Shown here: one piece after another, positions 1 through 64,000 of the stretch
Layout of the letters: each line of letters starts with the position of its first letter
Position numbering within the stretch: the stretch's first letter is position 1
Virus record (IMG/VR): IMGVR_UViG_3300032223_002232
Location: 1 to 64,000 of that record
Strand: one strand, 5' to 3'
Source of the DNA: a virus
Length of the DNA: 64,000 nt
Translations under genes and position numbers: made by a program
The notes under the pieces: generated by a model
Told to the model about the DNA's origin: nothing
Databases searched by the model: none
Seen by the model: the letters and a program-made list of their open reading frames with translations, nothing else

Positions 1-116
1 GCAGGTATTTTAAACATAGTGTCTTCTCTACCTTCTTTTCTATAAAGTGTTATCCAAGGTTTGTGATTAGTACCTTTATCAATAACACTAGGCTTTGCAA
101 CTATTTTATATTCCAT
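1..116 (-). CDS. Partial hypothetical protein (MEYKIVAKPSVIDKG...), runs off the window edge
   Basis: ATG at 116 lies 6 nt after the TAGAAT box at 123-128; frame is open to position 1; not in ORF track. Confidence 0.7.
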   Translation of the reverse strand, partial: MEYKIVAKPSVIDKGTNHKPWITLYRKEGREDTMFKIP

Positions 117-122
117 ATTCTT

Positions 123-151
123 ATTCTATATTTTTTATGAAGAGGTGTCAA
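123..151 (-). promoter_or_regulatory. sigma70-type early promoter
   Basis: TTGACA-CCTCTTCATAAAAAATA-TAGAAT, then 6 nt, then ATG at 116. Confidence 0.85.
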
Positions 152-344
152 TCTTGTTTTTAATATGCTCCCAAATTCTTTCATGAACATAGAAGAGAAC
201 AATCTTAGCAAAGAAGTCAAAGACTGATACACCTAATGAGACAAAAGGTTTTCCCGTAAAGAGATAACAGGCAAGAAAAGTAATTAAAGAGCCAAAGATC
301 CTATATGATATAGCTTTGAGTAATGATACAGTTCTAGTTTCCAT
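135..344 (-). CDS. DUF2061-like small membrane protein
   Basis: N-terminal METRTVSLLKAISYR and C-terminal KIVLFYVHERIW resemble the DUF2061 pattern; hydrophobic core. Confidence 0.75.
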   Translation of the reverse strand: METRTVSLLKAISYRIFGSLITFLACYLFTGKPFVSLGVSVFDFFAKIVLFYVHERIWEHIKNKIDTSS

Positions 345-396
345 GTGCTTTAGGAGGAGGTGTCAAGCTTCATAAAGATTATTCTCATTCATAATC

Positions 397-612
397 TTAT
401 TCTAAGATATGATTCTTAATCATCTCAAAAAGAGAATCAATACTCTCTTTAACTGAACCTTCAATCTTTATTGCTGTCTTTAAAACATTACCTTCAAAGC
501 CCTTCATTGGATCATTTGGATCTCTAGGAACTGGCAAAGCACTATCTCCATCCCAATAAATGAGACTGATGAGATTGTTGTTCCTATCAATTGATATTTT
601 GTAATTGTTCAT
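397..612 (-). CDS. Hypothetical protein
   Basis: 71-aa ORF directly behind promoter repeat 619-647. Confidence 0.8.
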   Translation of the reverse strand: MNNYKISIDRNNNLISLIYWDGDSALPVPRDPNDPMKGFEGNVLKTAIKIEGSVKESIDSLFEMIKNHILE

Positions 613-618
613 TATTAT

Positions 619-647
619 AGTCTATATGCTTTAGGAGGAGGTGTCAA
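619..647 (-). promoter_or_regulatory. sigma70-type early promoter
   Basis: TTGACA-N17-TAGACT, then 6 nt, then ATG at 612. Confidence 0.85.
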
Positions 648-649
648 CT

Positions 650-683
650 AAAAAAGACTCTTCCAATTAAGAAAGAGTCTTTT
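650..683 (-). terminator. Intrinsic terminator, possibly bidirectional
   Basis: Inverted repeat AAAAGACTCTT...AAGAGTCTTTT with a T-run on the minus strand; lies downstream of the 704-997 stop and just upstream of promoter 619-647. Confidence 0.75.
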
Positions 684-703
684 AAATGTATTAATAGAGA
701 TAT

Positions 704-997
704 TTATATGCCATATGGATTTTTTGGATCAGGATTAAGACCTTTAGGCTTTGTATCTGTAAGTCCATGCAATTCACCAAGATCATCTGACCAATCATCT
801 CTTTCAAAATAATTTATATAAATTGAACCATCTTTATTCTTTTTTAACTCTCCAATAGGTCCTTCATCCTTACAATAACCTGTACAGTAGACTTTACCAT
901 CTTTTAATATAAGATCAGATCCACATTTTAGACATTCCTCATCTTTTATATTAAATGGTTTATTTAGAATACTCTCAACTAGTTTATCAAACTTCAT
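704..997 (-). CDS. Small zinc-ribbon-like protein (CxxC...CxxxC) with MKFDKLVESILN N-terminus
   Basis: CLKCG and CTGYC motifs; preceded by early repeat 1009-1037 and late-type TAAATA at 1003-1008. Confidence 0.75.
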   Translation of the reverse strand: MKFDKLVESILNKPFNIKDEECLKCGSDLILKDGKVYCTGYCKDEGPIGELKKNKDGSIYINYFERDDWSDDLGELHGLTDTKPKGLNPDPKNPYGI

Positions 998-1008
998 ATT
1001 ATTATTTA

Positions 1009-1037
1009 ATCCTATATGTTTTAAAAGTAGGTATCAA
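1009..1037 (-). promoter_or_regulatory. sigma70-type promoter followed immediately by late-type TAAATA (1003-1008)
   Basis: TTGATA-N17-TAGGAT-TAAATA-ATAAT-ATG. Confidence 0.7.
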
Positions 1038-1271
1038 TTAAAATCCTATGGTTTTAATTTCTGACACAGTACCACTCTTTGTATATTTTTGAACCACTAT
1101 AAAGGTGTGTGTTGATTCTTTTATAACTCTAAAATTAGTTTCTGGAAAAAGATATGTATATTTAGCATAAGCATCTATAGCTTTTTGCAAATCATCATGT
1201 GAATGTTCTACAACCATCCAACCACTTTCAGTATCTTTTTCAAGGTTATAATATTCTGTGTATTCTTTCAT
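1038..1271 (-). CDS. Hypothetical protein
   Basis: 77-aa ORF between two promoter repeats. Confidence 0.8.
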   Translation of the reverse strand: MKEYTEYYNLEKDTESGWMVVEHSHDDLQKAIDAYAKYTYLFPETNFRVIKESTHTFIVVQKYTKSGTVSEIKTIGF

Positions 1272-1280
1272 GATTCTTAT

Positions 1281-1309
1281 ATTCTATATGCTTTAGGAGG
1301 TGGTGTCAA
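1281..1309 (-). promoter_or_regulatory. sigma70-type early promoter
   Basis: TTGACA-N17-TAGAAT, then 9 nt, then ATG at 1271. Confidence 0.85.
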
Positions 1310-1478
1310 GTTTCTTTTTCAGATTAACAATTTCCTCACATTGCTTACTGATTATATCCTTTAGATATTTGATTCTATGTTCATGTGAATCTCCACAATT
1401 ATAACCACCAAGAGATCTAAAATATTCAGATGCTTTTTTTTGATATGGGTCTGTTAGATTATATGAATTAAATTTCAT
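1293..1478 (-). CDS. Hypothetical protein
   Basis: 61-aa ORF; its C-terminal LDTTS and stop are encoded by the next promoter repeat. Confidence 0.75.
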   Translation of the reverse strand: MKFNSYNLTDPYQKKASEYFRSLGGYNCGDSHEHRIKYLKDIISKQCEEIVNLKKKLDTTS

Positions 1479-1484
1479 AATCTT

Positions 1485-1513
1485 ATTCTATATGCTTTAG
1501 GAAGAGGTATCAA
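1485..1513 (-). promoter_or_regulatory. sigma70-type early promoter
   Basis: TTGATA-N17-TAGAAT, then 6 nt, then ATG at 1478. Confidence 0.85.
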
Positions 1514-1518
1514 TAGGA

Positions 1519-1740
1519 TTATTCTACATCATACTCCTCAATATATGATATAGCAAGTTTAGCTAAATCTTCTCTTCCTTTCTTGGTATATCCAGCAAGT
1601 TCAGCTGCATATTTATTTTTAAGCAATATATGATCTATAATAAAATTAATTGCATCTTCTTGTTTTGCAAAAATCTTATAAAGGTTTGGAGTATTAAATT
1701 CTCCAGTTCCATCAAATGCTGCATATACTTTTTTATTCAT
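1519..1740 (-). CDS. Hypothetical protein (start revised to ATG 1740, MNKKVYAAF)
   Basis: The track start at 1785 is the TTG of the -35 box; ATG 1740 follows both the early and the late promoter. Confidence 0.8.
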   Translation of the reverse strand: MNKKVYAAFDGTGEFNTPNLYKIFAKQEDAINFIIDHILLKNKYAAELAGYTKKGREDLAKLAISYIEEYDVE

Positions 1741-1745
1741 AATAT

Positions 1746-1785
1746 TATTTATACTTATTCTATATGCTTTTAAAGGAGGTGTCAA
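1746..1785 (-). promoter_or_regulatory. Tandem early sigma70 promoter (1757-1785) and T4-type late promoter TATAAATA (1746-1753)
   Basis: TTGACA-N17-TAGAAT-AAG-TATAAATA-ATATT-ATG. Confidence 0.8.
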
Positions 1786-2447
1786 GCATCATTATGATGA
1801 TCTGGAGAACTTTGTGCTCTCTTTCTCATCTCTGCTCTTAGTTCTCCAAAGGTAATAGGACTTGGACAATTTTCAACAGAAACTTCATAATTGAGTCCTG
1901 TCTTTAGATATAGTCTCCCAAGTTCTGATCTATTAAGATTACCATGTACATGAGAAAAGATATGATATGCTGCCTTTCCACTTCCATTCCAAGATAGAAT
2001 AGGATAGTGGCTCATTATAATAGATTGTCCATTGATTGAAGTCTCAAGATAATTTGGGATAAAATGAACCTCCTTGTATTCTGATGCAGAAGGTAGAAGA
2101 ATATTATCCTGCACCTTTTCAATGAGTTGTTTGTATCCTGCTTGGTGATTACCAGACATGATATAAAGTTGCTTGAAGTCTAGTCTACGAAAAAGGCTAA
2201 TAAGTCTTTCATCAGCATTGTGACCGAAAATTGTATCACCAAGAAGAAACCCAATAGTACTAGCACCAGCTTTCTTATTCCAATTCATGATCAATCCTTC
2301 ATCATGTTCAAAGGAACTATTATATCCTCTGGTCTTCCAGATAGGAACATCCCATTTTGGATCATGTCCATAGTGCACACATCCCCAAAACAGAACATCA
2401 TGATCGGTGCTTGTAATTTTTACAGATTTGTAAAAAAGATCCTTCAT
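1782..2447 (-). CDS. Calcineurin-like metallophosphoesterase
   Basis: Motifs GCVHYGH, LLGD, GNH, SHYP and SHVH in family order; ATG 2447 is 6 nt after the -10 box. Confidence 0.85.
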   Translation of the reverse strand: MKDLFYKSVKITSTDHDVLFWGCVHYGHDPKWDVPIWKTRGYNSSFEHDEGLIMNWNKKAGASTIGFLLGDTIFGHNADERLISLFRRLDFKQLYIMSGNHQAGYKQLIEKVQDNILLPSASEYKEVHFIPNYLETSINGQSIIMSHYPILSWNGSGKAAYHIFSHVHGNLNRSELGRLYLKTGLNYEVSVENCPSPITFGELRAEMRKRAQSSPDHHNDA

Positions 2448-2453
2448 CACACT

Positions 2454-2482
2454 ATTCTATATGCTTTAGGAGGAGGTGTCAA
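2454..2482 (-). promoter_or_regulatory. sigma70-type early promoter
   Basis: TTGACA-CCTCCTCCTAAAGCATA-TAGAAT, then 6 nt, then ATG at 2447. Confidence 0.9.
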
Positions 2483-2636
2483 GAGTTTCATACAAATCTG
2501 GACAAAATTCTCTATTATATGTTTCTCTAACTCTGATATACTCTTCAAAAGTTAAACCAGTGATTGTTACAGTTATAAGAGCATTAGGACTATCAAAAAA
2601 CTCTTTATCAGATTTTGATTCAAATATTCTAGGCAT
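2466..2636 (-). CDS. Hypothetical 56-aa protein MPRIFESKSDKEFF...ETLDTSS (below ORF-track cutoff)
   Basis: Fills the gap between 2641-2976 and the repeat; ends in LDTSS-stop like neighbouring genes. Confidence 0.7.
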   Translation of the reverse strand: MPRIFESKSDKEFFDSPNALITVTITGLTFEEYIRVRETYNREFCPDLYETLDTSS

Positions 2637-2640
2637 ACAT

Positions 2641-2976
2641 TTATCCTCCTACTCTATCATTAAATGCTTGGTCTTGTCCAGCATCATTTACAGTTTCCCA
2701 CAAAGAATCAATAGCGTGGCAGATTTCTACTTTCTTTCTACCAACTTTCTTATAGGCTTTGTTGATCTTACCACTCATACCTTCTCTCTCATAAAGATAC
2801 CAATCAATCCATCCAAGTTGATCAGTATTAAATGCGGCTCTAAAAAGTTCATCAATAGCATGTTCATAATTCTCTTCATAATTCATAAGATCTACTCCAA
2901 GTTTATACATCTCACGAGATCTCTTACGAGCAGCTTGGAGATTTAGTATTATTTTTTCAAATGATAGTTTTGTCAT
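2641..2976 (-). CDS. Hypothetical phage protein
   Basis: 111-aa ORF with WIDWYLYE; co-oriented with neighbours. Confidence 0.8.
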   Translation of the reverse strand: MTKLSFEKIILNLQAARKRSREMYKLGVDLMNYEENYEHAIDELFRAAFNTDQLGWIDWYLYEREGMSGKINKAYKKVGRKKVEICHAIDSLWETVNDAGQDQAFNDRVGG

Positions 2977-2991
2977 ATGTTTAAAAGTTGA

Positions 2992-3106
2992 TGACTAGGA
3001 AATACTTTTGTGGTACTTCGGACAGGCTACACGTTCATCGTATACTATGCTTCGCTATCACCTGTTGCGGAAGTTCTTTAGCTTATAAGAACTCGCACCC
3101 TAGTCA
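2992..3106 (-). ncRNA. Candidate structured non-coding RNA (multi-stem junction), family unknown
   Basis: GC-richer intergenic segment; terminal helix TGACTAGG/CCTAGTCA encloses four further helices; G-U pairs favour the minus strand. Confidence 0.6.
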
Positions 3107-3111
3107 AATTA

Positions 3112-3339
3112 TTAATCAGTAGTAATGGCATCATGATATACTGACAATGCTTTAATAATTTTATAAAGTTCCTTTGTTTCAAATGTTGTAAAGTTTCTTG
3201 GAATACGATTTGCATCAAGATGACTTGTGCATGTATCCTTGATTAAGATCTCCGTCCAATATTCATTATCAGGAGATTGCTGAATAATGATATCTTGTTC
3301 CTCTAATTTGGCGGCTATTTGTACGGATATGTTTTTCAT
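3112..3339 (-). CDS. Hypothetical protein
   Basis: 75-aa ORF behind promoter 3348-3376. Confidence 0.75.
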   Translation of the reverse strand: MKNISVQIAAKLEEQDIIIQQSPDNEYWTEILIKDTCTSHLDANRIPRNFTTFETKELYKIIKALSVYHDAITTD

Positions 3340-3347
3340 ACTTTTAT

Positions 3348-3376
3348 AGACTATATCATTTAGAAGTTTCTGTCAA
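3348..3376 (-). promoter_or_regulatory. sigma70-type promoter (spacer unrelated to the repeat)
   Basis: TTGACA-N17-TAGTCT, then 8 nt, then ATG at 3339. Confidence 0.7.
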
Positions 3377-3791
3377 CAAAAATTCTATCAAATTCATCAG
3401 CCGTAGTGTTATTTTTATGTCTACCATCATCTACAAGAAGAACTGGTATATCATTCATCTTACAATCTATTACAACTGAAAGTAAATCATCAATGTGAAG
3501 TGTGGAACCAATACCCTTTAGTACTGGTGACTTAGGTCTACCTCTTGTACATTCAGTATGTCTTATCGGAAGATTATATGCTTCAACATATTGTCTCACT
3601 TCATCCATGTCGTATGTTTCTCTTGATGTTACAATATCTATAATATAACCTTCCTTATGCTTCTCCCATAAAAGGTCATGAATCTTTTGAATTGGAACAA
3701 GTATTTCACTTGCCGCCCAAAGCATACCAATCTTCTCTTCACCTAAAGAAAACAAAGTATCATCAAAGTCAAATGTAACTACCCCTTTCAT
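3360..3791 (-). CDS. HAD-superfamily phosphatase (start revised to 3791)
   Basis: Motif I TFDFDDTL at the N-terminus, motif II VTSR, Lys in KS, motif IV HIDD; ATG 1 nt after upstream stop. Confidence 0.85.
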   Translation of the reverse strand: MKGVVTFDFDDTLFSLGEEKIGMLWAASEILVPIQKIHDLLWEKHKEGYIIDIVTSRETYDMDEVRQYVEAYNLPIRHTECTRGRPKSPVLKGIGSTLHIDDLLSVVIDCKMNDIPVLLVDDGRHKNNTTADEFDRIFVDRNF

Positions 3792-3792
3792 A

Positions 3793-4287
3793 TCATTCCC
3801 ACCAGTAAGGTATGTTACCAAGTTTATCCCATTTAGCAAAAGCTCTTTTATCTTTACGATAATATGTTCTATATGCTTCAACAGCATCAATCCTTTTATA
3901 ATCAATAGGCATGGCTTGTGCAAACGGAGTAAGATCACCATCGGGAATTTGATTTTGCATATCAAAAAGTTTCCTGATACCAGATTCACATGAATGAACC
4001 TTACCGTATCTTTTGGTATATTCATCACAAAGTGCCAAACCATGAATAGAAGCCCATACAAAATTTGAACGAGTATCACCACACCAACGAGTACAGGGAT
4101 GATTATGATAACCACCTTTAAGTGGTGTACCATTTTTTGTGAGGGGCATCATATCAGGAGTTGCACCATGACGAATAACAGCAGAACCTAATTGCTGGAA
4201 CAACTCAAGGATCATTTTTACAACATGTTTATCACAATTATAAAATGCTGCTTTCTGTGGATTTCGATCTAAAATGAAAATGTTCAT
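3793..4287 (-). CDS. Pyrimidine-dimer DNA glycosylase / endonuclease V-like protein
   Basis: MNIFILD, DKHVVKMILE, HNHPCTRW, EYTKRYGKVH, FAQAMP and AYRTYY motifs typical of this phage family. Confidence 0.8.
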   Translation of the reverse strand: MNIFILDRNPQKAAFYNCDKHVVKMILELFQQLGSAVIRHGATPDMMPLTKNGTPLKGGYHNHPCTRWCGDTRSNFVWASIHGLALCDEYTKRYGKVHSCESGIRKLFDMQNQIPDGDLTPFAQAMPIDYKRIDAVEAYRTYYRKDKRAFAKWDKLGNIPYWWE

Positions 4288-4290
4288 ACG

Positions 4291-4539
4291 TTATGATGAG
4301 CGAGGAATATACACCGCAGAAAGATTATAGTCAACAAAAGTATCTTTTGGTAAGAAAGTCAGATCAGGTGCTTCCTGATATTCTCCATCATAATATGCTT
4401 TATCGTCTGGTAATCTTTTAAGATTTTCAATGAGATATATGTTCTTTACTTCATCATATCCAGTTTCATATCCATCAACAACAACTATTTGTTCTGGATC
4501 AAACTTCTGTAAATGTTCTATTAGTTCTTTTACTTTCAT
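4291..4539 (-). CDS. Hypothetical phage protein
   Basis: MKVKELIEHLQKFDPE N-terminus common in small phage proteins; ATGA-coupled to the upstream gene. Confidence 0.8.
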   Translation of the reverse strand: MKVKELIEHLQKFDPEQIVVVDGYETGYDEVKNIYLIENLKRLPDDKAYYDGEYQEAPDLTFLPKDTFVDYNLSAVYIPRSS

Positions 4540-4832
4540 GGTATAGGTTTATTAGTTCCAATATCTTCTGCTATATATGGTGTATGTAGTTTTATATCTC
4601 TATTAGAAGGATACTCTGTGAATGATACATATCCATCAGTACCCCAAGGATAACCTTTAGAATAATATACTTGTTGAACTTCACCATTAATATTCAATCT
4701 TTGGATTTTATAATAATGAATAGGTACAGAATTTACTAGACATCCACCGATAAGCATAGGTATCATAGCAAAGGCAATTATACCTATTACCACTGTCCAA
4801 CCAAATAAAAATGTTTTAGTTTTATTTGTCAT
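4536..4832 (-). CDS. Hypothetical membrane-anchored protein (start likely 4832)
   Basis: N-terminal hydrophobic helix FLFGWTVVIGIIAFAMIPMLIGG; ATGA overlap with upstream stop. Confidence 0.75.
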   Translation of the reverse strand: MTNKTKTFLFGWTVVIGIIAFAMIPMLIGGCLVNSVPIHYYKIQRLNINGEVQQVYYSKGYPWGTDGYVSFTEYPSNRDIKLHTPYIAEDIGTNKPIP

Positions 4833-5209
4833 ATATTCCAAGTTGATCTATGTCCAGAGTGTCCACAATCATCACAAGAGCTATCACTAAACTCTGTGTC
4901 ATCGCACTGGAAACATTCTACAAGATCTTTGAATGAACAAGTTCCATTCTTGATTCCTTCTTTGAGTTTGATAAGAAGATAGTCTAGAAGCTCATCATCA
5001 TCTTCAGGTTGTTTGACTCCATCTTCTACTTCCCCACTTCTCCATACATCATTGATAGAGAATCCCCAATTGTAGCAAGACATCTCATCATATACAATTT
5101 TGTATTTTGGTTTTGTATCCTTCAATACAAAATCCCTAGGATCATAGTCCTCAAATCCTTGAGGATTTATGTTCTTTAAAACTTCAATAGCTTCTTCTTC
5201 TTCACTCAT
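4829..5209 (-). CDS. Acidic hypothetical protein with C-terminal CxxCGH (start 5209 or 5221)
   Basis: ORF in a tightly packed operon. Confidence 0.75.
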   Translation of the reverse strand: MSEEEEAIEVLKNINPQGFEDYDPRDFVLKDTKPKYKIVYDEMSCYNWGFSINDVWRSGEVEDGVKQPEDDDELLDYLLIKLKEGIKNGTCSFKDLVECFQCDDTEFSDSSCDDCGHSGHRSTWNI

Positions 5210-5363
5210 TTGTTTTTCCATGAAATCGTTCTATTTGATCTTTAGCATCAGCATAAGTTGCTTTAGGATTTTTGTCAATAACTTTTTGAATAGCCTCTTG
5301 TATATCTTGAAAGTCTTGTGCTGTAAACTTATCAACCATTTTTAATAAATCTTTATAGTCCAT
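5202..5363 (-). CDS. Hypothetical protein (start likely 5363, MDYKDLL)
   Basis: ATG 1 nt after upstream stop. Confidence 0.7.
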   Translation of the reverse strand: MDYKDLLKMVDKFTAQDFQDIQEAIQKVIDKNPKATYADAKDQIERFHGKTNE

Positions 5364-5364
5364 A

Positions 5365-5640
5365 TTATTCTTGTTCCTCGTTATCAAATTTTAGTTTTTC
5401 TAAATATTCATGGCGATTTTCTTTCATTTCTTGAATAGATTCAAAAATAGCGTCCTCTGCTTCATTTTGTTCTCCTTCTGGTAATAAACTCAAGAAACCA
5501 TCTATCATAGCTAAACATCCACCGATTACATGTGATGCAGTTATTCCATCTTCTGTTGGATGAATGCCACAAATAAATTTATCATCAATGTGACCAATCA
5601 TAAAGATTGGTATAAAGTTTTCCATTTCCTCTTCTTTCAT
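5365..5640 (-). CDS. Hypothetical acidic protein
   Basis: 91-aa ORF; TTGACA(5669-5674)-N16-TATCAT ends 6 nt before the ATG. Confidence 0.75.
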   Translation of the reverse strand: MKEEEMENFIPIFMIGHIDDKFICGIHPTEDGITASHVIGGCLAMIDGFLSLLPEGEQNEAEDAIFESIQEMKENRHEYLEKLKFDNEEQE

Positions 5641-5674
5641 TAGATAATGATAGATTATAATTTTATATTGTCAA

Positions 5675-5965
5675 TTACCAAAAAAGATTATGTTTTCTTG
5701 CGGCTTGTTCAAAGCCTTCATCTTGAATATATCTTTTAAGAATCTCTAAATCTTTCTTTTTAACTTTAACATCAGATTCAGCTGTAACTTTGAAATCATC
5801 TAAAGACACATTTTCAATTTTAATAACCCAATTAACACCTTTAAATTTCATTTCAAAATTATAAGGACCACTTGGATTAGTTTTAAATTTTCCCTGTTTC
5901 TTTTGAAACTGCTGGATTTCTTCTTCATCCTCATCACCGTATCCATCATCATAGTATTCGTCCAT
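5675..5965 (-). CDS. Hypothetical protein with acidic N-terminus (start likely 5965)
   Basis: ATG 8 nt after promoter 5974-6002. Confidence 0.75.
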   Translation of the reverse strand: MDEYYDDGYGDEDEEEIQQFQKKQGKFKTNPSGPYNFEMKFKGVNWVIKIENVSLDDFKVTAESDVKVKKKDLEILKRYIQDEGFEQAARKHNLFW

Positions 5966-5973
5966 AAACAATA

Positions 5974-6002
5974 ATACTATTACAGTATTACACTATCGTC
6001 AA
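5974..6002 (-). promoter_or_regulatory. sigma70-type promoter overlapping the upstream stop codon
   Basis: TTGACG-N17-TAGTAT. Confidence 0.65.
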
Positions 6003-6718
6003 GTTGTTGTTTGTTGAGCAGCCCTTCTAGGTGATCTTGGTGTTCTTGGTGTAGTTGGTGTTTGAGGTTGAGTTTGCTGTTGGGGTTGAGTTTGTTGTTG
6101 AGGTTTAGCTTGTTGTTGTGGTTTAGCTTGTTGTTGTGGTTGTTGAGTTTGTTGTGATGGTTGATTCTGTGAATTATTATACACATCTTGATTTATCCAT
6201 CCATCAATATCGGTTTTAGTATTACCAACCAATATATAATCAACGCCAACCATTTGATTACCAACTCTTTGTTTAGGACAAATCTGTACAATTTTGTTTT
6301 CTTGTACTATAGCTACCCCTCTATATGTCATATAATTTAAGTTAATATCTGTTGGTGCTACTGGTTTCCATTTGTTTGGGGCATCTACTGTTCTAATAAA
6401 TAGATAATTTGCTGGTGTATTGTTTGCTCCAACTGGTACTATACCGTAATTTCCATTTTGATCTAAACCCTTTACTACCTTGGCTTTATATTGTGGATTC
6501 TTCGACCAAACAGCAACATCATTTTGTTTAGGTGGATTCTCTTTTGAATAGTTATAAGATTGTTTTTTATCTTTTTTCGGACCTTTGAATGGATCATAAA
6601 ATGCATTTGGGTCTTTAACAGTTGCATTAAAGGCTGCTATACCCTCACCAGCACCTTTAATAAGATTGCCTACAAACTCATTTAAAATGCAATTAACCCT
6701 AGAATCAAACTTATTCAT
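5999..6718 (-). CDS. Late-expressed hypothetical protein with Gln/Pro-rich tail; possible internal head protein
   Basis: TAAATA at 6726-6731; N-terminus MNKFDSRVNCILNE; (PQQQAK/PQQQTQ)n C-terminal repeats. Confidence 0.75.
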   Translation of the reverse strand: MNKFDSRVNCILNEFVGNLIKGAGEGIAAFNATVKDPNAFYDPFKGPKKDKKQSYNYSKENPPKQNDVAVWSKNPQYKAKVVKGLDQNGNYGIVPVGANNTPANYLFIRTVDAPNKWKPVAPTDINLNYMTYRGVAIVQENKIVQICPKQRVGNQMVGVDYILVGNTKTDIDGWINQDVYNNSQNQPSQQTQQPQQQAKPQQQAKPQQQTQPQQQTQPQTPTTPRTPRSPRRAAQQTTT

Positions 6719-6778
6719 TATATTATATTTACATCATTGTGTAAAAAATTACAGTTTTAAGTAAGTATTTTTTAGAAA

Positions 6779-6943
6779 ATGAGTAGTCCAATCTTAATAT
6801 TAACATCTTATGTGGTCAATAATAAAATCATAAGAGGTAGTTTTCCTATATATGTTTTAGGTATATCACAATGTTGTATAAAAGCTGATGGCACTCAAAA
6901 GGTTACTCCTATAGTTATTAACCCTAATAAAATTCAAAAGTAA
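6779..6943 (+). CDS. Hypothetical 54-aa protein MSSPILILTSY... (below ORF-track cutoff)
   Basis: Stop overlaps next start (TAATG at 6941-6945); TAAGTA late-like box upstream. Confidence 0.6.
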   Translation: MSSPILILTSYVVNNKIIRGSFPIYVLGISQCCIKADGTQKVTPIVINPNKIQK

Positions 6944-9900
6944 TGCAAACATTTACCAATACACCAGCTTTATTATCTTACCCTGATTGGTCAAAATCAT
7001 TAGGAGTATACTCGGATAATTCTCAGGCAAAATATTTAGAATATTTGACTGATTGGTATAAAAGTTACAGTTTAGATCAAAAATCAATAGATAATAACAA
7101 TAAAATTAAAGATCAATATATTCAATTAATTAAAGATTTAAATTTTTTATTCAATGCTGATGAAAGAGATTTATTCTTATCTGATATTGATTATAATAAT
7201 ACTGATGATTTAATTTATATTATCCCTTACCTTGCTCATAAATTAAAAGAAATTACACAAATTATTGCTGCTAAAAGAGAAGAGCTTAAAAACTCAAAAT
7301 TCAAACACGGAATGATTGGTAGTAATTTAGGTTTGGAGAAAATATTGTATGAGTATGTTTTAAAGAATTTTACTAAAAAAGATTATTCATACACAAGAGT
7401 ACCAATATCACCTTTAACATCTTTCTTTCCAGAATTATCATCCATTAGTAATGATTTTTATATAGAGATTGAAGAGTTATATGATACAGAAAATTATCAT
7501 GATTCAGATCCAACAGTTAGTATTAGTAATTACGAACCACTATCTGCAATAAATGATTATTATCCGTTTGATAGTTTAACAGATGATGATATTAATAATC
7601 TAATATCATCAAGAATAATTCCTAGAATAGTACCAACACCACTTTCAAAAATATTCAATGAATATTTGACATCAGTACCAACACTTTCAACGACAACATT
7701 ATCAGCTTTGTCAGCTGAATATACTGCAAAGACATTTAATATAATAGCTGCTAATCAAAAATATCTTGGTGAAAGTGTTTATGGTTTAACTGCTGTTAGA
7801 GTTAGTGAACTTAATGCACCAGATTATACAATATCCCTCAATCTTCAACAAGGTAACAATTACTTTTATTGGCCTAGTGGTGATAAGGTTGCGGATGATT
7901 CACAAATAGGAAATATATTTAAACCAATATTAATTAATAATTCTAATTTTGTTAATAATCATCCTGTTTCTGGATCTTCATATCTTGATTCTGATTTAAT
8001 CTTTACAGACAAAAATGGAATACTTGAAGGTGCTTGGCTTCAAGGTAGGAGAATCATACAAACTAAAGATACAATGAGTATCAATTTAGTTGCAAAGGAT
8101 AATAGAAGCTTTGTGTTTCCATTTGTAGGATTTAATATTAATTCAAAAGACTTATCATTTAAAAGTTATAGTTTAAATGATAGCAATTATATTTTATATC
8201 AAACATTAGATAAATCTATTAAACAAAATATTTTAAATACATATTATTCAAATCATTTACCAAGCTCTGCTGTAAATGACATGTATTTAAACCAAACAAA
8301 ATTAATTGATGCTGGTGCATTTGCTGGTAAATTTTCAGACGAATCTGATACTCTTGTAAAGACACCTAGTGCTAATCAACAAACAATATGGAGTGATGAA
8401 TTATTAGGTAATGTTGAGAAATCTTTCTTGTTTAAATTTAATAAAACAGATATTCCAATTTCAACTGGTTTCAATAATATACTTTGGCCTTTAATGAATT
8501 ATAGTGATGGTCAAGGTAGTGTTAAAAATCTATCATTAACGTTAGATGATAAAACATGTTTACCTATAATGTTGGGTAATACATCACCAGCACAATCAAT
8601 GCTTGGATGTACCGCTGGTAATAATTTTAATACATCGGATGTAATATATAAAGTATCTGATAATGCTGGTAATAATGCAATTGAAGCTGCATGGCTTGGT
8701 GCTGGTAATATCAGTCAATTAGATTATACACAACATATAATACCAGTATATGCTACATCTGCTGTTAATTGTGCTGAATATATTGATGGTCCAATTCAAC
8801 CATCTCTATCATTCATAGCTCAACCCGGAGAATATACATCATTTATATGGATGGATAAAGATACACCAGCTGATGATGTGTTCTTATATCGTGAACATGC
8901 TGCAAATTGTCCTTATGGTCAATCATATCCACATAATTTCTTTGTAAATCAAGATTATCAAAATCCAACACCATTAAATTCTGGTGATAGTTTCCCTTTA
9001 ACGAAAACACCATGTAATTGTAGATCAATATACTACTCACCACTTGGTCATGAGGGTGATACTTTTGATTCATATAATACAATGGGTGATTTACTTTTTG
9101 CAGATCCAAAGGGATTAGGTGCTGACTTTACAGTAAACTCTTGGGTTGATACTAGAAACTTTGATCCACATCATAGTCCACAATTTTCATTCTATCAATT
9201 AGATGGAACTATGGATAAAGATGTTGGTTATGGATTAGGCAAATGGATGACAGGAAATGGTCACAGAATGATTTTAAAAACTGGAAGACGCTATACATAT
9301 TATAGATCACCTTTAAGAAAGGGTGTAGATAATAATATAACTGTTCCATATTTAATTACAAACTATGCTTATCAAAACATTTCTGTAAACTGTCCATCAG
9401 GTTATGCACCAAGAATAGACTTGGTTGTATTAATCGATAATAGTAGAACTGAGACATATGCACTTGATACAAGTAAAACAATGGCTGCATCATTCTGTGA
9501 ATATGCACTCAATACTAATTCCGATATTTTAATTTCCGTAATATCATTTGCTGAAAAGGGATTATTATTAAACTATCTTACTAATAATAAAAATTCAGTT
9601 TTAAGTCATATATCAGGTATACAACCAACAACTTCAAGCCCTGAATGGTTAACAGATATATATGGTGCTTTAATTTTAGCTAACAATGTTTTAAGCGTAA
9701 ATAAACCCTTAAATAATAATTGTGATATCACAGATACAACAAGCCTATGTAAAGGTTTGGCTGATAGAATATTAAACTTTAGTAATATACCTACAATAAC
9801 AAACTGTCCAAGAAGTAATGCCGCTAAAAAGATAATAATATTTAGTGATGGTCAAGAAACCGTAAATATAGGTAAAGCTATTCCTATTGCTGAAAAAATA

Positions 9901-11541
9901 AAAGCAAGTGGTGTGGAGATAATATCAATGGATCTTGGTTATTACTCGGATCAGAATGATTTAATGGAAACCATAGCTAATGATGGATATTATTATAATG
10001 TTCAAAATTATATATTATATGGTGATGTTAATTTAGATTCATTTAATAGAAGTATATCACTTTCATTGTTAGGTTGTTTCCCATCAATTCCAACTTGGTG
10101 TAAAGCAACTAAAAATAGTGCTGGTGCTTGGGTGGAAAATTATATCGTTTCTGATATGGAATTAAAACCCGGAGATTATTTGGTATATGTTCATAGAGGA
10201 AAGGTTTCATATGTTGGTCAAAATCCAAATGTTTCATTCACAATACCAACAATATCATTTACTGTTAATTTAAAATTAGATGGTTGGGATTATAGTACAA
10301 GTACATTTAATTTATCAGCTGCTGGTGCTGATTATGGTGCAAGACCATTTTGGGCTAAAACACTTACTAACTCTGCAAGTACTTTTGGATTTGGTGGTCA
10401 AATAACATATTATGATGATTATGTTTTAGTACACCAACCCGACATATCTGATATGGTATTGAATAATGGGTGTTACATTCAATATTCCAGTATGGGTAAT
10501 AGAAATGTAAATTGGCAAGAGCATCTTACATTTAATGTAACTTTAACAACTCAACAATGGAATAAATTAATAATAGATAAAAACTATTCTAATTTATCAT
10601 TTGCATTCAATTCTGATAATTTATATGATTTAATTATATCACAATCACATGAGCCTAGTGATTTAACATTAGAGAGTTATTCATCATTTAAACCTGTAAA
10701 ATATAATTATTTTGTAAGAAACTCAGCATTTAACTTTACACAAGACTTGTATTATATAAATCGCTGTGAAACTAGTTTTGTAACATTTACAACTGCTAGT
10801 GTATTAGAAGCAGTAACTCCACATTTAAATCTTGATAATATTCATTACCCAACAGTTGCAACAATTGATTTTCCATCTAATACGGTATCAGAAACTCAGT
10901 TGGGTCATTATTTATTACCAGATAGATTAGGTGTTCCTTATTATTTAGGTAGAGGTTACACTATGAATGTTGATCCTAATAAGTTATCATATATTGATTC
11001 TGTTAGTGCTGAAAGATTATTTTTAGATATTAACAAATATGCATCAAGAAATAGAGGTTTAACTAAAAATGATCAAAATTCACCAGTTTCTATAACAGAT
11101 ATTGATAACAGATGGTTATTTGAGCCATATTCAACAGGTAGTAAATCTGGTATAATTAACAATACTAAAAATAATCAAAAGTTAGTCCCATATCAAACAA
11201 ATTATGAAATAAACCAAAATAATGAAATTGGTTTATGTTATCAGAAGGATAATTTTGAATTTTGGGATGTTAATTATTATAATCAGTGGTCTGATGAATT
11301 AAATTATCCATTATCATTTAGAAAAGAATTAATACTTTCAAGTTATTTTAACAGAGTAGAATCACTTTTAACTAATAAAGGTGTAACAACCCAATGGCGC
11401 ACAGATATATTTGGTAACAACTATGGATTATTTAAAGATTACGATTTACCTGAAACATATCACATTAAGACTGAAAGAGGTGTAAATACAATATCTGAAG
11501 GATATATACCACTTAGTGTTGAAAGTGCTGAGATTGGATAA
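6943..11541 (+). CDS. Large virion structural protein with internal von Willebrand A domain
   Basis: 1532 aa; DLVVLIDNSRTE, WLTDIYGAL and KKIIIFSDGQ give vWA/MIDAS order at about aa 823-1045. Confidence 0.75.
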   Translation: MQTFTNTPALLSYPDWSKSLGVYSDNSQAKYLEYLTDWYKSYSLDQKSIDNNNKIKDQYIQLIKDLNFLFNADERDLFLSDIDYNNTDDLIYIIPYLAHKLKEITQIIAAKREELKNSKFKHGMIGSNLGLEKILYEYVLKNFTKKDYSYTRVPISPLTSFFPELSSISNDFYIEIEELYDTENYHDSDPTVSISNYEPLSAINDYYPFDSLTDDDINNLISSRIIPRIVPTPLSKIFNEYLTSVPTLSTTTLSALSAEYTAKTFNIIAANQKYLGESVYGLTAVRVSELNAPDYTISLNLQQGNNYFYWPSGDKVADDSQIGNIFKPILINNSNFVNNHPVSGSSYLDSDLIFTDKNGILEGAWLQGRRIIQTKDTMSINLVAKDNRSFVFPFVGFNINSKDLSFKSYSLNDSNYILYQTLDKSIKQNILNTYYSNHLPSSAVNDMYLNQTKLIDAGAFAGKFSDESDTLVKTPSANQQTIWSDELLGNVEKSFLFKFNKTDIPISTGFNNILWPLMNYSDGQGSVKNLSLTLDDKTCLPIMLGNTSPAQSMLGCTAGNNFNTSDVIYKVSDNAGNNAIEAAWLGAGNISQLDYTQHIIPVYATSAVNCAEYIDGPIQPSLSFIAQPGEYTSFIWMDKDTPADDVFLYREHAANCPYGQSYPHNFFVNQDYQNPTPLNSGDSFPLTKTPCNCRSIYYSPLGHEGDTFDSYNTMGDLLFADPKGLGADFTVNSWVDTRNFDPHHSPQFSFYQLDGTMDKDVGYGLGKWMTGNGHRMILKTGRRYTYYRSPLRKGVDNNITVPYLITNYAYQNISVNCPSGYAPRIDLVVLIDNSRTETYALDTSKTMAASFCEYALNTNSDILISVISFAEKGLLLNYLTNNKNSVLSHISGIQPTTSSPEWLTDIYGALILANNVLSVNKPLNNNCDITDTTSLCKGLADRILNFSNIPTITNCPRSNAAKKIIIFSDGQETVNIGKAIPIAEKIKASGVEIISMDLGYYSDQNDLMETIANDGYYYNVQNYILYGDVNLDSFNRSISLSLLGCFPSIPTWCKATKNSAGAWVENYIVSDMELKPGDYLVYVHRGKVSYVGQNPNVSFTIPTISFTVNLKLDGWDYSTSTFNLSAAGADYGARPFWAKTLTNSASTFGFGGQITYYDDYVLVHQPDISDMVLNNGCYIQYSSMGNRNVNWQEHLTFNVTLTTQQWNKLIIDKNYSNLSFAFNSDNLYDLIISQSHEPSDLTLESYSSFKPVKYNYFVRNSAFNFTQDLYYINRCETSFVTFTTASVLEAVTPHLNLDNIHYPTVATIDFPSNTVSETQLGHYLLPDRLGVPYYLGRGYTMNVDPNKLSYIDSVSAERLFLDINKYASRNRGLTKNDQNSPVSITDIDNRWLFEPYSTGSKSGIINNTKNNQKLVPYQTNYEINQNNEIGLCYQKDNFEFWDVNYYNQWSDELNYPLSFRKELILSSYFNRVESLLTNKGVTTQWRTDIFGNNYGLFKDYDLPETYHIKTERGVNTISEGYIPLSVESAEIG

Positions 11542-11553
11542 ATATTAATAACG

Positions 11554-12162
11554 ATGAACTTAAAATTTTCACAATTTAAACCAGCCACAAATCTTGTAGA
11601 TAGTGATGTATTACCTATATTAAGAACTAATGACAATTATGCCATAAGTGCCTTATCCATATTTAATTATATGTCTGGTAATAAATTTAATGAGTTATAT
11701 ACATCATATCAATATTATAGTTCTGTATTTTTAGGATCAAATTCAAATGCTAATTCTGTATTTTCAACATATTCTAATAATAGTTCTTTTTATGTAACAA
11801 CTAATGCCGCTCAAACAATATCTGGTATTAAAACATTTTTCGATTCATCGTTCTTTAAAACATCACTTTCATCTGTTGTGATTTATACACCGAATGGAAA
11901 TTCTAACAATTGGAATGTAGCATCAACTTATGTTTTTAGTAATAGTGCAAGTATTAAAAATGTAACAGATACAGTGAGTAATTCAGCTGGTAATTGGAGT
12001 GATACATATAGTGGGTTTTCTCAATTATCAAGTATTGCTGTTGTTAGTGATATTACAAATACACCATCAGCAACAGCAATTAAAAATATTATAGCAATAA
12101 CACAAACAACATATGATAATCTTATAATAAAAGATCCTTATACTTTTTATATTATATCATAG
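11554..12162 (+). CDS. Tail-fibre adaptor-like protein
   Basis: N-terminal KFSQF...DVLPI and C-terminal ITQTTYDNLIIKDPYTFYII resemble phage fibre motifs; TAAATA at 11539-11544. Confidence 0.65.
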   Translation: MNLKFSQFKPATNLVDSDVLPILRTNDNYAISALSIFNYMSGNKFNELYTSYQYYSSVFLGSNSNANSVFSTYSNNSSFYVTTNAAQTISGIKTFFDSSFFKTSLSSVVIYTPNGNSNNWNVASTYVFSNSASIKNVTDTVSNSAGNWSDTYSGFSQLSSIAVVSDITNTPSATAIKNIIAITQTTYDNLIIKDPYTFYIIS

Positions 12163-12171
12163 TCTTGACTC

Positions 12172-15100
12172 ATGCCAGCTTATAACAAAACTTCTTATTA
12201 TAATAATAATCCAATAACGGAAGTATTTGGTTCACAAACTACTCTTTATTATTGTAGGGATAAAATTTCTTTTTGGGGTGATAATTCATATAATCAATTA
12301 TACAATACAAGTAATTTAAATTTAATAAATGCTGCAAGTATAGCAGCTTATGATCACACCGTTGTAGCATTACCTGATGGTGAGGTTGTAGCTTGGGGTA
12401 AAAATGACAAAGGTCAATGTAATGTTCCTAATGGTTTAAGAAATGTTAAAAGTGTATCTGCTGGTAAAGCTTTTACTGTCGCTCTTAAAGAGAATGGAAC
12501 TGTTGTCGCTTGGGGTGATAATAGTTCAGGACAATGTAATATACCAAGTACCGCCACATCTGTTGTAGCTATAGCTGCTGGTGATAACCATGTTTTAGCT
12601 ATAAAAAATGACTTATCTATTATAGCTTGGGGTTCTAATTTCTTTGGTCAAAGTTCAATTCCATCTAATATAGGTAAAATTGCAAATATTGCTGCTGGTG
12701 GAGATAATTCCGCTGTTTTATTAATGGATGGTAGTGTTTATATTTGGGGAAGTAATATAAATGGTAATTTAAATAAACCAGCAAATTTAACTAATGTTTC
12801 TACATTATCAATAAAAAGTAGTCATGTTCTTGCACTTAAAAATGATGGAACTATTGTTGCTTGGGGTAATAACAATTATGGTCAAATTACAATACCAGAT
12901 ACATTAACAGGAAACAAGATAAGAAAAATATCTGCTGGTGTAAATTTTAGTTTAGTTTTAGATTATGCAGGTATTATAACTGCTTGGGGTGATTCAAGTA
13001 AATCACAAACAATTTTACCAAATTTATATCAAGTTGAAAATATTGCAGCTGGTCACAGTCATAGTATTGCATCTTGGTGCTCAATAGTACCGACACCAAC
13101 ACCTACAAAAACGGTTACACCTACACCAATTACACCAACTCCAACTAATACACAAACACTAACTCCTACAGTAACACCAAGTGTAACGCCTTCAATGAGG
13201 GTAACCAATACACCGAGACCTACTATAAATTTAACAAGAACACCAACACCGACACCTACAGCAACACCAATAACAACAGTAAGTGTAACACCAACAAAGA
13301 AACCTCACCCATCACCATTTAGAAAACCTGTTGCTCCTCCACCAGCTAATCAATTTATTCCACCAAAACCAACACAAGAGGCGTTATATTTTCAAAATCC
13401 ATCGCAGACACCAACAAGAACATTAACAAAAACTCCTACTTGTACACCGACATTTACACCTACTGTTACGCCGACTTCAGGTACACCAACGCCTACACCA
13501 ACAGTAACAAAAACAAAACCCACACCCACACCTACACCAACAGTAACGACATCTGTTGGTTCTTATAAGAATTGTGCATATCCAGCATTTAATGGTTTCC
13601 AAAATACTAATAATACATATACAACAATATCATTGTACAAATGGGATAGTTGTATAAGCACTGGTAATCAGAATGATGGTATAATAGATAGTTCAAAATA
13701 TTTTACATCACCCGGTTGGAATGTTGATGGTCATGTAACTATTGTTGCTATAACAAAAACAACAGGAATTGTTCGTGAATCAACTGGAACATTCTTATCA
13801 AAATATCCAATAGGATCAACACAAATAATTTCAAATGTAATAAATTTAAATAACTACCCAAATGTGGTTTCAGATACAAGAAGAAATGGTTCTGGTAACA
13901 TTTACTGTAATAATACTGATGGTAGTATGAATTTTGTATATTTAACAAATGATTATTCTAAAAACTGTGTGCCTTTCGGTGTTAATGCACCAGTTTATGG
14001 TGTATACCATGATGCAGTTGATAACACAATATATGCCGTTGGTTCATTCACAACAGTTAATAGTTTAAATAGAAATCAAGTTGCAAGGTTTAATTATAAT
14101 GGTGTATATGATCAATCATTTGACGTAAATCAAGGTTATAGTGGTACACCGTTTGACTACCCACCAAATGATATAAGAAGAATTAATGATTCATTGTATA
14201 TATCAGCATTGCAAAAATTTGGAACAGTTGGATCTAATGTATTAACATTCAGATCACAAAATGGTTTAGCTAGTAATTTACATAAAGTTGATTTAAATGG
14301 CGTTAGAGATATAAACTTTTTACCATTTACATTTACATTTAACAATAATAATTTTATTGATTATGTAAGTGTACCATCTCAAAATCTTTTAATATTAGTA
14401 AACTCAAGAGCTATTTCATTTAGAAATATAAACAATAATTCACAGTTATCTACAACTATAAATGGAACAGATAGTATACAGGGTATAGTTAAACCTAATG
14501 AAGTAAACCCATCGACTGTTTATATTTTACAAAAGATAAATGGTGGTATTAGTGCAACACAAACACCAAATGCAATTAAAGCTATTAATACAACAACTGC
14601 TTCGATTGATACTAGTATAAACAATTATATAGGTAAGGGTATGATATCAACCGATAATGGTGGATTTGCATTTGGTGCATTATCACCTCAACATGATTTC
14701 ATGGTTCTACAAAGATCTTATAGTGATAATAACATGACACCGGGTTATTGGAATGGTGGAACTGTTAACTCACCTGTTTTATCAAAAATATATACATCTA
14801 ATTTTTCAATACCAAACAATACAATTATATGGAATACATATAATCATATTGTGGGTGCTAATGCTAATAATGGAAATATGTTGATAGATAGTAATGGTAG
14901 AATTTATTTAGTATTACTAAATGAAACTAATTATATTTTCAGTAATATCAATGTTCAACCATATTCAATTATAAGATTATTCCCAGATGGTACATATGAC
15001 GGTTCTTTCAATGTAATGGCTAATTTAAATCCTAGTGGTAAAATCTATAATGCTGCATTGATAAGTGATTTTGAATTAATAGTTTGTGGTGACTTCACAT

Positions 15101-15174
15101 CTTATGCAGGTAATGCATCTAAACAGTATATTGTAAAAATTGACACTAATGGCAATCCTATAAATATAATGTAA
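12172..15174 (+). CDS. RCC1/BLIP-II repeat propeller + Pro/Thr linker + delta-60-like propeller; putative receptor-binding protein
   Basis: Repeated (I/V)(A/S)AG..H..AL..DG.(V/I).AWG.N..GQ; PTPT linker at 13090-13550; C-terminal RLFPDGTYDGSFN and CGDFTSY. Confidence 0.85.
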   Translation: MPAYNKTSYYNNNPITEVFGSQTTLYYCRDKISFWGDNSYNQLYNTSNLNLINAASIAAYDHTVVALPDGEVVAWGKNDKGQCNVPNGLRNVKSVSAGKAFTVALKENGTVVAWGDNSSGQCNIPSTATSVVAIAAGDNHVLAIKNDLSIIAWGSNFFGQSSIPSNIGKIANIAAGGDNSAVLLMDGSVYIWGSNINGNLNKPANLTNVSTLSIKSSHVLALKNDGTIVAWGNNNYGQITIPDTLTGNKIRKISAGVNFSLVLDYAGIITAWGDSSKSQTILPNLYQVENIAAGHSHSIASWCSIVPTPTPTKTVTPTPITPTPTNTQTLTPTVTPSVTPSMRVTNTPRPTINLTRTPTPTPTATPITTVSVTPTKKPHPSPFRKPVAPPPANQFIPPKPTQEALYFQNPSQTPTRTLTKTPTCTPTFTPTVTPTSGTPTPTPTVTKTKPTPTPTPTVTTSVGSYKNCAYPAFNGFQNTNNTYTTISLYKWDSCISTGNQNDGIIDSSKYFTSPGWNVDGHVTIVAITKTTGIVRESTGTFLSKYPIGSTQIISNVINLNNYPNVVSDTRRNGSGNIYCNNTDGSMNFVYLTNDYSKNCVPFGVNAPVYGVYHDAVDNTIYAVGSFTTVNSLNRNQVARFNYNGVYDQSFDVNQGYSGTPFDYPPNDIRRINDSLYISALQKFGTVGSNVLTFRSQNGLASNLHKVDLNGVRDINFLPFTFTFNNNNFIDYVSVPSQNLLILVNSRAISFRNINNNSQLSTTINGTDSIQGIVKPNEVNPSTVYILQKINGGISATQTPNAIKAINTTTASIDTSINNYIGKGMISTDNGGFAFGALSPQHDFMVLQRSYSDNNMTPGYWNGGTVNSPVLSKIYTSNFSIPNNTIIWNTYNHIVGANANNGNMLIDSNGRIYLVLLNETNYIFSNINVQPYSIIRLFPDGTYDGSFNVMANLNPSGKIYNAALISDFELIVCGDFTSYAGNASKQYIVKIDTNGNPINIM
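15159..15166 (+). promoter_or_regulatory. T4-type late promoter TATAAATA for the GT17-like gene
   Basis: Exact TATAAATA, 12 nt before ATG 15179. Confidence 0.6.
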
Positions 15175-15178
15175 TCAA

Positions 15179-15949
15179 ATGAAAAATTTATATGATTTTT
15201 TTATATTTAGTAATGAAAAGAAAATGTTAAATTTTAGATTTCATGAGTTAAATGAAGTTGTTGACAAATTTATAATAGTAGAATCAGACAAAACATTCAC
15301 AGGTGTTCATAAAGGTTTAAATTTTAATATTGATGATTATTCAAAATTTAAAGATAAAATAATATATAAACCATTCATAGCTGATTTTAGTAGTTATGCT
15401 TGGACTAATGAATATCAACAAAGAAGATATTTAAAATCAGGATATGATGATTTACCAATTGGTAATGATGATTTAATTGTTTTATCTGATGTTGATGAGA
15501 TACCAGATCCATTAGTTTTAAATAGATTTAAAAATGAAAATTTTAAAGGTATTAGAACATTTTATCATGATTTGTATTATAATAACTTTAGAACAAAAAA
15601 GATACATAAATGGTCAGGTTCTTTAGTAATTGATAATGAAACATTTATAAAAAATTATAATTGTGATTTTGAATCTCTCAGAGGTAATAGAGATAATATT
15701 GAAAAAATAGGTGTTGAAAAAAGAGAAGGTGGTTGGCACTTATCTTATTTTGGTGATGTTGATTTTATTATTAATAAAATTAAAAGCTTTTCACACCAAG
15801 AATTTAATACACCAGAACATACAGATCCTGAGAAAATTATGAAATGTATAAATGAGGGTAAAGATCTATTACAACGTAGTGACAATGATACAATTGTATT
15901 AGATACACTTGATCCATATTTACCAAAACATATCAACTTATTAGATTAA
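15179..15949 (+). CDS. GT17-like (MGAT3/GnT-III family) beta-1,4-GlcNAc transferase
   Basis: RFHEL..VVDKFIIVES..TFTG, W.NE..QR, SDVDEIP, GGWHLSYF and KIKSFSHQE motifs. Confidence 0.85.
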   Translation: MKNLYDFFIFSNEKKMLNFRFHELNEVVDKFIIVESDKTFTGVHKGLNFNIDDYSKFKDKIIYKPFIADFSSYAWTNEYQQRRYLKSGYDDLPIGNDDLIVLSDVDEIPDPLVLNRFKNENFKGIRTFYHDLYYNNFRTKKIHKWSGSLVIDNETFIKNYNCDFESLRGNRDNIEKIGVEKREGGWHLSYFGDVDFIINKIKSFSHQEFNTPEHTDPEKIMKCINEGKDLLQRSDNDTIVLDTLDPYLPKHINLLD

Positions 15950-18291
15950 GATTCTTTTCTTTCATCAGCTTTATAGAATAAAAATCTATCGTGTTCTGTT
16001 GGTGTTGCTAACAATATACCGGGATATATATTACCCTTTAATGTTTCTTGATAGATATAAGACATCCATGTTTGTTCAAATGGGTGCGCCCATTTAGTAG
16101 TTAAAAACATCTTCTTATTACCTTCCTTAGATACAACTTGAGGCCAGTTACAATAATAAATTTCACCTGTCGCATAAGGTATACCCTTATATGATTTAAT
16201 ATTATTATATTTTAGGAATGGTTCGTTGTTAGTATCATTGGTTGATTTTCTTGGCTTTTCTGGAAAAAACTTTTCCCTAACATCTTGTGGTATATTATGC
16301 CAAGACCATTGTCTTGTATTATCACCAAATAATTCACTAAAGTTGAATTTTAAAAAGTCAAAGTCTTCATTCCATGCAATATTGAGTATTGTGTTATATA
16401 GATCAGGTATCTTTCTTCTGAATCCATTTTTACAATATTCTTCATTACCAAAATAAAAGAACATATCATCTTCAAAGAACATATGATAATCAAAACCATT
16501 TTCCTCTGCATGTTCTGCTATAAATTGTCTACCACCACAGATGCCAAGATTATCTTTCATCTTTAAATGTGTGAAACCGTAGTATTCACATAGACTTTTA
16601 TACTCACTATAAGTTCCACTGTCAGTTGAATTATCTATTAAAAACTTTTTTGGTTTATCTAAAAAGTTATTATCATATTCTTTAAATGATCTACATAGTT
16701 TTGAGAACTGTTCTGGGAAATTAAACGTCAATACATATAATGCCACATTATCTGTATTATGTGAATTTATTTCACCCCTGCCATTAAGAGTTTTTTCCAT
16801 CTTAGGTTCTAATGATTTATTCTTTAAATTTTCAAAGAATAAACTTAATAACCCATTACCATCAATTTCAAAGTATTGGAATAATTCAGGATACTTGTAA
16901 AGCATTAAAGTGAATAAACTCTCCTCAGTCCCCATATAACCGTTTTTAAGGGAATCTGACATCAAACTATAGTAAACCTCATTAGCCTTTGATATAGAGG
17001 CTTTAGGACCACCAAAAATGCCACCTCTGGCAACTTTGTTAACATTAGCACCAGCATATGAGCACATGGCATTATATTCAAACCCATGAATCTCTTTATC
17101 TGTTTCATATGGAAAACACACGAAACTAAACTTCTTGAAATAATCTTTAATATTATCAATTACATTATCTTTCCAGAAATAACCTTCGTGAACTGTATTA
17201 GTTAATGCGCCATCAATCCAAACTAAATGACTTGAATCAAACGGATCTAGTATTGCCGCATCGTTCAATAAGAACATTTTAGACATAACCAATGGATTAT
17301 ACATCTCAAGCTTCGCTTGTGTGCTTTCGGTTAACCAACCAACTTGGTTGTACCATTCTGGATTATTTCTTATTTTCTGAATATCATTGTAAAATTCATT
17401 ACCCTTAAACCAATCAAGTTCTCTTACTAATATTGATGTATTTGTTAATGATCTATGTTGTAATACAAAATCTTTATATTGTTCTTCAATATAAATTATC
17501 ATATTGCAATCAGTTTTCATTAACTTGGCTAAATTATCAAGATAATGTTCAAATGATCTCTTCCAACCTTCAGTCAATTCGTTTCTTTTAATATCCCATA
17601 TACCAGTAACTATGGTTGTTTCATTTTTCTTTGTCTTAAATGTTTTAATATTTTCAACGGATGCATTTTTTCTATAAAGACCTAATTGATCACATATCTC
17701 AACTACATCATATTCAAGACCTTTCTGTTTAAGAAAATCTGAAATAGCTGCTCTGACTCCGGGTAAGTCGTGCCTATCGTAATCATGAAAGAATATATAA
17801 CCGCCATCTACAACCTTATCAAATACTTTGACTAGACTATCGTAGATTGAATCATAAAAATCACCATCTAAAAATGCAAATGATATTTTTTCTGGTATTT
17901 TATATTCTGGTATATCTTTGAACCAATCTTTATGTATTATAGGTAAAGGTAAATTATTTTGTTTAAAATTTGAAATTAAAACATCTTCTGTTGTTTTTAA
18001 AGTCCCAGCCCTCCAGCCACTATCCTTTTCCCAATTTGATAATTCTGGTAAACCATCAAATGAATCATAAACATACAACTTTTTATTTGATCCAGTTTCA
18101 GTTATAGTCTTCATTAGATATTTGCTGGATTCGCCAACATAACATCCAAGTTCTACTACATCACCCTCAATATTATTATCAATTACATCTAGTAATGATC
18201 TCACAAGAACTTCAACCTGTGATCCACATATAATAGAAGAATCTACTCTTATATTGTTAAAATTTAAAATTTCGTTTAACTTAGTATTCAT
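15946..18291 (-). CDS. Fusion: TylF/MycF-type sugar O-methyltransferase + HtrL/YibB-like domain + GT-A domain
   Basis: GDVVELGCYVG, YDSFDGLP, FLDGDFYDS, FHDY; TTIVTGIWDI, SKMFLL, VWIDG, MGTEE; IDNS, NLGICGGRQ, FFEDDM. Confidence 0.8.
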   Translation of the reverse strand: MNTKLNEILNFNNIRVDSSIICGSQVEVLVRSLLDVIDNNIEGDVVELGCYVGESSKYLMKTITETGSNKKLYVYDSFDGLPELSNWEKDSGWRAGTLKTTEDVLISNFKQNNLPLPIIHKDWFKDIPEYKIPEKISFAFLDGDFYDSIYDSLVKVFDKVVDGGYIFFHDYDRHDLPGVRAAISDFLKQKGLEYDVVEICDQLGLYRKNASVENIKTFKTKKNETTIVTGIWDIKRNELTEGWKRSFEHYLDNLAKLMKTDCNMIIYIEEQYKDFVLQHRSLTNTSILVRELDWFKGNEFYNDIQKIRNNPEWYNQVGWLTESTQAKLEMYNPLVMSKMFLLNDAAILDPFDSSHLVWIDGALTNTVHEGYFWKDNVIDNIKDYFKKFSFVCFPYETDKEIHGFEYNAMCSYAGANVNKVARGGIFGGPKASISKANEVYYSLMSDSLKNGYMGTEESLFTLMLYKYPELFQYFEIDGNGLLSLFFENLKNKSLEPKMEKTLNGRGEINSHNTDNVALYVLTFNFPEQFSKLCRSFKEYDNNFLDKPKKFLIDNSTDSGTYSEYKSLCEYYGFTHLKMKDNLGICGGRQFIAEHAEENGFDYHMFFEDDMFFYFGNEEYCKNGFRRKIPDLYNTILNIAWNEDFDFLKFNFSELFGDNTRQWSWHNIPQDVREKFFPEKPRKSTNDTNNEPFLKYNNIKSYKGIPYATGEIYYCNWPQVVSKEGNKKMFLTTKWAHPFEQTWMSYIYQETLKGNIYPGILLATPTEHDRFLFYKADERKES

Positions 18292-18294
18292 ATA

Positions 18295-19827
18295 TTACAG
18301 ATAACCTTTAGCATAAAATTCATTGTTATTATCATCTACATTTTCAGATCTATAAATACCACAACCAGAAACCTCATTTGGTATAACGTGCAATATTGGA
18401 AATGAATGAACTCTTGATTCAAAATTATCTTCTTTGTAATAATTCATAACAATTTTTGATATGTTATATTTTCCTAAATATGATGAAATTACAATATCGT
18501 CACTCCATGATTTATTAACAAAATCTGTAAAGAAATCATCATTAAAGAACTTTCTCTTATAAGATGCTGATTTATAACCTTCTATTATTTTAACTCTTGT
18601 ATCTTTAGACATGGTAGCACATAAATGACAAGATCCGTCTAATGCACCAATGCCAGCAAATCCCAAAGCTGTATCGGGGTAAATTGTTTGCTTCTTTAAG
18701 TGATACTCAATAAATCCATCTTCGTATATTAAATCATCATCAACAGTTATTATAGTTGTCTCTGGATCAGAGATTCTTTTAATAGTGGGAGCAATTTTTG
18801 TAATTGAACCGTAATCATGACATCTAAAAATTTTAAGTTTATCGTTTTCTTTAACGTAATCGTTTAACCAATCTGGTATTACATACTCTTCACTAGTTTT
18901 ATGATTTATATATGGTATATTAAAATGTATTTCGTAATTAGGGTAACTAAGACTCAATAAGTTCTCTATAACAGGTTTAACACCATGACCATCTCTTTCA
19001 TCACTTAATCTATTTGGGGTTGTGGATAAAGATAATATGACATTCGGAAATTCGGTTAGTTCAAAAGACATATCAATGTCTTTACTATCATCTTTATATT
19101 CAAGTTCTTTTTTAAAATCATATTCTTCGTTATTAGTTTCTACATTAGTAGTGTTGATGAATAATGTTTGGCGACCATTGAATAATGGTATGTAGCCTTC
19201 ATTTATCAGATAAGGTGAAAGTAAATTATCTTTACCACCACCAACAGTATTAAAATCTGTATCATCAATTAATATTAAATGTATATCAGAAAGCTTTTCC
19301 CTTGCAGCTTGAAATGCTTCTAAATGCTTTTCTGCATATTCTGGTGTTCCCACATCCCATCCATCCAGATATAGTATATCAATCTTGCCATCAAAGTCTT
19401 TTAAAAATTGAATACCATCCATTGGTATATTAATATTCAAATTATTAGGCTTTTCTTTACCAATTGATTTATAATAATTTAAAAGATTGCCTACACAAGC
19501 TTCGTTAACATCTACGGTATGAACATCAAATCCACATTCGGTAAAAAATAATGTACTATGACCATCACAACAACAAGCAGGTGACACTAAAGCATTTCTT
19601 TCGCTATCTAAAAAATAATCAATACATTCTTTTTTAAGTTCAAATCTATTTGTACCAATTTCTACAAGTGTTTTGAGATTCAACATCTTTGCAATCTCAA
19701 CCATTTTCCTAATATAGGGTGCTGGTTTTGATCTCTTATTGATATGATCATCAAGTGAAAGATTATCATCATACCAATATTTTTTATCAATTCTAAAATC
19801 AGTTAAAAGTTTATATATTCGTTTCAT
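18295..19827 (-). CDS. Fusion: class I SAM methyltransferase + GT-A glycosyltransferase (start likely 19827)
   Basis: VEIGT, IDILYLDG, ILIDDT; then SLSTTPNR, DYGSITK, ITVDDD, SDDIVIS. Confidence 0.75.
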   Translation of the reverse strand: MKRIYKLLTDFRIDKKYWYDDNLSLDDHINKRSKPAPYIRKMVEIAKMLNLKTLVEIGTNRFELKKECIDYFLDSERNALVSPACCCDGHSTLFFTECGFDVHTVDVNEACVGNLLNYYKSIGKEKPNNLNINIPMDGIQFLKDFDGKIDILYLDGWDVGTPEYAEKHLEAFQAAREKLSDIHLILIDDTDFNTVGGGKDNLLSPYLINEGYIPLFNGRQTLFINTTNVETNNEEYDFKKELEYKDDSKDIDMSFELTEFPNVILSLSTTPNRLSDERDGHGVKPVIENLLSLSYPNYEIHFNIPYINHKTSEEYVIPDWLNDYVKENDKLKIFRCHDYGSITKIAPTIKRISDPETTIITVDDDLIYEDGFIEYHLKKQTIYPDTALGFAGIGALDGSCHLCATMSKDTRVKIIEGYKSASYKRKFFNDDFFTDFVNKSWSDDIVISSYLGKYNISKIVMNYYKEDNFESRVHSFPILHVIPNEVSGCGIYRSENVDDNNNEFYAKGYL

Positions 19828-19828
19828 T

Positions 19829-20620
19829 TTAACTTTCCGTTGGATGTCCGATTTTATGACCATTTGCTGTAATAGCTTTACCTAAAATGAAGTGATTCCA
19901 ACCTATATCATGCGGTTTATAACCTGCTACAAAGCCAGATACACCAATTTCAAATCCTTCAGCCCATGTACCATAACAATAACCTTTAGCTATAAGATAA
20001 TCATGAAACCATTTAAATTGATCGTAAAACTTCTTTAACTTTTCACCTGTCTGTAGAAAAACTAACAAATATTCTGCTGGTAATCTCGCATCATCCCAAT
20101 CATGGTTTTCTATATCCAAATCATAATTGAATATTTTATGCCAAAAAATACCATGCTCTTTATTATTCTTAGTTTTATAATCATCCAAGAATCCACGCCA
20201 TGTATATGTCATTCTAGGTCCAAGGAAATCAATACCATCATCAAGCATGTTTTTAAAATATGTTTGAACTTCATCTTCGTCCCACCAATCCAATGAGTTA
20301 TCACAATCAGTCCATATTACATAAGCATCATCCTTATCTAATAATTGTCTTAAACAAAGATACCTCATATTAAAATTAAAATCAGAAATATAACTATCTT
20401 TTGAGTTAAATGGGATTCTAATTTGCAACGAATCTCTGTCAATTTCATCAATCAAAATTCTTTCATTTTCTCCAAAAACGTCAGTTATTGATTTCTTACA
20501 ATCTGTTGTTATTGCAAAATAATGATTTGTTTTTTCTAAAACTTCTTTTATAAGTTTACAAGCATAATCTTTAGTGTAATTTTCACCTAAACTTAATGTT
20601 GTAAAATAGATTTTTTTCAT
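19829..20620 (-). CDS. Putative GT-A glycosyltransferase
   Basis: FTTLSLG..Y N-terminus, ITTD and a DxD motif (WTDCD); lies within the GT cluster; TAAATA at 20627-20632. Confidence 0.6.
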   Translation of the reverse strand: MKKIYFTTLSLGENYTKDYACKLIKEVLEKTNHYFAITTDCKKSITDVFGENERILIDEIDRDSLQIRIPFNSKDSYISDFNFNMRYLCLRQLLDKDDAYVIWTDCDNSLDWWDEDEVQTYFKNMLDDGIDFLGPRMTYTWRGFLDDYKTKNNKEHGIFWHKIFNYDLDIENHDWDDARLPAEYLLVFLQTGEKLKKFYDQFKWFHDYLIAKGYCYGTWAEGFEIGVSGFVAGYKPHDIGWNHFILGKAITANGHKIGHPTES

Positions 20621-20629
20621 ATGATATAT

Positions 20630-22171
20630 TTAGAAAGATAGCTTATTTATCAAATCTAAATCTTTAAATATTTTGAATAAAAGATTACAATTTGCATTTA
20701 TAGAACCATTTTCTATATACCAATTATAACCGTTATTTGATACAAAGTCCAATAGTTCGTCATTTTTTATTATTTCATCATATTTGTTTTTTATGATATT
20801 CATTTGTAATATTGGATCTAGATCAATTTCAAACCCAATGTAATGGTAATCTTGTATAAGACTGTTATAAAATTTTTGATTAAGTATCGGTCTAAATAAT
20901 ACAGAACCAGCTGCTAAAATTTCTATATCTCTATTGCAAATCTCACCAGCACCATTTAAAGATAAGCAAATTTTACTTTCTGTCAACTCTTTATAATAAT
21001 TTGAATTTGGAAATACTTTCTTATCTGTAATATTAAAAACTCCTAATTGCGAAAGGTCTAATCTTTGCCCATATAAATAACCTCGGAATATCAATTCTTC
21101 ATTTGTTTTTTCACTGAATGGTAATCTGTTTTTAGCTAAATCATCAAATTCTGACGAATAAGCCAAATATGAAAATGGTATAGTTTCCATATCATTATAG
21201 ACACCAGCGGATGTTATTATACCTACGAGGTTTTCTGTATCCCAACCTAAACCTTTATATAGTAATTCCTCGGCTCTATCCCAATAAGAAATTGCTACAT
21301 ACTTCTTTGTATGTTTATTTCTAATCGTCATTATATGAGGTGAATGTATTCCAGCAGGTTCATGTACATTAATAGGTGTTATGTACTTTACGTTATGTTC
21401 TTTAGAGAAAATCTTATAGAATTCATCAAAAACAATGGTAACAGACCATTTAGTACCATGTGGTTTTTGGTATGTTATTTCATAATCGTGATTTTCGGGT
21501 GGTTTTGGTTTGGCTTTTATACTTTTTAGATTATGGATTATATCCATTAACTTAGCATCTTTAATCCTGTCATTATCAACTTTACATCTATAATGATAAT
21601 GTTCTGAATCAATTAATGTGGGGTCTTCTAAATGATGATCACCACATTCAAATCTAAATCCTTCTGATAAACTTATATTAATGTTATTTAAAATATCCGC
21701 AACGGCAACATCATCGGGTAAATTGAAATTCCATAATGTTTCATTATCTACTATATATTCTACTAAATCTCTACTAAGTGTATATCCACACCCTGACCCA
21801 AAATGAATATCTTCATGTCTTTGTCCTAACATGGCACTATAGTAACCTTTAAGTGGTTTATCTTTTAAGAAGTTTATTAAATTCTCAATCTTTACATATG
21901 ATGATGAATTAGTCCTAAAAACAAAATCAAAATCAAAATTTTCTTTAATGTATTTAAACATCAAATATGTTTTATTATTAATTTGACTCCACCCCTCACC
22001 AGTTGGGAAAAATAAACGATCTCCTTCTGATATCTTATCTAAACTCCCATAATAAAATACTACATCAATTCCAGCATTTTTAGCATCTATAAGCCATGTT
22101 TCTCTAATTTTATTTTCTAAAGTTATATAAGGCTCTTGATCTAACGATAAAACCGAAATTAAAATCTTCAT
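20630..22171 (-). CDS. Two-domain glycosyltransferase: GT31-like N-terminal domain + GT-B-like C-terminal domain
   Basis: IRETW, FVFRTNSSSY, FGSGCGYTLSRD, PDDVAV; C-terminal FRG, SKICLSLNG.GE.CNRDIE. Confidence 0.7.
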   Translation of the reverse strand: MKILISVLSLDQEPYITLENKIRETWLIDAKNAGIDVVFYYGSLDKISEGDRLFFPTGEGWSQINNKTYLMFKYIKENFDFDFVFRTNSSSYVKIENLINFLKDKPLKGYYSAMLGQRHEDIHFGSGCGYTLSRDLVEYIVDNETLWNFNLPDDVAVADILNNINISLSEGFRFECGDHHLEDPTLIDSEHYHYRCKVDNDRIKDAKLMDIIHNLKSIKAKPKPPENHDYEITYQKPHGTKWSVTIVFDEFYKIFSKEHNVKYITPINVHEPAGIHSPHIMTIRNKHTKKYVAISYWDRAEELLYKGLGWDTENLVGIITSAGVYNDMETIPFSYLAYSSEFDDLAKNRLPFSEKTNEELIFRGYLYGQRLDLSQLGVFNITDKKVFPNSNYYKELTESKICLSLNGAGEICNRDIEILAAGSVLFRPILNQKFYNSLIQDYHYIGFEIDLDPILQMNIIKNKYDEIIKNDELLDFVSNNGYNWYIENGSINANCNLLFKIFKDLDLINKLSF

Positions 22172-22180
22172 AACTAAAAC

Positions 22181-23065
22181 TTACATCATTATGATGTTTT
22201 TAATGTCGTTTGCTAATTTATTTTTAGTTTCTAAATACCAAGTAATAACTTTATTCTGTAATGCTGAATAATCTGAATCACTCATTTCACTGTAGTTTTT
22301 TATTTCACTCCAAGATTCAACTATAGGTATAGGATGACCCTCACCCCAAATCTCATTTATATATTTTTCGCCAACTTCGGGATAGTTTCTTAAAATTGGT
22401 ATTGCTCCCCATTCTAAACATTCCATAAGTCTAAATGAATCTGGATGATTAAACCCCTTTGGGCATGGAGCGAATCTAGTTTTTTTGTAAATCTCAATAC
22501 ATTCAGATGTTGATAAAGCTGTTGTGCAGTTCCAACCATGTGTTTTATGTAAGAATATTTTTTCTGGATTTAAAGCCATCATATGTATGAAAACATCATT
22601 TCTATCAGCTTTAGGGCATCCTATAAATGAAAAATCATATTTCTTATTATAAGAATTTGAATAATCATTGTTATTATTTAAATAACCACTCTTTACACCT
22701 AGTGGTAAAGTTTTAACATTAGTTTGTGTTATTAATGGATCATAATAATTTCTAAAAACATATTTAGCTTTAGAATAATAACTACAATCATGATTCAAAT
22801 CTTCGTTTGAATATTGTAAAAGAAAGAAATTATATCCCCTCTTTTCATATTCATTTAAATAGTTAAGAAAGTCATTTGATTGCCCACGATTATTATTTGA
22901 ATATATAATCAGTGCATTATCTAATATTGTTGAATATGTTTTATTATCAAATATCCTATTTTGATTAAATTCTTTAAATAAGATATCTACAGTATAATCA
23001 AACTCAAATGTTGTTTGGTCACCATCTAAGGTTTGCCATATCATGTTTAAAACTGGTTTATCCAT
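22181..23065 (-). CDS. Exostosin-like (GT47-like) glycosyltransferase
   Basis: YDFSFIG and FAPCPKG....DSFRLMECLEWGAIPI. Confidence 0.75.
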   Translation of the reverse strand: MDKPVLNMIWQTLDGDQTTFEFDYTVDILFKEFNQNRIFDNKTYSTILDNALIIYSNNNRGQSNDFLNYLNEYEKRGYNFFLLQYSNEDLNHDCSYYSKAKYVFRNYYDPLITQTNVKTLPLGVKSGYLNNNNDYSNSYNKKYDFSFIGCPKADRNDVFIHMMALNPEKIFLHKTHGWNCTTALSTSECIEIYKKTRFAPCPKGFNHPDSFRLMECLEWGAIPILRNYPEVGEKYINEIWGEGHPIPIVESWSEIKNYSEMSDSDYSALQNKVITWYLETKNKLANDIKNIIMM

Positions 23066-23066
23066 T

Positions 23067-24320
23067 TTAAAACTTAGGTAGTTTTCCAGTTAATCTTTCA
23101 CACCAACCTTTTGATTTAGAATGAGGCCATACAACCCAATAATCAGGTTTAACTTCTGTTTGGAATTCTAGGAATATCTTACAGTATTTGTCTGGATCAT
23201 TGAAATAATTTTTAATTTCATCTTCAGTTGAATCTTTTCTATATAATGTATCATTATTTTCCGAATGCATAGCAACAGCCCAAAAATCATAATCTTTTTC
23301 TGGTACGCTATCATAGCTAATATCAATACAATGTTTAAATATCTTCAAGAATGATTTATCATATTCATCGGGATCGTTATATGTAGGATTTGGTGCTAAA
23401 TTATTATCTAATGTATATCGTTGAACACTTCTATCTTTAAAACGTAAACCAGAATATGCTTCATATTCTTGTAATGTTCTTTTCTTACCAAACCCATAAA
23501 TTCCAAAATCTGTAGCTGGTGTTTCAGCATCCATACCAAAAAGTTTTCTGTTTTTAGCATGACACTTATTGTTTCTATCACACCATTTTTTGTCATCATC
23601 CCACTGTTTAGTTCTACCCTTTCTGGTATATTCATGCCAAGCCACAACTTTGTGTGGATGGAATAAATCATAACCCCATGTATAAGCTCTAGCTGCTATA
23701 GATATTTCCTCACCGTGAAAATAATATTCAGGATCATGTGGAACTTCTTTACAGAATTTACCTAAAGTGAAACAAAAATGAGCAGAGTAAAACCTAGCTG
23801 GAATTGGTTGAGTTCTTTCTTTAAAATCATCAATACTTGCTGGTAAAAAGAAAACAGCACCTTCTGGTATAAAACGATCAAAATTCATTTTCCAAGGAAT
23901 TTGAACTCTTGCATCTGGATCGTTATCTGGATCAAAACTAGGAATATAACCTGTAAGTAAAGGCTTTTTATGTCCTTTATCTTTAAGTTGTTTAACCATG
24001 TTGATCAACTCTTCATCCCAATTTTCAATAAATCTGTGATGACTATCAAGTTGCAAAGTATATTCCTCATCATCATACTTTTGTTGAATAGTATTTCTAG
24101 CCCAACATGCACCTTTTGATTCTTGATAAGGTACATCTATAATTTTAAATCTTGGGTCGTCTTTATATTGATCTAAATTTTCATTTTCATCATGTTGCCA
24201 ACAAATACAAAAAACCAAGTTTTCAGGTTTTTTAGCTTTATCTATACAATCTTTAACTGTGATTGGTAACTGTGGATCTCTATAAGATGCTATTTGTATA
24301 AATATTTTATTTTTTTTCAT
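23067..24320 (-). CDS. GT60-like polypeptide alpha-GlcNAc transferase (Gnt1/OGNT family)
   Basis: IFIQIASYRD, SKGACWAR, LQLDSHHRF (DSH motif), FHGEEI, GYDLF and WHEY. Confidence 0.85.
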   Translation of the reverse strand: MKKNKIFIQIASYRDPQLPITVKDCIDKAKKPENLVFCICWQHDENENLDQYKDDPRFKIIDVPYQESKGACWARNTIQQKYDDEEYTLQLDSHHRFIENWDEELINMVKQLKDKGHKKPLLTGYIPSFDPDNDPDARVQIPWKMNFDRFIPEGAVFFLPASIDDFKERTQPIPARFYSAHFCFTLGKFCKEVPHDPEYYFHGEEISIAARAYTWGYDLFHPHKVVAWHEYTRKGRTKQWDDDKKWCDRNNKCHAKNRKLFGMDAETPATDFGIYGFGKKRTLQEYEAYSGLRFKDRSVQRYTLDNNLAPNPTYNDPDEYDKSFLKIFKHCIDISYDSVPEKDYDFWAVAMHSENNDTLYRKDSTEDEIKNYFNDPDKYCKIFLEFQTEVKPDYWVVWPHSKSKGWCERLTGKLPKF

Positions 24321-24778
24321 AATTCAATCATTGATAATAAATAATTTGCTTTATTGATTCTGGAAATAATATCTTCCTTAGTATTGTTTATGCCAGACTT
24401 TACGTTATTTACATAGTTATTAAACTCTAATGAGGTTAACATATCTTTGATTATGTTTGCAAGATTATAATAATAGTCAATAATAACTTGATTGTTTTGA
24501 TACATCTCAATATGTTCTAATTGAACTCCACTAATATTAAATGATGGGAATGGTACACTATACTCTTTAGATGTACCAATAATCTCTTCTTGAAGCTTAT
24601 CAAATAAATCTGTTAAATCATCATATAGATCACCTAAAATTACATGAACATTATGATCTAATACATACCAATGTAACATTTTTATTGTTGATGTTGCTTT
24701 ATTTAAAATGATACCAAATACTCTTGTTGGATCAAGAGAACTTTGTATCGCTGTTGTTGTTATGACTTCTATTTCCAT
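24317..24778 (-). CDS. Ferritin/Dps-like four-helix protein
   Basis: LHW......H..LGDLY......DKL.EE pattern and C-terminal NK..YLL. Confidence 0.7.
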   Translation of the reverse strand: MEIEVITTTAIQSSLDPTRVFGIILNKATSTIKMLHWYVLDHNVHVILGDLYDDLTDLFDKLQEEIIGTSKEYSVPFPSFNISGVQLEHIEMYQNNQVIIDYYYNLANIIKDMLTSLEFNNYVNNVKSGINNTKEDIISRINKANYLLSMIEL

Positions 24779-24781
24779 ATT

Positions 24782-25261
24782 TTAAATTTTTTTATAATAT
24801 TCGGTTCTAACTATATACTCACCTAATGTTATTTCATTACTGCTTAAAAACATGTGATTACTTTTTCTATCTATTGTAGGTTTAGATTCAGTGATTATGT
24901 TATTTTCAAATTCCTTGTTTTCTTTTGTATCTGGTAATGGGTAATCTGGTACATCTTCAAATTTCGAAACCGTTACATATCTATTTTCATAATTTAATGA
25001 TGCTTTAAAACCACACTTTATATAAAAGTTTTTAAGGTTCTCTAAATATGAAATTTCATCTTTAAAGAAGATTTTCCAAAATTTAATTGGAAATAAAATA
25101 TTTAATGCTTGTTTTCTTTTAGAACATTGTGTACATGGTTTATCTTTGCCAGTTAAGAGTATAACTAGCCATGATAATGATTTTGAATGAATAATTGATG
25201 CAAATAAATCACCAATTCCAACGGCATATCTTATATTTAAATCTGGGTTTTTATGATTCAT
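24782..25261 (-). CDS. Hypothetical protein with GIGD...CxxC..RK..LN motif
   Basis: 159-aa ORF in operon. Confidence 0.75.
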   Translation of the reverse strand: MNHKNPDLNIRYAVGIGDLFASIIHSKSLSWLVILLTGKDKPCTQCSKRKQALNILFPIKFWKIFFKDEISYLENLKNFYIKCGFKASLNYENRYVTVSKFEDVPDYPLPDTKENKEFENNIITESKPTIDRKSNHMFLSSNEITLGEYIVRTEYYKKI

Positions 25262-25649
25262 TTTGCTCTAAATAAAATTTACGATGTTTTTCATATAAGT
25301 CAACAGCGTGAATTATGGTTTTTGCCATTTTATCAAATTCGGGTAAAAGTGAACTAGTCTTATATGATAAAAGATATAATTGTTTTATTACATTTATAAC
25401 TTGTAAATCTATTGGATAATCTTTATAAATAGTCTTAAACAAAGTATCTTGTAATTCCTTTTCAGTTACAGTATATGGCTTTTCATTTAAGCTAACCATT
25501 TGACCATCATAATCACCTTCCCAACGCCATTTGGTAAGGTCAGATTTATCTTGTGGTATTTCTTTTTTTAAAATGGATTTATTTAAATGTTCTGGAATGT
25601 CATCACTGAAACCAATAAATGATTTTTGTAGATTAAATAATGCAAACAT
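25251..25649 (-). CDS. Hypothetical protein, possibly a fibre-assembly chaperone
   Basis: Follows fibre genes; extended -10 TGCTATAAT (25656-25664) ends 6 nt before the ATG. Confidence 0.7.
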   Translation of the reverse strand: MFALFNLQKSFIGFSDDIPEHLNKSILKKEIPQDKSDLTKWRWEGDYDGQMVSLNEKPYTVTEKELQDTLFKTIYKDYPIDLQVINVIKQLYLLSYKTSSLLPEFDKMAKTIIHAVDLYEKHRKFYLEQNES

Positions 25650-25668
25650 GAAACCATTATAGCATAGT

Positions 25669-27120
25669 TTAATGACTTGTATAGTATGAAACTATAACAA
25701 TCCCACTTGCACCCTGACCACCAGAAGAATTAGATTCACCACCTCCACCACCACCGCCACCTGTATTTGCAGCACCAAGACTTCCGGGGAAGAATCCAAT
25801 ACCACCTCTTGCTCCACCACCTTGACCACCTACAACTAATTCTAAATCACCTATAGCACCGGCGCCACCGCCGCCACCTGAGAAATATATTCCATTTGGA
25901 TAGTTTATAACGTCACTGTATAAGTAACCATCTTGACCTTTTGATGGAGGGAAGAATCCTCTACCATTACCACCATGACCGCCATCTTGACCACCACCAT
26001 TATCACCACCCTGAGACGCATTTCCATAAGTTGGATTTGCACCAATTCCACCATATCCACCCAAAGCTGTTAATGCACCAAAAACACTACTTCCACCTTG
26101 GAAACCTGTGCTTCCAGCTGCTCCACCATTACCGCCTTGTCCAACCTTTACATTATATGATGTATTTGGTGAAACTGTGTATGTTTGTAAGATTATACCA
26201 CCTCCACCACCGCCGCCACCATAAGTGGTTCCAGTATACCCAGCACCACCACCGCCGCCGCCACCGACCAATAAAACTAAAACTTTATTTACATCTATTG
26301 GAATTGTAATTGAAGAATTTGTTGTAAAAACAAAAGATTTCAATGTTTTAGTTGGTAATAATGAAAGTGGTGATGGTGCTATTGTTACAGGTTTTGTTGT
26401 TGGTGAACCTATATTAAGACTTTCACTATAAGTTCCTGCATTGTAACCTATGTAATTCCATACGTTATTTTGTTTAAAATATCTTAAATTGACACCTTGT
26501 GTAAAATATACATTATCTCTATAAAATGTTACATCCATATTTCTAACTCTATAACCAAATACATTTGGAGTTGCATTGAAAGTTATTAAATGATTTGGAT
26601 TTGTTGGATTTGGACTTACATTATATAAGAAAAAATTAACATTAACAATAGTACCATCAATAAAACTAGTTGCTGGGAAATTGGAATTAAGATATATATT
26701 AGCTAATGGTTTTAATCTAGTGTTAATGGTTTTAATTAAATTAACTTGATTAACAGTAGATAATGCTGGGGCATTAATAGTATCAGTCGTAGGGTTTAAA
26801 ATTGCACCATTAATTGGGTATTGTATTGAAAACTCTTGTTTATTCCAATATGAACTAAGAATCTTAACAGTTGTAGCAGCCTCTGACATCTTATATACTC
26901 TATCATCATTATAACTTGATGCTACTTGTGTGAATGTCTGTATATACGATGTTAATGACTGAAACATCGAATCTATATTATTATAATCTAAGAAAAACTG
27001 ACTTGATAAATTACAAATATTTGTATCTAATACCAATGCATTGTAATTATGCTTTCCAGCAGAATCACCTACAGCATCTGTACTACTAATTGCTAATGTT
27101 GGTATTGTACAATCACTCAT
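25669..27120 (-). CDS. Fibre-like protein with C-terminal glycine-rich domain (paralogue 3)
   Basis: Shared N-terminal module; VLLVGGGGGGG...GGGGGGG...GASGIVIVSY Gly-rich domain. Confidence 0.8.
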   Translation of the reverse strand: MSDCTIPTLAISSTDAVGDSAGKHNYNALVLDTNICNLSSQFFLDYNNIDSMFQSLTSYIQTFTQVASSYNDDRVYKMSEAATTVKILSSYWNKQEFSIQYPINGAILNPTTDTINAPALSTVNQVNLIKTINTRLKPLANIYLNSNFPATSFIDGTIVNVNFFLYNVSPNPTNPNHLITFNATPNVFGYRVRNMDVTFYRDNVYFTQGVNLRYFKQNNVWNYIGYNAGTYSESLNIGSPTTKPVTIAPSPLSLLPTKTLKSFVFTTNSSITIPIDVNKVLVLLVGGGGGGGAGYTGTTYGGGGGGGGIILQTYTVSPNTSYNVKVGQGGNGGAAGSTGFQGGSSVFGALTALGGYGGIGANPTYGNASQGGDNGGGQDGGHGGNGRGFFPPSKGQDGYLYSDVINYPNGIYFSGGGGGAGAIGDLELVVGGQGGGARGGIGFFPGSLGAANTGGGGGGGGESNSSGGQGASGIVIVSYYTSH

Positions 27121-27121
27121 T

Positions 27122-27931
27122 TTATGTTATAAACTTATCAAAAACCCAATCACAATCAATAACTTTAAAACTTATGGATTTAATGAAAGAGCTTTCTATT
27201 CTATCTGTAAAGTTACAAGTAACCTTCGCTTCAATTTTACCATATGCTTGTGTTGTATGCGCTGAACCATCCACAATAGGTGTTTTGTCAGTATAAGCTC
27301 TATAATATGGGCTTTGATAATAACAATCACTGGTTGCTGATTTTGAGCAGCTTCTTGAGTATCCACAACTATGTCCACCATTACTACAAGCTACATAGTT
27401 ATTAGCCCATATATCACTGCAATATGCGTAAATTGTAGTATTGTGTGTATAACACAACGTATAATCGTATAGATCATAATATGCATTATTGATTTTGTAC
27501 TCTATTCTATATGTATGAGCATTTACTATGAATTGTTGATTTTCAACGTAATTAACAGATCCATCATCATTTCTAATTGGAAAATTTAATTGTAACCAAT
27601 TTTTAATTACTGCAATTGAAGAATCAGTAAATGGTATTGATATTAATTTTGGATACCATATTGTGTATGGTTGTAACCACTTTGCACTATTTGTTTCAAC
27701 TGTTGTTTGGAAACTTTGCCATTCTGATGAAAGAGTATGTATTAAATTTAAAGTTTCATCCATCCTATCAACATATTGTATAAAGAAATTATAAACATTT
27801 TGATATGTGTTATTATAAGAATTTTGAACATCTATTATCCAATTAGATAGATTTGAATAATTCTGATTTATTAAATCCAAACTATCTCCGATATTCTGAC
27901 TTGAACTGATTTTTGTAATAGTATAACTCAT
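27122..27931 (-). CDS. Fibre-like protein with Cys-rich insert (paralogue 2; start likely 27931)
   Basis: ISSSQNIGDSLDLINQNY N-terminal module; ATGA overlap with upstream stop. Confidence 0.75.
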   Translation of the reverse strand: MSYTITKISSSQNIGDSLDLINQNYSNLSNWIIDVQNSYNNTYQNVYNFFIQYVDRMDETLNLIHTLSSEWQSFQTTVETNSAKWLQPYTIWYPKLISIPFTDSSIAVIKNWLQLNFPIRNDDGSVNYVENQQFIVNAHTYRIEYKINNAYYDLYDYTLCYTHNTTIYAYCSDIWANNYVACSNGGHSCGYSRSCSKSATSDCYYQSPYYRAYTDKTPIVDGSAHTTQAYGKIEAKVTCNFTDRIESSFIKSISFKVIDCDWVFDKFIT

Positions 27932-28797
27932 AATATTATATTCCAAAGTGCTCCATCAATTTCATTATAAGTTTTAATATATTTATAAGAATATATTCTA
28001 GCAAAACATGTATCAACTGCGTTTGGTGGATGAACGTGTGCTGGTGTATCACCCTGACCTACAATATCATATAAACCAACAGTAAGTGTTCTGCCACCAC
28101 CATCAGCTATACATGTATATGTTGAACTATCTTTAGTTGTTGATGTCGGTCCACCACAATGTGTATATGCATTATCACATGCACCATAACCAGCGGCTCC
28201 TCCGTGATGGTTACAACCAGCAGATCTATAAGATCCTTGGTTACCACTTCCACACCCATCACATGAAACTGATGTACTACCACCATTAGGTGCACAATTT
28301 TCTTCCCAAGATCTACTAAAACTAAATTGAAAAGGAATATCTTGATTGGTGCTTACATATAAATTAACTATTTGATAATCTGGAAAATTATCAGGTGGAA
28401 ATGTGGATGTTAACCAAGGGTTTAATATTTGTGAATCTTTTTGTAAATCTGTTAAACCACTCCATTGTGATATGGAATAAATTAAAGGAAAATATAGAGA
28501 AAATTGTTTACACCAGTTACCACTTATTGTTTGAACGCAACTATAAGCCTGATTAACTGTAGAATTTATATTTTGAACATTAAATATAGTAGAAAGCATT
28601 AATCCACTAGCTTGTATGAAATCACTATATATTGAATCCCAAAGTGATGCATTTCTTGTCAAATCTATTAAATTTGAACTCAATGTCATTAAATTTCCAT
28701 TTATAACATCCAAAGTATTACCTGCACATAAATTTTCATCTATAAAATAGATGTTTGAGCAATTAGGATTTGTTTTTAATAATTCAAAAGTAGCCAT
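27928..28797 (-). CDS. Fibre-like protein with Cys-rich insert (paralogue 1)
   Basis: IDENLCAGNTLDVINGN N-terminal module; WCKQFSLYFP. Confidence 0.75.
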   Translation of the reverse strand: MATFELLKTNPNCSNIYFIDENLCAGNTLDVINGNLMTLSSNLIDLTRNASLWDSIYSDFIQASGLMLSTIFNVQNINSTVNQAYSCVQTISGNWCKQFSLYFPLIYSISQWSGLTDLQKDSQILNPWLTSTFPPDNFPDYQIVNLYVSTNQDIPFQFSFSRSWEENCAPNGGSTSVSCDGCGSGNQGSYRSAGCNHHGGAAGYGACDNAYTHCGGPTSTTKDSSTYTCIADGGGRTLTVGLYDIVGQGDTPAHVHPPNAVDTCFARIYSYKYIKTYNEIDGALWNIIL

Positions 28798-28798
28798 A

Positions 28799-31700
28799 TT
28801 ATTTCCAATTTATTTTATAAAGTGAAGTATTTGCTGGAGATAACTTATCAATTATACTTCTAATTGCTAGTTCTATGTTAGTTTTAACTTCACCGTTTAC
28901 ATCTAAATTATGTAAATTAATGTTAAAATATTTACTCTTATTTGTTGGAAGTTGGAACTGGAACCAATTGGAGATTTCCTCTATATAGTTGCGTTTTCCA
29001 ACTTTCATATTCCATTTTAAAGTTGTAATTTCTGGTGAAAAATCTGATGAATAATATAACTGTTTAATATCATTTTGACTTAAAGTTATGTTATACATTT
29101 TTAAATCTCCCACATCACCAATAAATTTATATCCATTATCTATGTTTAATATATTATTTAAAATATTGTTTTTAATTGTCGTAGCACCTAATAACAAAGA
29201 TGTTCTATAGTTATAGAATAATTGATAATTTTTAGGGAAAGAAACGGTATCAACTAAAACGGTATCAATATAATATTTTGCAACACCATTTGGACCATCA
29301 AACGTAAAAGTAAAATTATGCCATCCCTTTGGTAAGTTTGATATTGGGTATTTTAATGAAAGCAATCTTTGATCGTTTCCGTTCAAATTAGATGCAATAC
29401 TGAATTTCCAAGAAAGATTATTTGAAACATGTGATTTACTATATTTTCTTATATATTCATGACCAGTAAAATCACCATAAGCAAAAAATGCTGGTTGTTC
29501 GTTAACGTCAAGTAATCCAAAGAAATTTAACTTTGATATAGGTGTACCATTTTCATCAATAAGATATGCTTCATTATCAGTTGAATCTATTATGATGATT
29601 CTGTCTTCAATTTGATTTGATGATAGCTTATCATAACATGTAGATAATGTGTTTGATGGTACATTAATTAATCCCATCGTTCTTATTCTCTTTGTTGGTG
29701 GAGTTGGTGGTATTGATCTTGACCTTAAAATTTCAGTAACTAACAACTGATCTCTTTTGCGAGATTCTAAAATATATTTTTGGTTATTTGATGAAAGTAA
29801 AGGTAAATCTTCATTAAGTTTTTTAAGAAGTGGTGGTACTGTAGCTGGTGGCGGTGGACAGTTATTTGGATTATCTAAAACGGATTTACTGAAAGATGTT
29901 TTTAGTGCAATTGATCCATCAGAATTAATCTTTGTATAAGAATCATCACTACCTAATATCCAAATATTGTTATTGTTATCACAAACCATTTGGTTTGTTT
30001 CACCAACAATTGCATAAACCTCTCTATTTTTATAAAGATTAGTTCCAATAACTTCCCATATATTATTATAGTTATCTATTACTGATGCATTACCATAAAT
30101 TGGAATAATATTATATCTTCCATTTACATCAGCTAATGATATTTCTAATCTATTTGCATTAGATTCTAGTAGACCACTAGAAATAAAATTAGCATTTTGA
30201 TCCATTACTAAATATGTTTTTGTACTATTGTCATAAATGTAAAAATTTTCATTTCCATCAAGAGTTAATTGATCAATTTTACTGATACCTGTTATTTTTG
30301 TTGTTAATAAAAGTTTATCATCAACAGTATATTTTGCTGCTATTTTATGTACTGAATCAAAAAGCCAATATCCAAGATTTGACATTCTTTGAATCATATT
30401 AAATCCAGTTGTAATTGCTGTTATTGTTGATACATTACCAAATCTATAATTAAAATTATAAAGTTTACCAGTTGCAGCATTTGAAACTGATATGATTGGT
30501 GCAAACATACGAGACTCACAAATCATACCAAATCCACTATCATAATAGTTTCCAAAAATTTGATAACCATCAAGATTAGCCCAATCATTAACATTTAACC
30601 ATATTGATGTTGTTAATTTTTCATTTTCAAGAAGTGTTGTTTTAGCTGGAAAAATTGCATGATTTGTACCATCTAAATGCCAATAATTTCCTTTGAAATT
30701 TAAAGGATTTTGTTCATATGCTAATGCATTGTTACCATATGTTGAATCATCTAATATAGGTGATGATAACCAATTTGTAATAGATAAAATATTTGAATGT
30801 GAATATTTTCCATCAACATATCTAGAATCTAAATCACTTAAGAAATTTTTACTATCTTGTTTACCAACATGGTAGTATTCATATAAAGTTCCGGGTACAA
30901 AAACAGTTGATGATGGTATATCATATACAAATGGTAATGAAGGATCTTTATCATTGTATGTCATTCCAGAAGAAGTTAATGCTTCATTAGTTGTGTAATA
31001 TGCTGAATTATAATATCTATCATACCAAACAATATTATTGTTTTTATTCGATAACCAAGAACATAAAAATTTATTATGATTATCGGTTGTTGGTAATATA
31101 TCTATATTTTCTATATCCCTAAAATTAGTTTTAACACTTGTGAATATTCTATCTGATGTATATGGAAACTCACCAGCAATAGCACCATCTTCAATTAAAT
31201 TAGATGAGCTTAATGGTATTATATCTGATGTTGGACTAAAGTAAAATTTTGTTATTGAATTACTTGGAAATTCAATTTTTATTGCACTAGTCTGATAACC
31301 TAAATGAATTTTATCTAATCCTTTTGTTTGATTGCTACCTGAATATATTTTGTTATATATTCTATTTAATTTATTATTATTGTAATCGTACTCTGTTGTT
31401 TGATAGTTTTTTAAACCATGAAAATAAAAATCATAATTTGCATTATTATGATTATCAATTGAAACGTTTTCATTTGGAAACACCCCAAGATAATTTTGAT
31501 AATAATCTTTATCTTTATCTTTAATAATTAAGCTTTTTTGATTAATAAGTGGATTTGCATCATATTTTACAATAAAACTATCAGATGTACTATTGTAATC
31601 CCTTTCTGGATTTATATATGACGCTAGTTTAAAAATAGATGTTTGTGGTATTGTTGAATTTGATAGTGTAGTCAATACTAATTGTCTTGAACCATTTTCG

Positions 31701-32263
31701 GTAAAAATTAAACTATAGTTTGTATCACCAGCAAACAATACAATATGATTATCACCCAAAAGACAATTAAATTTTTGTGATTGATCAATTGGTGTTATTC
31801 TTGTTTTAAATGTTAAAGTATTATCAATATCACTTGTTAAGAATAATCCAAAATTATTTTGTATAGTTACCGTATTATCATCAATAAAATTAAAAATAAG
31901 CTTATCGTTTAATGTATAATTTGAATCAGAAACTGCCTTTAAAACATTATTAACAATTCTATATGTTGCATTGTCTGTTGTTGTTGCTAATGGACTTTCT
32001 ATAAGTGTTAAATTATTAATATTATTAGGTAAGTTACTATCTTTTAAGATGTTGCTATTTTTATTTAAATTAGTTAATATTATACCATTTTTGTTATTAA
32101 ATGAAACATCTTGTACATTGTTCAAGAAATCAAAAATATTAAATGACATACCATTATCAAATGTTACTGGTGTCTTTTTTAGACTAAATTGATCGCCTAT
32201 AACATTAAAGTTAACTGGACTCCAATATATGTCTGAAATATTATATGAACTAATGGGTATCAT
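28799..32263 (-). CDS. Virion protein with LamG/concanavalin-A-like domain interrupted by propeller repeats
   Basis: LTTSIWLN; GWHNFTFTFD...YYID; FIGDVGDLKMYN..LS...IKQLY; TAAATA at 32272-32277. Confidence 0.75.
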   Translation of the reverse strand: MIPISSYNISDIYWSPVNFNVIGDQFSLKKTPVTFDNGMSFNIFDFLNNVQDVSFNNKNGIILTNLNKNSNILKDSNLPNNINNLTLIESPLATTTDNATYRIVNNVLKAVSDSNYTLNDKLIFNFIDDNTVTIQNNFGLFLTSDIDNTLTFKTRITPIDQSQKFNCLLGDNHIVLFAGDTNYSLIFTENGSRQLVLTTLSNSTIPQTSIFKLASYINPERDYNSTSDSFIVKYDANPLINQKSLIIKDKDKDYYQNYLGVFPNENVSIDNHNNANYDFYFHGLKNYQTTEYDYNNNKLNRIYNKIYSGSNQTKGLDKIHLGYQTSAIKIEFPSNSITKFYFSPTSDIIPLSSSNLIEDGAIAGEFPYTSDRIFTSVKTNFRDIENIDILPTTDNHNKFLCSWLSNKNNNIVWYDRYYNSAYYTTNEALTSSGMTYNDKDPSLPFVYDIPSSTVFVPGTLYEYYHVGKQDSKNFLSDLDSRYVDGKYSHSNILSITNWLSSPILDDSTYGNNALAYEQNPLNFKGNYWHLDGTNHAIFPAKTTLLENEKLTTSIWLNVNDWANLDGYQIFGNYYDSGFGMICESRMFAPIISVSNAATGKLYNFNYRFGNVSTITAITTGFNMIQRMSNLGYWLFDSVHKIAAKYTVDDKLLLTTKITGISKIDQLTLDGNENFYIYDNSTKTYLVMDQNANFISSGLLESNANRLEISLADVNGRYNIIPIYGNASVIDNYNNIWEVIGTNLYKNREVYAIVGETNQMVCDNNNNIWILGSDDSYTKINSDGSIALKTSFSKSVLDNPNNCPPPPATVPPLLKKLNEDLPLLSSNNQKYILESRKRDQLLVTEILRSRSIPPTPPTKRIRTMGLINVPSNTLSTCYDKLSSNQIEDRIIIIDSTDNEAYLIDENGTPISKLNFFGLLDVNEQPAFFAYGDFTGHEYIRKYSKSHVSNNLSWKFSIASNLNGNDQRLLSLKYPISNLPKGWHNFTFTFDGPNGVAKYYIDTVLVDTVSFPKNYQLFYNYRTSLLLGATTIKNNILNNILNIDNGYKFIGDVGDLKMYNITLSQNDIKQLYYSSDFSPEITTLKWNMKVGKRNYIEEISNWFQFQLPTNKSKYFNINLHNLDVNGEVKTNIELAIRSIIDKLSPANTSLYKINWK

Positions 32264-32311
32264 CTTTATAATATTTAGAATAAAATACCTGTTTTTGGGG
32301 CAAAATATACG

Positions 32312-35161
32312 TTATGGACTTATAATATATTCTGATGGTTGATGAGTTGTATACGTCTCTGTTGTAGAAGTTATTTGTAATTTTGAACCAAACTTTGTAG
32401 CATTACTAGAATCAAGATATATTGCACTAGCGTATTTAGTACCTGTTGTAGCTGTAAATACTGCTTTACGCAAAGGATATGCTTGAACTACACAGTTGTT
32501 ACTATCATTAAAGAATCTGCAACCGAAAAGTACATCCCAAATTTGAGTCATGTAAATTGAATTATTACCAGTTTTATTATAAATATCATAACTGCCACTA
32601 AGTGCTTGTGTTGTATTGGCATTTCTTAATGTAAATGCTGGGGCTGCAACCCAATTATCAACAACTGTTGATGTTCTAGATACATCAAAAGCTATATTAT
32701 TACCGTTTACAGTACCACCATATCCTAAAGTATGTGAAATACCCCATGATGGTAATTTAATTGAAGTTAATGTAGTACCATCAGTTGTAACACCATATGA
32801 TCCTCTAGTTGCATCTGTACCAGATGCAGTTACTGGATTTGGTGTTCTATTTGTTGTCATTATTTCACCTTTAACTGAACTAGCAACTAACCAATTTTTA
32901 GCTGTTAGTGGCGAAGCTGTTGGGTTTGATGCCAGATATGTAGCAAGAGCACCAGCAACCAGTGGTGTTGCGGCTGATGTTCCATTATGGAATATATATT
33001 TTCCTTTGTATATAGCACCATATGTTGAAGATTGATCTACAAAAAATGGTTCTTGATCAGCACCACTCATTTCACCAGTAATTGTTTTAAATTTATTAGT
33101 ACTATAATTATATGTTGTATTACTAAAACCAGACCAAACAGCGGATGCCTCTGCATAAATATCAACATCTGGTCCAAAATTACTATATGGACTCTTTACA
33201 TAAAACGGTTTTGTAAATGAACCTAGATATGAAGTGCCATTAAATGTTAAACCACTCCATCCATATTTTAAGTTAAGATTGTTTGTACCATTATTAAATA
33301 GAACCCCAGCAGAACCATCTGATGTAAATGGAGCATATGATGTATTATTATATATGAAACAATTAGCTACACCAGCAACAGTGGTATACCATTGAATACC
33401 ATTAATTACATTATAAATTGATCTACAATAACCACCAGTATCATATGTTTGATTTGGATTTGTTTCAAGTGTACCAAGGGCTGTGACACATCCAACTTTA
33501 ATTATTGGATAAGTTGTTCTACTCCAATTTGTACCTGTGCTAGAATCTATTCCAGCACCAATATCTGGTGATGAATATGATAAATTTATTGTATTTGATG
33601 CATTACCAATTGAACATAAAGTATATGTTGTTGTATTATAAGAATCTGCAATTGTATAAACACTACCAAGAGATAAACCAGTAGCATTATCAACATAATT
33701 ACCAGTAGCACTATCAATAACCTTTTGTCTGAATACAGACCATAATGTGTTATTAAAAACAGTTCCAGATGAAGTACCATCGCTTCTTAAGAAAGTTAAC
33801 ATTGGTAATAATGTTGGTGCTTTATAGTTTAATTCTAAATTTGAATTACCAGCAGCTACAACACAATGGATACCGTTAGCTAATAATACTCTAAAATAAG
33901 CATCATAAACATCGTTTTGTCCCGGTAATTGTCTTGAATAAATATTACCTTGATTATTTGTAGTGTTTGTGTAATAATTTAAATTATAAAATGGTAAGGA
34001 ATCATAAAAATCAAAATATGTAACTACACCAGTTGAACCATTTGTAGATGTTATTCTACCTCTAGTTGAACCTAGATCAAAAGATCCAGCAAGTAATCCA
34101 TCATTATTATTACCATTTGGTGTAGGTGATCCAGTTGAAACATATGAATCATACGCAACTGATATTGGACTTATTGGTTTTGTTTTACCAGAAGGTACAC
34201 CTGATGGACCTTGATATAACCAACGAATATTGGTATCTAAGAATGGTCCAGCGAAACCACTTATATATGGTCCATTTACATTCCAACTATTGGAACATAC
34301 TGTTGGTCTACCACTAGATAAACCAAATAAATTATTTTGTTTTGCAAATACAAATCCAACAGCAAGTCTCATACAACAAGCCATACTAAAACCAAATGCT
34401 GCACCCAGTTCACTAACATTTAATGTATAAATTCTTGCATTTTTAGCTAATCCACATTTTAAACCAGCTATCAATGATGCACACTTTGTACCATGACCAT
34501 CAAAATCAACATAATAATTTCCGGGCATACCAGCGTAACCGAATTCGGGTAAAATTGCAGAATATGTGGTATTATTAGTACCAGCATCATATACACCTGT
34601 AAATGGATCTACTAATTGACCCCAATCAAATAATTGTACTAGATTATTTCCAAGATTATCTTTTAAATCTTCACACGAAGGATCTACACCAGTATCAATT
34701 ACTAAAATATCAACGTTTGAACAATCAACAGAATATGACGTTAAAAGATTATTAGCTGGTGCGGTTTGATTATAATCTGGTTTATAATTTGTTGCATAAT
34801 ACAGACCTACAGGTGCTAAATTTCCAGTTGGTGCTGTTTTAGGATATTGTGTTGTACTAAGATTACCACAAGCAGCCCAACTAGCATTTCTATAAATAGC
34901 ATCAGGTTGTCTTTCTTTTACATAAGCCAATGAAATTGTTGTTAAGTCTGTTCTATTTACAGAAACAACATTATCTAATTTCCTAACAGCATCAACTTCT
35001 TCTTGACTGAGTTGAAACTCCATAATATCTGGAACCATATTATGGGGGTCAATACATACCTTTGCGCCCGATAAACAACCAGTACCACTTAATGGATCTG
35101 TTAACAAATCGTAAATATAATCACCTGTATTACGATCTGTTGTTGTTATACAAACTTTCAT
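32312..35161 (-). CDS. Subtilisin-like S8 serine protease with large insertions
   Basis: ILVIDTGV (D~156), DGHGTKCAS (H~223), VVAAGNS (N~439), NGTSAATPLVAG (S~729). Confidence 0.9.
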   Translation of the reverse strand: MKVCITTTDRNTGDYIYDLLTDPLSGTGCLSGAKVCIDPHNMVPDIMEFQLSQEEVDAVRKLDNVVSVNRTDLTTISLAYVKERQPDAIYRNASWAACGNLSTTQYPKTAPTGNLAPVGLYYATNYKPDYNQTAPANNLLTSYSVDCSNVDILVIDTGVDPSCEDLKDNLGNNLVQLFDWGQLVDPFTGVYDAGTNNTTYSAILPEFGYAGMPGNYYVDFDGHGTKCASLIAGLKCGLAKNARIYTLNVSELGAAFGFSMACCMRLAVGFVFAKQNNLFGLSSGRPTVCSNSWNVNGPYISGFAGPFLDTNIRWLYQGPSGVPSGKTKPISPISVAYDSYVSTGSPTPNGNNNDGLLAGSFDLGSTRGRITSTNGSTGVVTYFDFYDSLPFYNLNYYTNTTNNQGNIYSRQLPGQNDVYDAYFRVLLANGIHCVVAAGNSNLELNYKAPTLLPMLTFLRSDGTSSGTVFNNTLWSVFRQKVIDSATGNYVDNATGLSLGSVYTIADSYNTTTYTLCSIGNASNTINLSYSSPDIGAGIDSSTGTNWSRTTYPIIKVGCVTALGTLETNPNQTYDTGGYCRSIYNVINGIQWYTTVAGVANCFIYNNTSYAPFTSDGSAGVLFNNGTNNLNLKYGWSGLTFNGTSYLGSFTKPFYVKSPYSNFGPDVDIYAEASAVWSGFSNTTYNYSTNKFKTITGEMSGADQEPFFVDQSSTYGAIYKGKYIFHNGTSAATPLVAGALATYLASNPTASPLTAKNWLVASSVKGEIMTTNRTPNPVTASGTDATRGSYGVTTDGTTLTSIKLPSWGISHTLGYGGTVNGNNIAFDVSRTSTVVDNWVAAPAFTLRNANTTQALSGSYDIYNKTGNNSIYMTQIWDVLFGCRFFNDSNNCVVQAYPLRKAVFTATTGTKYASAIYLDSSNATKFGSKLQITSTTETYTTHQPSEYIISP

Positions 35162-35167
35162 TGTTTT

Positions 35168-35593
35168 TTAAACAAAGAATACTAATACTTTGTCGCCTGA
35201 TATTGTTGTAGAAAATGTTTTAAATTCTGCATTTGCAACCCTTGCTGCAAAATCACCCCATTTATCGATAGTTGTACTTGCAACCTTACCAGTAAGACTT
35301 ACTATTGGTGCTAATGAATTAACCATTATACTATCAAAAAGCTCACCAATATTATTTTCTGTAGCATAGTTATATAAAAACTCAATTGATGTATTTCTAT
35401 AAAGTTCTGTATATAAAACTATTTGTGATTTACATGAACATGAATTATCATAATAATAACTTACGATTTCTGCTGAAATATAAGGAGCAAATGTTTGAAA
35501 TTTAGTTACAAAATCATCCACTCCAGATAATTGTAACATACCTACGAATACATTTGATATTGGGTTATAAGCTTGTAATGTTTCTAATGTCAT
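35168..35593 (-). CDS. Hypothetical late protein
   Basis: TATAAATA at 35598-35605, 4 nt before the ATG. Confidence 0.75.
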   Translation of the reverse strand: MTLETLQAYNPISNVFVGMLQLSGVDDFVTKFQTFAPYISAEIVSYYYDNSCSCKSQIVLYTELYRNTSIEFLYNYATENNIGELFDSIMVNSLAPIVSLTGKVASTTIDKWGDFAARVANAEFKTFSTTISGDKVLVFFV

Positions 35594-35607
35594 ATTATAT
35601 TTATATT

Positions 35608-36030
35608 TTAATTGATAAATTCAATTCCTTCTAATAACTGTGCAGATGCCATATTATTCAACGTATTTTGTAATTCAAATACTGTAACATTTGTTACAAT
35701 ATCTTGTAAATCTGATGATGGGAAAAGTTGAGGTGGTTGATTATATAAAGATGATACTGGTACAGTTTGAACCGAATCTATAGGTAATCCACTAATAAGT
35801 GGTGTAAAATGAGTAACATCGGATTCAAAATTTAATATAGCTGATACAATAGGTTTCATATATTCAGCTATTTGAATTAAAATATCTTTATCTGGATTTA
35901 AATTTGAAATGTTAATATTAACTGGTGAATATTCAGCAGATGGTCTTTTAAATTCAGTTGAATATGGTCTAACTAGTATACCATTTCCAACAATACTAGT
36001 TTCTAATATGCTAAAATTTACTTCATTCAT
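35608..36030 (-). CDS. Hypothetical late protein
   Basis: TAAATA boxes at 36038-36043 and 36045-36050. Confidence 0.75.
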   Translation of the reverse strand: MNEVNFSILETSIVGNGILVRPYSTEFKRPSAEYSPVNINISNLNPDKDILIQIAEYMKPIVSAILNFESDVTHFTPLISGLPIDSVQTVPVSSLYNQPPQLFPSSDLQDIVTNVTVFELQNTLNNMASAQLLEGIEFIN

Positions 36031-36066
36031 ATATTTGTATTTAATATTTACCCTATTATTTGCAAA

Positions 36067-39000
36067 TTACCAGCTGAGTGTCGCACCATTAAGCGCATAT
36101 GGTCTTGTTATTGAACCTTCATTTGTTAATGAAACCGAACCAAGACCTTCAGTTGAGAATCCTGCTCTACCACCTACGCCTAATGCACCAGATTGAGCAA
36201 ACAATTGAACACCATTTACACCTGTTGCACCAAACCAATTACCATAACCACCCACGCTACCATATTGATCATTTGCTGCATTAAGTCCAGATCCAGTAGC
36301 TGCCCATCCAACAGGTGCTACTGTTGGTGATGATTCTACATAATTTCCAAGTGTTGGATTATTAATTTCCCATGCGAAGAAGTTGCCATTAACATTTTCT
36401 GTAGAAGTATTAGCAACATACCATGATCTACCATTAAATGTATATGTTGATGTTGGAGTCATTACGCCGCCTGCGCCCATACCCCATCCACCAGTTCCTC
36501 CAGCTGCTCTATATGTATATCCATTGACCTGTGATGTTGTTGTTTTTGATGTACATGTACCGTTGAGGCAGAATGACCAACAACTTCTCAATGTATGACC
36601 TGAGCAATATCCAAAGATACTGAATCCACCATCGCAACCACAAGAGCATCCACCACCTGTCATGTCTTGTCCATTACATGTTCCACATGATGAACCTCTA
36701 CTTCGACATGTACAGCCAAAAAGAAAATAAGGACATGTTGTTATTGTAGTTTGGATTGTATTTGTTGATTGCCAGTTAATACCAGCACCACCACCACCAC
36801 CGCCGCCGCCAGCATAGATTCTATTATAGTTAATGAGTGTAATTGGAATATCACTGTATATACATGTTCCACCCGGAGTACCACTACCACCTGCTGATAC
36901 AACTGTACTTGGTGTTGTTGAAGCTGCGCCTGTTGGTGCACCACCAGCACCACCAACACTATGAGCACCATATATGTTACCTAAATTGTAAATCTTAATC
37001 GTAGTTAATCCACTTGGGAAACCATTTTGTGGTGTATTGTTACTGGTTAAGATTGACATAGCAGGACATGGACCTGCTGCTTTATTTGTTAATACTCTAG
37101 CATTTGCCCAAGGTGAAGGTGCTACAGCTTGAGTTTGACTATTACCACCTGCATTACTTGAGTAAATTGTCACACCGTATGGAATAATAACTGTTAAGTT
37201 AAGTGCATTTGTACCATTCCACGTTGAATTCTTTCTAACATATTGGTAAAGATCAAGTTGATCTTGATCAGTTGGAATTGTTAAAGTTAAATTATATGTA
37301 CTACTCTGACCTTGGAAATATGGTGCAGCAATAAATTCTTCATTACTGAATACATAATTTCCACTTGCTGGTGCTGGTGGTGGAACTGGAGGTGTTCCAC
37401 CAGTTGTACCTCCACCGCCTGATGCTGGAGGTGTAGCTGCTGGTGTTTGTGAAAGTGCTGGTGTCTGTGTTACAGGATTTGAAGGTGTTTGTGTTACAGG
37501 ATTTGAAGGTGTTTGTGTTACAGGATTTGAAGGTGTTTGTGTAAATGTAGGAGTTGGTGTGTTGTAATTTGATGGTGTAACCGTCTTTGTCATCGTAGGC
37601 GTTACAGACGGTGTATTTGGTGGTGTTGTTGGTGTTACAGTTGGTGTGATTGTTGGTGTAACAGATGGTGTATTTACTGGTGTTCTTGTGACTGTTGGAG
37701 TTACAGTTGAAGATGGTGTATTTGTTGGTGTGATTGTAGATGTATTTGTAAGCGTAATTGTCGGACTGTTTGTAGGTGTATTTGTAGGTGTATTTGTAGG
37801 TGTATTTGTAGGTGTTGCTGTTGGTGATGATGTTGCACCCGGAGTTACAGTTGGTGTTGCCGTTTGTGAATTTGTAGGTGTAACTGTCTTTGTAGGAGTA
37901 TTTGTTGGTGTAGTTGTTGGTGTAACAGTAACCGTTGATGTAACTGTTAACGTTACAGATGGAGTAACACTATTAGTTATAGTTGGCGTTACGGTATTTG
38001 TAGGAGTATTTGTAGGAGTATTTGTAGGTGTAACTGTAGGCGTTACGGTTGGTGTATTTGTAGGAGTTGATGTTGCGCCAGATGTTTGTGTTGCTGTAAC
38101 GGTAGATGTTACTGTAGGAGTTGTTGTAGGAGTTGTTGTAGGAGTTACAGTTGGTGTTACGGTCGGAGTATTTGTAGGCGTTACTGTTGCCGTAACAGTT
38201 GGTGTGTTTGTTGGTGTAGCAGTTGGTGATGATGTTGCAGCAGGTGTATTTGTTGATGTTACGGTTACAGTAACAGTTGGTGTGACTGTTGGTGTATTTG
38301 TAGGAGTTACAGTAGGTGTTGTTGTTGGGGTTACCGTAGGAGTATTTGTAGGCGTTACTGTAGGTGTATTTGTTGGTGTTACAGTTGGTGTTGATGTTGC
38401 ACCAGATGATTGTGTTACAGTAACCGTCACAGTTACAGTTGGTGTATTTGTAGATGTAACTGTTGGTGTATTTGTAGGAGTTACAGTTGGTGTATTTGTC
38501 GGCGTTACAGTTGGTGTATTTGTTGGAGTATTTGTAGGTGTTACGGTTGGTGTTGATGTTGCACCAGATGATTGTGTTACTGTAACTGTAGTTGTAACGG
38601 TTGGGGTGTTTGTAGGTGTAACTGTTGGAGTAACAGTAGGAGTAACTGTTGGAGTAACTGTTGGAGTAGTTGTAGGTGTTACGGTAGGAGTAGTTGTAGG
38701 TGTTATTGTAGGTGTAACGGTTGCCGTGTTTGTAGGAGTAACTGTTGGGGTTGCAAATTGTGTTTTTGTTACAGTTACAGTTGTTGTTGATGTAACTGTA
38801 GTTGTAACGGTTGGGGTGTTTGTAGGTGTAACTGTTGGAGTAACTGTAGGAGTTACTGTTGGTGTAACTGTAGGAGTATTTGTTGGTGTTACTGATGTTG
38901 TTATTGTTGGCGTTACAGTTGGTGTTGCTGTTGGTGTGGATGTTGCACCAGATGTCGGTGATACTGTTACTGTTGTTGTAACTGTCGTTGTTGGTGTAAT

Positions 39001-42000
39001 TGTAGGAGTTGGTGTATTTGTAGGAGTTACAGTTGGTGTATTTGTAGGAGTTACGGTAGCAGAATTTGTAGGTGTTAATGAATTGGTTGGTGTAACTGTT
39101 TGAGTAGTTGTTGGTGTTATTGTTGGTGTAATTGTCGCTGTTACTGTTGGTGTGGATGTTGCCGTTGGTGATGATGTTGCGCCCGGAGTTACGGAAACAG
39201 TAGGAGTTATTGTTGTTGTTGGTGTGATCGTTGCTGAATTTGTTATTGTTGGTGTAATTGTCGGCGTAGCTGTAATAGTAGGTGTTATAGTCGGCGTTGG
39301 TGTTATTGTATTGGTTGGTGTTCTTGTGGGGGTTACAGTAGTTGTAACAGTTGATGTAATTGTTGGAGTGATTGATGGCGTATTTGTAATTGTTGCAGTA
39401 ACAGATGGTGTTGGTGTACTTGTTATTGTTGATGTTATTGTTGGGGTTGGGGTTGCCGTTGGTGTAGGAGATCCAAGCGGTGTTCTTGTGACTGTTATAG
39501 TTGGCGTAACTGTGTTTGTTGGTGTTATCGTTGCAGTCTGTGTTACTGTTGGTGTAACAGTTACAGTATTTGTAGGTGTGAGTGTTGGTGTTACGGAACT
39601 TGTTGGTGTATTGGTTGGTGTTATTGTTGATGTTACAGTTGGTGTTATAGTTGCAGTAACTGTAGTTGTGGGTGTAACTGTAGGTGTTGATGATGCCGCT
39701 GGTGTATTTGTAGGTGTGACGGTTGCTGTAACTGTTGATGTTACAGTTGGTGTGTTTGTTGGACTATTTGTAGGAGTAATAGTCTGAGTATTTGTTTGTG
39801 TAACAGTAGGTGTATTTGTAGATGTTGGTGTATTTGTTGGTGTTATAGTAGGAGTTTTTGTAACTGTAGCTGTTTGTGTATTTGTAGGAGTAATTGTTGG
39901 TGTAACCGTTACAGAAACAGTTGGTGTATTTGTAGGAGTTGAGGATGCTGCTGGTGTATTTGTCGGTGTTACAGTTGGTGTGTTTGTTGGACTTACAGTT
40001 GGTGTGTTTGTAGGTGTAACTGTTTGACTATTTGTCGGTGTATTTGTAGGAGTGTTTGTAGGAGTTACAGTTTGTGTTTTTGTAACTGTAGCTGTGACTG
40101 TAGGTGTGATAGTAGGTGTTACTGTATTTGTAGGAGTATTTGTAGGAGTTACGGTTGGAGAGTTTGTGGGTGTATTTGTTGGCGTAACTGTTACAGATGC
40201 TGTTGGAGTATTTGTAGGTGTTGATGATGCCGCTGGTGTTTGAGATTGTGTTACTGTTACAGTAACGGTTGGTGATACTGTTGGTGTAATTGTTGCAGTA
40301 ACAGATGGTGTAGGTGTTATCGTCACACTTGTTGTAGGTGTGATTGTTGGAGTATTTGTAGGTGTGAATGTAGGCGTTACAGTTACGGTATTTGTAGGAG
40401 TTACCGTTGCTGTAGTTGTTGGAGTAATTGTTGGTGTAACCGTTACAGATACCGTTGGAGTAATTGTTGGAGTTGAAGATGCCGCTGGTGTGTTTGTAGG
40501 AGTATTGGTCTGTGTATTTGTAGGAGTATTTGTAGGGGTGTTTGTAGGAGTTACAGTTTGTGTTTTTGTAATTGTTGGAGTAACTGTTACAGTGTTTGTT
40601 GGTGTTACTGATTTTGTTGGTGTTACAGTTTGTGTAACGGTTACAGTATTTGTTGGTGTTACGGTAGGAGTTACTGTTGATGTTGGTGTAATTGTCGCTG
40701 TTACTGTTGGTGTTACAGTTGGTGTTGAAGATGCAGCTGGTGTGTTCGTAGGTGTTACAGTAACAGTCGATGTATTTGTTGGAGTTGCCGTTGATGTTAC
40801 AGTTGGAGTTGGAGTGTTTGTAGGTGTAACTGTTGGAGTAACAGTTGGAGTTACTGTTGTTGTTTTTGTAACCGTAACCGTAGGTGTAATAGTTGCTGTA
40901 TTTGTAGGAGTATTTGTTGGTGTAACTGTTATTGTAACAGTTGGAGTTACTGATGCAGCTGGTGTTTGTGTTTGTGTAACAGTTGGTGTAATTGTTGGAG
41001 TGATTGTTGGTGTCTTTGTAACCGTAACTGTAGGTGTAGCTGTGCGAGTTGTTGTAGTGGTTATAGTTGGCGATACTGTTGGGGTAATCGTCGGTGTTAA
41101 TGTTGGCGTTCTTGTTGGTGTAGCAGTAGGCTTTGGTGTTTGTTCAAAAACAGGAACATCAGAATTGGCTAATTTAATTGTTGTAGCACCTCCACTATAA
41201 TAATTTAAAGTGTATTTAGAGTTACTATCTAATGGTGAATATAATGAATAAAATGCATTATATGGTGCTATTTGAAATGGTGCACAATAATTGCTAAGTG
41301 TTGAATTACTATTATCAGCTTTATTGTTAACTAATTGATTTTTAAATGTACTACTGAATATATATCCTGAAATATCTATTGTAGAATTATTTAAGAAAAC
41401 ATAATTTGGATTATTTTGATTACTATAATTTAAACTAATTACATATGAATAATCATATGTAGTTGATTTATTAGAAGTTAAATTAAATGTCCAAGTTGTA
41501 AGACCAAATCTATATGGCGTTACTATATTAAAAGATCTTTCAAAATTTAAAAATTGGAAATTTGTATTATTATAATTTAAAAATAAACGTCTATAAGTTT
41601 GATTATTTGAATCATCAATTGCAAGTGAACTTAATGTAAAATTAGTGCCTCTAAAAATTTGATCATTTAAAGTTAAATCGGTATTGGCTCCAATATTATA
41701 AAAAGATCTGGCTGTAAAATTACCATCAAATATTATTGATGCATTTAAATTACTACCATTACCAATTTCGGTATTTGTATTATAATCTAAAAATATAATT
41801 TTATTAAAATTACCAATGTTTTCTGTATTAATAAAACCTCTACTATGATAGGTCGGATTTACTCTATCAGAATTACCAATAATAGACAATCCGTAACCGG
41901 GATAATAATCAGGACCAGATGCACCTTGTATTAATTTCCAAGCTGTAGTATTCCAAGTTGCTGTACTTAAAAAGTATGGATCAGTTTGATTAATACCACA

Positions 42001-43668
42001 AACATATAATTTTGCATTTGAATATGCATCAATAGCACCATATGCATAGGTAGATGTACCAAGCATTGCTATTGTTATGTTTTGGATATTGGTTACGCCA
42101 GAATAAAAAATTAAAGCTGTTGAATCAAGAGCATTTGTATCAAACTCAAAACATAAATTTTTTAAATTTAAAGTTGTTTTTGGATGATGTGAAAATGAAA
42201 TTTGCCTTGCAAAAATTGGGTTGTTTCCATTTGAATAACAATCAATCCAATTTGATGCATTTGTTCCAAAATCTGAAAATTTTAAATTGTTATCAAAACT
42301 AATATACGTTCTAGTAGTTATTTTTCTTGGTGATATATTAAAAGGTTTTTTATCGGTATATACTGGAATAAAATTATTAGTTAAAAGGTTTGTTATGAGT
42401 TCTCCAATTTCATACATACCCAAAATTTCTACAGATAAGAAATCTAAATTAGATAAACTGAAATATGAAAATCCACCAGTTAAAGGAACACCTTTGTTTT
42501 TAGCCCAAATAAAATCACCACCTTTAATTCCTTGTGCATATAAATCTGGTTGATTAGCCTTCATCCAGTTTTCACTGAAATAAGCTGATGAAAGATTTCC
42601 ATTAAATGTACAACCAGAATAAGTTCCATCGTTTTTTGAATTATCTTCACCACAAACTAAATCATCATATATTAAAATTTTTAAAGAATTGCCAAATAGA
42701 TTATTATTTGAAACATAATCTAATACAGCTTTTATATTTTTAAAGAATGGTTTTGCTACACCAAAATCATCATTATGATCATGATCCCAAGCTGAACTTG
42801 TTTGTGATCTCACTACACTAATATTATCAGTAGATTGACTATCAGATGGTTTTACACCAAAAATATAATCGTTTTGATTTACTAGTGATAATTTATTTGC
42901 ATAATTATATTTTAAATTTGAAGATGTATCTAATGCAATATTAGCATATAGTTTATCACCATATAAATTTCCACCAATTGTTAAATTTTGATCTACATTT
43001 ATATCATTAGCTGTTAATTTATTAAATTTAGTAAATTGCGCAGAAACATAAGATGTATTTGTATTATTGTTTAGATATAAATTATTAACATATAAATTAT
43101 TTGATTGAATTTCAAAATTAATAGAACTTAAAATTTGATTATGAGTTAAAGACGTACTAGTTATATTGTTATATATTGTAGAAAGTAAATTTATAGTTGT
43201 GGTATTAATTGTATCACCAATTAATGTATTAAATGTTGCATTTGTATTTGAAGATATATTAGGTACAAAAGTTATACCGTTTGGATATCTTACATTTAAA
43301 CTTAAATTACCAACAAGATTATTACCTGTAATGGATGGTATATATGCATCTATAATTCCAACACTACCATTAATATCAAAATTAAAAATTGGATCTACTT
43401 TATTATAACCTATTTTATTGTTTTTAAGAATTAATGTATCATTAGATGTGAAAACTCTAGAGTTCTTATAAGATGAACTTATCCCAATTGTTAAGAAATA
43501 ATAAGTCTGTTCAGCTTGTGCAGTAGTATATGATAAAGGTAAACCTAAACAAGGTTCAACTGAATCAAGAGTTATAAACCCATAATTATAGGCATTACTA
43601 TTAATATCCGAAGCCGTTAAAGGCTTAAGAGGAAATAATTGTGTCAATGGAGTTAATGATATATCCAT
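36067..43668 (-). CDS. Giant fibre-like protein: ~840-aa N-terminal domain, ~1250-aa Thr/Pro mucin-like stalk, Gly- and Cys-rich C-terminal head (start likely ATG 43668)
   Basis: N-terminal domain colinear with 43733-46249; continuous TPTVTPTN-type repeats; AAGGGAG just upstream of the ATG. Confidence 0.85.
37430..41140 (-). repeat. Low-complexity coding repeat (TPT[V/N/I])n, including a perfect 3x24-nt tandem repeat at 37466-37537 (TQTPSNPV)
   Basis: Read directly from the sequence; synonymous codons vary between units. Confidence 0.95.
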
Positions 43669-43732
43669 AATCAACTCCCTTAACTTGGCTCATTTTGCCA
43701 TTTTAAAAATATTTTTAATAAAAATGCATTCA

Positions 43733-46249
43733 TTACCTAGTACTTTGTGTATAAAAATTTAGTGTATAATTTGTGTTTGTTTGATTAGTTGGACTATTTA
43801 AATTAAATATTCCATACTCATTAAAATTTTTGATACCATATATACTCGTGTAATAAATTTTATCATTAGTATTGAAGTTACTATTTTGTAAGAAATTAAT
43901 ATGACCCAAAGAATTTACAGAATTTGTTAATGATATATAAGATGGTGCATGTGTATCAAAAAATGTATAATAAGAATCATATACATTATTATAAACATTA
44001 AGGTATGTGTTATAATTTGTACCCTGAACTGAATCCTGTAATCTGAAACTCCAACTTGCAAATATATTGCTTATTGGTGTAAATGATGCAAATGAACCAT
44101 TAAAATTTAAATATTTGAAATTCAAATTATAATTTGATATTTCAATTTGATATGATGCATTTGTATTTTTATTATTATATATGATATATTTTGAACTTAA
44201 TCCAAATCCAGTTGTTTTGAATAAATTTTGTTGTAATGATACAGATGATCTATTGTCAAGATTAAACAAACAATTAGCATAAAAATTACCATCAAGTATA
44301 ATACTGCTTTGTATTAAAGAATAATGACCAATCTCTCTACTAGCAGCACTATAATCAATTAATGTTAATTTACCACCATCTCTTACGTTAATCAGACCTG
44401 TATATGGTTGTGCTTCTGTATAGTTTACAATTGTTCCAGTTTGATCTGCGGGATTTCCTACAATCGCTAAACCATAACCCGGATAATAATTTGGATCATT
44501 GAACCCATAACCTGTTGACCATGTATTCCAATTTTTATTACCATAAATGTTAGTTGTTAAATAATAAGGATCTAAAAGATTATTACCACAAATATTAATT
44601 GTTGCGAGTTCAGATTCGACGTTTAATGCACCATATGTGTATATACCATTACCTAATAAAGCAACAGTAATATTTGAGAGGTTATTATTACCATTGTAAA
44701 ATACTAAACCTGATGAATCTATTGAATTTGTATAAATTTCAAAACATAAATTGTTTATTGATAAATTTACAAGCTGCGATTGGTTAAATTGAATTGGGCG
44801 ACCTATGACTGAAGATTTTGTATAAACATCAGTCCATGTATTATAATCAGTACCGTAAAAATTATTAAATGGAACGGCTGAATTTGAACAAATATATGTT
44901 CTGCATGTTATTTTTCTTGGAGCAAAATTAAATGGTCTCCATGTTGAATAATATTTTGTTAAATCATTGTTTACATATGTACCAAGTTCATATCTACCTT
45001 GTATGTTGATATTATTAAATTTTAATGGGTATAAATTAATATAAAAATATTCTCCACTTATATCTGCACTATTATTTTTAGGCCAAATGAAATCGCCGCC
45101 TTTTATTCCAGAATAATATAAATCTGGATATACAGCTTGTAGATATTCTGAACTATAAAAAGCAGAAGATATATTACCAGTATATGAACAACCTGAATAA
45201 GAACCACTACTATCAGATGTCCATGCATTTGCTTTATTCTCACCAGCTACAATATCCTCATCAACCCATATTGTTAAGTTATTACCAAAAATACCATTAG
45301 TGTAGATGTAATCTATAACAGGTTGAATATTTTTAAAATAAGGTTTTAATGTATTTGAATCGGTTGATACACCATCAGTAGGACCATTTATTGTTCTTGC
45401 TATGTTTATATCATCGGTGGAATAACTATCTGATGGTCTAATTACGAAATAATAATTTTTATTTGTAGATACACTTAATTGATTTTGATTATTGTAATAT
45501 AAAGGTGATGATTCATCTATTGCAATTTTACCATAAAAATTATTAGCATAGATATCGTTTTTAACATTAACATCATTATTAACTGTAATTTTAGTTGAAG
45601 ATACTTGACCAATAAATGAATTATTCGAACTTAAATTTTGTGTTGTTAATTTATTAGAACTATATACATTATTAGCAGTTAAATTTGCTGTTATGCTTAC
45701 GTCATTTGTTGCATATAAAGAATTTAATATATATGTGCTTACATTTTTTGTTATATAATTAAAAATACCAGCATTTAAACTAAATGTAGTAATATTGTTA
45801 GCAGTTAATTTATTAGTATATGTAGTTGCATTAAAATAAACATCACTGTTAAAACTAACACCCTTTGCATAATTAACAACAAGAGTATCATTACCATATA
45901 GGTTAGATGCATTTAAGTTTGTTATATAAGCATCAGATGCTCTAAGATTACCACTAATATCAACATTATATGTTGGATTTGGGTTATTAATACCCAATTT
46001 TTTATTTCTGATTATTAATGAATCATTACCACTAAATTTTCTAGAATTTAAATAAGAATTGGCTATTCCAAATACTGGAAAATAATATGATGAATTACTT
46101 TCAAATAATGAATAACCAGTAGGGAGTCCTAGACTAGGTTCAACTGCACCAATTTCAATATACCCTGTATTATAAGCAGTACTATTAACATTGTAATCCA
46201 GCGGATTCAGTCTATACCTATTACCTACTGATGGAGGACTCGTTGACAT
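43733..46249 (-). CDS. Fibre/structural protein, stalk-less paralogue of 36067-43668
   Basis: Matching blocks: VEP(S/C)LGLP, KP(Y/F)[29 protein letters not shown](F/Y)Y. Confidence 0.85.
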   Translation of the reverse strand: MSTSPPSVGNRYRLNPLDYNVNSTAYNTGYIEIGAVEPSLGLPTGYSLFESNSSYYFPVFGIANSYLNSRKFSGNDSLIIRNKKLGINNPNPTYNVDISGNLRASDAYITNLNASNLYGNDTLVVNYAKGVSFNSDVYFNATTYTNKLTANNITTFSLNAGIFNYITKNVSTYILNSLYATNDVSITANLTANNVYSSNKLTTQNLSSNNSFIGQVSSTKITVNNDVNVKNDIYANNFYGKIAIDESSPLYYNNQNQLSVSTNKNYYFVIRPSDSYSTDDINIARTINGPTDGVSTDSNTLKPYFKNIQPVIDYIYTNGIFGNNLTIWVDEDIVAGENKANAWTSDSSGSYSGCSYTGNISSAFYSSEYLQAVYPDLYYSGIKGGDFIWPKNNSADISGEYFYINLYPLKFNNINIQGRYELGTYVNNDLTKYYSTWRPFNFAPRKITCRTYICSNSAVPFNNFYGTDYNTWTDVYTKSSVIGRPIQFNQSQLVNLSINNLCFEIYTNSIDSSGLVFYNGNNNLSNITVALLGNGIYTYGALNVESELATINICGNNLLDPYYLTTNIYGNKNWNTWSTGYGFNDPNYYPGYGLAIVGNPADQTGTIVNYTEAQPYTGLINVRDGGKLTLIDYSAASREIGHYSLIQSSIILDGNFYANCLFNLDNRSSVSLQQNLFKTTGFGLSSKYIIYNNKNTNASYQIEISNYNLNFKYLNFNGSFASFTPISNIFASWSFRLQDSVQGTNYNTYLNVYNNVYDSYYTFFDTHAPSYISLTNSVNSLGHINFLQNSNFNTNDKIYYTSIYGIKNFNEYGIFNLNSPTNQTNTNYTLNFYTQSTR

Positions 46250-46264
46250 AGGATTACAAACTGA

Positions 46265-46633
46265 TTAGTATGGTGTATTAACTGTTTCTAATATAGATAA
46301 TGTTATATTAATTTTATTATTATTAGCGGCAGATACGATAAAATTATCGTAAGCTTGTAAAACCAATTTATTAACTACGATGTTTACAGTGTCGTTTGGT
46401 GGTAATTGGAATCCTTGGAGTATGCTAATTGATGGTGATGCTTGTACATCCCCACCGGGACTAGCTGTGGTTGATAATGCAGCATTTACTGTTTGTGCTG
46501 TGCTATCAGTATTTGTAGCTAATGCTGAGATTATTATACCTGCTCGTTGGAACGGTGTGGTGTATATCGACGTTGGTGTAGTTGTCACCGCTGTTGATAT
46601 TCTTTTGAAGTAATTTAAGGGTATTTTTGCCAT
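46265..46633 (-). CDS. Small T4-like virion structural protein
   Basis: IYTTP...AGII...ATN, KLVL...D and LSILET pattern; TATAAATA at 46640-46647. Confidence 0.65.
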   Translation of the reverse strand: MAKIPLNYFKRISTAVTTTPTSIYTTPFQRAGIIISALATNTDSTAQTVNAALSTTASPGGDVQASPSISILQGFQLPPNDTVNIVVNKLVLQAYDNFIVSAANNNKINITLSILETVNTPY

Positions 46634-46653
46634 ATTCTATATTTATACTTATT

Positions 46654-48723
46654 TTACTCAAGTACAATATTAAGTGGTGTAACCAAGGTTAAAATCGCTC
46701 TTTTGAACGTATCACCATCAATTGTTCCTGTGCTTTGTAAAATTTTGAAACTTGGACCTACTTTAAAGTCACCTAATTCGTTTGAACTTGTATAGAACAC
46801 GATTCCGGGTAAATTTGTATTAATTTCAGATATAGGTGCTCCTGTAGTGTCAAATGTTATATTGCCATATGTATCTAATACATAATTTGGCACACCTGCA
46901 TCAAAAATTGCTTCTGTGTTGTTATTAGCAACACCACCATTAGCTGGAATAGCCCAATACATTCTAGTACCAGTTCCCATGTATTCAAATGTATGAGAAC
47001 CTGTTTCGATCATACTTCTTGCATAAAACTTCATAGGAGCATTTGTGAAATCAAGACCTCTTAAATTTGTTAAATCTAATGGAATATTAAAATTTAATAA
47101 TATATCATATGCGTTATTAAGACCGCCTGTATAATTTTTCTTTGGTGTAATCTCAACAAAGAACAGCTTTGGTTCTGGTTTACCATTTAATGATATATCA
47201 CTATCTAAAATATAACCACCTGTAGGTTGACCATTCCAAGGATTGTCATCACCAATAGTAAAACACATATTTGTATATGGGAAACTTGCAACCGATTGAG
47301 TATTACCAAAATTGTCAGGATTAATTTGTAATGTAGATACATTGTTAACTGTGAATAAGTTACCAGCTGGTATATAACCATATGGTGGTACATTACCACT
47401 ATATGTATTTGGATCAGGAGCCATTGTAAATGTACCCTGTAAGATTGGTGTAGGTGATTTACCTCTGGCTATTAAGCCTGATAAACCAAATGTTGAATTT
47501 GATGTACTAATTGAACAGCTTCCACCAGTTTCGCAAACAACACCTTCTTTTGTTGCAACGGTAAAGATACTAACAAACTGAGCATAACCATGATTTTTGA
47601 TAACAATACCTCTACCACCTTGGTTAACTTGTGTGAATGAGTCAAGAACCATACTTCTGATATAACCATCAACTAAACTACCATCAATTCTCATACCTGT
47701 ACCTGCATTATTTGAACCTGTACCATATGTTCCTGTATTTGGATCAATTGAACCCTTATCAACAAGTGCTAAATTATCTGGTACAGAATATGACGTACAA
47801 CCCTGTACATATGGACTTGTGTAAATGGTTGGTCTAAGATTAGGAACAATTGCTGGATTAATTTCATAACCAGCGGTATTGTAAGCTATATTATATTGTG
47901 TTTGGGTTTCTGTTGTAACTGTAGCATTTGAAACTGGAAATGCTATAGCAGCTGAACCACCAACAATATCTTCAACTTCTTTTGTTATCTGTGTGTATGT
48001 TCCAGTATTTGAATCATAAGATACATCCACTACATTTCTTGTTTGAACAATGCTCTTATGACCTCTAAAAGTAAATCCCCAAATATAACAAGCACTACTA
48101 ACCCAGAACATGTCATTATATGCATATGTTGAATCATAAGGTCTAATTGTTGTTCTTCTTAAATTGTCACCAATCATTGATGTATTTGGTGGAAGATAAA
48201 TTGGTGTCTTTTCTGCATAATCACCAGAACGAACCATGATTGTGTATTGTTTCTTAGTTTGTGGTGGTGGTAAGAAATCTGCACCACCAGCGGTAGCTGC
48301 TGCTTCTAATGCCATAGCATCGGAAATAGCCTTTGCTGCTCTTTTAATTGTTCTAAATGGTAATTCTTCGTTTCTACCTCTTGTTGGTGAGTCAATTGTA
48401 TCACTAGCATTTACGTTATCAGATGATACATAATAAACTTCATTTATTACTGGACCATGTTTGTTAATATAATCTAATAGGGTTTGAACTGTTAAATTCT
48501 GTGTTGTGCCATTTGATCCTTGAGATATAGGCATTAAACTTGTAGAATCAATACTAGTTGTACTATCAAGTTGTGGTAATGAGTGAGAAAGAAAATCTAA
48601 AGGATGAACTTTTCTAGTAATATCTTGCTCAAGTACTAATAAATTATTTTTAACATCTATTGGTACTGCTGGTGATGCGTCCTGTCCACCTAAAGGTAAT
48701 TCGGGTATTCTGATGTAAGCCAT
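46654..48723 (-). CDS. Tail fibre/spike-like protein, probable beta-helix, resembling T4-like cyanomyovirus structural proteins
   Basis: YYVS, PFRTIKRA, SGDYAE..P, IGDNLRRT.IRP, SPYVQGCTS, DSFTQVNQGG, FYTSSNELGDFKVG; TATAAATA at 48730-48737. Confidence 0.75.
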   Translation of the reverse strand: MAYIRIPELPLGGQDASPAVPIDVKNNLLVLEQDITRKVHPLDFLSHSLPQLDSTTSIDSTSLMPISQGSNGTTQNLTVQTLLDYINKHGPVINEVYYVSSDNVNASDTIDSPTRGRNEELPFRTIKRAAKAISDAMALEAAATAGGADFLPPPQTKKQYTIMVRSGDYAEKTPIYLPPNTSMIGDNLRRTTIRPYDSTYAYNDMFWVSSACYIWGFTFRGHKSIVQTRNVVDVSYDSNTGTYTQITKEVEDIVGGSAAIAFPVSNATVTTETQTQYNIAYNTAGYEINPAIVPNLRPTIYTSPYVQGCTSYSVPDNLALVDKGSIDPNTGTYGTGSNNAGTGMRIDGSLVDGYIRSMVLDSFTQVNQGGRGIVIKNHGYAQFVSIFTVATKEGVVCETGGSCSISTSNSTFGLSGLIARGKSPTPILQGTFTMAPDPNTYSGNVPPYGYIPAGNLFTVNNVSTLQINPDNFGNTQSVASFPYTNMCFTIGDDNPWNGQPTGGYILDSDISLNGKPEPKLFFVEITPKKNYTGGLNNAYDILLNFNIPLDLTNLRGLDFTNAPMKFYARSMIETGSHTFEYMGTGTRMYWAIPANGGVANNNTEAIFDAGVPNYVLDTYGNITFDTTGAPISEINTNLPGIVFYTSSNELGDFKVGPSFKILQSTGTIDGDTFKRAILTLVTPLNIVLE

Positions 48724-48765
48724 TTTTAATATTTATACTAAAGAGCTTACAATTTTAATTATAAT

Positions 48766-50433
48766 TTATGCTGTATAAGATCCAGATGAATTAAATGTTA
48801 AAATTGTATTGGAACCATTTGTTGTTACACTTGGAGATCCTGTTGTTATGTTAGAATATCTGGATGTTGGTATTGAAAGTATAACAACACCAGAACCACC
48901 GTCAGCTGGATGTCCACCAGTATTATATGAACCTCCACCCCCACCTCCACCTTTATTGGCTGTTCCGTTCTGTGCAGCACTTGTTTGTGTTCCACCATTA
49001 CCACCTCCACCATTACCACCGTTACCGCTATTTGATCCACTATAGCCACCACCGCCACCGCCACCACCACCGTAATATAACCCTGTTATATTTACTTGTA
49101 AACCATCACCGCCATTTGCACCAATAGCATCCCACAATCCATTGCCTTCTCCGTTACCTCCGTTTTGATTAGAACCAGCACCACCAGCACCACCAACGCC
49201 ATAGGTGTGGGAACCGCCAGTAAAGCCATTTCCGCTATTACCACCTTGTAAACCAGCTGCTCCATTTCCACCTATTGCTGTTAATGTTCCTACGATTGAT
49301 GAATCTTGCCCATTTGTTCCAGTATATGAACCAGCACCACCAGCACCAACAATAATATTATAAATCTGGTTAGCTGTTACATTAATTGTTGAAAAATTAA
49401 CTGCACCAGCACCACCACCATTACCGGGACCGGGAGCACCAGAATAGCAGCCACCTCCACCTGCACCAACTGTTAAATAATTTATATTATATGTTGGATC
49501 ATATGTTGGTGTTGGAGTTAAAGTTGGTGTTGGAGTTAAAGTTGGTGTTGGAGTTAAAGTTGCTGATGGGGTATATGTTGGTGTAACAGTTGATGTTGGA
49601 GTATATGTTGGCGTAACAGTTGATGTTGGAGTATATGTTGGAGTTATAGACGGCGTTGGTGTTGGTGTTAGTGTTGCAGTTGGCGTAATTGTAGGCGTTG
49701 GTGTAGGCGTTGGTGATGGTATATAGTCAAGAATAAATGAACTTGAATTACCAAAAAGAGAAAATGCATTGGTTGTGTTTAATACACCATAAGGTATAAA
49801 TGAATTAATTTCTAATATATCTTTTGTGTTTAAATTGATACTAATTAAACCATTTTGTCCAATATCATTTTTAACAAAAAATGAAATATTAAAAACATTA
49901 GTATCAATATTATATGTTAACTTTGGATCTTCTTTTATGCCATTAGATGATAATAAATTTGTTATAGTATCAAATCCCAAAACTATATATTTTTGAAAAA
50001 TTTGATTTATTTTACCTGTGTTAATATTAAATTCTTTAAAAAATAAACAAAATTTTATATTTTGATTATTATCAATAACTAATGGATTAAATCCACAAAA
50101 ATATACTTTTTGGTTTAACTCATCAAACCAGTAATCAATATTTGTATCTGATAAATTATGATGAAAATCAAATAAACTATGTGGTTTTATAGTATTACCA
50201 TCAAAAACTAATTTTTCAAATATATAACCATTTTTAGTTTGAATAAAAATACTATCATAAAATACATCAAATCTTGTAATAATATTATAATTTAAATCAT
50301 AATAAAAATCAGGATGTAAAAATTCATATTTTAAATAAACAGAAGATAGAATTTCATTAGCAGATTTAACATTATTCTGCACATCTCTTAACCAAAGCTC
50401 TCCGTTGTAATTTATATCATTATAAAAGTTCAT
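48766..50433 (-). CDS. Structural protein with Pro/Thr linker and C-terminal Gly-rich domain (start likely 50433)
   Basis: ATGA overlap with upstream stop; PTPT repeats at ~49500-49722; [10 protein letters not shown]...GGSGVVIL. Confidence 0.8.
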
Positions 50434-52130
50434 GGTGTATATGGTGGATAAATTGAAGTGTAGGATGCTAATGAAGCGGATACAGGCCAACGGTAATATG
50501 TACTGAATAAGTTATATAAGTCGGCATTAACAGCTTGTGATACCGCTAGTGCGAATGTATCGCAAGCATTTTCTATATCTGAACCTGATGTAATATTTAT
50601 TTGTTTAATATTACTCCAAGTGTATAATAAGAATTGATCTCCAAATTTATTATATAAATCAAACATGAATGAAGCAAACATATCAGTACCCTGTAACGAT
50701 AATGCATTTGTTGGTGCTATATTATCATAAACTGTATTCATGAAATTATAAGATGGATCTGCTATATATGTATTAATTAAATTAATTACACCATATTTAA
50801 AATCATTGAATGGTGTACCATTAAATGGTGCGCCGTTTACTCCAGCAGAATCCATAGACATAAATCTCATAAATACCGCAAATCCAGTGGTAACCGTTTC
50901 ACTTGGTGTTGCATCAACTCTTCTTAAACTATCAACCCAGAAATTCCTTCCTAATTCATAGAATAATACTTGATCAAATTGATTATTCAAATTAACACCG
51001 CTATAAAGAGCATCCCATGATGATCTGAGTAATTCAATACCAGTTCTACCTAATTCACCACAACCAGAACCACATGTAGTGTTAACAACACTTACAGGAT
51101 CTTTACCTCTTAAAGTTACAAGTGTTAATGGATATTCACCGATTACTCTATAATAGAAGTCATAAGCTTTATCTAATTTATAGATTATATAATCTATTAC
51201 TGCTCGGTTTACATTTATGTTGGAAGGAATTTGTAAAGCTACATTTCTTCCAAGATAAGCTTTCATGTTGTAATTTACACTATCAAAACTTGTATATAAT
51301 GTATCTATTACTAATGAAGGACCATATGGTAGTGTTGGTGTTGGTGTAACCGTTGGTGTATGAGTGATTGTTGGTGTTATTGATGGAGTTGGTGTCGGTA
51401 TTTGTAATGATCTTGTAACTGTTGGTGTTATAGTTGGTGTTACAGTTGGTGTTGGTTGTATTTGTGGAATTGGGTTTAGATCTGGATTTACTATAGTTGT
51501 TTTTTCGTAAGGTATGATCGTTACTTCATTATTAACATTAGCAGATGTTAATGTTTTAAATTTACTAGTAAATGGATAAATATAGTTATAAGGTTTACTT
51601 AATTTATCAGCTGATATAATTGGTTTTGGTTTTAATTTCCAGTTAACCAAAGACATCAATATATTATTTTCATTTTGAGTTTGGAATGTATAAAGAATTT
51701 TATTGTCAGGTCCAAACATTTTAGTTTTTATTAAATGTATTTCATTGAAGAATTTATCAACACCATAATCCATTGGTGGATTTTTTAAATTTAATAAAAT
51801 TGTAAATGTTACAATATCAGAACTACCAAAAACATAAACATTTACATTAACTACATAAGTTGAAAGACTTAAATCTTTTGAATAAAACTCTTTAGTTTTT
51901 GGGTAATTTCTAGGATCACCTATTTCATTTGAAATTGGTAACCTATTATCTGAACCTAAAACTGGTTTAAATTTTACAATATCAGAAGTACCATCACCCC
52001 AAATATACTCAATCATTCTAATTTTATGAGATAATGATAAAGTTCTTGGGTCTATAGTTAAATCAAAAGGGGCATAATCACTAATAATTTGATTATCAGA
52101 ATTAAGATAAACTGTACGATTATAAACCAT
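50430..52130 (-). CDS. Structural protein: PKD-like N-terminus, Pro/Thr linker, degenerate zincin-like C-terminal domain
   Basis: [10 protein letters not shown]...YIWGDG; TPT linker at ~51330-51455; [10 protein letters not shown]; TAAATA at 52137-52142. Confidence 0.7.
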
Positions 52131-52169
52131 TATTAATATTTAATGCAAAAACACTAAAATTAAACGATA

Positions 52170-54827
52170 TTAATTAAGATTTGTTTTCTTCCAATAAGAA
52201 CCTTGTTTAACTGCTAAGGTTCCAGCTGTAGAATTCCATACAACTAAATTAGCTGTCGTTGCACTGCTTCCAGTTTGAACGTAAAAAGTAATATTTGCAC
52301 CTTGAGTTGTTGATGGGGTGCTTGCTATAGGTTTTGCCAGAGCTAATAAATTCGTAGAAAGAGTTATACTAGCCCCACCTAAGCTACCAGAAGCCGCATT
52401 AGTTGCAATACCTCCAGCATTGGTATGTGCAATAAAACCAGAACCATTAAATGTATTATTTCCCGATAATGCAAATGTGGCTTGTCCACCAGCACTTGTT
52501 GTATATATAACATTAAAGGTTAATTCATAACTACTATTAGCTTGCATTGAAACTGTAGTATTAAATGCAACTTGACCCGGAGAAGCAGTTGTTGTATTTG
52601 AAGCACTATTGAAATTAGAAGAATTTGCAAGAGTTCCGTTAATTTCTCCAGTAAAATATAAATCTCCTGACACAGATAGTCTTTTACCACTAGTTGGTAT
52701 TCCACCAATACCAACTTGACCAGATGTATCATAATATAATACATCACCATAAACACTATCATAAAGTTTAGTTTTGTCACTTGATCTATAAAGTACAGAG
52801 TAATTACTACCACTTATTCTATCTTGAGCAGTAAATCCATTAATAGAAGTAATTGCACCGTTTGCACTTATTTGACCGTTAACTGTTAAATTACCTGAAT
52901 TTATTTGACCATTAATAGTTAAATTACCAGTAGATGATATAGCACCATTGACTGTAAGTGGAACATTTGGTATATTTGTACCAATACCAATATTAGCATT
53001 TTGATCTATAACCAACGCAGTCAATGGTGTTGTTGCACCAAATTGAGTTTTAATTACATATTTGTTTTGTAATTCATCATATAATGTAATAAATCCAGAT
53101 AGTGATCCAGCAATAGTACCAACTGAACCATCACCCTGTTCACCCATAAAAATTGAAGGATTGATACCATCATTTGGTGTTGGATGATTTAATACAAAAT
53201 CATATGCAGATAATCTTTGTGTGTTAATAGTACCACTACTATTAACATTACCACTTAAATATAAATCGTTTAATGTTGTATTTGAACTTACTCTAAGATT
53301 ATTTAAAGTTGAACCACCAGATACATTTAAAGTACTGGATAATACTGTTCCACCTAAAATATTTAAACTACCTGTATCATAAAGGTTGCCACTTACATAA
53401 AGATTATTTAAAGTTGAACCACCACTTACATTTAAGGTGTTTGATAATACAGTTCCACCAGAAACATTAAGACTATTGTTTAATGTTGCATTACCAATTA
53501 AATTAAATGTACTATTACCACTAAGAGATCCATTAATAGCTAATTTAGCACCGGGACTAGTTTCACCAATACCCACATTACCAGTGTTTGATACTGTTAA
53601 TTGTGTTGTAGCATTAGTTACAATATCAAAACTTGTATTACTTTCAGTTCCAACATATGATCTTGGATAATTTGTTATTGGAGTAGATATTGAAACTCTA
53701 TTTGCAGTTCCATCATCAGAAATTCTTATTTGAGGTTGATTATTACCCTGTGTTGATGCTGTGCTTTTCTGAATAGTTAAAGGTGCTGTTGGTGATGCTG
53801 TACCAAGAGCAATCCAACCATTTTTATTACCATCTACAATAAATGATGGTACACTTAAACTTATATCGTTGTCATAACAAACCAATATTGGTTGAGCACC
53901 TGTTTGAACTATAGTTACCGCTGCATCATTACCTATATTATTAACCTTTAATGAACTTGTTACTTGAACATGTGCATCAAGTTGTGTCAATGCACCTAAA
54001 GCTGAAAGATTGCCTGTTATAAGAGTATTACCATCAACAAATAAATCACCATTTAAATCTAAAACAATATTAGTTAATGGATATGAACCGTAACTTGCAT
54101 TTGGTGTTTTGAATAAACCAGTTCTATTCTTTAAAATGTTAACACCACTACCATTTGTTAATAATGAAATACTATCACCTTTAATTGATGCACCAGTTAA
54201 AGGACTGCTTACTGAAAGAGCTACATTAGGTGAATAAGAAAATACACCAATATTTGTACCATTAGAACTAATTGATGTTGTATTTGAATATGCATTAACT
54301 GCAACTCCCCCAACTGATCCAGCATTTATTGCTATATTTGGTGACCCCACATTTAAACCAATATTTGGGCTATATGCGGATACAGCATTTGATGTACTGT
54401 AAAAATTACCACCAACGCTATTACCATTAGCATTAAGAGCTATATTTGGTGAATAGGTATCTACACCATATGTAGTTCCATGTGAACGTACACCCCTTAT
54501 AGCTGAATAGAAATCGCCACCAATTAATGCACCATAAGCAGAAAGTGCGTCACCAGATGTACTTAAAAATTCACCACCAATTATAGGAGATTTAACATAG
54601 ATGCCACGATAACCTGCTAATGCACATAAAGCAGTATTGTTTGTACCAAAAAAGCCAGCAGTTGCACTTGCACCAGCGTAACAGCTTAATGCACCAGATA
54701 ATACGAAATCACCTCTAAATGGCTGCTGTGGGCTGGCTATTGGATCATGTCCAGCATCAGGATTAGTTGCACTTGTATAAGTGTGATGATTTTGTCTGTG
54801 GAATTTTGAATGGAATCTATTGCTCAT
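52170..54827 (-). CDS. Long tail fibre/adhesin-like protein
   Basis: GNVGIG/ANIGIG/GQVGIG fibre repeats, LNVSGG.TL repeats, His-rich N-terminus. Confidence 0.75.
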   Translation of the reverse strand: MSNRFHSKFHRQNHHTYTSATNPDAGHDPIASPQQPFRGDFVLSGALSCYAGASATAGFFGTNNTALCALAGYRGIYVKSPIIGGEFLSTSGDALSAYGALIGGDFYSAIRGVRSHGTTYGVDTYSPNIALNANGNSVGGNFYSTSNAVSAYSPNIGLNVGSPNIAINAGSVGGVAVNAYSNTTSISSNGTNIGVFSYSPNVALSVSSPLTGASIKGDSISLLTNGSGVNILKNRTGLFKTPNASYGSYPLTNIVLDLNGDLFVDGNTLITGNLSALGALTQLDAHVQVTSSLKVNNIGNDAAVTIVQTGAQPILVCYDNDISLSVPSFIVDGNKNGWIALGTASPTAPLTIQKSTASTQGNNQPQIRISDDGTANRVSISTPITNYPRSYVGTESNTSFDIVTNATTQLTVSNTGNVGIGETSPGAKLAINGSLSGNSTFNLIGNATLNNSLNVSGGTVLSNTLNVSGGSTLNNLYVSGNLYDTGSLNILGGTVLSSTLNVSGGSTLNNLRVSSNTTLNDLYLSGNVNSSGTINTQRLSAYDFVLNHPTPNDGINPSIFMGEQGDGSVGTIAGSLSGFITLYDELQNKYVIKTQFGATTPLTALVIDQNANIGIGTNIPNVPLTVNGAISSTGNLTINGQINSGNLTVNGQISANGAITSINGFTAQDRISGSNYSVLYRSSDKTKLYDSVYGDVLYYDTSGQVGIGGIPTSGKRLSVSGDLYFTGEINGTLANSSNFNSASNTTTASPGQVAFNTTVSMQANSSYELTFNVIYTTSAGGQATFALSGNNTFNGSGFIAHTNAGGIATNAASGSLGGASITLSTNLLALAKPIASTPSTTQGANITFYVQTGSSATTANLVVWNSTAGTLAVKQGSYWKKTNLN

Positions 54828-54895
54828 AATATTCTCAAGCCTCTGTTGTTACAGGAACCATTGCTGGTTACTATTCTTGAATATATTAATATTTA
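54828..54895 (-). promoter_or_regulatory. Late promoter TAAATA (54890-54895) with a structured 5' leader
   Basis: TCAAG/CTTGA closing helix around AACCA-GCAA-TGGTT and CTGT-AACA-ACAG hairpins. Confidence 0.5.
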
Positions 54896-54899
54896 CCCA

Positions 54900-56945
54900 T
54901 CAAGTACAACAATTTGATATAGCTTCACCCCAAGTCTTAGTTGGGGCATAATTTGCTGGGAATGCTTCTGATAATTCAAAATATGTAATTGGATTCACAT
55001 TACATGTTCTAATAACTGGTAATGTAAGATTGTATGATGACATTGCACTCCATGACCAACAGAATTGACCTGCACAATTATTATTGTTACCCACATTAAC
55101 TGAAAAATTTTTAATCTCCAAGAATGTTTTTAAAGTTTCGATTGAATTATAAAGTTTGGCTAACTCTCTGTTAAATACTGATGGTACATGTAATTCATTT
55201 ACACCAATACCAAGAGTTTCATTTTGAACATCAGGATTTAATGTAGGTAATTCTCTTGTAACATCTATAGGTAGCCATGAGAAATATGTTATTATGCCAT
55301 ATTTTGTTTGCTCTGATGCCAGAACAAATTTTGCATTTAATGTTTCTCTGAAAGATTTAATGTTTTGAGCCAATCGAATTAAAGATCTATTATAATTTAA
55401 ATCAGAAGTAAATTCATTGCTTTTTACTGCTAATTGATCATAACTCCAATTTTTACTAGGTAAACCATTACCTAATTTGAAAATTTGTAATACATCTTGT
55501 ATTTTTTGTATACCATAAGGCATACTAATTATAAATGACTTGTTTGGTGATCTTTTAATATTCTTGTATGTAAACGTACTTGCTAATGGTAAATTTAATT
55601 CTGTAATAAAATTACCAGATGTTGAGAATTTAAATACATTTGTATCTGATAAGATATAAAAGAAATCACCATTCTCATCAAAAATTATTTTTTCTAGAGT
55701 TGTGGATTTATCATTTAAAAATGTCAAATCTATTGTTTCAAATAAAGTATTTGATAAATTATCATAAATTAAAATTTTATAATTTTGCGTTAATATGAAT
55801 AGTAATTGAGTTGATGGATGAACTGCTATACTTGTTGGTTTATCTTTATCTAATTCATCAGTTGTATATGTATAAACCCAATTCAAATCAATATTAAATT
55901 GTTTAACACAAAAATTATTGTAATCTAAAACATAAAGATAATTGTTTGAAAGTAAAACTTGTGTTGGTGAATTGAATTTATTATGATCAATAACACTACC
56001 AAATCCACCAATTGATAATTCAATATTAATTTCTGGGTTTACCGTCAAATCAATATTAAATTTATAAATTTTATTTGTTGGTGAATCACAAAGATATACA
56101 GTTTCTCCAGTTGAATCAACATCAAATGATAATGGATCAGCTAATAAATTAGATATATTTGCAGAATTATAAAAGTTTCTTTCAATTGGAATGGCTCCAG
56201 CTGAAAATGCTCTAAATTTAGTTCCATCTAATACATAGATATGATCAGATGTTTGACATGCATCCCTTACATCTGAAAAATAAGTTAAGCCCGAATTGGT
56301 TGCTAATTCTGGATTATTTAAATTAGATGAATTATAAGTTTGTGTAAACCATTTAATACCAGAAGCTCTTGAACCTGAATTATTACCCAACCAACCATAA
56401 TATAATGTTGGTGATGTTATGTTTATTGTTTGAATATTAGAATTCAGATAATCTAATGATTCTTGTAATCTTTTAATCGATGTATTAAAGATATCTTCAA
56501 CACCCCATTCATTTGGTTGAATATTTATTTGTTCTAGTGTATATGGTAGTGTTAATGTTATTTCATTATTAAGTCTTAATTGTTCTTGATTATAAGCATT
56601 CCATTGACTTTCAACCACAAATGGAACTTGTACAACATAAGGGTAATGTGATTGTTGTAGATCATTATAAACTGCCGTATACGAAACATAAAAAGTTCCT
56701 TTTTTAGTATATGTATGGAAAACAGTTTGATTTGGTTGTGTTTGCTGAACTGCTGATGTATCACCAAAATTAGTCAAATAATAAGATATAGCTAAATTTG
56801 GATCATACTGTGAAATTACTGGATTTAAATATTGAACAAATACAGGAGTACCTGTCAAGGTATAAACAGTTGACATGTAAACCTGTTTAGGTACTAAATT
56901 ACTATACGATACTAAATCATGTTCTCCTGTTATTATAATACTCAT
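54900..56945 (-). CDS. Structural protein with PKD-like and NHL/beta-propeller repeats (start likely 56945)
   Basis: NFGD...HTY...GTF.VS; FNSPTQV...YLYVLDY.N..VKQF; ATGA overlap. Confidence 0.7.
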   Translation of the reverse strand: MSIIITGEHDLVSYSNLVPKQVYMSTVYTLTGTPVFVQYLNPVISQYDPNLAISYYLTNFGDTSAVQQTQPNQTVFHTYTKKGTFYVSYTAVYNDLQQSHYPYVVQVPFVVESQWNAYNQEQLRLNNEITLTLPYTLEQINIQPNEWGVEDIFNTSIKRLQESLDYLNSNIQTINITSPTLYYGWLGNNSGSRASGIKWFTQTYNSSNLNNPELATNSGLTYFSDVRDACQTSDHIYVLDGTKFRAFSAGAIPIERNFYNSANISNLLADPLSFDVDSTGETVYLCDSPTNKIYKFNIDLTVNPEINIELSIGGFGSVIDHNKFNSPTQVLLSNNYLYVLDYNNFCVKQFNIDLNWVYTYTTDELDKDKPTSIAVHPSTQLLFILTQNYKILIYDNLSNTLFETIDLTFLNDKSTTLEKIIFDENGDFFYILSDTNVFKFSTSGNFITELNLPLASTFTYKNIKRSPNKSFIISMPYGIQKIQDVLQIFKLGNGLPSKNWSYDQLAVKSNEFTSDLNYNRSLIRLAQNIKSFRETLNAKFVLASEQTKYGIITYFSWLPIDVTRELPTLNPDVQNETLGIGVNELHVPSVFNRELAKLYNSIETLKTFLEIKNFSVNVGNNNNCAGQFCWSWSAMSSYNLTLPVIRTCNVNPITYFELSEAFPANYAPTKTWGEAISNCCT

Positions 56946-59900
56946 AGTGTTATTTGACTCCAAAGATCAGTATTACCAGTATAATCAGCAGACCCTAATG
57001 GAAATGTTGTTGCTGGTATTTGTTGTATTACATTTGTTGTGGCATATAGATAGTATCTATCCAAACCAGCTAAACCTGTGAATAATGGTATAGCTGGATC
57101 ACCATAACTTAAATTAAATATATTATACGTTCCATTTAATGCAGGAACTGTAGATGATGCAGTCCAGAATTCACTTGATAAAAAATATGTTACAGTACCA
57201 CCAACAACTACCGCTGGACAGTTTTGTGGTATAGTGCAGAGTGTTTGTGTTATGGTTACAGATCTTGATAAATCTATATCTATAATTTTTGTATCAATTA
57301 TATGATTTAAACTTAAATCATTATAAGGTATTATTGTTGGTGATAGATGAAAATTAAGTTCATTATTATCATTATAATCTTGTGTTATTGCGTAATTGTT
57401 AAATGTGAATAAATTAAGAGCACCTGCTGTTGGTGCATAATATGTTGTACCCATTGAAATTGGATATGTTGTTAAATTATAACATTGAAGTGATATAGGT
57501 ATACCAGTGTATATTGATATATCTTGAGGATCATATGCTATATCCATTATATCAAATGATGAACTTAATGTACTTGTATATGAATTGTTAGTATTTGTAT
57601 ATATGTAAGAAATATATGAATTTTTATTAGCAGATAACCAAAATGATTGAGTATTGTTTTTCTTATTACCATAAGCTGATGGTCTAAATGAAAGTGTGTA
57701 GTTGCTTGGGTTTAAGAAAGTTAAAGTTGGTGAATTGTTAATCCATGCATATTCTGGATATAAAATAAAATCTAAAGGTTTATAGAATTCAATTGGATCT
57801 ATTGCATAGAAATATTCTTCAGCACTAACGTTATGCGCACTAGTCCAACCTTGAGCTATAGCTGAATCTAATTTTAATGTTATTTTATATGAAGATAAAC
57901 CTAAAATATTAGAATCAACATTGATAATATGATTTTGATTATCCAACAATTGTGTTGAATTAGTATTAAGATTAGTTAGCATCCATGCTTTATTTTGATA
58001 TTTTATCTTAAATAAAAATTGACTATCATCTACTAATAAGAATGATAAATCGCCAGATGCTGCTCTAGTTATTGTATTTAAACCGTTAAAAGTATCACCA
58101 ATTTCAATACTAGAATAATTTTTATAATATGTTTTAAAATCAGAATTTAATGTGGTTTTATCTGGAAAAGCATCAACATTGAATGTGAATGAACCTGTAA
58201 CAGCTGGTACTCTAACATCAGAATTTGCTGTTACTGTAACCGAATGGATAATTGGTTTTATATCTATATCTGGTAGAACTTTTATTCTGATTGTACTGAC
58301 TAATGCATAATTTGTACTAGCAGCATAGTTATAAAAAATATTATTGTTTAATGGTTCATAGGCTGATATTGGTTGGGTTAATGGATCAATATTATCATCA
58401 TAAGTCCAAGTCCAATATATAGGTGTATTTAAAAATTGAGGTATATCGTATAATCTACCTTGATACGGAACTTGTAATTTTAAATCTATTGATCTTACTC
58501 TTTCAAGATTATTTAGTTGACCTACAGGTGTAACGGAGAATACACCTTCACCAAAATAATCAAATAAAGATGTATTTGTTGTTACAGAAGCAATCTCATT
58601 ATATTTTTGTGATGATAATGAAATTGTTGTTTGTTGTGGACCATATCCAGAAACTGCTAATGTTTCGGTTGTTGGATCGAAATCAAGCTCTTCACCATTA
58701 GTTATATATCTTATAAATTTTTTAGTATCTGTATTTACTGAATATAATTGAACATATGATGCATATGGTGAAACACTCCAAGATATTTTACTATTTGTTA
58801 AATCTCTAGAAGGCCATGCAATTGCATTAGTATTAAATGATGAATCAACTATTATTAAATTTGATTCTTCTTTTAAGATATCCAAAAATAATGTTGTACC
58901 ATTGTTTGTTTCAGTATGTTGTCTGGCTAATACGGCTGATGTTTCTTCAAATGCATCAAGTATTCCAAAATCACCCTTTAACGATGCTCTTATAGCAAAA
59001 TCAATTTCACCATATAATGGTGAATAAACAATATTTAAATAACTACCAGTTGTCGCTGGAATCCATGCTGGATTTTTTAAATCATAATATGTATTGGATG
59101 GTCCATAATAAGCACTCACGGAATTAAGTGCTGTATAGTTATTAATATTTGTAATTGTATATTTTATTTGCTCATTGGTTTTAGTGTTATTATATAAATC
59201 ATAAACTAGAGCATTGTAATCTGATACTATAAATGAACTTAACTGTAAATTTAATGCATAACTAACACCATCTGTTGCTGCTGTGTTTAATGCTGATGTT
59301 TTTAAATAGAAATTAAGATTAAAGGAATCTAAATAATTTCCATCACTTGTATTTAATCTTGTTTTATATGTATAATAGTGTGGTGGGTATGTTGATACCC
59401 ATGACATTGTATTGTTTGATACCGTTGTGGCTAAAACATCTGAATTAATAGTGTAAGGTGTTGATCCAATTTTTATTGAATTAAATGTTCCGATTGCAGG
59501 AGAACCATTTATGTTTAATGCATCTGCGATATAATCAAAGTATATATTTGAATTTGAAACTCCTGTTGCAGCATTTGATGAATTATCAAATGTAAATTTA
59601 GAATTTGAAAGGTCTAATTTACATTTTAAAATTGCATTTGATTCAGCACCCAATGGTAATGATGGTGTACTTGGATATTGAATTAATTGATATTCTTGTA
59701 TAGTATTAACCGTTGGATCATAGTTAGTAATATAACTAGTTGTAAATGTATATGATGCGGCTGCTAAATAAGAATATGGATGCTGTTGCGAGATAATTAC
59801 TTTATTACCATTTGGATTAATAAATGAAGCACTATAACTTATAAAAGTTGAATCGGGATTTACTTTAACTGTATCAGTTTCAAATTGTGTAGCATATACC

Positions 59901-60643
59901 GCTGGATTATAATTGCTTGAAAAATTAGAAGGTAGAACTTGAACACCCATTCTTGTTCTTGATGCACATACAGAATAATTTAACGTATATGTTGCATCTA
60001 ATAAATTAGATAATGAACACAATTGAGGAACATTACTAACATAATTTTTATGAATTGGATATGCATCTTTTTCAAAACTATTTGAGGAAACAAATATAGC
60101 ACTCCAAGCCATGATTTTTGTAGTAGTTGATAAATTCCAATATCCTGTGTTTATATCCTTTTTAAGTGTTGTTGGATTTAAAAATAATCTATTTGGATAT
60201 AACAAATAACCATAACAATCATTTATATTTGGATCATTTTGAATATAAAAAACTTGAAACTCTTGTGGAGTTTTATATTTTTGTCTTAATGCTGATATGT
60301 TAAAATAAGATGTTGAATATGCATTTAACTGAATAGTATTTAAATCTTCGGCATAAAAAATATTTGAATTTGTTTTAAAATTAGCATTTGAAGAAAGATA
60401 TGTATTACTTGTAGTTGCATCATAATAAAGTATTGCTGATGTATTTTTAGGATTAAGAATATCAACATTTAAGAAATCTAAAATTTCATTAGAAGGTCTT
60501 TTTTGATATCTAAGGATATTAGTAAATAAAAAATCACGATTTGTTAAATTAAAGTAATCAACATTGACAGCAGATTTATACTGTTCATTAGGATAAGGAA
60601 CATCATTAAATAAGCTTATGTTGTATGCTTGTATGTAACTCAT
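56942..60643 (-). CDS. Large virion structural protein, beta-rich, function unknown
   Basis: 1233 aa, Ser/Thr/Asn-rich; TAAATA at 60653-60658. Confidence 0.7.
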   Translation of the reverse strand: MSYIQAYNISLFNDVPYPNEQYKSAVNVDYFNLTNRDFLFTNILRYQKRPSNEILDFLNVDILNPKNTSAILYYDATTSNTYLSSNANFKTNSNIFYAEDLNTIQLNAYSTSYFNISALRQKYKTPQEFQVFYIQNDPNINDCYGYLLYPNRLFLNPTTLKKDINTGYWNLSTTTKIMAWSAIFVSSNSFEKDAYPIHKNYVSNVPQLCSLSNLLDATYTLNYSVCASRTRMGVQVLPSNFSSNYNPAVYATQFETDTVKVNPDSTFISYSASFINPNGNKVIISQQHPYSYLAAASYTFTTSYITNYDPTVNTIQEYQLIQYPSTPSLPLGAESNAILKCKLDLSNSKFTFDNSSNAATGVSNSNIYFDYIADALNINGSPAIGTFNSIKIGSTPYTINSDVLATTVSNNTMSWVSTYPPHYYTYKTRLNTSDGNYLDSFNLNFYLKTSALNTAATDGVSYALNLQLSSFIVSDYNALVYDLYNNTKTNEQIKYTITNINNYTALNSVSAYYGPSNTYYDLKNPAWIPATTGSYLNIVYSPLYGEIDFAIRASLKGDFGILDAFEETSAVLARQHTETNNGTTLFLDILKEESNLIIVDSSFNTNAIAWPSRDLTNSKISWSVSPYASYVQLYSVNTDTKKFIRYITNGEELDFDPTTETLAVSGYGPQQTTISLSSQKYNEIASVTTNTSLFDYFGEGVFSVTPVGQLNNLERVRSIDLKLQVPYQGRLYDIPQFLNTPIYWTWTYDDNIDPLTQPISAYEPLNNNIFYNYAASTNYALVSTIRIKVLPDIDIKPIIHSVTVTANSDVRVPAVTGSFTFNVDAFPDKTTLNSDFKTYYKNYSSIEIGDTFNGLNTITRAASGDLSFLLVDDSQFLFKIKYQNKAWMLTNLNTNSTQLLDNQNHIINVDSNILGLSSYKITLKLDSAIAQGWTSAHNVSAEEYFYAIDPIEFYKPLDFILYPEYAWINNSPTLTFLNPSNYTLSFRPSAYGNKKNNTQSFWLSANKNSYISYIYTNTNNSYTSTLSSSFDIMDIAYDPQDISIYTGIPISLQCYNLTTYPISMGTTYYAPTAGALNLFTFNNYAITQDYNDNNELNFHLSPTIIPYNDLSLNHIIDTKIIDIDLSRSVTITQTLCTIPQNCPAVVVGGTVTYFLSSEFWTASSTVPALNGTYNIFNLSYGDPAIPLFTGLAGLDRYYLYATTNVIQQIPATTFPLGSADYTGNTDLWSQITL

Positions 60644-60673
60644 GTTTAATAATATTTAGGTGCAAACAACAGA

Positions 60674-63600
60674 TTATGCAAGTGTTGTTGGGAAAACACC
60701 CAATCCTCTGTATAAATCATAAGAAAATAACCTATCTATGGTTTTTTCATTTGCAACCCATTGATAATTACTGGATAATGATTTGTTTATACTTGTTTGT
60801 TTATTGTTCCAATCAATTATACCATCGACCTGAGTATTATTAAAATTTGGAATAAATTCAAAGAATTCGTAGTAACCTTGCCATGCTCCACCAGTTGGGC
60901 CATTTAAATTCAAATAGTCAACAAGTAATTCAAGTGGATATGATGATAAACTGTTAATATAACCAGTATTTACTAATTCAAATTTATTTAATGATTTTGT
61001 TTTTAACACTATAGGTGTACCTGCACTTACTTGATATGTTGATGAATTTAGCGGTTCACCTCTATTGAAAATACCATCGGGTGATGATGTTGCAAAATTA
61101 TTTTGATCAAATGAATTTGACCCCCATAAAATTGATTGATTAATACTCAATATATCCATTAATCTTTTCATACTTGATGGGTAATATAATTTATAATCAT
61201 TTGTATTTTCATTTACAGCATTTGCTAAACTGTATAACTGATCAATATTACATGTATCTACATCAGAATTGTTAATTACAAAATTTGAAATTTTTTCATA
61301 TGCATTGACACCTAAATCACTATGTTTAAATGGTGCTGAACCGAATATAGTTGGTAAAAATTTATTATAAAGATAAACACTCTCTTGTAAAACTGGCATA
61401 AATGAATAACTTTTCATCTGGTCAGATAAATCAAAATTTTCATTAATTTTGAATAAATCTAACCTTGCATTTAAATATGAATTTGTTGTATTTTCTTGAG
61501 TTTGAACTAAAATTTGTTTAAAATCATTTGTTTCTAAATATTTGTAAAAAGTATTAACTAAGAAAGCGTCTTCACTAACAAGACCTGATGATGAAACTGC
61601 ATAGAAATCTAATGCTGTTGATTTACCAGATAATTGAATAGTTTTTAAATTTGATTTATCATCTTTTAAAATATAATCGTTTAATATTGAATACTTGTTA
61701 TTCCACCTCATTGATGTCCAATCACCATAAGCTTGAGCCGATTTATTCCATTGATTAATTTCAACTTCAGTTGAACCATCTTCAGTTTTATTCCAAAATA
61801 CTTTACCTTGTGGGTTTACATAGAATTTATCAACAAAAGTTCTAGTTTTACTATTAAAAATATAAACTCTATTTTCAACTGAATTTACAATATAGATAAA
61901 TCCTCTTGTATCACAAGCTATACCTTCTAATGCAGTATCATCAGTGTTCTGTTCTGGTATTATTGAAGGATATGGTGCATATTTTGATAAGTCACTATAA
62001 TCTAAAACATTAAATGTAGAAACTAAAGATGTAGTTGTATCAATATACCCAACTCTACTATAGCTATATGTAAACCACGGATTTTGATTTATATCAATCG
62101 TTAAATTATTAATACCTCTTATTGAATTAAAAGAACTTAATAATAAACCATTGGTATCTCTTTTTTCAAGAGTTCCTTTAGAATCCCAAATATTATTTGA
62201 TAGTGCTACCCATATGTTATCATTTGCATCAACAACAATATCTTGTGGACAAGAACATACTGGATAACTTATAGTTGTTAAAATATTACCATTAGTATCA
62301 TATTTTATTAATAAACCGCTTACATAATTTGAATAAGTTACCCATACATTGTTTTGTGTATCAGTATCAATATATGTTGGTTCTATGAAATTTTCAAAAC
62401 CATCATCATGTATATATGATTCATTTTCATTATACCAATCTGAATTTATATTAGGAACTTGATTTTGTATCGAACTTAATGGACTTACTGCAAATTTAAA
62501 ATTTCCAGCACTATCAAATTTTAAAACTGATAATGTATCATATAATGTCATCCAAATGTTTTGATCACCATCTAATACTATAGATGCTGGTGAAATAGCA
62601 TTAGTAACATAATGTTCAAGATTATTTTTATCAATAACTTTGTTTATATTTATTGCATTTAATATTTCACCATTTGAAGAAAATTTATAAAGATAATTTA
62701 ATTCACCATCACAAGCCCAAGCTTGATAATACGGTGATGGTAAAGCTGCAATACTATTAATGCCATGATAGCCCACTGTATTGAATGATCCTTTATTGTT
62801 AAAATCTGGATCAATAACAACTGGAACTTCAAAATTAAAAATTTGTATTTTCGGTAAACTTTTTAAATCTAAATCTGGGAAATTTTGAATAAAGTTATAT
62901 TCAAATAACGCCATTAAACCTGCATTTGGATTTGATATCCAAAGTTTTGGCATATATGTATTACCATTCAAAGGTGGAATACTAACAGTAGCTTTTGCAG
63001 TTAATGTTACAGATAACGTTGTTATTTTTGGCGCATAAAAATAATTTTTATTATAACCAGAACTTAAATAGTTGTCATTGTTTTTATATGTTATGTATTT
63101 AGGATCTAAAAATGATGATTGTATTGTGGGGTTATAACATTCTATGTATACTGGATTATCATCTTGTGAATATGGATTAGATTTGCAAAAGTTTGATTCG
63201 TATGCATATGGGGTTATACCATTACCATCTAATTCAATAGAACTATATTTTTTATTCCAATTTAAAGAAAAAACAATTGGCTGTTTAACATAATACCATC
63301 TTGGATTTATAAAATCTCTAATTCCATTTTCAGAAATTTTTATATAGTCTGGTGGTCTATATGTAAAAACGTGTGGTTGGTATGCTATGGTTTTACTATT
63401 ACTAAAATTTGTAGAAAGTATATGATCTGATTGAGAATCGAAATATTGAATTCCACTTATAGCTAAAGTTGCAACTATTGTACTATATGGTTTGTTATTG
63501 CATAATAAATCAAAATTAAACCAATCATCTACAAAGTAAAATTCCGCATAGCCACTAACACCAATAAAATTTCCACTAATAGTATTTATATATCCATTAT

Positions 63601-63889
63601 CATCAAGAAATAATCTAGTATCAATAGTTTTGACTGTATCAATTTTATTTTGATTTAAATCTAAAAATTTGCATTCTGGTCTTAAAAATGACCATTTACT
63701 TGGTTTTAATTGTGTATCATATGATTTAGAATATAATGATGTTAAACTAATAATATGATCATTGTCATTAGATGAGGTTATTATGACCCTAAATGGATAA
63801 CGATTTAAATGACCAGCAAAGGTTGGTGGAGGTGTGTAATCAAAATATATTGATTCATTCAATAATGTTGGTGTCGGAAGAGCTTGCAT
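60674..63889 (-). CDS. Large structural protein with beta-propeller repeats, baseplate-associated candidate
   Basis: Repeated P..I..D...N(I/V)W(V/M) blades (SPASIVLDGDQNIWM, PQDIVVDANDNIWV). Confidence 0.7.
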   Translation of the reverse strand: MQALPTPTLLNESIYFDYTPPPTFAGHLNRYPFRVIITSSNDNDHIISLTSLYSKSYDTQLKPSKWSFLRPECKFLDLNQNKIDTVKTIDTRLFLDDNGYINTISGNFIGVSGYAEFYFVDDWFNFDLLCNNKPYSTIVATLAISGIQYFDSQSDHILSTNFSNSKTIAYQPHVFTYRPPDYIKISENGIRDFINPRWYYVKQPIVFSLNWNKKYSSIELDGNGITPYAYESNFCKSNPYSQDDNPVYIECYNPTIQSSFLDPKYITYKNNDNYLSSGYNKNYFYAPKITTLSVTLTAKATVSIPPLNGNTYMPKLWISNPNAGLMALFEYNFIQNFPDLDLKSLPKIQIFNFEVPVVIDPDFNNKGSFNTVGYHGINSIAALPSPYYQAWACDGELNYLYKFSSNGEILNAININKVIDKNNLEHYVTNAISPASIVLDGDQNIWMTLYDTLSVLKFDSAGNFKFAVSPLSSIQNQVPNINSDWYNENESYIHDDGFENFIEPTYIDTDTQNNVWVTYSNYVSGLLIKYDTNGNILTTISYPVCSCPQDIVVDANDNIWVALSNNIWDSKGTLEKRDTNGLLLSSFNSIRGINNLTIDINQNPWFTYSYSRVGYIDTTTSLVSTFNVLDYSDLSKYAPYPSIIPEQNTDDTALEGIACDTRGFIYIVNSVENRVYIFNSKTRTFVDKFYVNPQGKVFWNKTEDGSTEVEINQWNKSAQAYGDWTSMRWNNKYSILNDYILKDDKSNLKTIQLSGKSTALDFYAVSSSGLVSEDAFLVNTFYKYLETNDFKQILVQTQENTTNSYLNARLDLFKINENFDLSDQMKSYSFMPVLQESVYLYNKFLPTIFGSAPFKHSDLGVNAYEKISNFVINNSDVDTCNIDQLYSLANAVNENTNDYKLYYPSSMKRLMDILSINQSILWGSNSFDQNNFATSSPDGIFNRGEPLNSSTYQVSAGTPIVLKTKSLNKFELVNTGYINSLSSYPLELLVDYLNLNGPTGGAWQGYYEFFEFIPNFNNTQVDGIIDWNNKQTSINKSLSSNYQWVANEKTIDRLFSYDLYRGLGVFPTTLA

Positions 63890-63890
63890 T

Positions 63891-64000
63891 TTAGAAATCC
63901 GTTATCTGTATTACACCAGTAGGTTCTATAACATTGATTCTTGATATTAAATTATCTACATTATTAAATATAGGGTATTGGAAATATTGTAATTGATAAT
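63891..64000 (-). CDS. C-terminal fragment of upstream structural gene (...YFQYPIFNNVDNLISRINVIEPTGVIQITDF)
   Basis: Open frame from the window edge to TAA at 63891-63893, 1 nt before the next ATG. Confidence 0.7.
   Translation of the reverse strand, partial: YQLQYFQYPIFNNVDNLISRINVIEPTGVIQITDF

Follow-up and report, generated by a model that had tools for sequence, protein, structure and literature searches.

What do the sugar transferases encoded among the virion genes of an uncultured T4-like lake phage modify? The window, meaning the whole stretch of 64,000 nucleotides analysed here, holds a tightly packed, seven-gene sugar-transferase island at 15179-24320 together with structural genes that carry long Thr/Pro tracts. 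Comparing these sequences with those of related phages, we consider it probable that the phage encodes a cytoplasmic, late O-glycosylation of Thr residues in its own virion Thr/Pro stalks. We did not find this reading, GT60 glycosylation of phage Thr/Pro stalks, in the published literature.

The sugar-transferase island

A sequence-only reading had described seven adjacent genes with about nine glycosyltransferase-like domains and two methyltransferases, lying inside the structural module. The ORF list and Pfam confirm the seven genes, and tail-fibre PHROG and Pfam matches on neighbouring genes confirm the location. The domain count, compiled from Pfam, structure models and leads, also holds, with one methyltransferase and one transferase resting on leads: it comprises GT17, an HtrL-like GT-A plus a second GT-A, GT2-like, GT8-like, GT31-like, GT-B, RXYLT1_C-like and GT60 domains, with one firm (TylF) and one probable methyltransferase. 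No membrane anchor or segment was detected in any of the seven proteins. The island lies in a 12.8-kb block (11554-24320) whose first gene encodes a small protein with a weak phage tail-tip C-terminal match (11554-12162, plus strand), followed by a 1000-residue RCC1/beta-propeller repeat protein (12172-15174, plus strand) whose Thr/Pro tract (aa 294-471, nt 13051-13584) makes it a candidate acceptor within the island.

The proposed initiator is a GT60 family glycosyltransferase (23067-24320, minus strand; PF11397, E 4e-69; phrog_24687, 3e-174) with invariant residues D92-S-H94, E204-E205 and H229 and, beyond these, a conserved additional region at its C-terminus (aa ~300-417). Its start codon overlaps the stop of a conserved upstream gene (ATGA). 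The only partner kept with GT60 across phages, which the earlier reading did not single out, resides in a three-domain protein of 781 residues (15946-18291, minus strand): a TylF-type sugar O-methyltransferase (aa 23-206, Pfam) precedes an HtrL_YibB-like GT-A (aa ~224-480) and a second GT-A (aa ~515-781) with an invariant FFEDDM, and aa 224-781 fold as a tandem GT-A pair (model pLDDT 87). GT60 and this dual GT-A occur together in at least 50 loci, in addition to XacN1 (ORF330), and form a single fused chain in one relative (P0172). The best fold matches of the pair (E 1e-10 to 1e-7) are LARGE1, the heparosan synthase PmHS2, the chondroitin polymerase K4CP and LH3/COLGALT1, which likewise carry two tandem GT-A domains per chain; the likeness is at fold level only (TM ~0.26 over the whole chain, 8-12% identity).

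The remaining island genes are more variable or more distantly matched. The soluble GT17-like protein (15179-15949, plus strand; PF04724, E 1e-29) has no counterpart beside GT60 in 72 related loci and is thus best regarded as a variable accessory; relatives of the 294-residue RXYLT1_C-like protein (22181-23065, minus strand; PF24785, E 2e-7) were likewise absent across these loci. The product of 18295-19863 (minus strand; true start probably Met13, nt 19827) joins a methyltransferase-like N-terminal half, an Atlas lead only, to a GT2-like GT-A half that matches a heparosan synthase GT-A domain (1.8e-7). Its neighbour (19829-20620, minus strand, 263 aa) is a GT-A-like nucleotide-sugar transferase, from a GT8/Nucleotid_trans-like Atlas lead, with an invariant DxD. 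The 513-residue product of 20630-22171 (minus strand) pairs a weakly matched Galactosyl_T/GT31-like N-terminal part (Pfam E 1e-6; best solved relative C1GalT1, 5.8e-5) with a GT-B fold at aa 227-513 (VIA Z 14.6; model poor overall, pLDDT 60). In the earlier suggestion that GT17, GT31 and GT47 enzymes extend the chain and TylF caps it, the roles are family analogies; GT31 is matched only weakly, and membership of GT47 as such was not borne out.

Late expression of the island receives modest support from late-promoter words. An exact T4-type word, TATAAATA, lies at 15159-15166 (plus strand), 12 nt ahead of the GT17 ATG, as first described; the second late box claimed, at ~20627, proved to be only a variant, TAAATATA, just upstream of the 19829-20620 gene. 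Compared with other AT-rich octamers, these two words are ~2-3 times as likely to be followed by an ORF start; TATAAATA itself is not over-represented (14 found vs 24 expected). Another exact TATAAATA (27980-27987, minus strand) stands upstream of a tail-fibre-like gene run that starts at 27946 and reaches the transferase genes without terminators or sizeable gaps, which suggests that they sit in a late structural operon behind tail-fibre genes.

Thr/Pro stalks and their association with GT60

(Thr-x)n/Pro tracts of 63 to 1,249 residues occur in four proteins of the window (nt 13051-13584, 37420-41166, 49465-49761 and 51288-51476), as the sequence-only reading had noted for at least four structural genes, and in two encoded elsewhere in the genome (85069-86550 and 161289-163232), giving ~860 Thr in total. 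The giant tract forms the 1,249-residue stalk (nt 37420-41166) of a 2,535-residue protein (36067-43674, minus strand), set between an 827-residue N-terminal module and a ~450-residue C-terminal head; the N-terminal module is a paralogue of the 43733-46249 product, and the pair displays a module, stalk and head design. This stalk is 46% Thr, 18% Pro and 11% Val, with no Cys and two acidic residues, and places Thr at every second position (at +2 for 86% of Thr), a pattern that is far from chance. Shorter tracts follow conserved N-terminal modules in a 574-residue fibre-like protein (48766-50490, minus strand; tract aa 244-342) that ends in a Gly_rich_2 domain, and in a 566-residue stalked protein (50430-52130, minus strand; tract aa 219-281) with a distal domain.

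Comparison with a close, complete, GT60-lacking relative (G003) suggests that island and stalks travel together. G003 is without the whole block 11554-24320 and also without block 32312-48723, which includes the giant-stalk gene. Its orthologues of two stalked proteins end at the tract boundary: that of the 574-residue fibre-like protein has 242 residues and stops exactly where the tract starts in the present phage, and that of the 566-residue protein, only 270 residues long and aligned to aa 16-190, has neither Thr/Pro tract nor distal domain.

Co-occurrence of GT60 with Thr/Pro tracts had been set beforehand as a test, and it was found: tracts are present in 29/32 GT60-positive phage records vs 2/21 GT60-lacking relatives (Fisher p = 2e-9) and, among complete genomes, in 6/6 vs 0/7 (p = 6e-4), p-values that overstate independence, the records being related to one another and often fragmentary. 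Whole-record scans found tracts in 23 of 25 GT60-positive records; among relatives chosen by capsid gene, 14 of the 16 GT60-lacking records, including three complete 211-230 kb genomes, had none. The cultured carriers XacN1, Xoo-sp13 and CM1 gave 179, 141 and 71 tract hits, vs 0 in five GT60-lacking jumbo relatives. The reverse search recovered GT60 in 18/46 records chosen for tracts alone, vs 4/50,697 cultured phage records. A tract ORF lies within 10 kb of GT60 in 49 of the 72 GT60 loci and, in at least 14, a tract gene is immediately upstream on the same strand. Carriers span several unrelated lineages, both Gp23-type and non-Gp23. The link is one-way, in that some complete phages have long tracts without GT60; among genomes at least 90% complete, four have tracts without GT60, dual GT-A or GT2 (G048, 269 hits; G060, 126; G054, 41; G045, 30). 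Unmodified stalks are thus viable, and tracts neither require the system nor alone imply glycosylation.

A proposed stalk-glycosylation pathway and its alternatives

The earlier proposal of a GT60-initiated pathway with the stalks as acceptors is partly supported: co-occurrence, adjacency, joint absence from G003 and the Schiff-positive virion proteins of the carrier XacN1 favour it, while the extender and cap roles are assigned by family analogy and the donor, acceptor residue, step order, glycan and benefit are inferred. The substrates would be intrinsically disordered (Thr-x)n/Pro stalks on the phage's own virion appendage proteins. During late fibre-protein synthesis, the soluble GT60 would draw on the host UDP-sugar pool (UDP-GlcNAc by family analogy) and, presumably Mn2+-dependent through its DxH...H motif as in the family, place the first sugar onto tract Thr and some Ser. 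The dual GT-A may then lengthen this primer, after which the variable GT17-like, GT31-like plus GT-B, RXYLT1_C-like, GT8-like and GT2-like proteins could attach further residues, and sugars would be O-methylated by the TylF-type enzyme, probably joined by a second methyltransferase. The predicted outcome is a mucin-like bottle-brush stalk, the longest reaching ~300-400 nm if extended, that keeps the distal head domain apart from the conserved virion-anchoring module. If so, gains in stiffness, solubility and protease resistance are expected; host-mimicry-type roles of the putative glycans are speculation.

The island might instead act during infection on the glycans of the host envelope (LPS core, O-antigen or capsule), remodelling them to block superinfection or to prevent progeny re-adsorption to lysed cells, with the stalks as unmodified co-travelling spacers. 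The HtrL_YibB family belongs to the E. coli LPS-core cluster, LPS-core transferases are likewise soluble and cytoplasmic, stalks exist without any detected glycosyltransferase, and cyanophage transferase clusters were so interpreted in a jumbo-phage overview (PMC7824862). We nevertheless judge this unlikely: it leaves unexplained why phages of unrelated lineages and hosts almost never have GT60 without tracts, why tract genes directly adjoin GT60 and why island and stalks were gained jointly. The GT60 family acts on polypeptides, the island belongs to a late structural operon and not to the early genes, and GT60-lacking relatives without tracts keep other GT2 genes. DNA hypermodification, with glycosylated bases countering restriction, appears highly improbable, although DNA glucosylation is classic in T4-like phages and the GT-B fold matches include DNA glucosyltransferases. 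The weak TAGT-like and beta-glucosyl-HMC glucosyltransferase-like matches at the C-terminus of the 781-residue protein (~50 residues of the second GT-A; E 2e-4 and 1.5e-5) are short and do not reach the Pfam cut-off; the GT60, GT17, GT31-like and RXYLT1-like proteins belong to families that act on glycoproteins, DNA modification is early or middle in timing whereas this is a late fibre operon, and the tract association would go unexplained.

Glycosylation of virion proteins elsewhere than on the tracts, at capsid or tail-tube termini or on hydroxyproline formed by a hydroxylase of the host or by one that escaped detection, is in our view quite unlikely. The GT60 family can serve hydroxyproline, since close relatives of the phage enzyme (P0122, P0123 and P0126) carry a 2OG-Fe(II) prolyl hydroxylase domain in the same chain; the founding member, studied by West et al., is reportedly hydroxyproline-modifying. 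Prolyl hydroxylase PF13640 is absent from this record, XacN1 and four complete carriers, and PF13759 from this record; the lack of PF13640 in six genomes favours Thr over hydroxyproline as acceptor. Since the tracts are also Pro-rich, a hydroxyproline version would still hit the same stalks. Mycobacteriophage glycans, according to the summary of Freeman 2023 in PMC12619734, sit at capsid and tail-tube subunit C-termini, but the association found here is specific to Thr/Pro tracts and not to capsid type, as capsid families differ among carriers.

Relation to known glycosylation systems

Tract glycosylation by the phage would resemble that of protist GT60 enzymes (T. cruzi TcOGNT1/2, Dictyostelium Gnt2), which share PF11397 and the D-x-H and His motifs, form GlcNAc-alpha-O-Thr on Thr-rich, Pro-containing mucin-like domains, and have their first sugar extended by other transferases (PMC9472816, PMC3769586); a PTVTPT-type domain is present in T. 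cruzi gp72 (PMC3630849). In protists these enzymes act in the secretory pathway as type II membrane proteins of the Golgi, whereas the phage GT60 is soluble, must work in the bacterial cytoplasm and has the extra C-terminal region. Its donor, anomer and acceptor are taken by analogy. In the Skp1 pathway of Dictyostelium and Toxoplasma (the prolyl hydroxylase PhyA, the GT60 Gnt1 and extending transferases), a soluble GT60 likewise starts the chain in the cytoplasm and soluble transferases then extend it step by step; metagenomic relatives of the phage GT60 are fused to prolyl hydroxylases. The Skp1 pathway modifies one hydroxyproline on one protein, whereas the phage has hundreds of repeat Thr and no hydroxylase was found in the six genomes.

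As summarised in PMC12619734, mycobacteriophages encode transferases that work inside the bacterial cytoplasm and glycosylate the structural proteins of the phage itself (Freeman et al. 2023, Cell Host Microbe). By that account, other transferase families and hosts are involved, the acceptors are short C-terminal ends of capsid or tail-tube subunits rather than kilo-residue mucin-like appendage stalks, and the modification is proven by mass spectrometry, whereas the present system is predicted from genes. Giant viruses also decorate surface fibres using self-encoded multi-transferase clusters and methyltransferases, examples being the capsid glycans of chloroviruses and, in Mimivirus, the fibrils, R699 and collagen-type enzymes; structural comparison places R699 with the best matches of the phage dual GT-A protein. 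Giant viruses differ in their eukaryotic hosts, linkages and acceptors, and are tied directly to the phage only by a GT60 match, at 32% identity, on one giant-virus contig (L075).

The Xanthomonas jumbo phage XacN1 shares with the present phage both GT60 (ORF334, at 48% identity) and its dual GT-A partner (ORF330, at 42%), and it has many Thr/Pro tract ORFs. The paper describing it does not mention tracts, the GT60 family or ORF330 and names no acceptors (PMC5852040). It does report at least two Schiff-stained glycoproteins in XacN1 virions, as bands not assigned to proteins, and its authors suggested phage glycosyltransferases as their source (Yoshikawa et al. 2018, PMC5852040).

GT60 genes and Thr/Pro tracts across phages

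We propose that the island of seven glycosyltransferase (GT) and methyltransferase genes at 15179-24320 probably serves to O-glycosylate the Thr/Pro stalks of virion appendages, in the cytoplasm and late in infection, a phage-encoded function predicted from sequence comparison. The sequence-only reading had put forward a GT60-initiated mucin-type pathway; its core is supported by the test it had itself named, the co-occurrence of GT60 with Thr/Pro tracts, while the roles it gave to individual extending enzymes were too specific. A similarity search of IMG/VR with GT60 returned 72 loci with a relative at 42-72% identity and one weak giant-virus match (32%). A tract-bearing ORF lies within 10 kb of GT60 in 49 of the 72 loci and, in at least 14, immediately upstream on the same strand. 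The globular parts of these neighbouring tract proteins are unrelated to those in the window, and the tract itself is the common feature.

Whole records were then compared by scanning for a degenerate TPTxTPTxTPT DNA pattern, with the reversed pattern as a control (about zero hits). The pattern is present in 23 of 25 large GT60-positive records, with 5-255 hits. Of 19 records fetched by capsid similarity alone, 16 lack GT60; 14 of these 16 have zero hits, including three complete genomes of 211-230 kb, and the two tract-positive ones are fragments with completeness estimates of 10-14%. Among 50,697 cultured phage records, four carry a GT60 gene, all from a single jumbo-phage clade of Xanthomonas and Stenotrophomonas. 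Tract hits number 179 in XacN1, 141 in Xoo-sp13 and 71 in CM1, and zero in the nearest GT60-lacking cultured relatives (RsoM2USA, XbC2, Serratia BF, 121Q and Vibrio 2.275.O). Pooled, tracts occur in 29/32 GT60-positive versus 2/21 GT60-lacking records (p = 2e-9), and in 6/6 versus 0/7 complete genomes (p = 6e-4), p-values that overstate independence because the records are related. At least three kinds of Gp23-type phages are among the GT60 carriers, and five complete carriers have no Gp23-type capsid gene.

The reverse comparison started from 46 records picked solely by an exact four-unit tract pattern: 18 carry GT60, and 13 of 20 do so among those of at least 90 kb. Several tract-rich records that are at least 90% complete lack GT60, the dual GT-A protein described below and GT2, so unmodified or otherwise modified stalks must be viable. 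The link is thus one-way, an asymmetry that would be anticipated between an enzyme and its substrate. Tract hits in GT60-lacking records reach 970 in G049 (locus L194), 269 in G048 (L184), 126 in G060 (L225) and 119 in G080 (L224); the dual GT-A protein is missing as well from G048, G060 and G049, and GT2 from G048 and G060. The stalks of these four phages are either unmodified or modified through an initiator other than GT60. We rejected a dependence of tract length on the presence of GT60, because G049 and G048, which lack it, are very tract-rich.

The enzymes of the island and their expression

Seven ORFs, overlapping or spaced by 0-10 nt, fill 15179-24320, and Pfam gives names to five of them. 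The GT60 gene (23067-24320, minus strand) encodes a member of the PF11397 GlcNAc transferase family (234 bits, far over the cut-off of 21; E 4e-69; phrog_24687, 3e-174). Residues D92, H94, E204, E205 and H229 are invariant in an alignment of 40 diverse relatives, and we take D92, H94 and H229, a D-x-H with a downstream His as in GT27/GT60 enzymes, to be the catalytic GT-A metal-binding motif. A sequence search of GT60 against solved structures gave nothing meaningful and hence no solved relative. Beyond the Pfam model, residues ~300-417 form a conserved C-terminal region with a near-invariant W406; many multi-domain GT60 relatives align to residues 4-300 only, and this region may be an acceptor-binding module. 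Metagenomic members of the GT60 family fall into at least 7,613 clusters when grouped at 90% identity, and at least 4,501 at 50%.

Across lineages, the only gene to accompany GT60 (in at least 50 of the 72 loci) is a dual GT-A protein of ~555 aa, represented here by residues 224-781 of the 15946-18291 product. Its XacN1 counterpart is ORF330 (42% identity), and in one metagenomic family, P0172, dual GT-A and GT60 are joined in a single chain. The remaining island transferases are variable accessories in our comparison of the 72 loci. In the 781-aa protein, Pfam recognizes TylF methyltransferase and HtrL_YibB domains, followed by a weakly TAGT-like C-terminus. The TylF-type sugar O-methyltransferase domain (PF05711) scores 92 bits, well above its cut-off of 23, and by sequence resembles the solved sugar O-methyltransferases NovP (4.7e-13) and MycF (4e-8). 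Modelled with AlphaFold (pLDDT 87), residues 224-781 form two tandem GT-A domains, the second with an invariant FFEDDM. Bifunctional enzymes with dual GT-A domains head the PDB matches to this model (E 1e-10 to 1e-7), namely LH3, Mimivirus R699, heparosan synthase 2, LARGE1, COLGALT1 and chondroitin polymerase.

Other assignments vary in strength. GT17 (PF04724) is clear, with a score of 104 bits where the cut-off is 26 (E 1e-29). The weakly GT31-like protein reaches 28.8 bits against the Galactosyl_T (PF01762) cut-off of 23, with no single stretch passing and only aa 35-107 aligned; C1GalT1 is its nearest solved relative (5.8e-5). Its model is poor (pLDDT 60) with a low-confidence N-terminal part, and the interpretable portion is the C-terminal GT-B domain alone (residues 227-513; Z 14.6 to POGLUT2 and GlgM, among many ties). 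A GT47/exostosin assignment is tentative: the island offers for it an RXYLT1_C-like protein (31 bits, cut-off 27), and EXT1-EXT2 (Z 13.6) is one of many tied matches to the GT-B fold. In 18295-19863, the C-terminal half matches the heparosan synthase GT-A domain by profile (1.8e-7), and the N-terminal half is methyltransferase-like by an Atlas lead only. For the 19829-20620 product, which has an invariant DxD, the GT-A-like assignment comes from an Atlas lead; a sequence search of its family against solved structures gave nothing meaningful. These Pfam, fold, profile and lead assignments uphold the earlier count of about nine GT-like domains plus two methyltransferases, of which one GT and one methyltransferase are leads. 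An SDR-type nucleotide-sugar epimerase was not found in the record, which is only ~77% complete.

All seven island proteins lack hydrophobic segments and signal-like N-termini. No terminator-like site separates the genes that run from the tail-fibre-like gene at 27946 to 15946. Exact T4-type late words directly precede 27946, 35593, 46633 and 48723, and another such word stands just before GT17 on the plus strand. Soluble enzymes, late words and the lack of terminators together place the GT enzymes in the cytoplasm while fibre proteins are made. The box at 20627 (20626-20633, minus strand) is the variant word TAAATATA. Over the whole record, an ORF start follows within 25 nt for 14 of 39 occurrences of TAAATATA and 10 of 32 of the canonical TATAAATA, and both words precede ORF starts 2-3 times more often than control octamers. 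As an enriched word, TATAAATA was rejected (14 found, 24 expected), its position before genes alone being suggestive; this phage may use a late-promoter word that is shifted or less strict.

Stalked proteins and the comparison with a GT60-lacking relative

The source record spans 169,763 bp (G+C ~30%; completeness estimate 77%), and its first 64 kb consist mostly of large structural genes in one long minus-strand run, with matches to tail-fibre PHROGs and to Gly_rich_2, subtilase, VWA and beta-propeller families. The T4-type major capsid gene lies beyond the window at 68952-70061 and has no Thr/Pro tract. A composition scan of every ORF of the record for Thr/Pro/Ser richness identified six tract-bearing proteins; four are within the window, at the coordinates the sequence-only reading had assigned. 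The six tracts sum to 2,055 residues (T 42%, P 19%, V 10%, S 7%, N 6%). The largest, of 1,249 residues, has Thr at every second position, is nearly uncharged and lacks Cys. In all six proteins, a conserved N-terminal module precedes the tract and a distal domain follows it. The 2,535-aa protein that holds the largest tract (36067-43674) has a paralogue of its first 827 residues in the 43733-46249 product (36% identity, E 2e-136). Distal heads of the stalks vary widely from phage to phage; in two related phages (L014:7562-9958 and L026:8054-9910), the tract protein encoded immediately before GT60 has a proprotein-convertase P-domain at its end.

G003, a complete relative of 211.6 kb whose capsid is 84% identical, has neither GT60 nor tracts. 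Its VWA gene (16410-21851) and DUF5856-like gene (15942-16415) overlap, whereas their counterparts are 13.2 kb apart in the window, which identifies the block at 11554-24320 as an insertion. This block contains a small protein, an RCC1 protein with a tract, GT17 and six minus-strand GT/methyltransferase genes. At one edge of the island lies a protein of 1,532 aa (6943-11541, plus strand) that carries von Willebrand A domains and is kept in G003 at 41% identity. Also kept in G003 is the gene upstream of GT60 (24317-24778, minus strand), a DUF5856/phrog_858 protein annotated as a Dps-like 'starvation-inducible regulator'. The stop of this conserved gene overlaps the GT60 start codon, so that the island is attached to a late gene already present. 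A megablast of the island against cultured phages gave no match.

A second block, 32312-48723, including the giant stalked protein, is also missing from G003. This second block also carries a tail-fibre gene and the gene for a subtilase-like (Peptidase_S8) protein of 949 aa; the fibre region shows a high degree of modularity. For 48766-50490, the G003 orthologue (242 aa) stops exactly where the tract starts (residue 244 in the window). The 270-aa orthologue of 50430-52130 lacks both tract and distal domain, its alignment reaching residue 190 only, with the window tract beginning at 219. GT2 genes are retained in G003, G005 and G007, so transferases in general are not what tracks the tracts. 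A PF09612 search of GT60-lacking relatives gave no match, but its controls were silent too, making it weak evidence of absence; tblastn of the window protein against G003 is the better absence test.

Acceptors, alternatives and known systems

On Skp1, GT60 adds GlcNAc to one hydroxyproline. Characterized GT60 enzymes from T. cruzi and the Dictyostelium Golgi form GlcNAc-alpha-O-Thr on Thr-rich mucins (PMC9472816, PMC3769586). Three giant metagenomic GT60 relatives of 1,641-2,461 aa (P0122, P0123, P0126) combine four GT60 domains with 2OG-Fe(II) prolyl-hydroxylase domains, and two of them also carry an AhpC/TSA peroxiredoxin domain. Such a protein is, by predicted domain content, a hydroxylase-glycosyltransferase megaenzyme, and the fusion indicates that the hydroxyproline mode exists nearby. 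Searches for the prolyl hydroxylase PF13640 in the ~77% complete record, XacN1 and four complete carriers were negative, as was one for PF13759 in the record; no prolyl 4-hydroxylase was thus seen to accompany GT60 there in the Skp1 manner, which favours Thr as the acceptor. We regard hydroxyproline, or virion acceptors other than the stalks, as rather improbable; the same stalks would be the target whether Thr or hydroxyproline is modified.

Phage GT clusters have been read as host-surface modifiers in an overview of jumbo phages (PMC7824862). Remodelling of the host envelope by this island is unlikely in our judgement, GT60 being linked across records to tracts; DNA modification is very improbable. 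Glycosylation of the stalks remains our preferred reading. A bolder version, which we hold to be doubtful, is that the appendages of many environmental tailed phages are genuinely of mucin or proteoglycan type. Here GT60 would act first, priming Thr by the hundreds along stalks of up to 1,250 residues, and the dual GT-A partner would follow as a co-polymerase extending each primer with a repeating disaccharide, an idea raised by fold matches that include LARGE1 and the heparosan and chondroitin synthases. The outcome would be a phage glycocalyx built wholly in the bacterial cytoplasm. If our preferred reading of stalk glycosylation is right, a protist mucin-type pathway runs in the bacterial cytoplasm under phage control, is widespread in several phage lineages, and decorates appendages that can exceed the virion itself in length. 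This would change views of adsorption, particle stickiness, resistance to proteases and grazing, and antigenicity in environmental phages, and would offer a soluble, bacterially expressed toolkit for mucin-like glycoproteins.

Virus-encoded virion glycosylation is already known, being proven in giant viruses; the proposed mucin-type initiator is what differs here. Among phages, to our knowledge, protein glycosylation of the particle has been proven in no more than a handful of mycobacteriophages and is considered rare elsewhere. In mycobacteriophages it is phage-encoded and falls on capsid and tail-tube C-termini, according to the account of Freeman 2023 in PMC12619734. A full-text literature search found no paper tying GT60 or PF11397 to phages or Thr/Pro stalks.

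The four cultured carriers (XacN1, Xoo-sp13, CM1 and RAS14) share the core module of the window phage. As an indirect hint from experiment, purified XacN1 virions are reported to contain at least two glycoproteins, seen as Schiff-stained bands, and the authors proposed the phage's two annotated GTs as their makers, one of them the GT60 homologue ORF334 (PMC5852040). The XacN1 tract ORFs (174, 180, 190, 232-237, 325 and 384) are not discussed in that paper, and its proteomics data are public (PXD008065). ORF384 (AP018399.1, 272200-280671), a 2,823-aa protein with many Thr/Pro tract hits, is annotated as a glycerophosphoryl diester phosphodiesterase and may be an enzyme displayed on a stalk.

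Follow-up and report, generated by a model that had tools for sequence, protein, structure and literature searches.

A single predicted protein combining a tailspike, a 1,239-residue Thr/Pro-rich "mucin-like" tether, and a gp38-type adhesin tip in a distant, uncultured relative of phage T4 from a lake

Genes and features at the locus

The DNA analyzed here (positions 1 to 64,000 of IMG/VR virus record IMGVR_UViG_3300032223_002232; 64,000 nucleotides, referred to as the window) derives from an uncultured lake phage that carries a gp23-like capsid protein and a T4-type terminase and is distantly related to T4. A block of fiber genes with matches to tail-fiber PHROGs and with Gly_rich_2 domains includes two neighboring open frames on the minus strand (Table 1). 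The longer (36067 to 43674) is open from a TTG codon, although the ATG at 43668, behind the SD sequence AAGGGAG, is more probably its start; it encodes a predicted host-recognition protein of 2,533 residues. The shorter is likewise open throughout.

Table 1. Positions in the window of the features discussed in the text
Feature	Position	Strand	Remarks
GT17-like	15179-15949	+	Pfam match
TylF methyltransferase, HtrL, and GT fusion	15946-18291	-	Pfam match
GT31 galactosyltransferase-like	20630-22171	-	Pfam match
RXYLT1-C-like	22181-23065	-	Pfam match
GT60-type glycosyltransferase, Pfam "GlcNAc" (PF11397)	23067-24320	-	E value, 4.4e-69; 234 bits (gathering cutoff, 21); profile positions 2-44 and 100-350 of 352
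141-aa gene downstream of long gene	35168-35593	-	Five loci compared: homologue only in L007 (stalk and head); absent from L004, L006, and L022 (without them)
Long gene, C-terminal head, aa 2084-2535 (~450 aa)	36067-37425	-	gp38-like polyglycine-II sandwich adhesin; six Gly-rich runs, three enlarged loops
Long gene, 12-Cys hypervariable insert, aa 2314-2374	36553-36735	-	Between third and fourth Gly-rich runs; model of low confidence
Long gene, Thr/Pro/Val stalk, aa 845-2083 (1,239 aa)	37426-41142	-	Composition, hinges, degenerate DNA repeats
Long gene, parallel beta-helix body, ~aa 265-830	41185-42882	-	Ends YTLNYY; fold by homology to short-copy model (40% identity)
Long gene, N-terminal anchor, aa 1-120	43315-43668	-	Common to short copy and a third protein of the genome
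Short paralogue, 838 aa	43733-46249	-	Anchor, aa 1-120; beta-rich neck, 120-262; right-handed parallel beta-helix, 265-835; without stalk or head
Conserved 122-aa gene, phrog_1276	46265-46633	-	Directly upstream of short paralogue; homologue (44-55% identity) in same position in 7/7 related loci

A preliminary description of the locus, made from the sequence alone, had reported that the first ~840 residues of the long protein match the whole of its neighbor up to YTLN(Y/F)Y, and a pairwise alignment bore this out (BLASTP, 38% identity over 748 aa; E value, 5e-127). Identity in a global alignment was 36% overall, with 43% in the anchor, 29% in the neck, 40% in the helix core, and 28% in the C-cap, and the shared region of the long copy ended in YTLNYY (aa 821 to 826), for which the short copy has YTLNFY. 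The same description took the pair for a tandem duplication. The tandem paralogy is real, but it does not reflect a recent event in this genome; since the short and long copies formed separate clades across related phages (support, 95/94 and 90/96) and the pair was syntenic in relatives, the duplication is old.

A tailspike at the base

The AF2 model of the short copy had a mean pLDDT of 77.8, being low in the anchor (<50), high from aa 265, and >85 for most of aa 265 to 838. VIA-align comparisons of this model identified the cyanophage Pam1 tailspike (7eea_A; Z, 13.7; rmsd, 3.0 over 223 residues), alginate and pectate lyases and pectin methylesterases (Z, 13.5 to 12), and the tail fibers of phage 7-7-1 (Z, 12.1). 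All 73 PDB chains with a Z of ≥8 were tailspikes, lyases, or esterases with the right-handed parallel beta-helix fold, which is also the fold of the model. An alignment of 28 sequences had columns in which Asp, Arg, Trp, or Tyr was invariant, and the long copy was represented in all invariant columns.

The likeness to known phage tailspikes (Pam1 7EEA, CBA120 TSP2, and HK620) and to the pectate/alginate lyase fold lies in aa 265 to 835 (Z, 13.7 to 10), and further shared traits are a particle-binding segment at the N terminus, predicted here, and the presence of several paralogous spikes in a single genome. Unlike those proteins, neither copy matched a curated beta-helix or tailspike family (Pfam, E value of ≤1; PHROG, E value of ≤0.01). 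Searches with tblastn against 50,697 phage records returned no match to the copies, and the relatives of the short copy were 46 metagenomic clusters of ~840 aa, every one named hypothetical. The third anchor-bearing protein is encoded by a 743-aa ORF outside the window (G000:80886-83117; 37% identity over aa 1 to 127).

The shared part had been regarded as a dock. A common anchor of ~120 aa that is 43% identical between the copies does fit docking at equivalent sites, and the long-copy tailspike would probably occupy a tail site equivalent to that of its short paralogue, presumably as a trimer. However, the shared module is more than a dock: because it is a complete tailspike with a beta-helix, the base is also likely to bind or cleave glycan.

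A long Thr/Pro stalk maintained in protein sequence

Past the shared region, the long copy continues into a tract of 1,239 aa, close to the ~1,250 residues first estimated, composed mainly of T (46.0%), P (17.8%), V (11.2%), S (6.5%), and N (6.3%). As noted earlier, acidic and aromatic residues are essentially lacking; D, E, W, H, and C are all absent, and only three F and one Y occur. The stalk is essentially (T-P-T-x)n, and with 70% T+P+S, a 4-residue base unit, and super-repeats of 54 to 94 aa it has the long Pro/Thr/Ser tandem-repeat tract of mucin-like sequences. The recurring hinges of the preliminary description could be located at 13 positions, namely, TPAAS(S) at aa 904, 978, 1062, 1146, 1240, and 1324, GATS(S/T) at aa 1498, 1576, 1704, 1758, 1866, and 1946, and AATS at aa 1812. 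These AASS/GATS hinges delimit ~13 segments of 54 to 128 aa, and the C-terminal end of the stalk carries 3.5 copies of TQTPSNPV. Thr/Pro linkers of 60 to 340 aa were also found in five further proteins of the same genome.

Stalk and head had been described as a gain of one of the two copies. The composition is that of a long flexible tether with a tip. A complete 226-kb relative (L007) also has a long copy with a stalk and a homologous head, and the start of a stalk was seen in another relative. The comparison of stalk lengths in relatives that had been proposed gave ~200 aa in L007 against 1,239 aa here; a stalk ~six-fold longer is the distinctive trait of this genome. The 141-aa gene downstream of the long gene, for which no family match was found, is a candidate head- or stalk-specific assembly factor, judging from its occurrence in the five loci compared (Table 1).

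At the DNA level, the stalk consists of degenerate repeats (60 to 80% identity) with periods of 12 and 162 nt. The 231 occurrences of 22 recurring 8-residue peptides had 204 distinct DNA encodings, and hinge-delimited segments shared 66 to 94% protein identity and 65 to 84% DNA identity. Around half of the residues identical between segments shared a codon, as expected from codon usage alone. These values support the earlier suggestion, based on varied synonymous codons, that the repeat is maintained at the protein level. They also bear on whether the 3.7-kb repeat could be an assembly artifact, by expansion or chimerism, of a gene that is really much shorter or split, the grounds on which the repeat had been thought open to refutation. 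The assembly came from a short-read metagenome, and the contig of one relative (L005) ends within its Thr/Pro tract, so such tracts can break assemblies. However, the repeats are just 60 to 84% identical in DNA, with a longest exact repeat of 54 nt, and the frame is uninterrupted over 7.6 kb in a genome of 30% GC. The junctions of the stalk with the helix and head are homologous to their counterparts in L007 and to leader sequences of apparently stand-alone heads (described below), and Thr/Pro/Ser tracts in other phages reach 2,083 aa. With the repeat synonymously scrambled in this way, an artifact is very improbable.

A gp38-like adhesin at the tip

The Gly-rich end domain with a 12-Cys insert was found as first described (17.7% Gly; 12 Cys in aa 2314 to 2374), and the "Cys/Gly-rich head," correct as to composition, could be identified more closely as a gp38-type adhesin. 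VIA-align matched the head model to gp38 of S16 (6f45_D; Z, 15.6; rmsd, 5.6; 211 of 248 residues aligned) and of PP01 (9v85_C; Z, 14.5; rmsd, 3.4; 198 of 222 aligned), with the next-best match at a Z of 7.3. The AF2 model (mean pLDDT, 58, so that the loops are unreliable; core blocks, 72 to 88) has the polyglycine-II sandwich and beta-helix of gp38, and structure matches in BFVD included Gp38-named proteins. Using hhalign, the head aligned to S16 gp38 on common Gly-rich strand motifs (probability, 81%; E value, 1.2e-5). Pfam GP38 (PF05268) scored below its cutoff at 36763 to 37020 (10.6 bits against 25 bits; E value, 0.027), hmmscan of the head gave no match to this family, and a head HMM searched against PDB sequences at E values up to 10 did not retrieve gp38. 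A search of 1.84 billion proteins identified only eight representatives homologous to the head.

The published plan of gp38 consists of glycine-rich motifs and hypervariable segments (PMC12032242). The head has six Gly-rich runs, compared with about five in gp38, separated by inserts that could not be aligned among homologues. Cysteine counts were even in all eight homologues with the insert (12, 12, 16, 14, 14, 12, 8, and 6), the sequence of which was otherwise unalignable, and from these counts we propose that the insert forms a disulfide knot. With gp38 of T2/T6/S16/PP01-type Straboviridae (6F45 chain D and 9V85; PF05268), the head shares its fold at 21 to 24% identity over ~200 residues, the motif I-x-N-x-G-x-I-x-GGGGGG, and a location at the distal fiber tip of a T4-like phage, read here from gene architecture. 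In contrast to gp38, a separate monomeric protein of 25 to 30 kDa bound noncovalently to the gp37 tip, the head is covalently fused to the fiber as the C-terminal domain of one 2,533-aa ORF without a stop, and three large loop inserts, one with the 12 Cys, bring it to 450 aa rather than ~250.

Head relatives of 487 to 517 aa (on contigs of 5 to 34 kb) look to be stand-alone proteins. They open with a leader that has homology to the junction of stalk and head, which suggests that the head was probably once encoded by a separate gene downstream of a fiber gene and later fused in frame. In T-even phages, g38 follows g37.

The identity of the head and base also informs the alternative that the protein decorates the head, neck, or whiskers and has no part in receptor binding by the tail, instead attaching the virion to mucus-like matrices, host aggregates, or other particles or forming a hydrated antiaggregation brush. 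Giant viruses and some phages bear glycosylated surface fibrils, the anchor has no family match, and the major capsid gene lies just ~25 kb away. Yet the nearest solved structures of the head are, by a wide margin, gp38 adhesins of long tail fibers, the beta-helix base is tailspike-like, and the neighboring genes match tail-fiber PHROGs; such a decoration seems distinctly improbable.

Candidate glycosylation of the tether

Characterized GT60 enzymes have polypeptides as substrates. The GT60-type gene of the phage lies 12 kb from the long gene and not adjacent to it, its match to PF11397 was far above the gathering threshold, and a sequence search for a relative of solved structure found none. 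In two relatives, a conserved counterpart of the gene lies next to the tailspike pair. Among 72 other phage loci, 46 had a GT60 homologue within 10 kb of a Thr/Pro-tract ORF (31 of 47 clusters after dereplication), with immediate adjacency in 17, compared with 0 of 12 terminase loci (p ~3e-5); the control is small, and the counts are not independent because the loci are related. The homologue in Xanthomonas phage XacN1 is not beside a Thr/Pro-rich protein.

Family members add alpha-GlcNAc to Thr of Trypanosoma cruzi mucins (PMC3769586), and the PTVTPT-type tract of T. cruzi gp72 bears ~50% carbohydrate (PMC3630849). The phage enzyme belongs to the same family (PF11397) as those of GT60 mucin-type O-glycosylation (T. 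cruzi TcOGNT-2 and Dictyostelium Gnt2, with the cytoplasmic Gnt1 acting on Skp1), a Thr-rich, Pro-containing acceptor-like sequence resembles the gp72 tract, and the phage also encodes a GT31-like enzyme potentially able to lengthen the chain. In contrast to the eukaryotic systems, the setting proposed here is a bacteriophage in bacterial cytoplasm. The 77% of the genome examined yielded no prolyl hydroxylase, which would make Thr the acceptor in place of hydroxyproline.

The GT60 enzyme is thus a candidate for starting O-glycosylation of the Thr/Pro tracts, and the enzymes encoded near the long gene probably sugar-coat the tether, those at 15179 to 23065 being candidate chain-extending and capping enzymes. 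Alternatively, the latter may act in DNA or host-glycan modification, and parts of the cluster weakly resemble DNA-glycosylating enzymes (TAGT, phrog_842; glucosyl-HMC-transferase-like). This resemblance, the 12-kb distance, and the arrangement in XacN1 favor a reading with an identical architecture in which the stalk is a low-complexity linker, unglycosylated and collapsed, that holds the head within a few tens of nanometers of the spike, with the glycosyltransferases serving DNA hypermodification or host-surface remodeling. Even without glycans, the Pro/Thr linkers found in bacterial cellulases serve as spacers. Against this stand the activity of characterized GT60-family enzymes on polypeptides (PMC3769586), the strong association of GT60 homologues with Thr/Pro-tract ORFs, and the nearness of a tract with 46% Thr and Pro at every fourth position to known O-glycosylation acceptors; an unglycosylated stalk appears rather unlikely.

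Virion glycosylation has been described for mycobacteriophages Che8, Corndog, and Myrna (Freeman et al. 2023, as cited in PMC12619734). In the account cited there, phage-encoded glycosyltransferases modify the phages' own virion proteins, and the glycans, carried by short extensions at the C termini of capsid and tail-tube subunits, serve as an antibody shield, whereas the candidate acceptor here is a giant tether within a predicted receptor-binding protein.

A probable three-part receptor-binding protein

We consider it fairly probable that the product of the long gene is a receptor-binding protein in three parts, namely, a tailspike, a GT60-O-glycosylated tether, and a gp38-like tip, and that the phage is a freshwater myovirus distantly related to T4. 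A literature search revealed no described tailspike with a low-complexity C-terminal extension of >1,200 aa ending in a second receptor-binding domain. The first ~830 residues would form the tailspike, with its N-terminal anchor, neck, and right-handed parallel beta-helix, as a paralogue of the 838-aa neighbor. Each chain would then leave the distal end of the helix as a flexible (Thr-Pro-Thr-x)n tether with 13 Ala/Ser/Gly hinges, a role suggested by its composition and gene neighborhood. O-glycans begun in the host cytoplasm by the phage's GT60-type polypeptide GlcNAc-transferase would probably stiffen and extend the tether. A monomeric gp38-like polyglycine-II sandwich adhesin would cap each tether, and its enlarged loops, chiefly the putatively disulfide-knotted hypervariable insert, could establish an initial and probably reversible contact with a receptor on the host surface. 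The tether would give the phage a larger capture radius, and once the host is captured, the two paralogues would use their beta-helix modules to engage surface polysaccharide near the baseplate.

Two tailspike paralogues, one extended by a tether and an adhesin

The two adjacent genes encode old tailspike paralogues; in one of them the tailspike is followed by a mucin-like tether and a gp38-type adhesin fused into the same chain (see table). A preliminary description, made from the sequence alone, had proposed a tandem duplication in which one copy gained a long stalk and a Cys/Gly-rich head. Both ORFs were as described there, and its interpretation was right in outline, with the parts now named. 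The start proposed for the long gene (ATG at 43668) lies six bases after AAGGGAG and is the likely one. BLASTP aligned the two products with 38% identity over 748 residues (E value, 5e−127). Broken down by region, identity was 43% (residues 1 to 120), 29% (the following 140 residues), 40% (core), and 28% (C-terminal cap). The common region runs as far as YTLNYY in the long product and YTLNFY in the short one.

Pfam and PHROGs gave no family for either copy, the isolated N-terminal module, or the isolated head, and tblastn searches of 50,697 phage records with the short copy or the head gave no match. Relatives of the short copy were found in 46 metagenomic clusters, all of ∼840 aa and without a name. 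AlphaFold2 modeled the short copy (28-sequence alignment) with a mean pLDDT of 77.8, low in residues 1 to 122 and high from ∼265 to the end. Foldseek against the PDB returned only weak rows (best E value, 0.1), all beta-helices, and the fold became evident only with VIA-align, an exhaustive structural search. All 73 chains with Z of ≥8 were right-handed parallel beta-helices, headed by the tailspike of cyanophage Pam1 (Z, 13.7; rmsd, 3.0 over 223 residues); alginate/pectate lyases, pectin methylesterases, the CBA120 and HK620-type tailspikes, and the tail fibers of phage 7-7-1 were among the other top matches. The shared module, earlier called an N-terminal domain, is thus, as modeled, a complete tailspike of anchor, neck, and beta-helix.

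A third protein of the record, located outside the window, resembles the N terminus of the tailspike paralogues (37% identity). The likeness is limited to its own N-terminal anchor of ∼127 residues, and no family matched. This recurrence fits a common docking domain, as would be expected if both paralogues dock at equivalent virion sites. One product of the two genes that follow is Thr/Pro-rich throughout residues 154 to 493.

Features of the record and of related loci (coordinates of the window unless a prefix is given)
Coordinates	Strand	Product	Feature
6943-11541	+	1,532 aa	Weak von Willebrand factor A matches; no PHROG family
12172-15174	+	1,000 aa	RCC1-type beta-propeller, DUF5122 propeller repeat; Thr/Pro linkers at aa 298-384 and 407-469
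15179-23065			GT31 galactosyltransferase-like, RXYLT1-C-like, TylF methyltransferase-HtrL-GT fusion, and GT17-like genes
23067-24320	-		GT60-type enzyme; full-length match to Pfam GlcNAc, PF11397 (E value, 4.4e−69; 234 bits)
25669-27120	-		Fiber-like; C-terminal Gly_rich_2 (PF21722)
28799-32263	-	1,154 aa	C-terminal pentaxin/lectin-like match (24.7 bits, just below the 25-bit cutoff)
32312-35161	-	949 aa	Subtilase (Peptidase_S8) domain
35168-35593		141 aa	Gene just downstream of long copy
35608-36030	-	140 aa	ORF immediately after long copy
36067-43668	-	2,533 aa	Long copy
36067-37425	-	452 aa	Head of long copy
37426-41142	-	1,239 aa	Stalk of long copy
37646-39103, 39152-39787, 40340-41200	+		Antisense ORFs, rejected
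43733-46249	-	838 aa	Short copy
48766-50490	-		Fiber-like; C-terminal Gly_rich_2 (PF21722)
50430-52130			Neighbor with Thr/Pro linkers
G000:C1:80886-83117	-	743 aa	Third protein with the anchor (whole record)
G000:C1:83166-85025, 85069-86550			Genes after the third protein
L071:13035-20756, L071:1239-9920	+		Giant Thr/Pro/Ser-tract proteins
L069:17209-21246, L058:4625-8761, L082:735-4529			Giant Thr/Pro/Ser-tract proteins

Age of the duplication and architecture of relatives

Gene order was constant across four IMG/VR loci and several metagenome contigs: a conserved 122-aa gene, the short copy, and then a longer paralogue. When the helix region was analyzed by maximum likelihood, short copies (window and four related loci, L004, L005, L007, and L019) and long copies (window, L004, L005, and L007) fell into separate clades (support of 95/94 and 90/96, respectively); the duplication is therefore older than the window phage and these relatives. 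The long copies differ in design. That of L004 (1,204 aa) has an internal insert and no stalk, and those of loci L006 and L022 (2,276 to 2,451 aa) have a long N-terminal extension and no stalk. In L005 (at least 1,068 aa) a Thr/Pro tract begins just after YTLNYY and the contig ends within it. The 1,279-aa long copy of L007, a complete 225,756-bp genome, has a Thr/Pro stalk of ∼200 aa followed by a Gly/Cys-rich head; the arrangement of tailspike, stalk, and head is thus common to at least one other phage, and the stalk of the window is ∼6 times as long. A metagenome scan added few informative long copies, and a search for longer, stalked relatives of the N-terminal module returned none but missed the query's own protein as well and so carries little weight. 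Across five loci compared, the 141-aa gene just downstream of the long copy had a homologue only in L007 and none in the three relatives lacking stalk and head; it may encode a dedicated assembly factor. The 140-aa ORF between this gene and the long copy had neither a family match nor a homologue in any related locus.

The 169,763-bp IMG/VR record (completeness estimate, 77%), of which the window covers the first 64 kb, has a GC content of ∼30%, rising to 40% across the repeat. Its gp23-type major head protein and T4-type large terminase each share 32 to 34% identity with their counterparts in cyanomyoviruses and the rhizobiophages phiM9/phiM12, which identifies the phage, by these two markers, as a distant T4-like myovirus. 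Related contigs came from lake metagenomes. Between 25 and 64 kb, large fiber-like genes form a single minus-strand block with tail-fiber PHROGs, Gly_rich_2 domains, NHL/PKD repeats, a pentaxin-like lectin domain, and an S8 subtilase. The subtilase, encoded two genes downstream of the long copy, had no homologue among the related loci examined and could act in fiber processing or in attack on a proteinaceous host surface layer. Four relatives encode a counterpart of the pentaxin/lectin-like protein (43 to 52% identity), likewise downstream of their long paralogue. One of the two Gly_rich_2 proteins and the neighbor encoded at 50430-52130 contain Thr/Pro linkers of 60 to 90 aa.

The stalk is an old, protein-level repeat

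The composition reported for the stalk was borne out: Thr makes up 46%, Pro 18%, and Val 11% of its residues, and Asp, Glu, Trp, His, and Cys are absent. As the commonest tetrapeptides are VTPT, TVTP, TPTN, and TPTV (58 to 65 occurrences each), the tract is essentially (T-P-T-x)n. The recurring hinges were also recovered, with six TPAAS(S) at a spacing of 74 to 94 residues in the first half and six GATS(S/T) plus one AATS at a spacing of 54 to 128 in the second. Elsewhere in the genome, Thr/Pro linkers of 60 to 340 aa occur in five other proteins. Three antisense ORFs were rejected as genes, being mirror images of the ACN/CCN/GTN codon repeat.

An assembly artifact had been named as a possible source of such a repeat. 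Tandem Repeats Finder and a repeat finder detected degenerate repeats only (60 to 80% identity; base periods of 12 and 162 nt), except for a near-perfect 24-nt unit present 3.5 times at the extreme end of the tract, and the longest exact DNA repeat is 54 nt. The varied synonymous codons noted earlier were evident in 22 recurring octapeptides, whose 231 occurrences had 204 DNA spellings. Segments delimited by hinges were 66 to 94% identical in protein and 65 to 84% in DNA, and the same codon was used at about half of identical residues. This is the chance level under the codon usage of the genome, so synonymous sites are saturated. The nucleotide comparisons thus mark the tract as old, maintained at the protein level, and resolvable by short reads, and for these reasons an artifact is unlikely; reads alone could exclude it.

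The head resembles gp38 adhesins

The last 452 residues contain 18% Gly and 12 Cys inside 61 residues, in agreement with the Cys/Gly-rich head first described. When 1.84 billion representatives were searched exhaustively with HMMER, only eight relatives emerged (best E value, 5e−47; 45% identity), making this a rare domain; viral-contig scans with the head alignment and with one relative, P0049, found nothing. The L007 head is a remote homologue (hhalign probability, 97.4%). AlphaFold2 modeled the head from ten sequences with a mean pLDDT of 58 (core blocks, 72 to 88; three loops, very low). The closest solved structures were the gp38 adhesin of Salmonella phage S16 (6f45_D; Z, 15.6; 211 residues aligned; 24% identity) and the receptor-binding domain of PP01 gp38 (9v85_C; Z, 14.5; rmsd, 3.4; 198 residues), and the next fold followed at a Z of 7.3. 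Foldseek against predicted viral structures likewise returned "Receptor-recognising protein Gp38," tail-fiber proteins, and proteins of cyanophages P-SSM2/MED4-213 (E values, 4e−12 to 1e−4). Support at the sequence level is thinner and points the same way: Pfam GP38 gave a subthreshold match exactly at the head (10.6 bits), and hhalign of the head profile with S16 gp38 (NC_020416) gave a probability of 81% (E value, 1.2e−5) over strand-plus-polyglycine motifs. A head HMM run against PDB sequences retrieved only spurious nanobody and G-protein rows. Six Gly-rich runs with variable inserts between them match the published plan of gp38, in which glycine-rich motifs build a polyglycine-II sandwich and projecting hypervariable segments bind the receptor (PMC12032242). 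On the modeled fold, the head is a fused gp38-type adhesin. Its likeness to the neighboring Gly_rich_2 proteins did not extend past a poly-Gly run in BLASTP and hhalign, and the two are therefore not claimed to be the same domain.

The 12-Cys insert separates the third Gly-rich run from the fourth. Eight homologues carry an insert of unalignable sequence with 12, 12, 16, 14, 14, 12, 8, and 6 Cys; the even count in every case argues for a fully disulfide-bonded hypervariable loop and suggests a disulfide-knotted recognition loop that would form only after lysis.

Three of the head relatives are proteins of 487 aa (P0048, on a 5.3-kb contig), 517 aa (P0051, 7.4 kb), and 496 aa (P0049, 33.9 kb). 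P0048 and a further relative, P0050, share their start position and open with a leader rich in Gly and Pro, then NY-x-F; this leader is homologous to the stalk-head junction of the window. In T-even phages g38 is a separate gene after g37, as in S16 (NC_020416), whereas the head here is part of one chain. The simplest reading of these sequences is that the head was probably once a separate gene, later fused in frame.

A GT60-type enzyme and Thr/Pro tracts

A glycan-enzyme cluster lies 12 kb downstream of the long gene on the same strand. It includes an enzyme matching PF11397, which corresponds to CAZy family GT60; in two relatives this enzyme adjoins the tailspike pair as well. In Dictyostelium, the protein PsA is reported to carry O-GlcNAc on PTVT repeats, a background point that is not counted as evidence here. 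Characterized GT60-family members add alpha-GlcNAc to Thr of Trypanosoma cruzi mucins and Dictyostelium glycoproteins (PMC3769586), and T. cruzi gp72 is ∼50% carbohydrate, borne on a PTVTPT-type tract (PMC3630849). The alternative acceptor of the family is hydroxyproline, in cytoplasmic Skp1 (PMC3769586). No prolyl hydroxylase (PF13640) was found in the 169,763-bp record (∼77% complete); hydroxyproline glycosylation was dropped on this ground, and Thr is the more likely acceptor.

Among 72 phage loci encoding homologues of the enzyme, 46 encoded a Thr/Pro tract of ≥30 aa within 10 kb (31 of 47 clusters when the loci were dereplicated at 90% DNA identity); in 17 the ORF in question was directly adjacent. 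None of 12 terminase-centered loci of the same lineage did (Fisher P, about 3e−5). With related loci and a small control, this genomic pattern is an association, not proof. Counting against the link, the GT60 homologue of Xanthomonas phage XacN1 has no Thr/Pro-tract neighbor, and some genes in the cluster show a weak likeness to DNA-modifying transferases. A 3,313-aa ORF near the XacN1 homologue was rejected as not mucin-like. Thr/Pro/Ser tracts equal to or longer than that of the window occur in proteins of loci L071, L069, L058, and L082, from other uncultured phages with a homologue of the enzyme, so giant mucin-like stalks recur in this phage group; in one such protein, of 2,574 aa, Cys-rich end domains flank 2,083 Thr/Pro/Ser-rich residues. 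The propeller protein adjoining the cluster on the opposite strand is a further candidate acceptor.

Reach of the tether and its meaning

By general polymer figures, densely O-glycosylated mucin domains extend by ∼0.25 nm per residue, at which the stalk would span ∼310 nm; a fully extended chain would reach ∼440 nm. Unmodified, as a random coil, it would measure only some tens of nanometers end to end, so the few hundred nanometers first estimated apply only if the stalk is glycosylated.

Known phage fibers are rigid, folded, mostly trimeric rods whose folded length sets their reach. The component kinds found here (tailspike, gp38 adhesin, and virion glycosylation) are already known, and a literature search found no description of a tailspike-tether-gp38 architecture. 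We propose tentatively, at somewhat less than even chances, that the large phages of fresh water produce true mucins. A GT60 pathway of eukaryotic type, encoded by the phages themselves, would densely O-glycosylate Thr/Pro tracts of >1,000 residues in receptor-binding proteins, giving tethers of ∼300 to 400 nm contour length, several times the T4 long tail fiber, that cast gp38-type adhesins far from the particle for a flexible, "fishing-line" host capture in contrast to that by rigid trimeric fibers.

Here the link between two receptor-binding modules is a low-complexity tract that matches many entire fibers in length, and the phage also encodes the enzyme family that initiates mucin-type glycosylation in protists. 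Were the tether both glycosylated and extended, adsorption kinetics in dilute lake water would be set by a polymer tether and not by particle size, bacterial viruses would have mucin-type O-glycosylation operating in the cytoplasm of bacteria, and gp38-type adhesins would be portable modules working far beyond the Enterobacteria phages that defined them.
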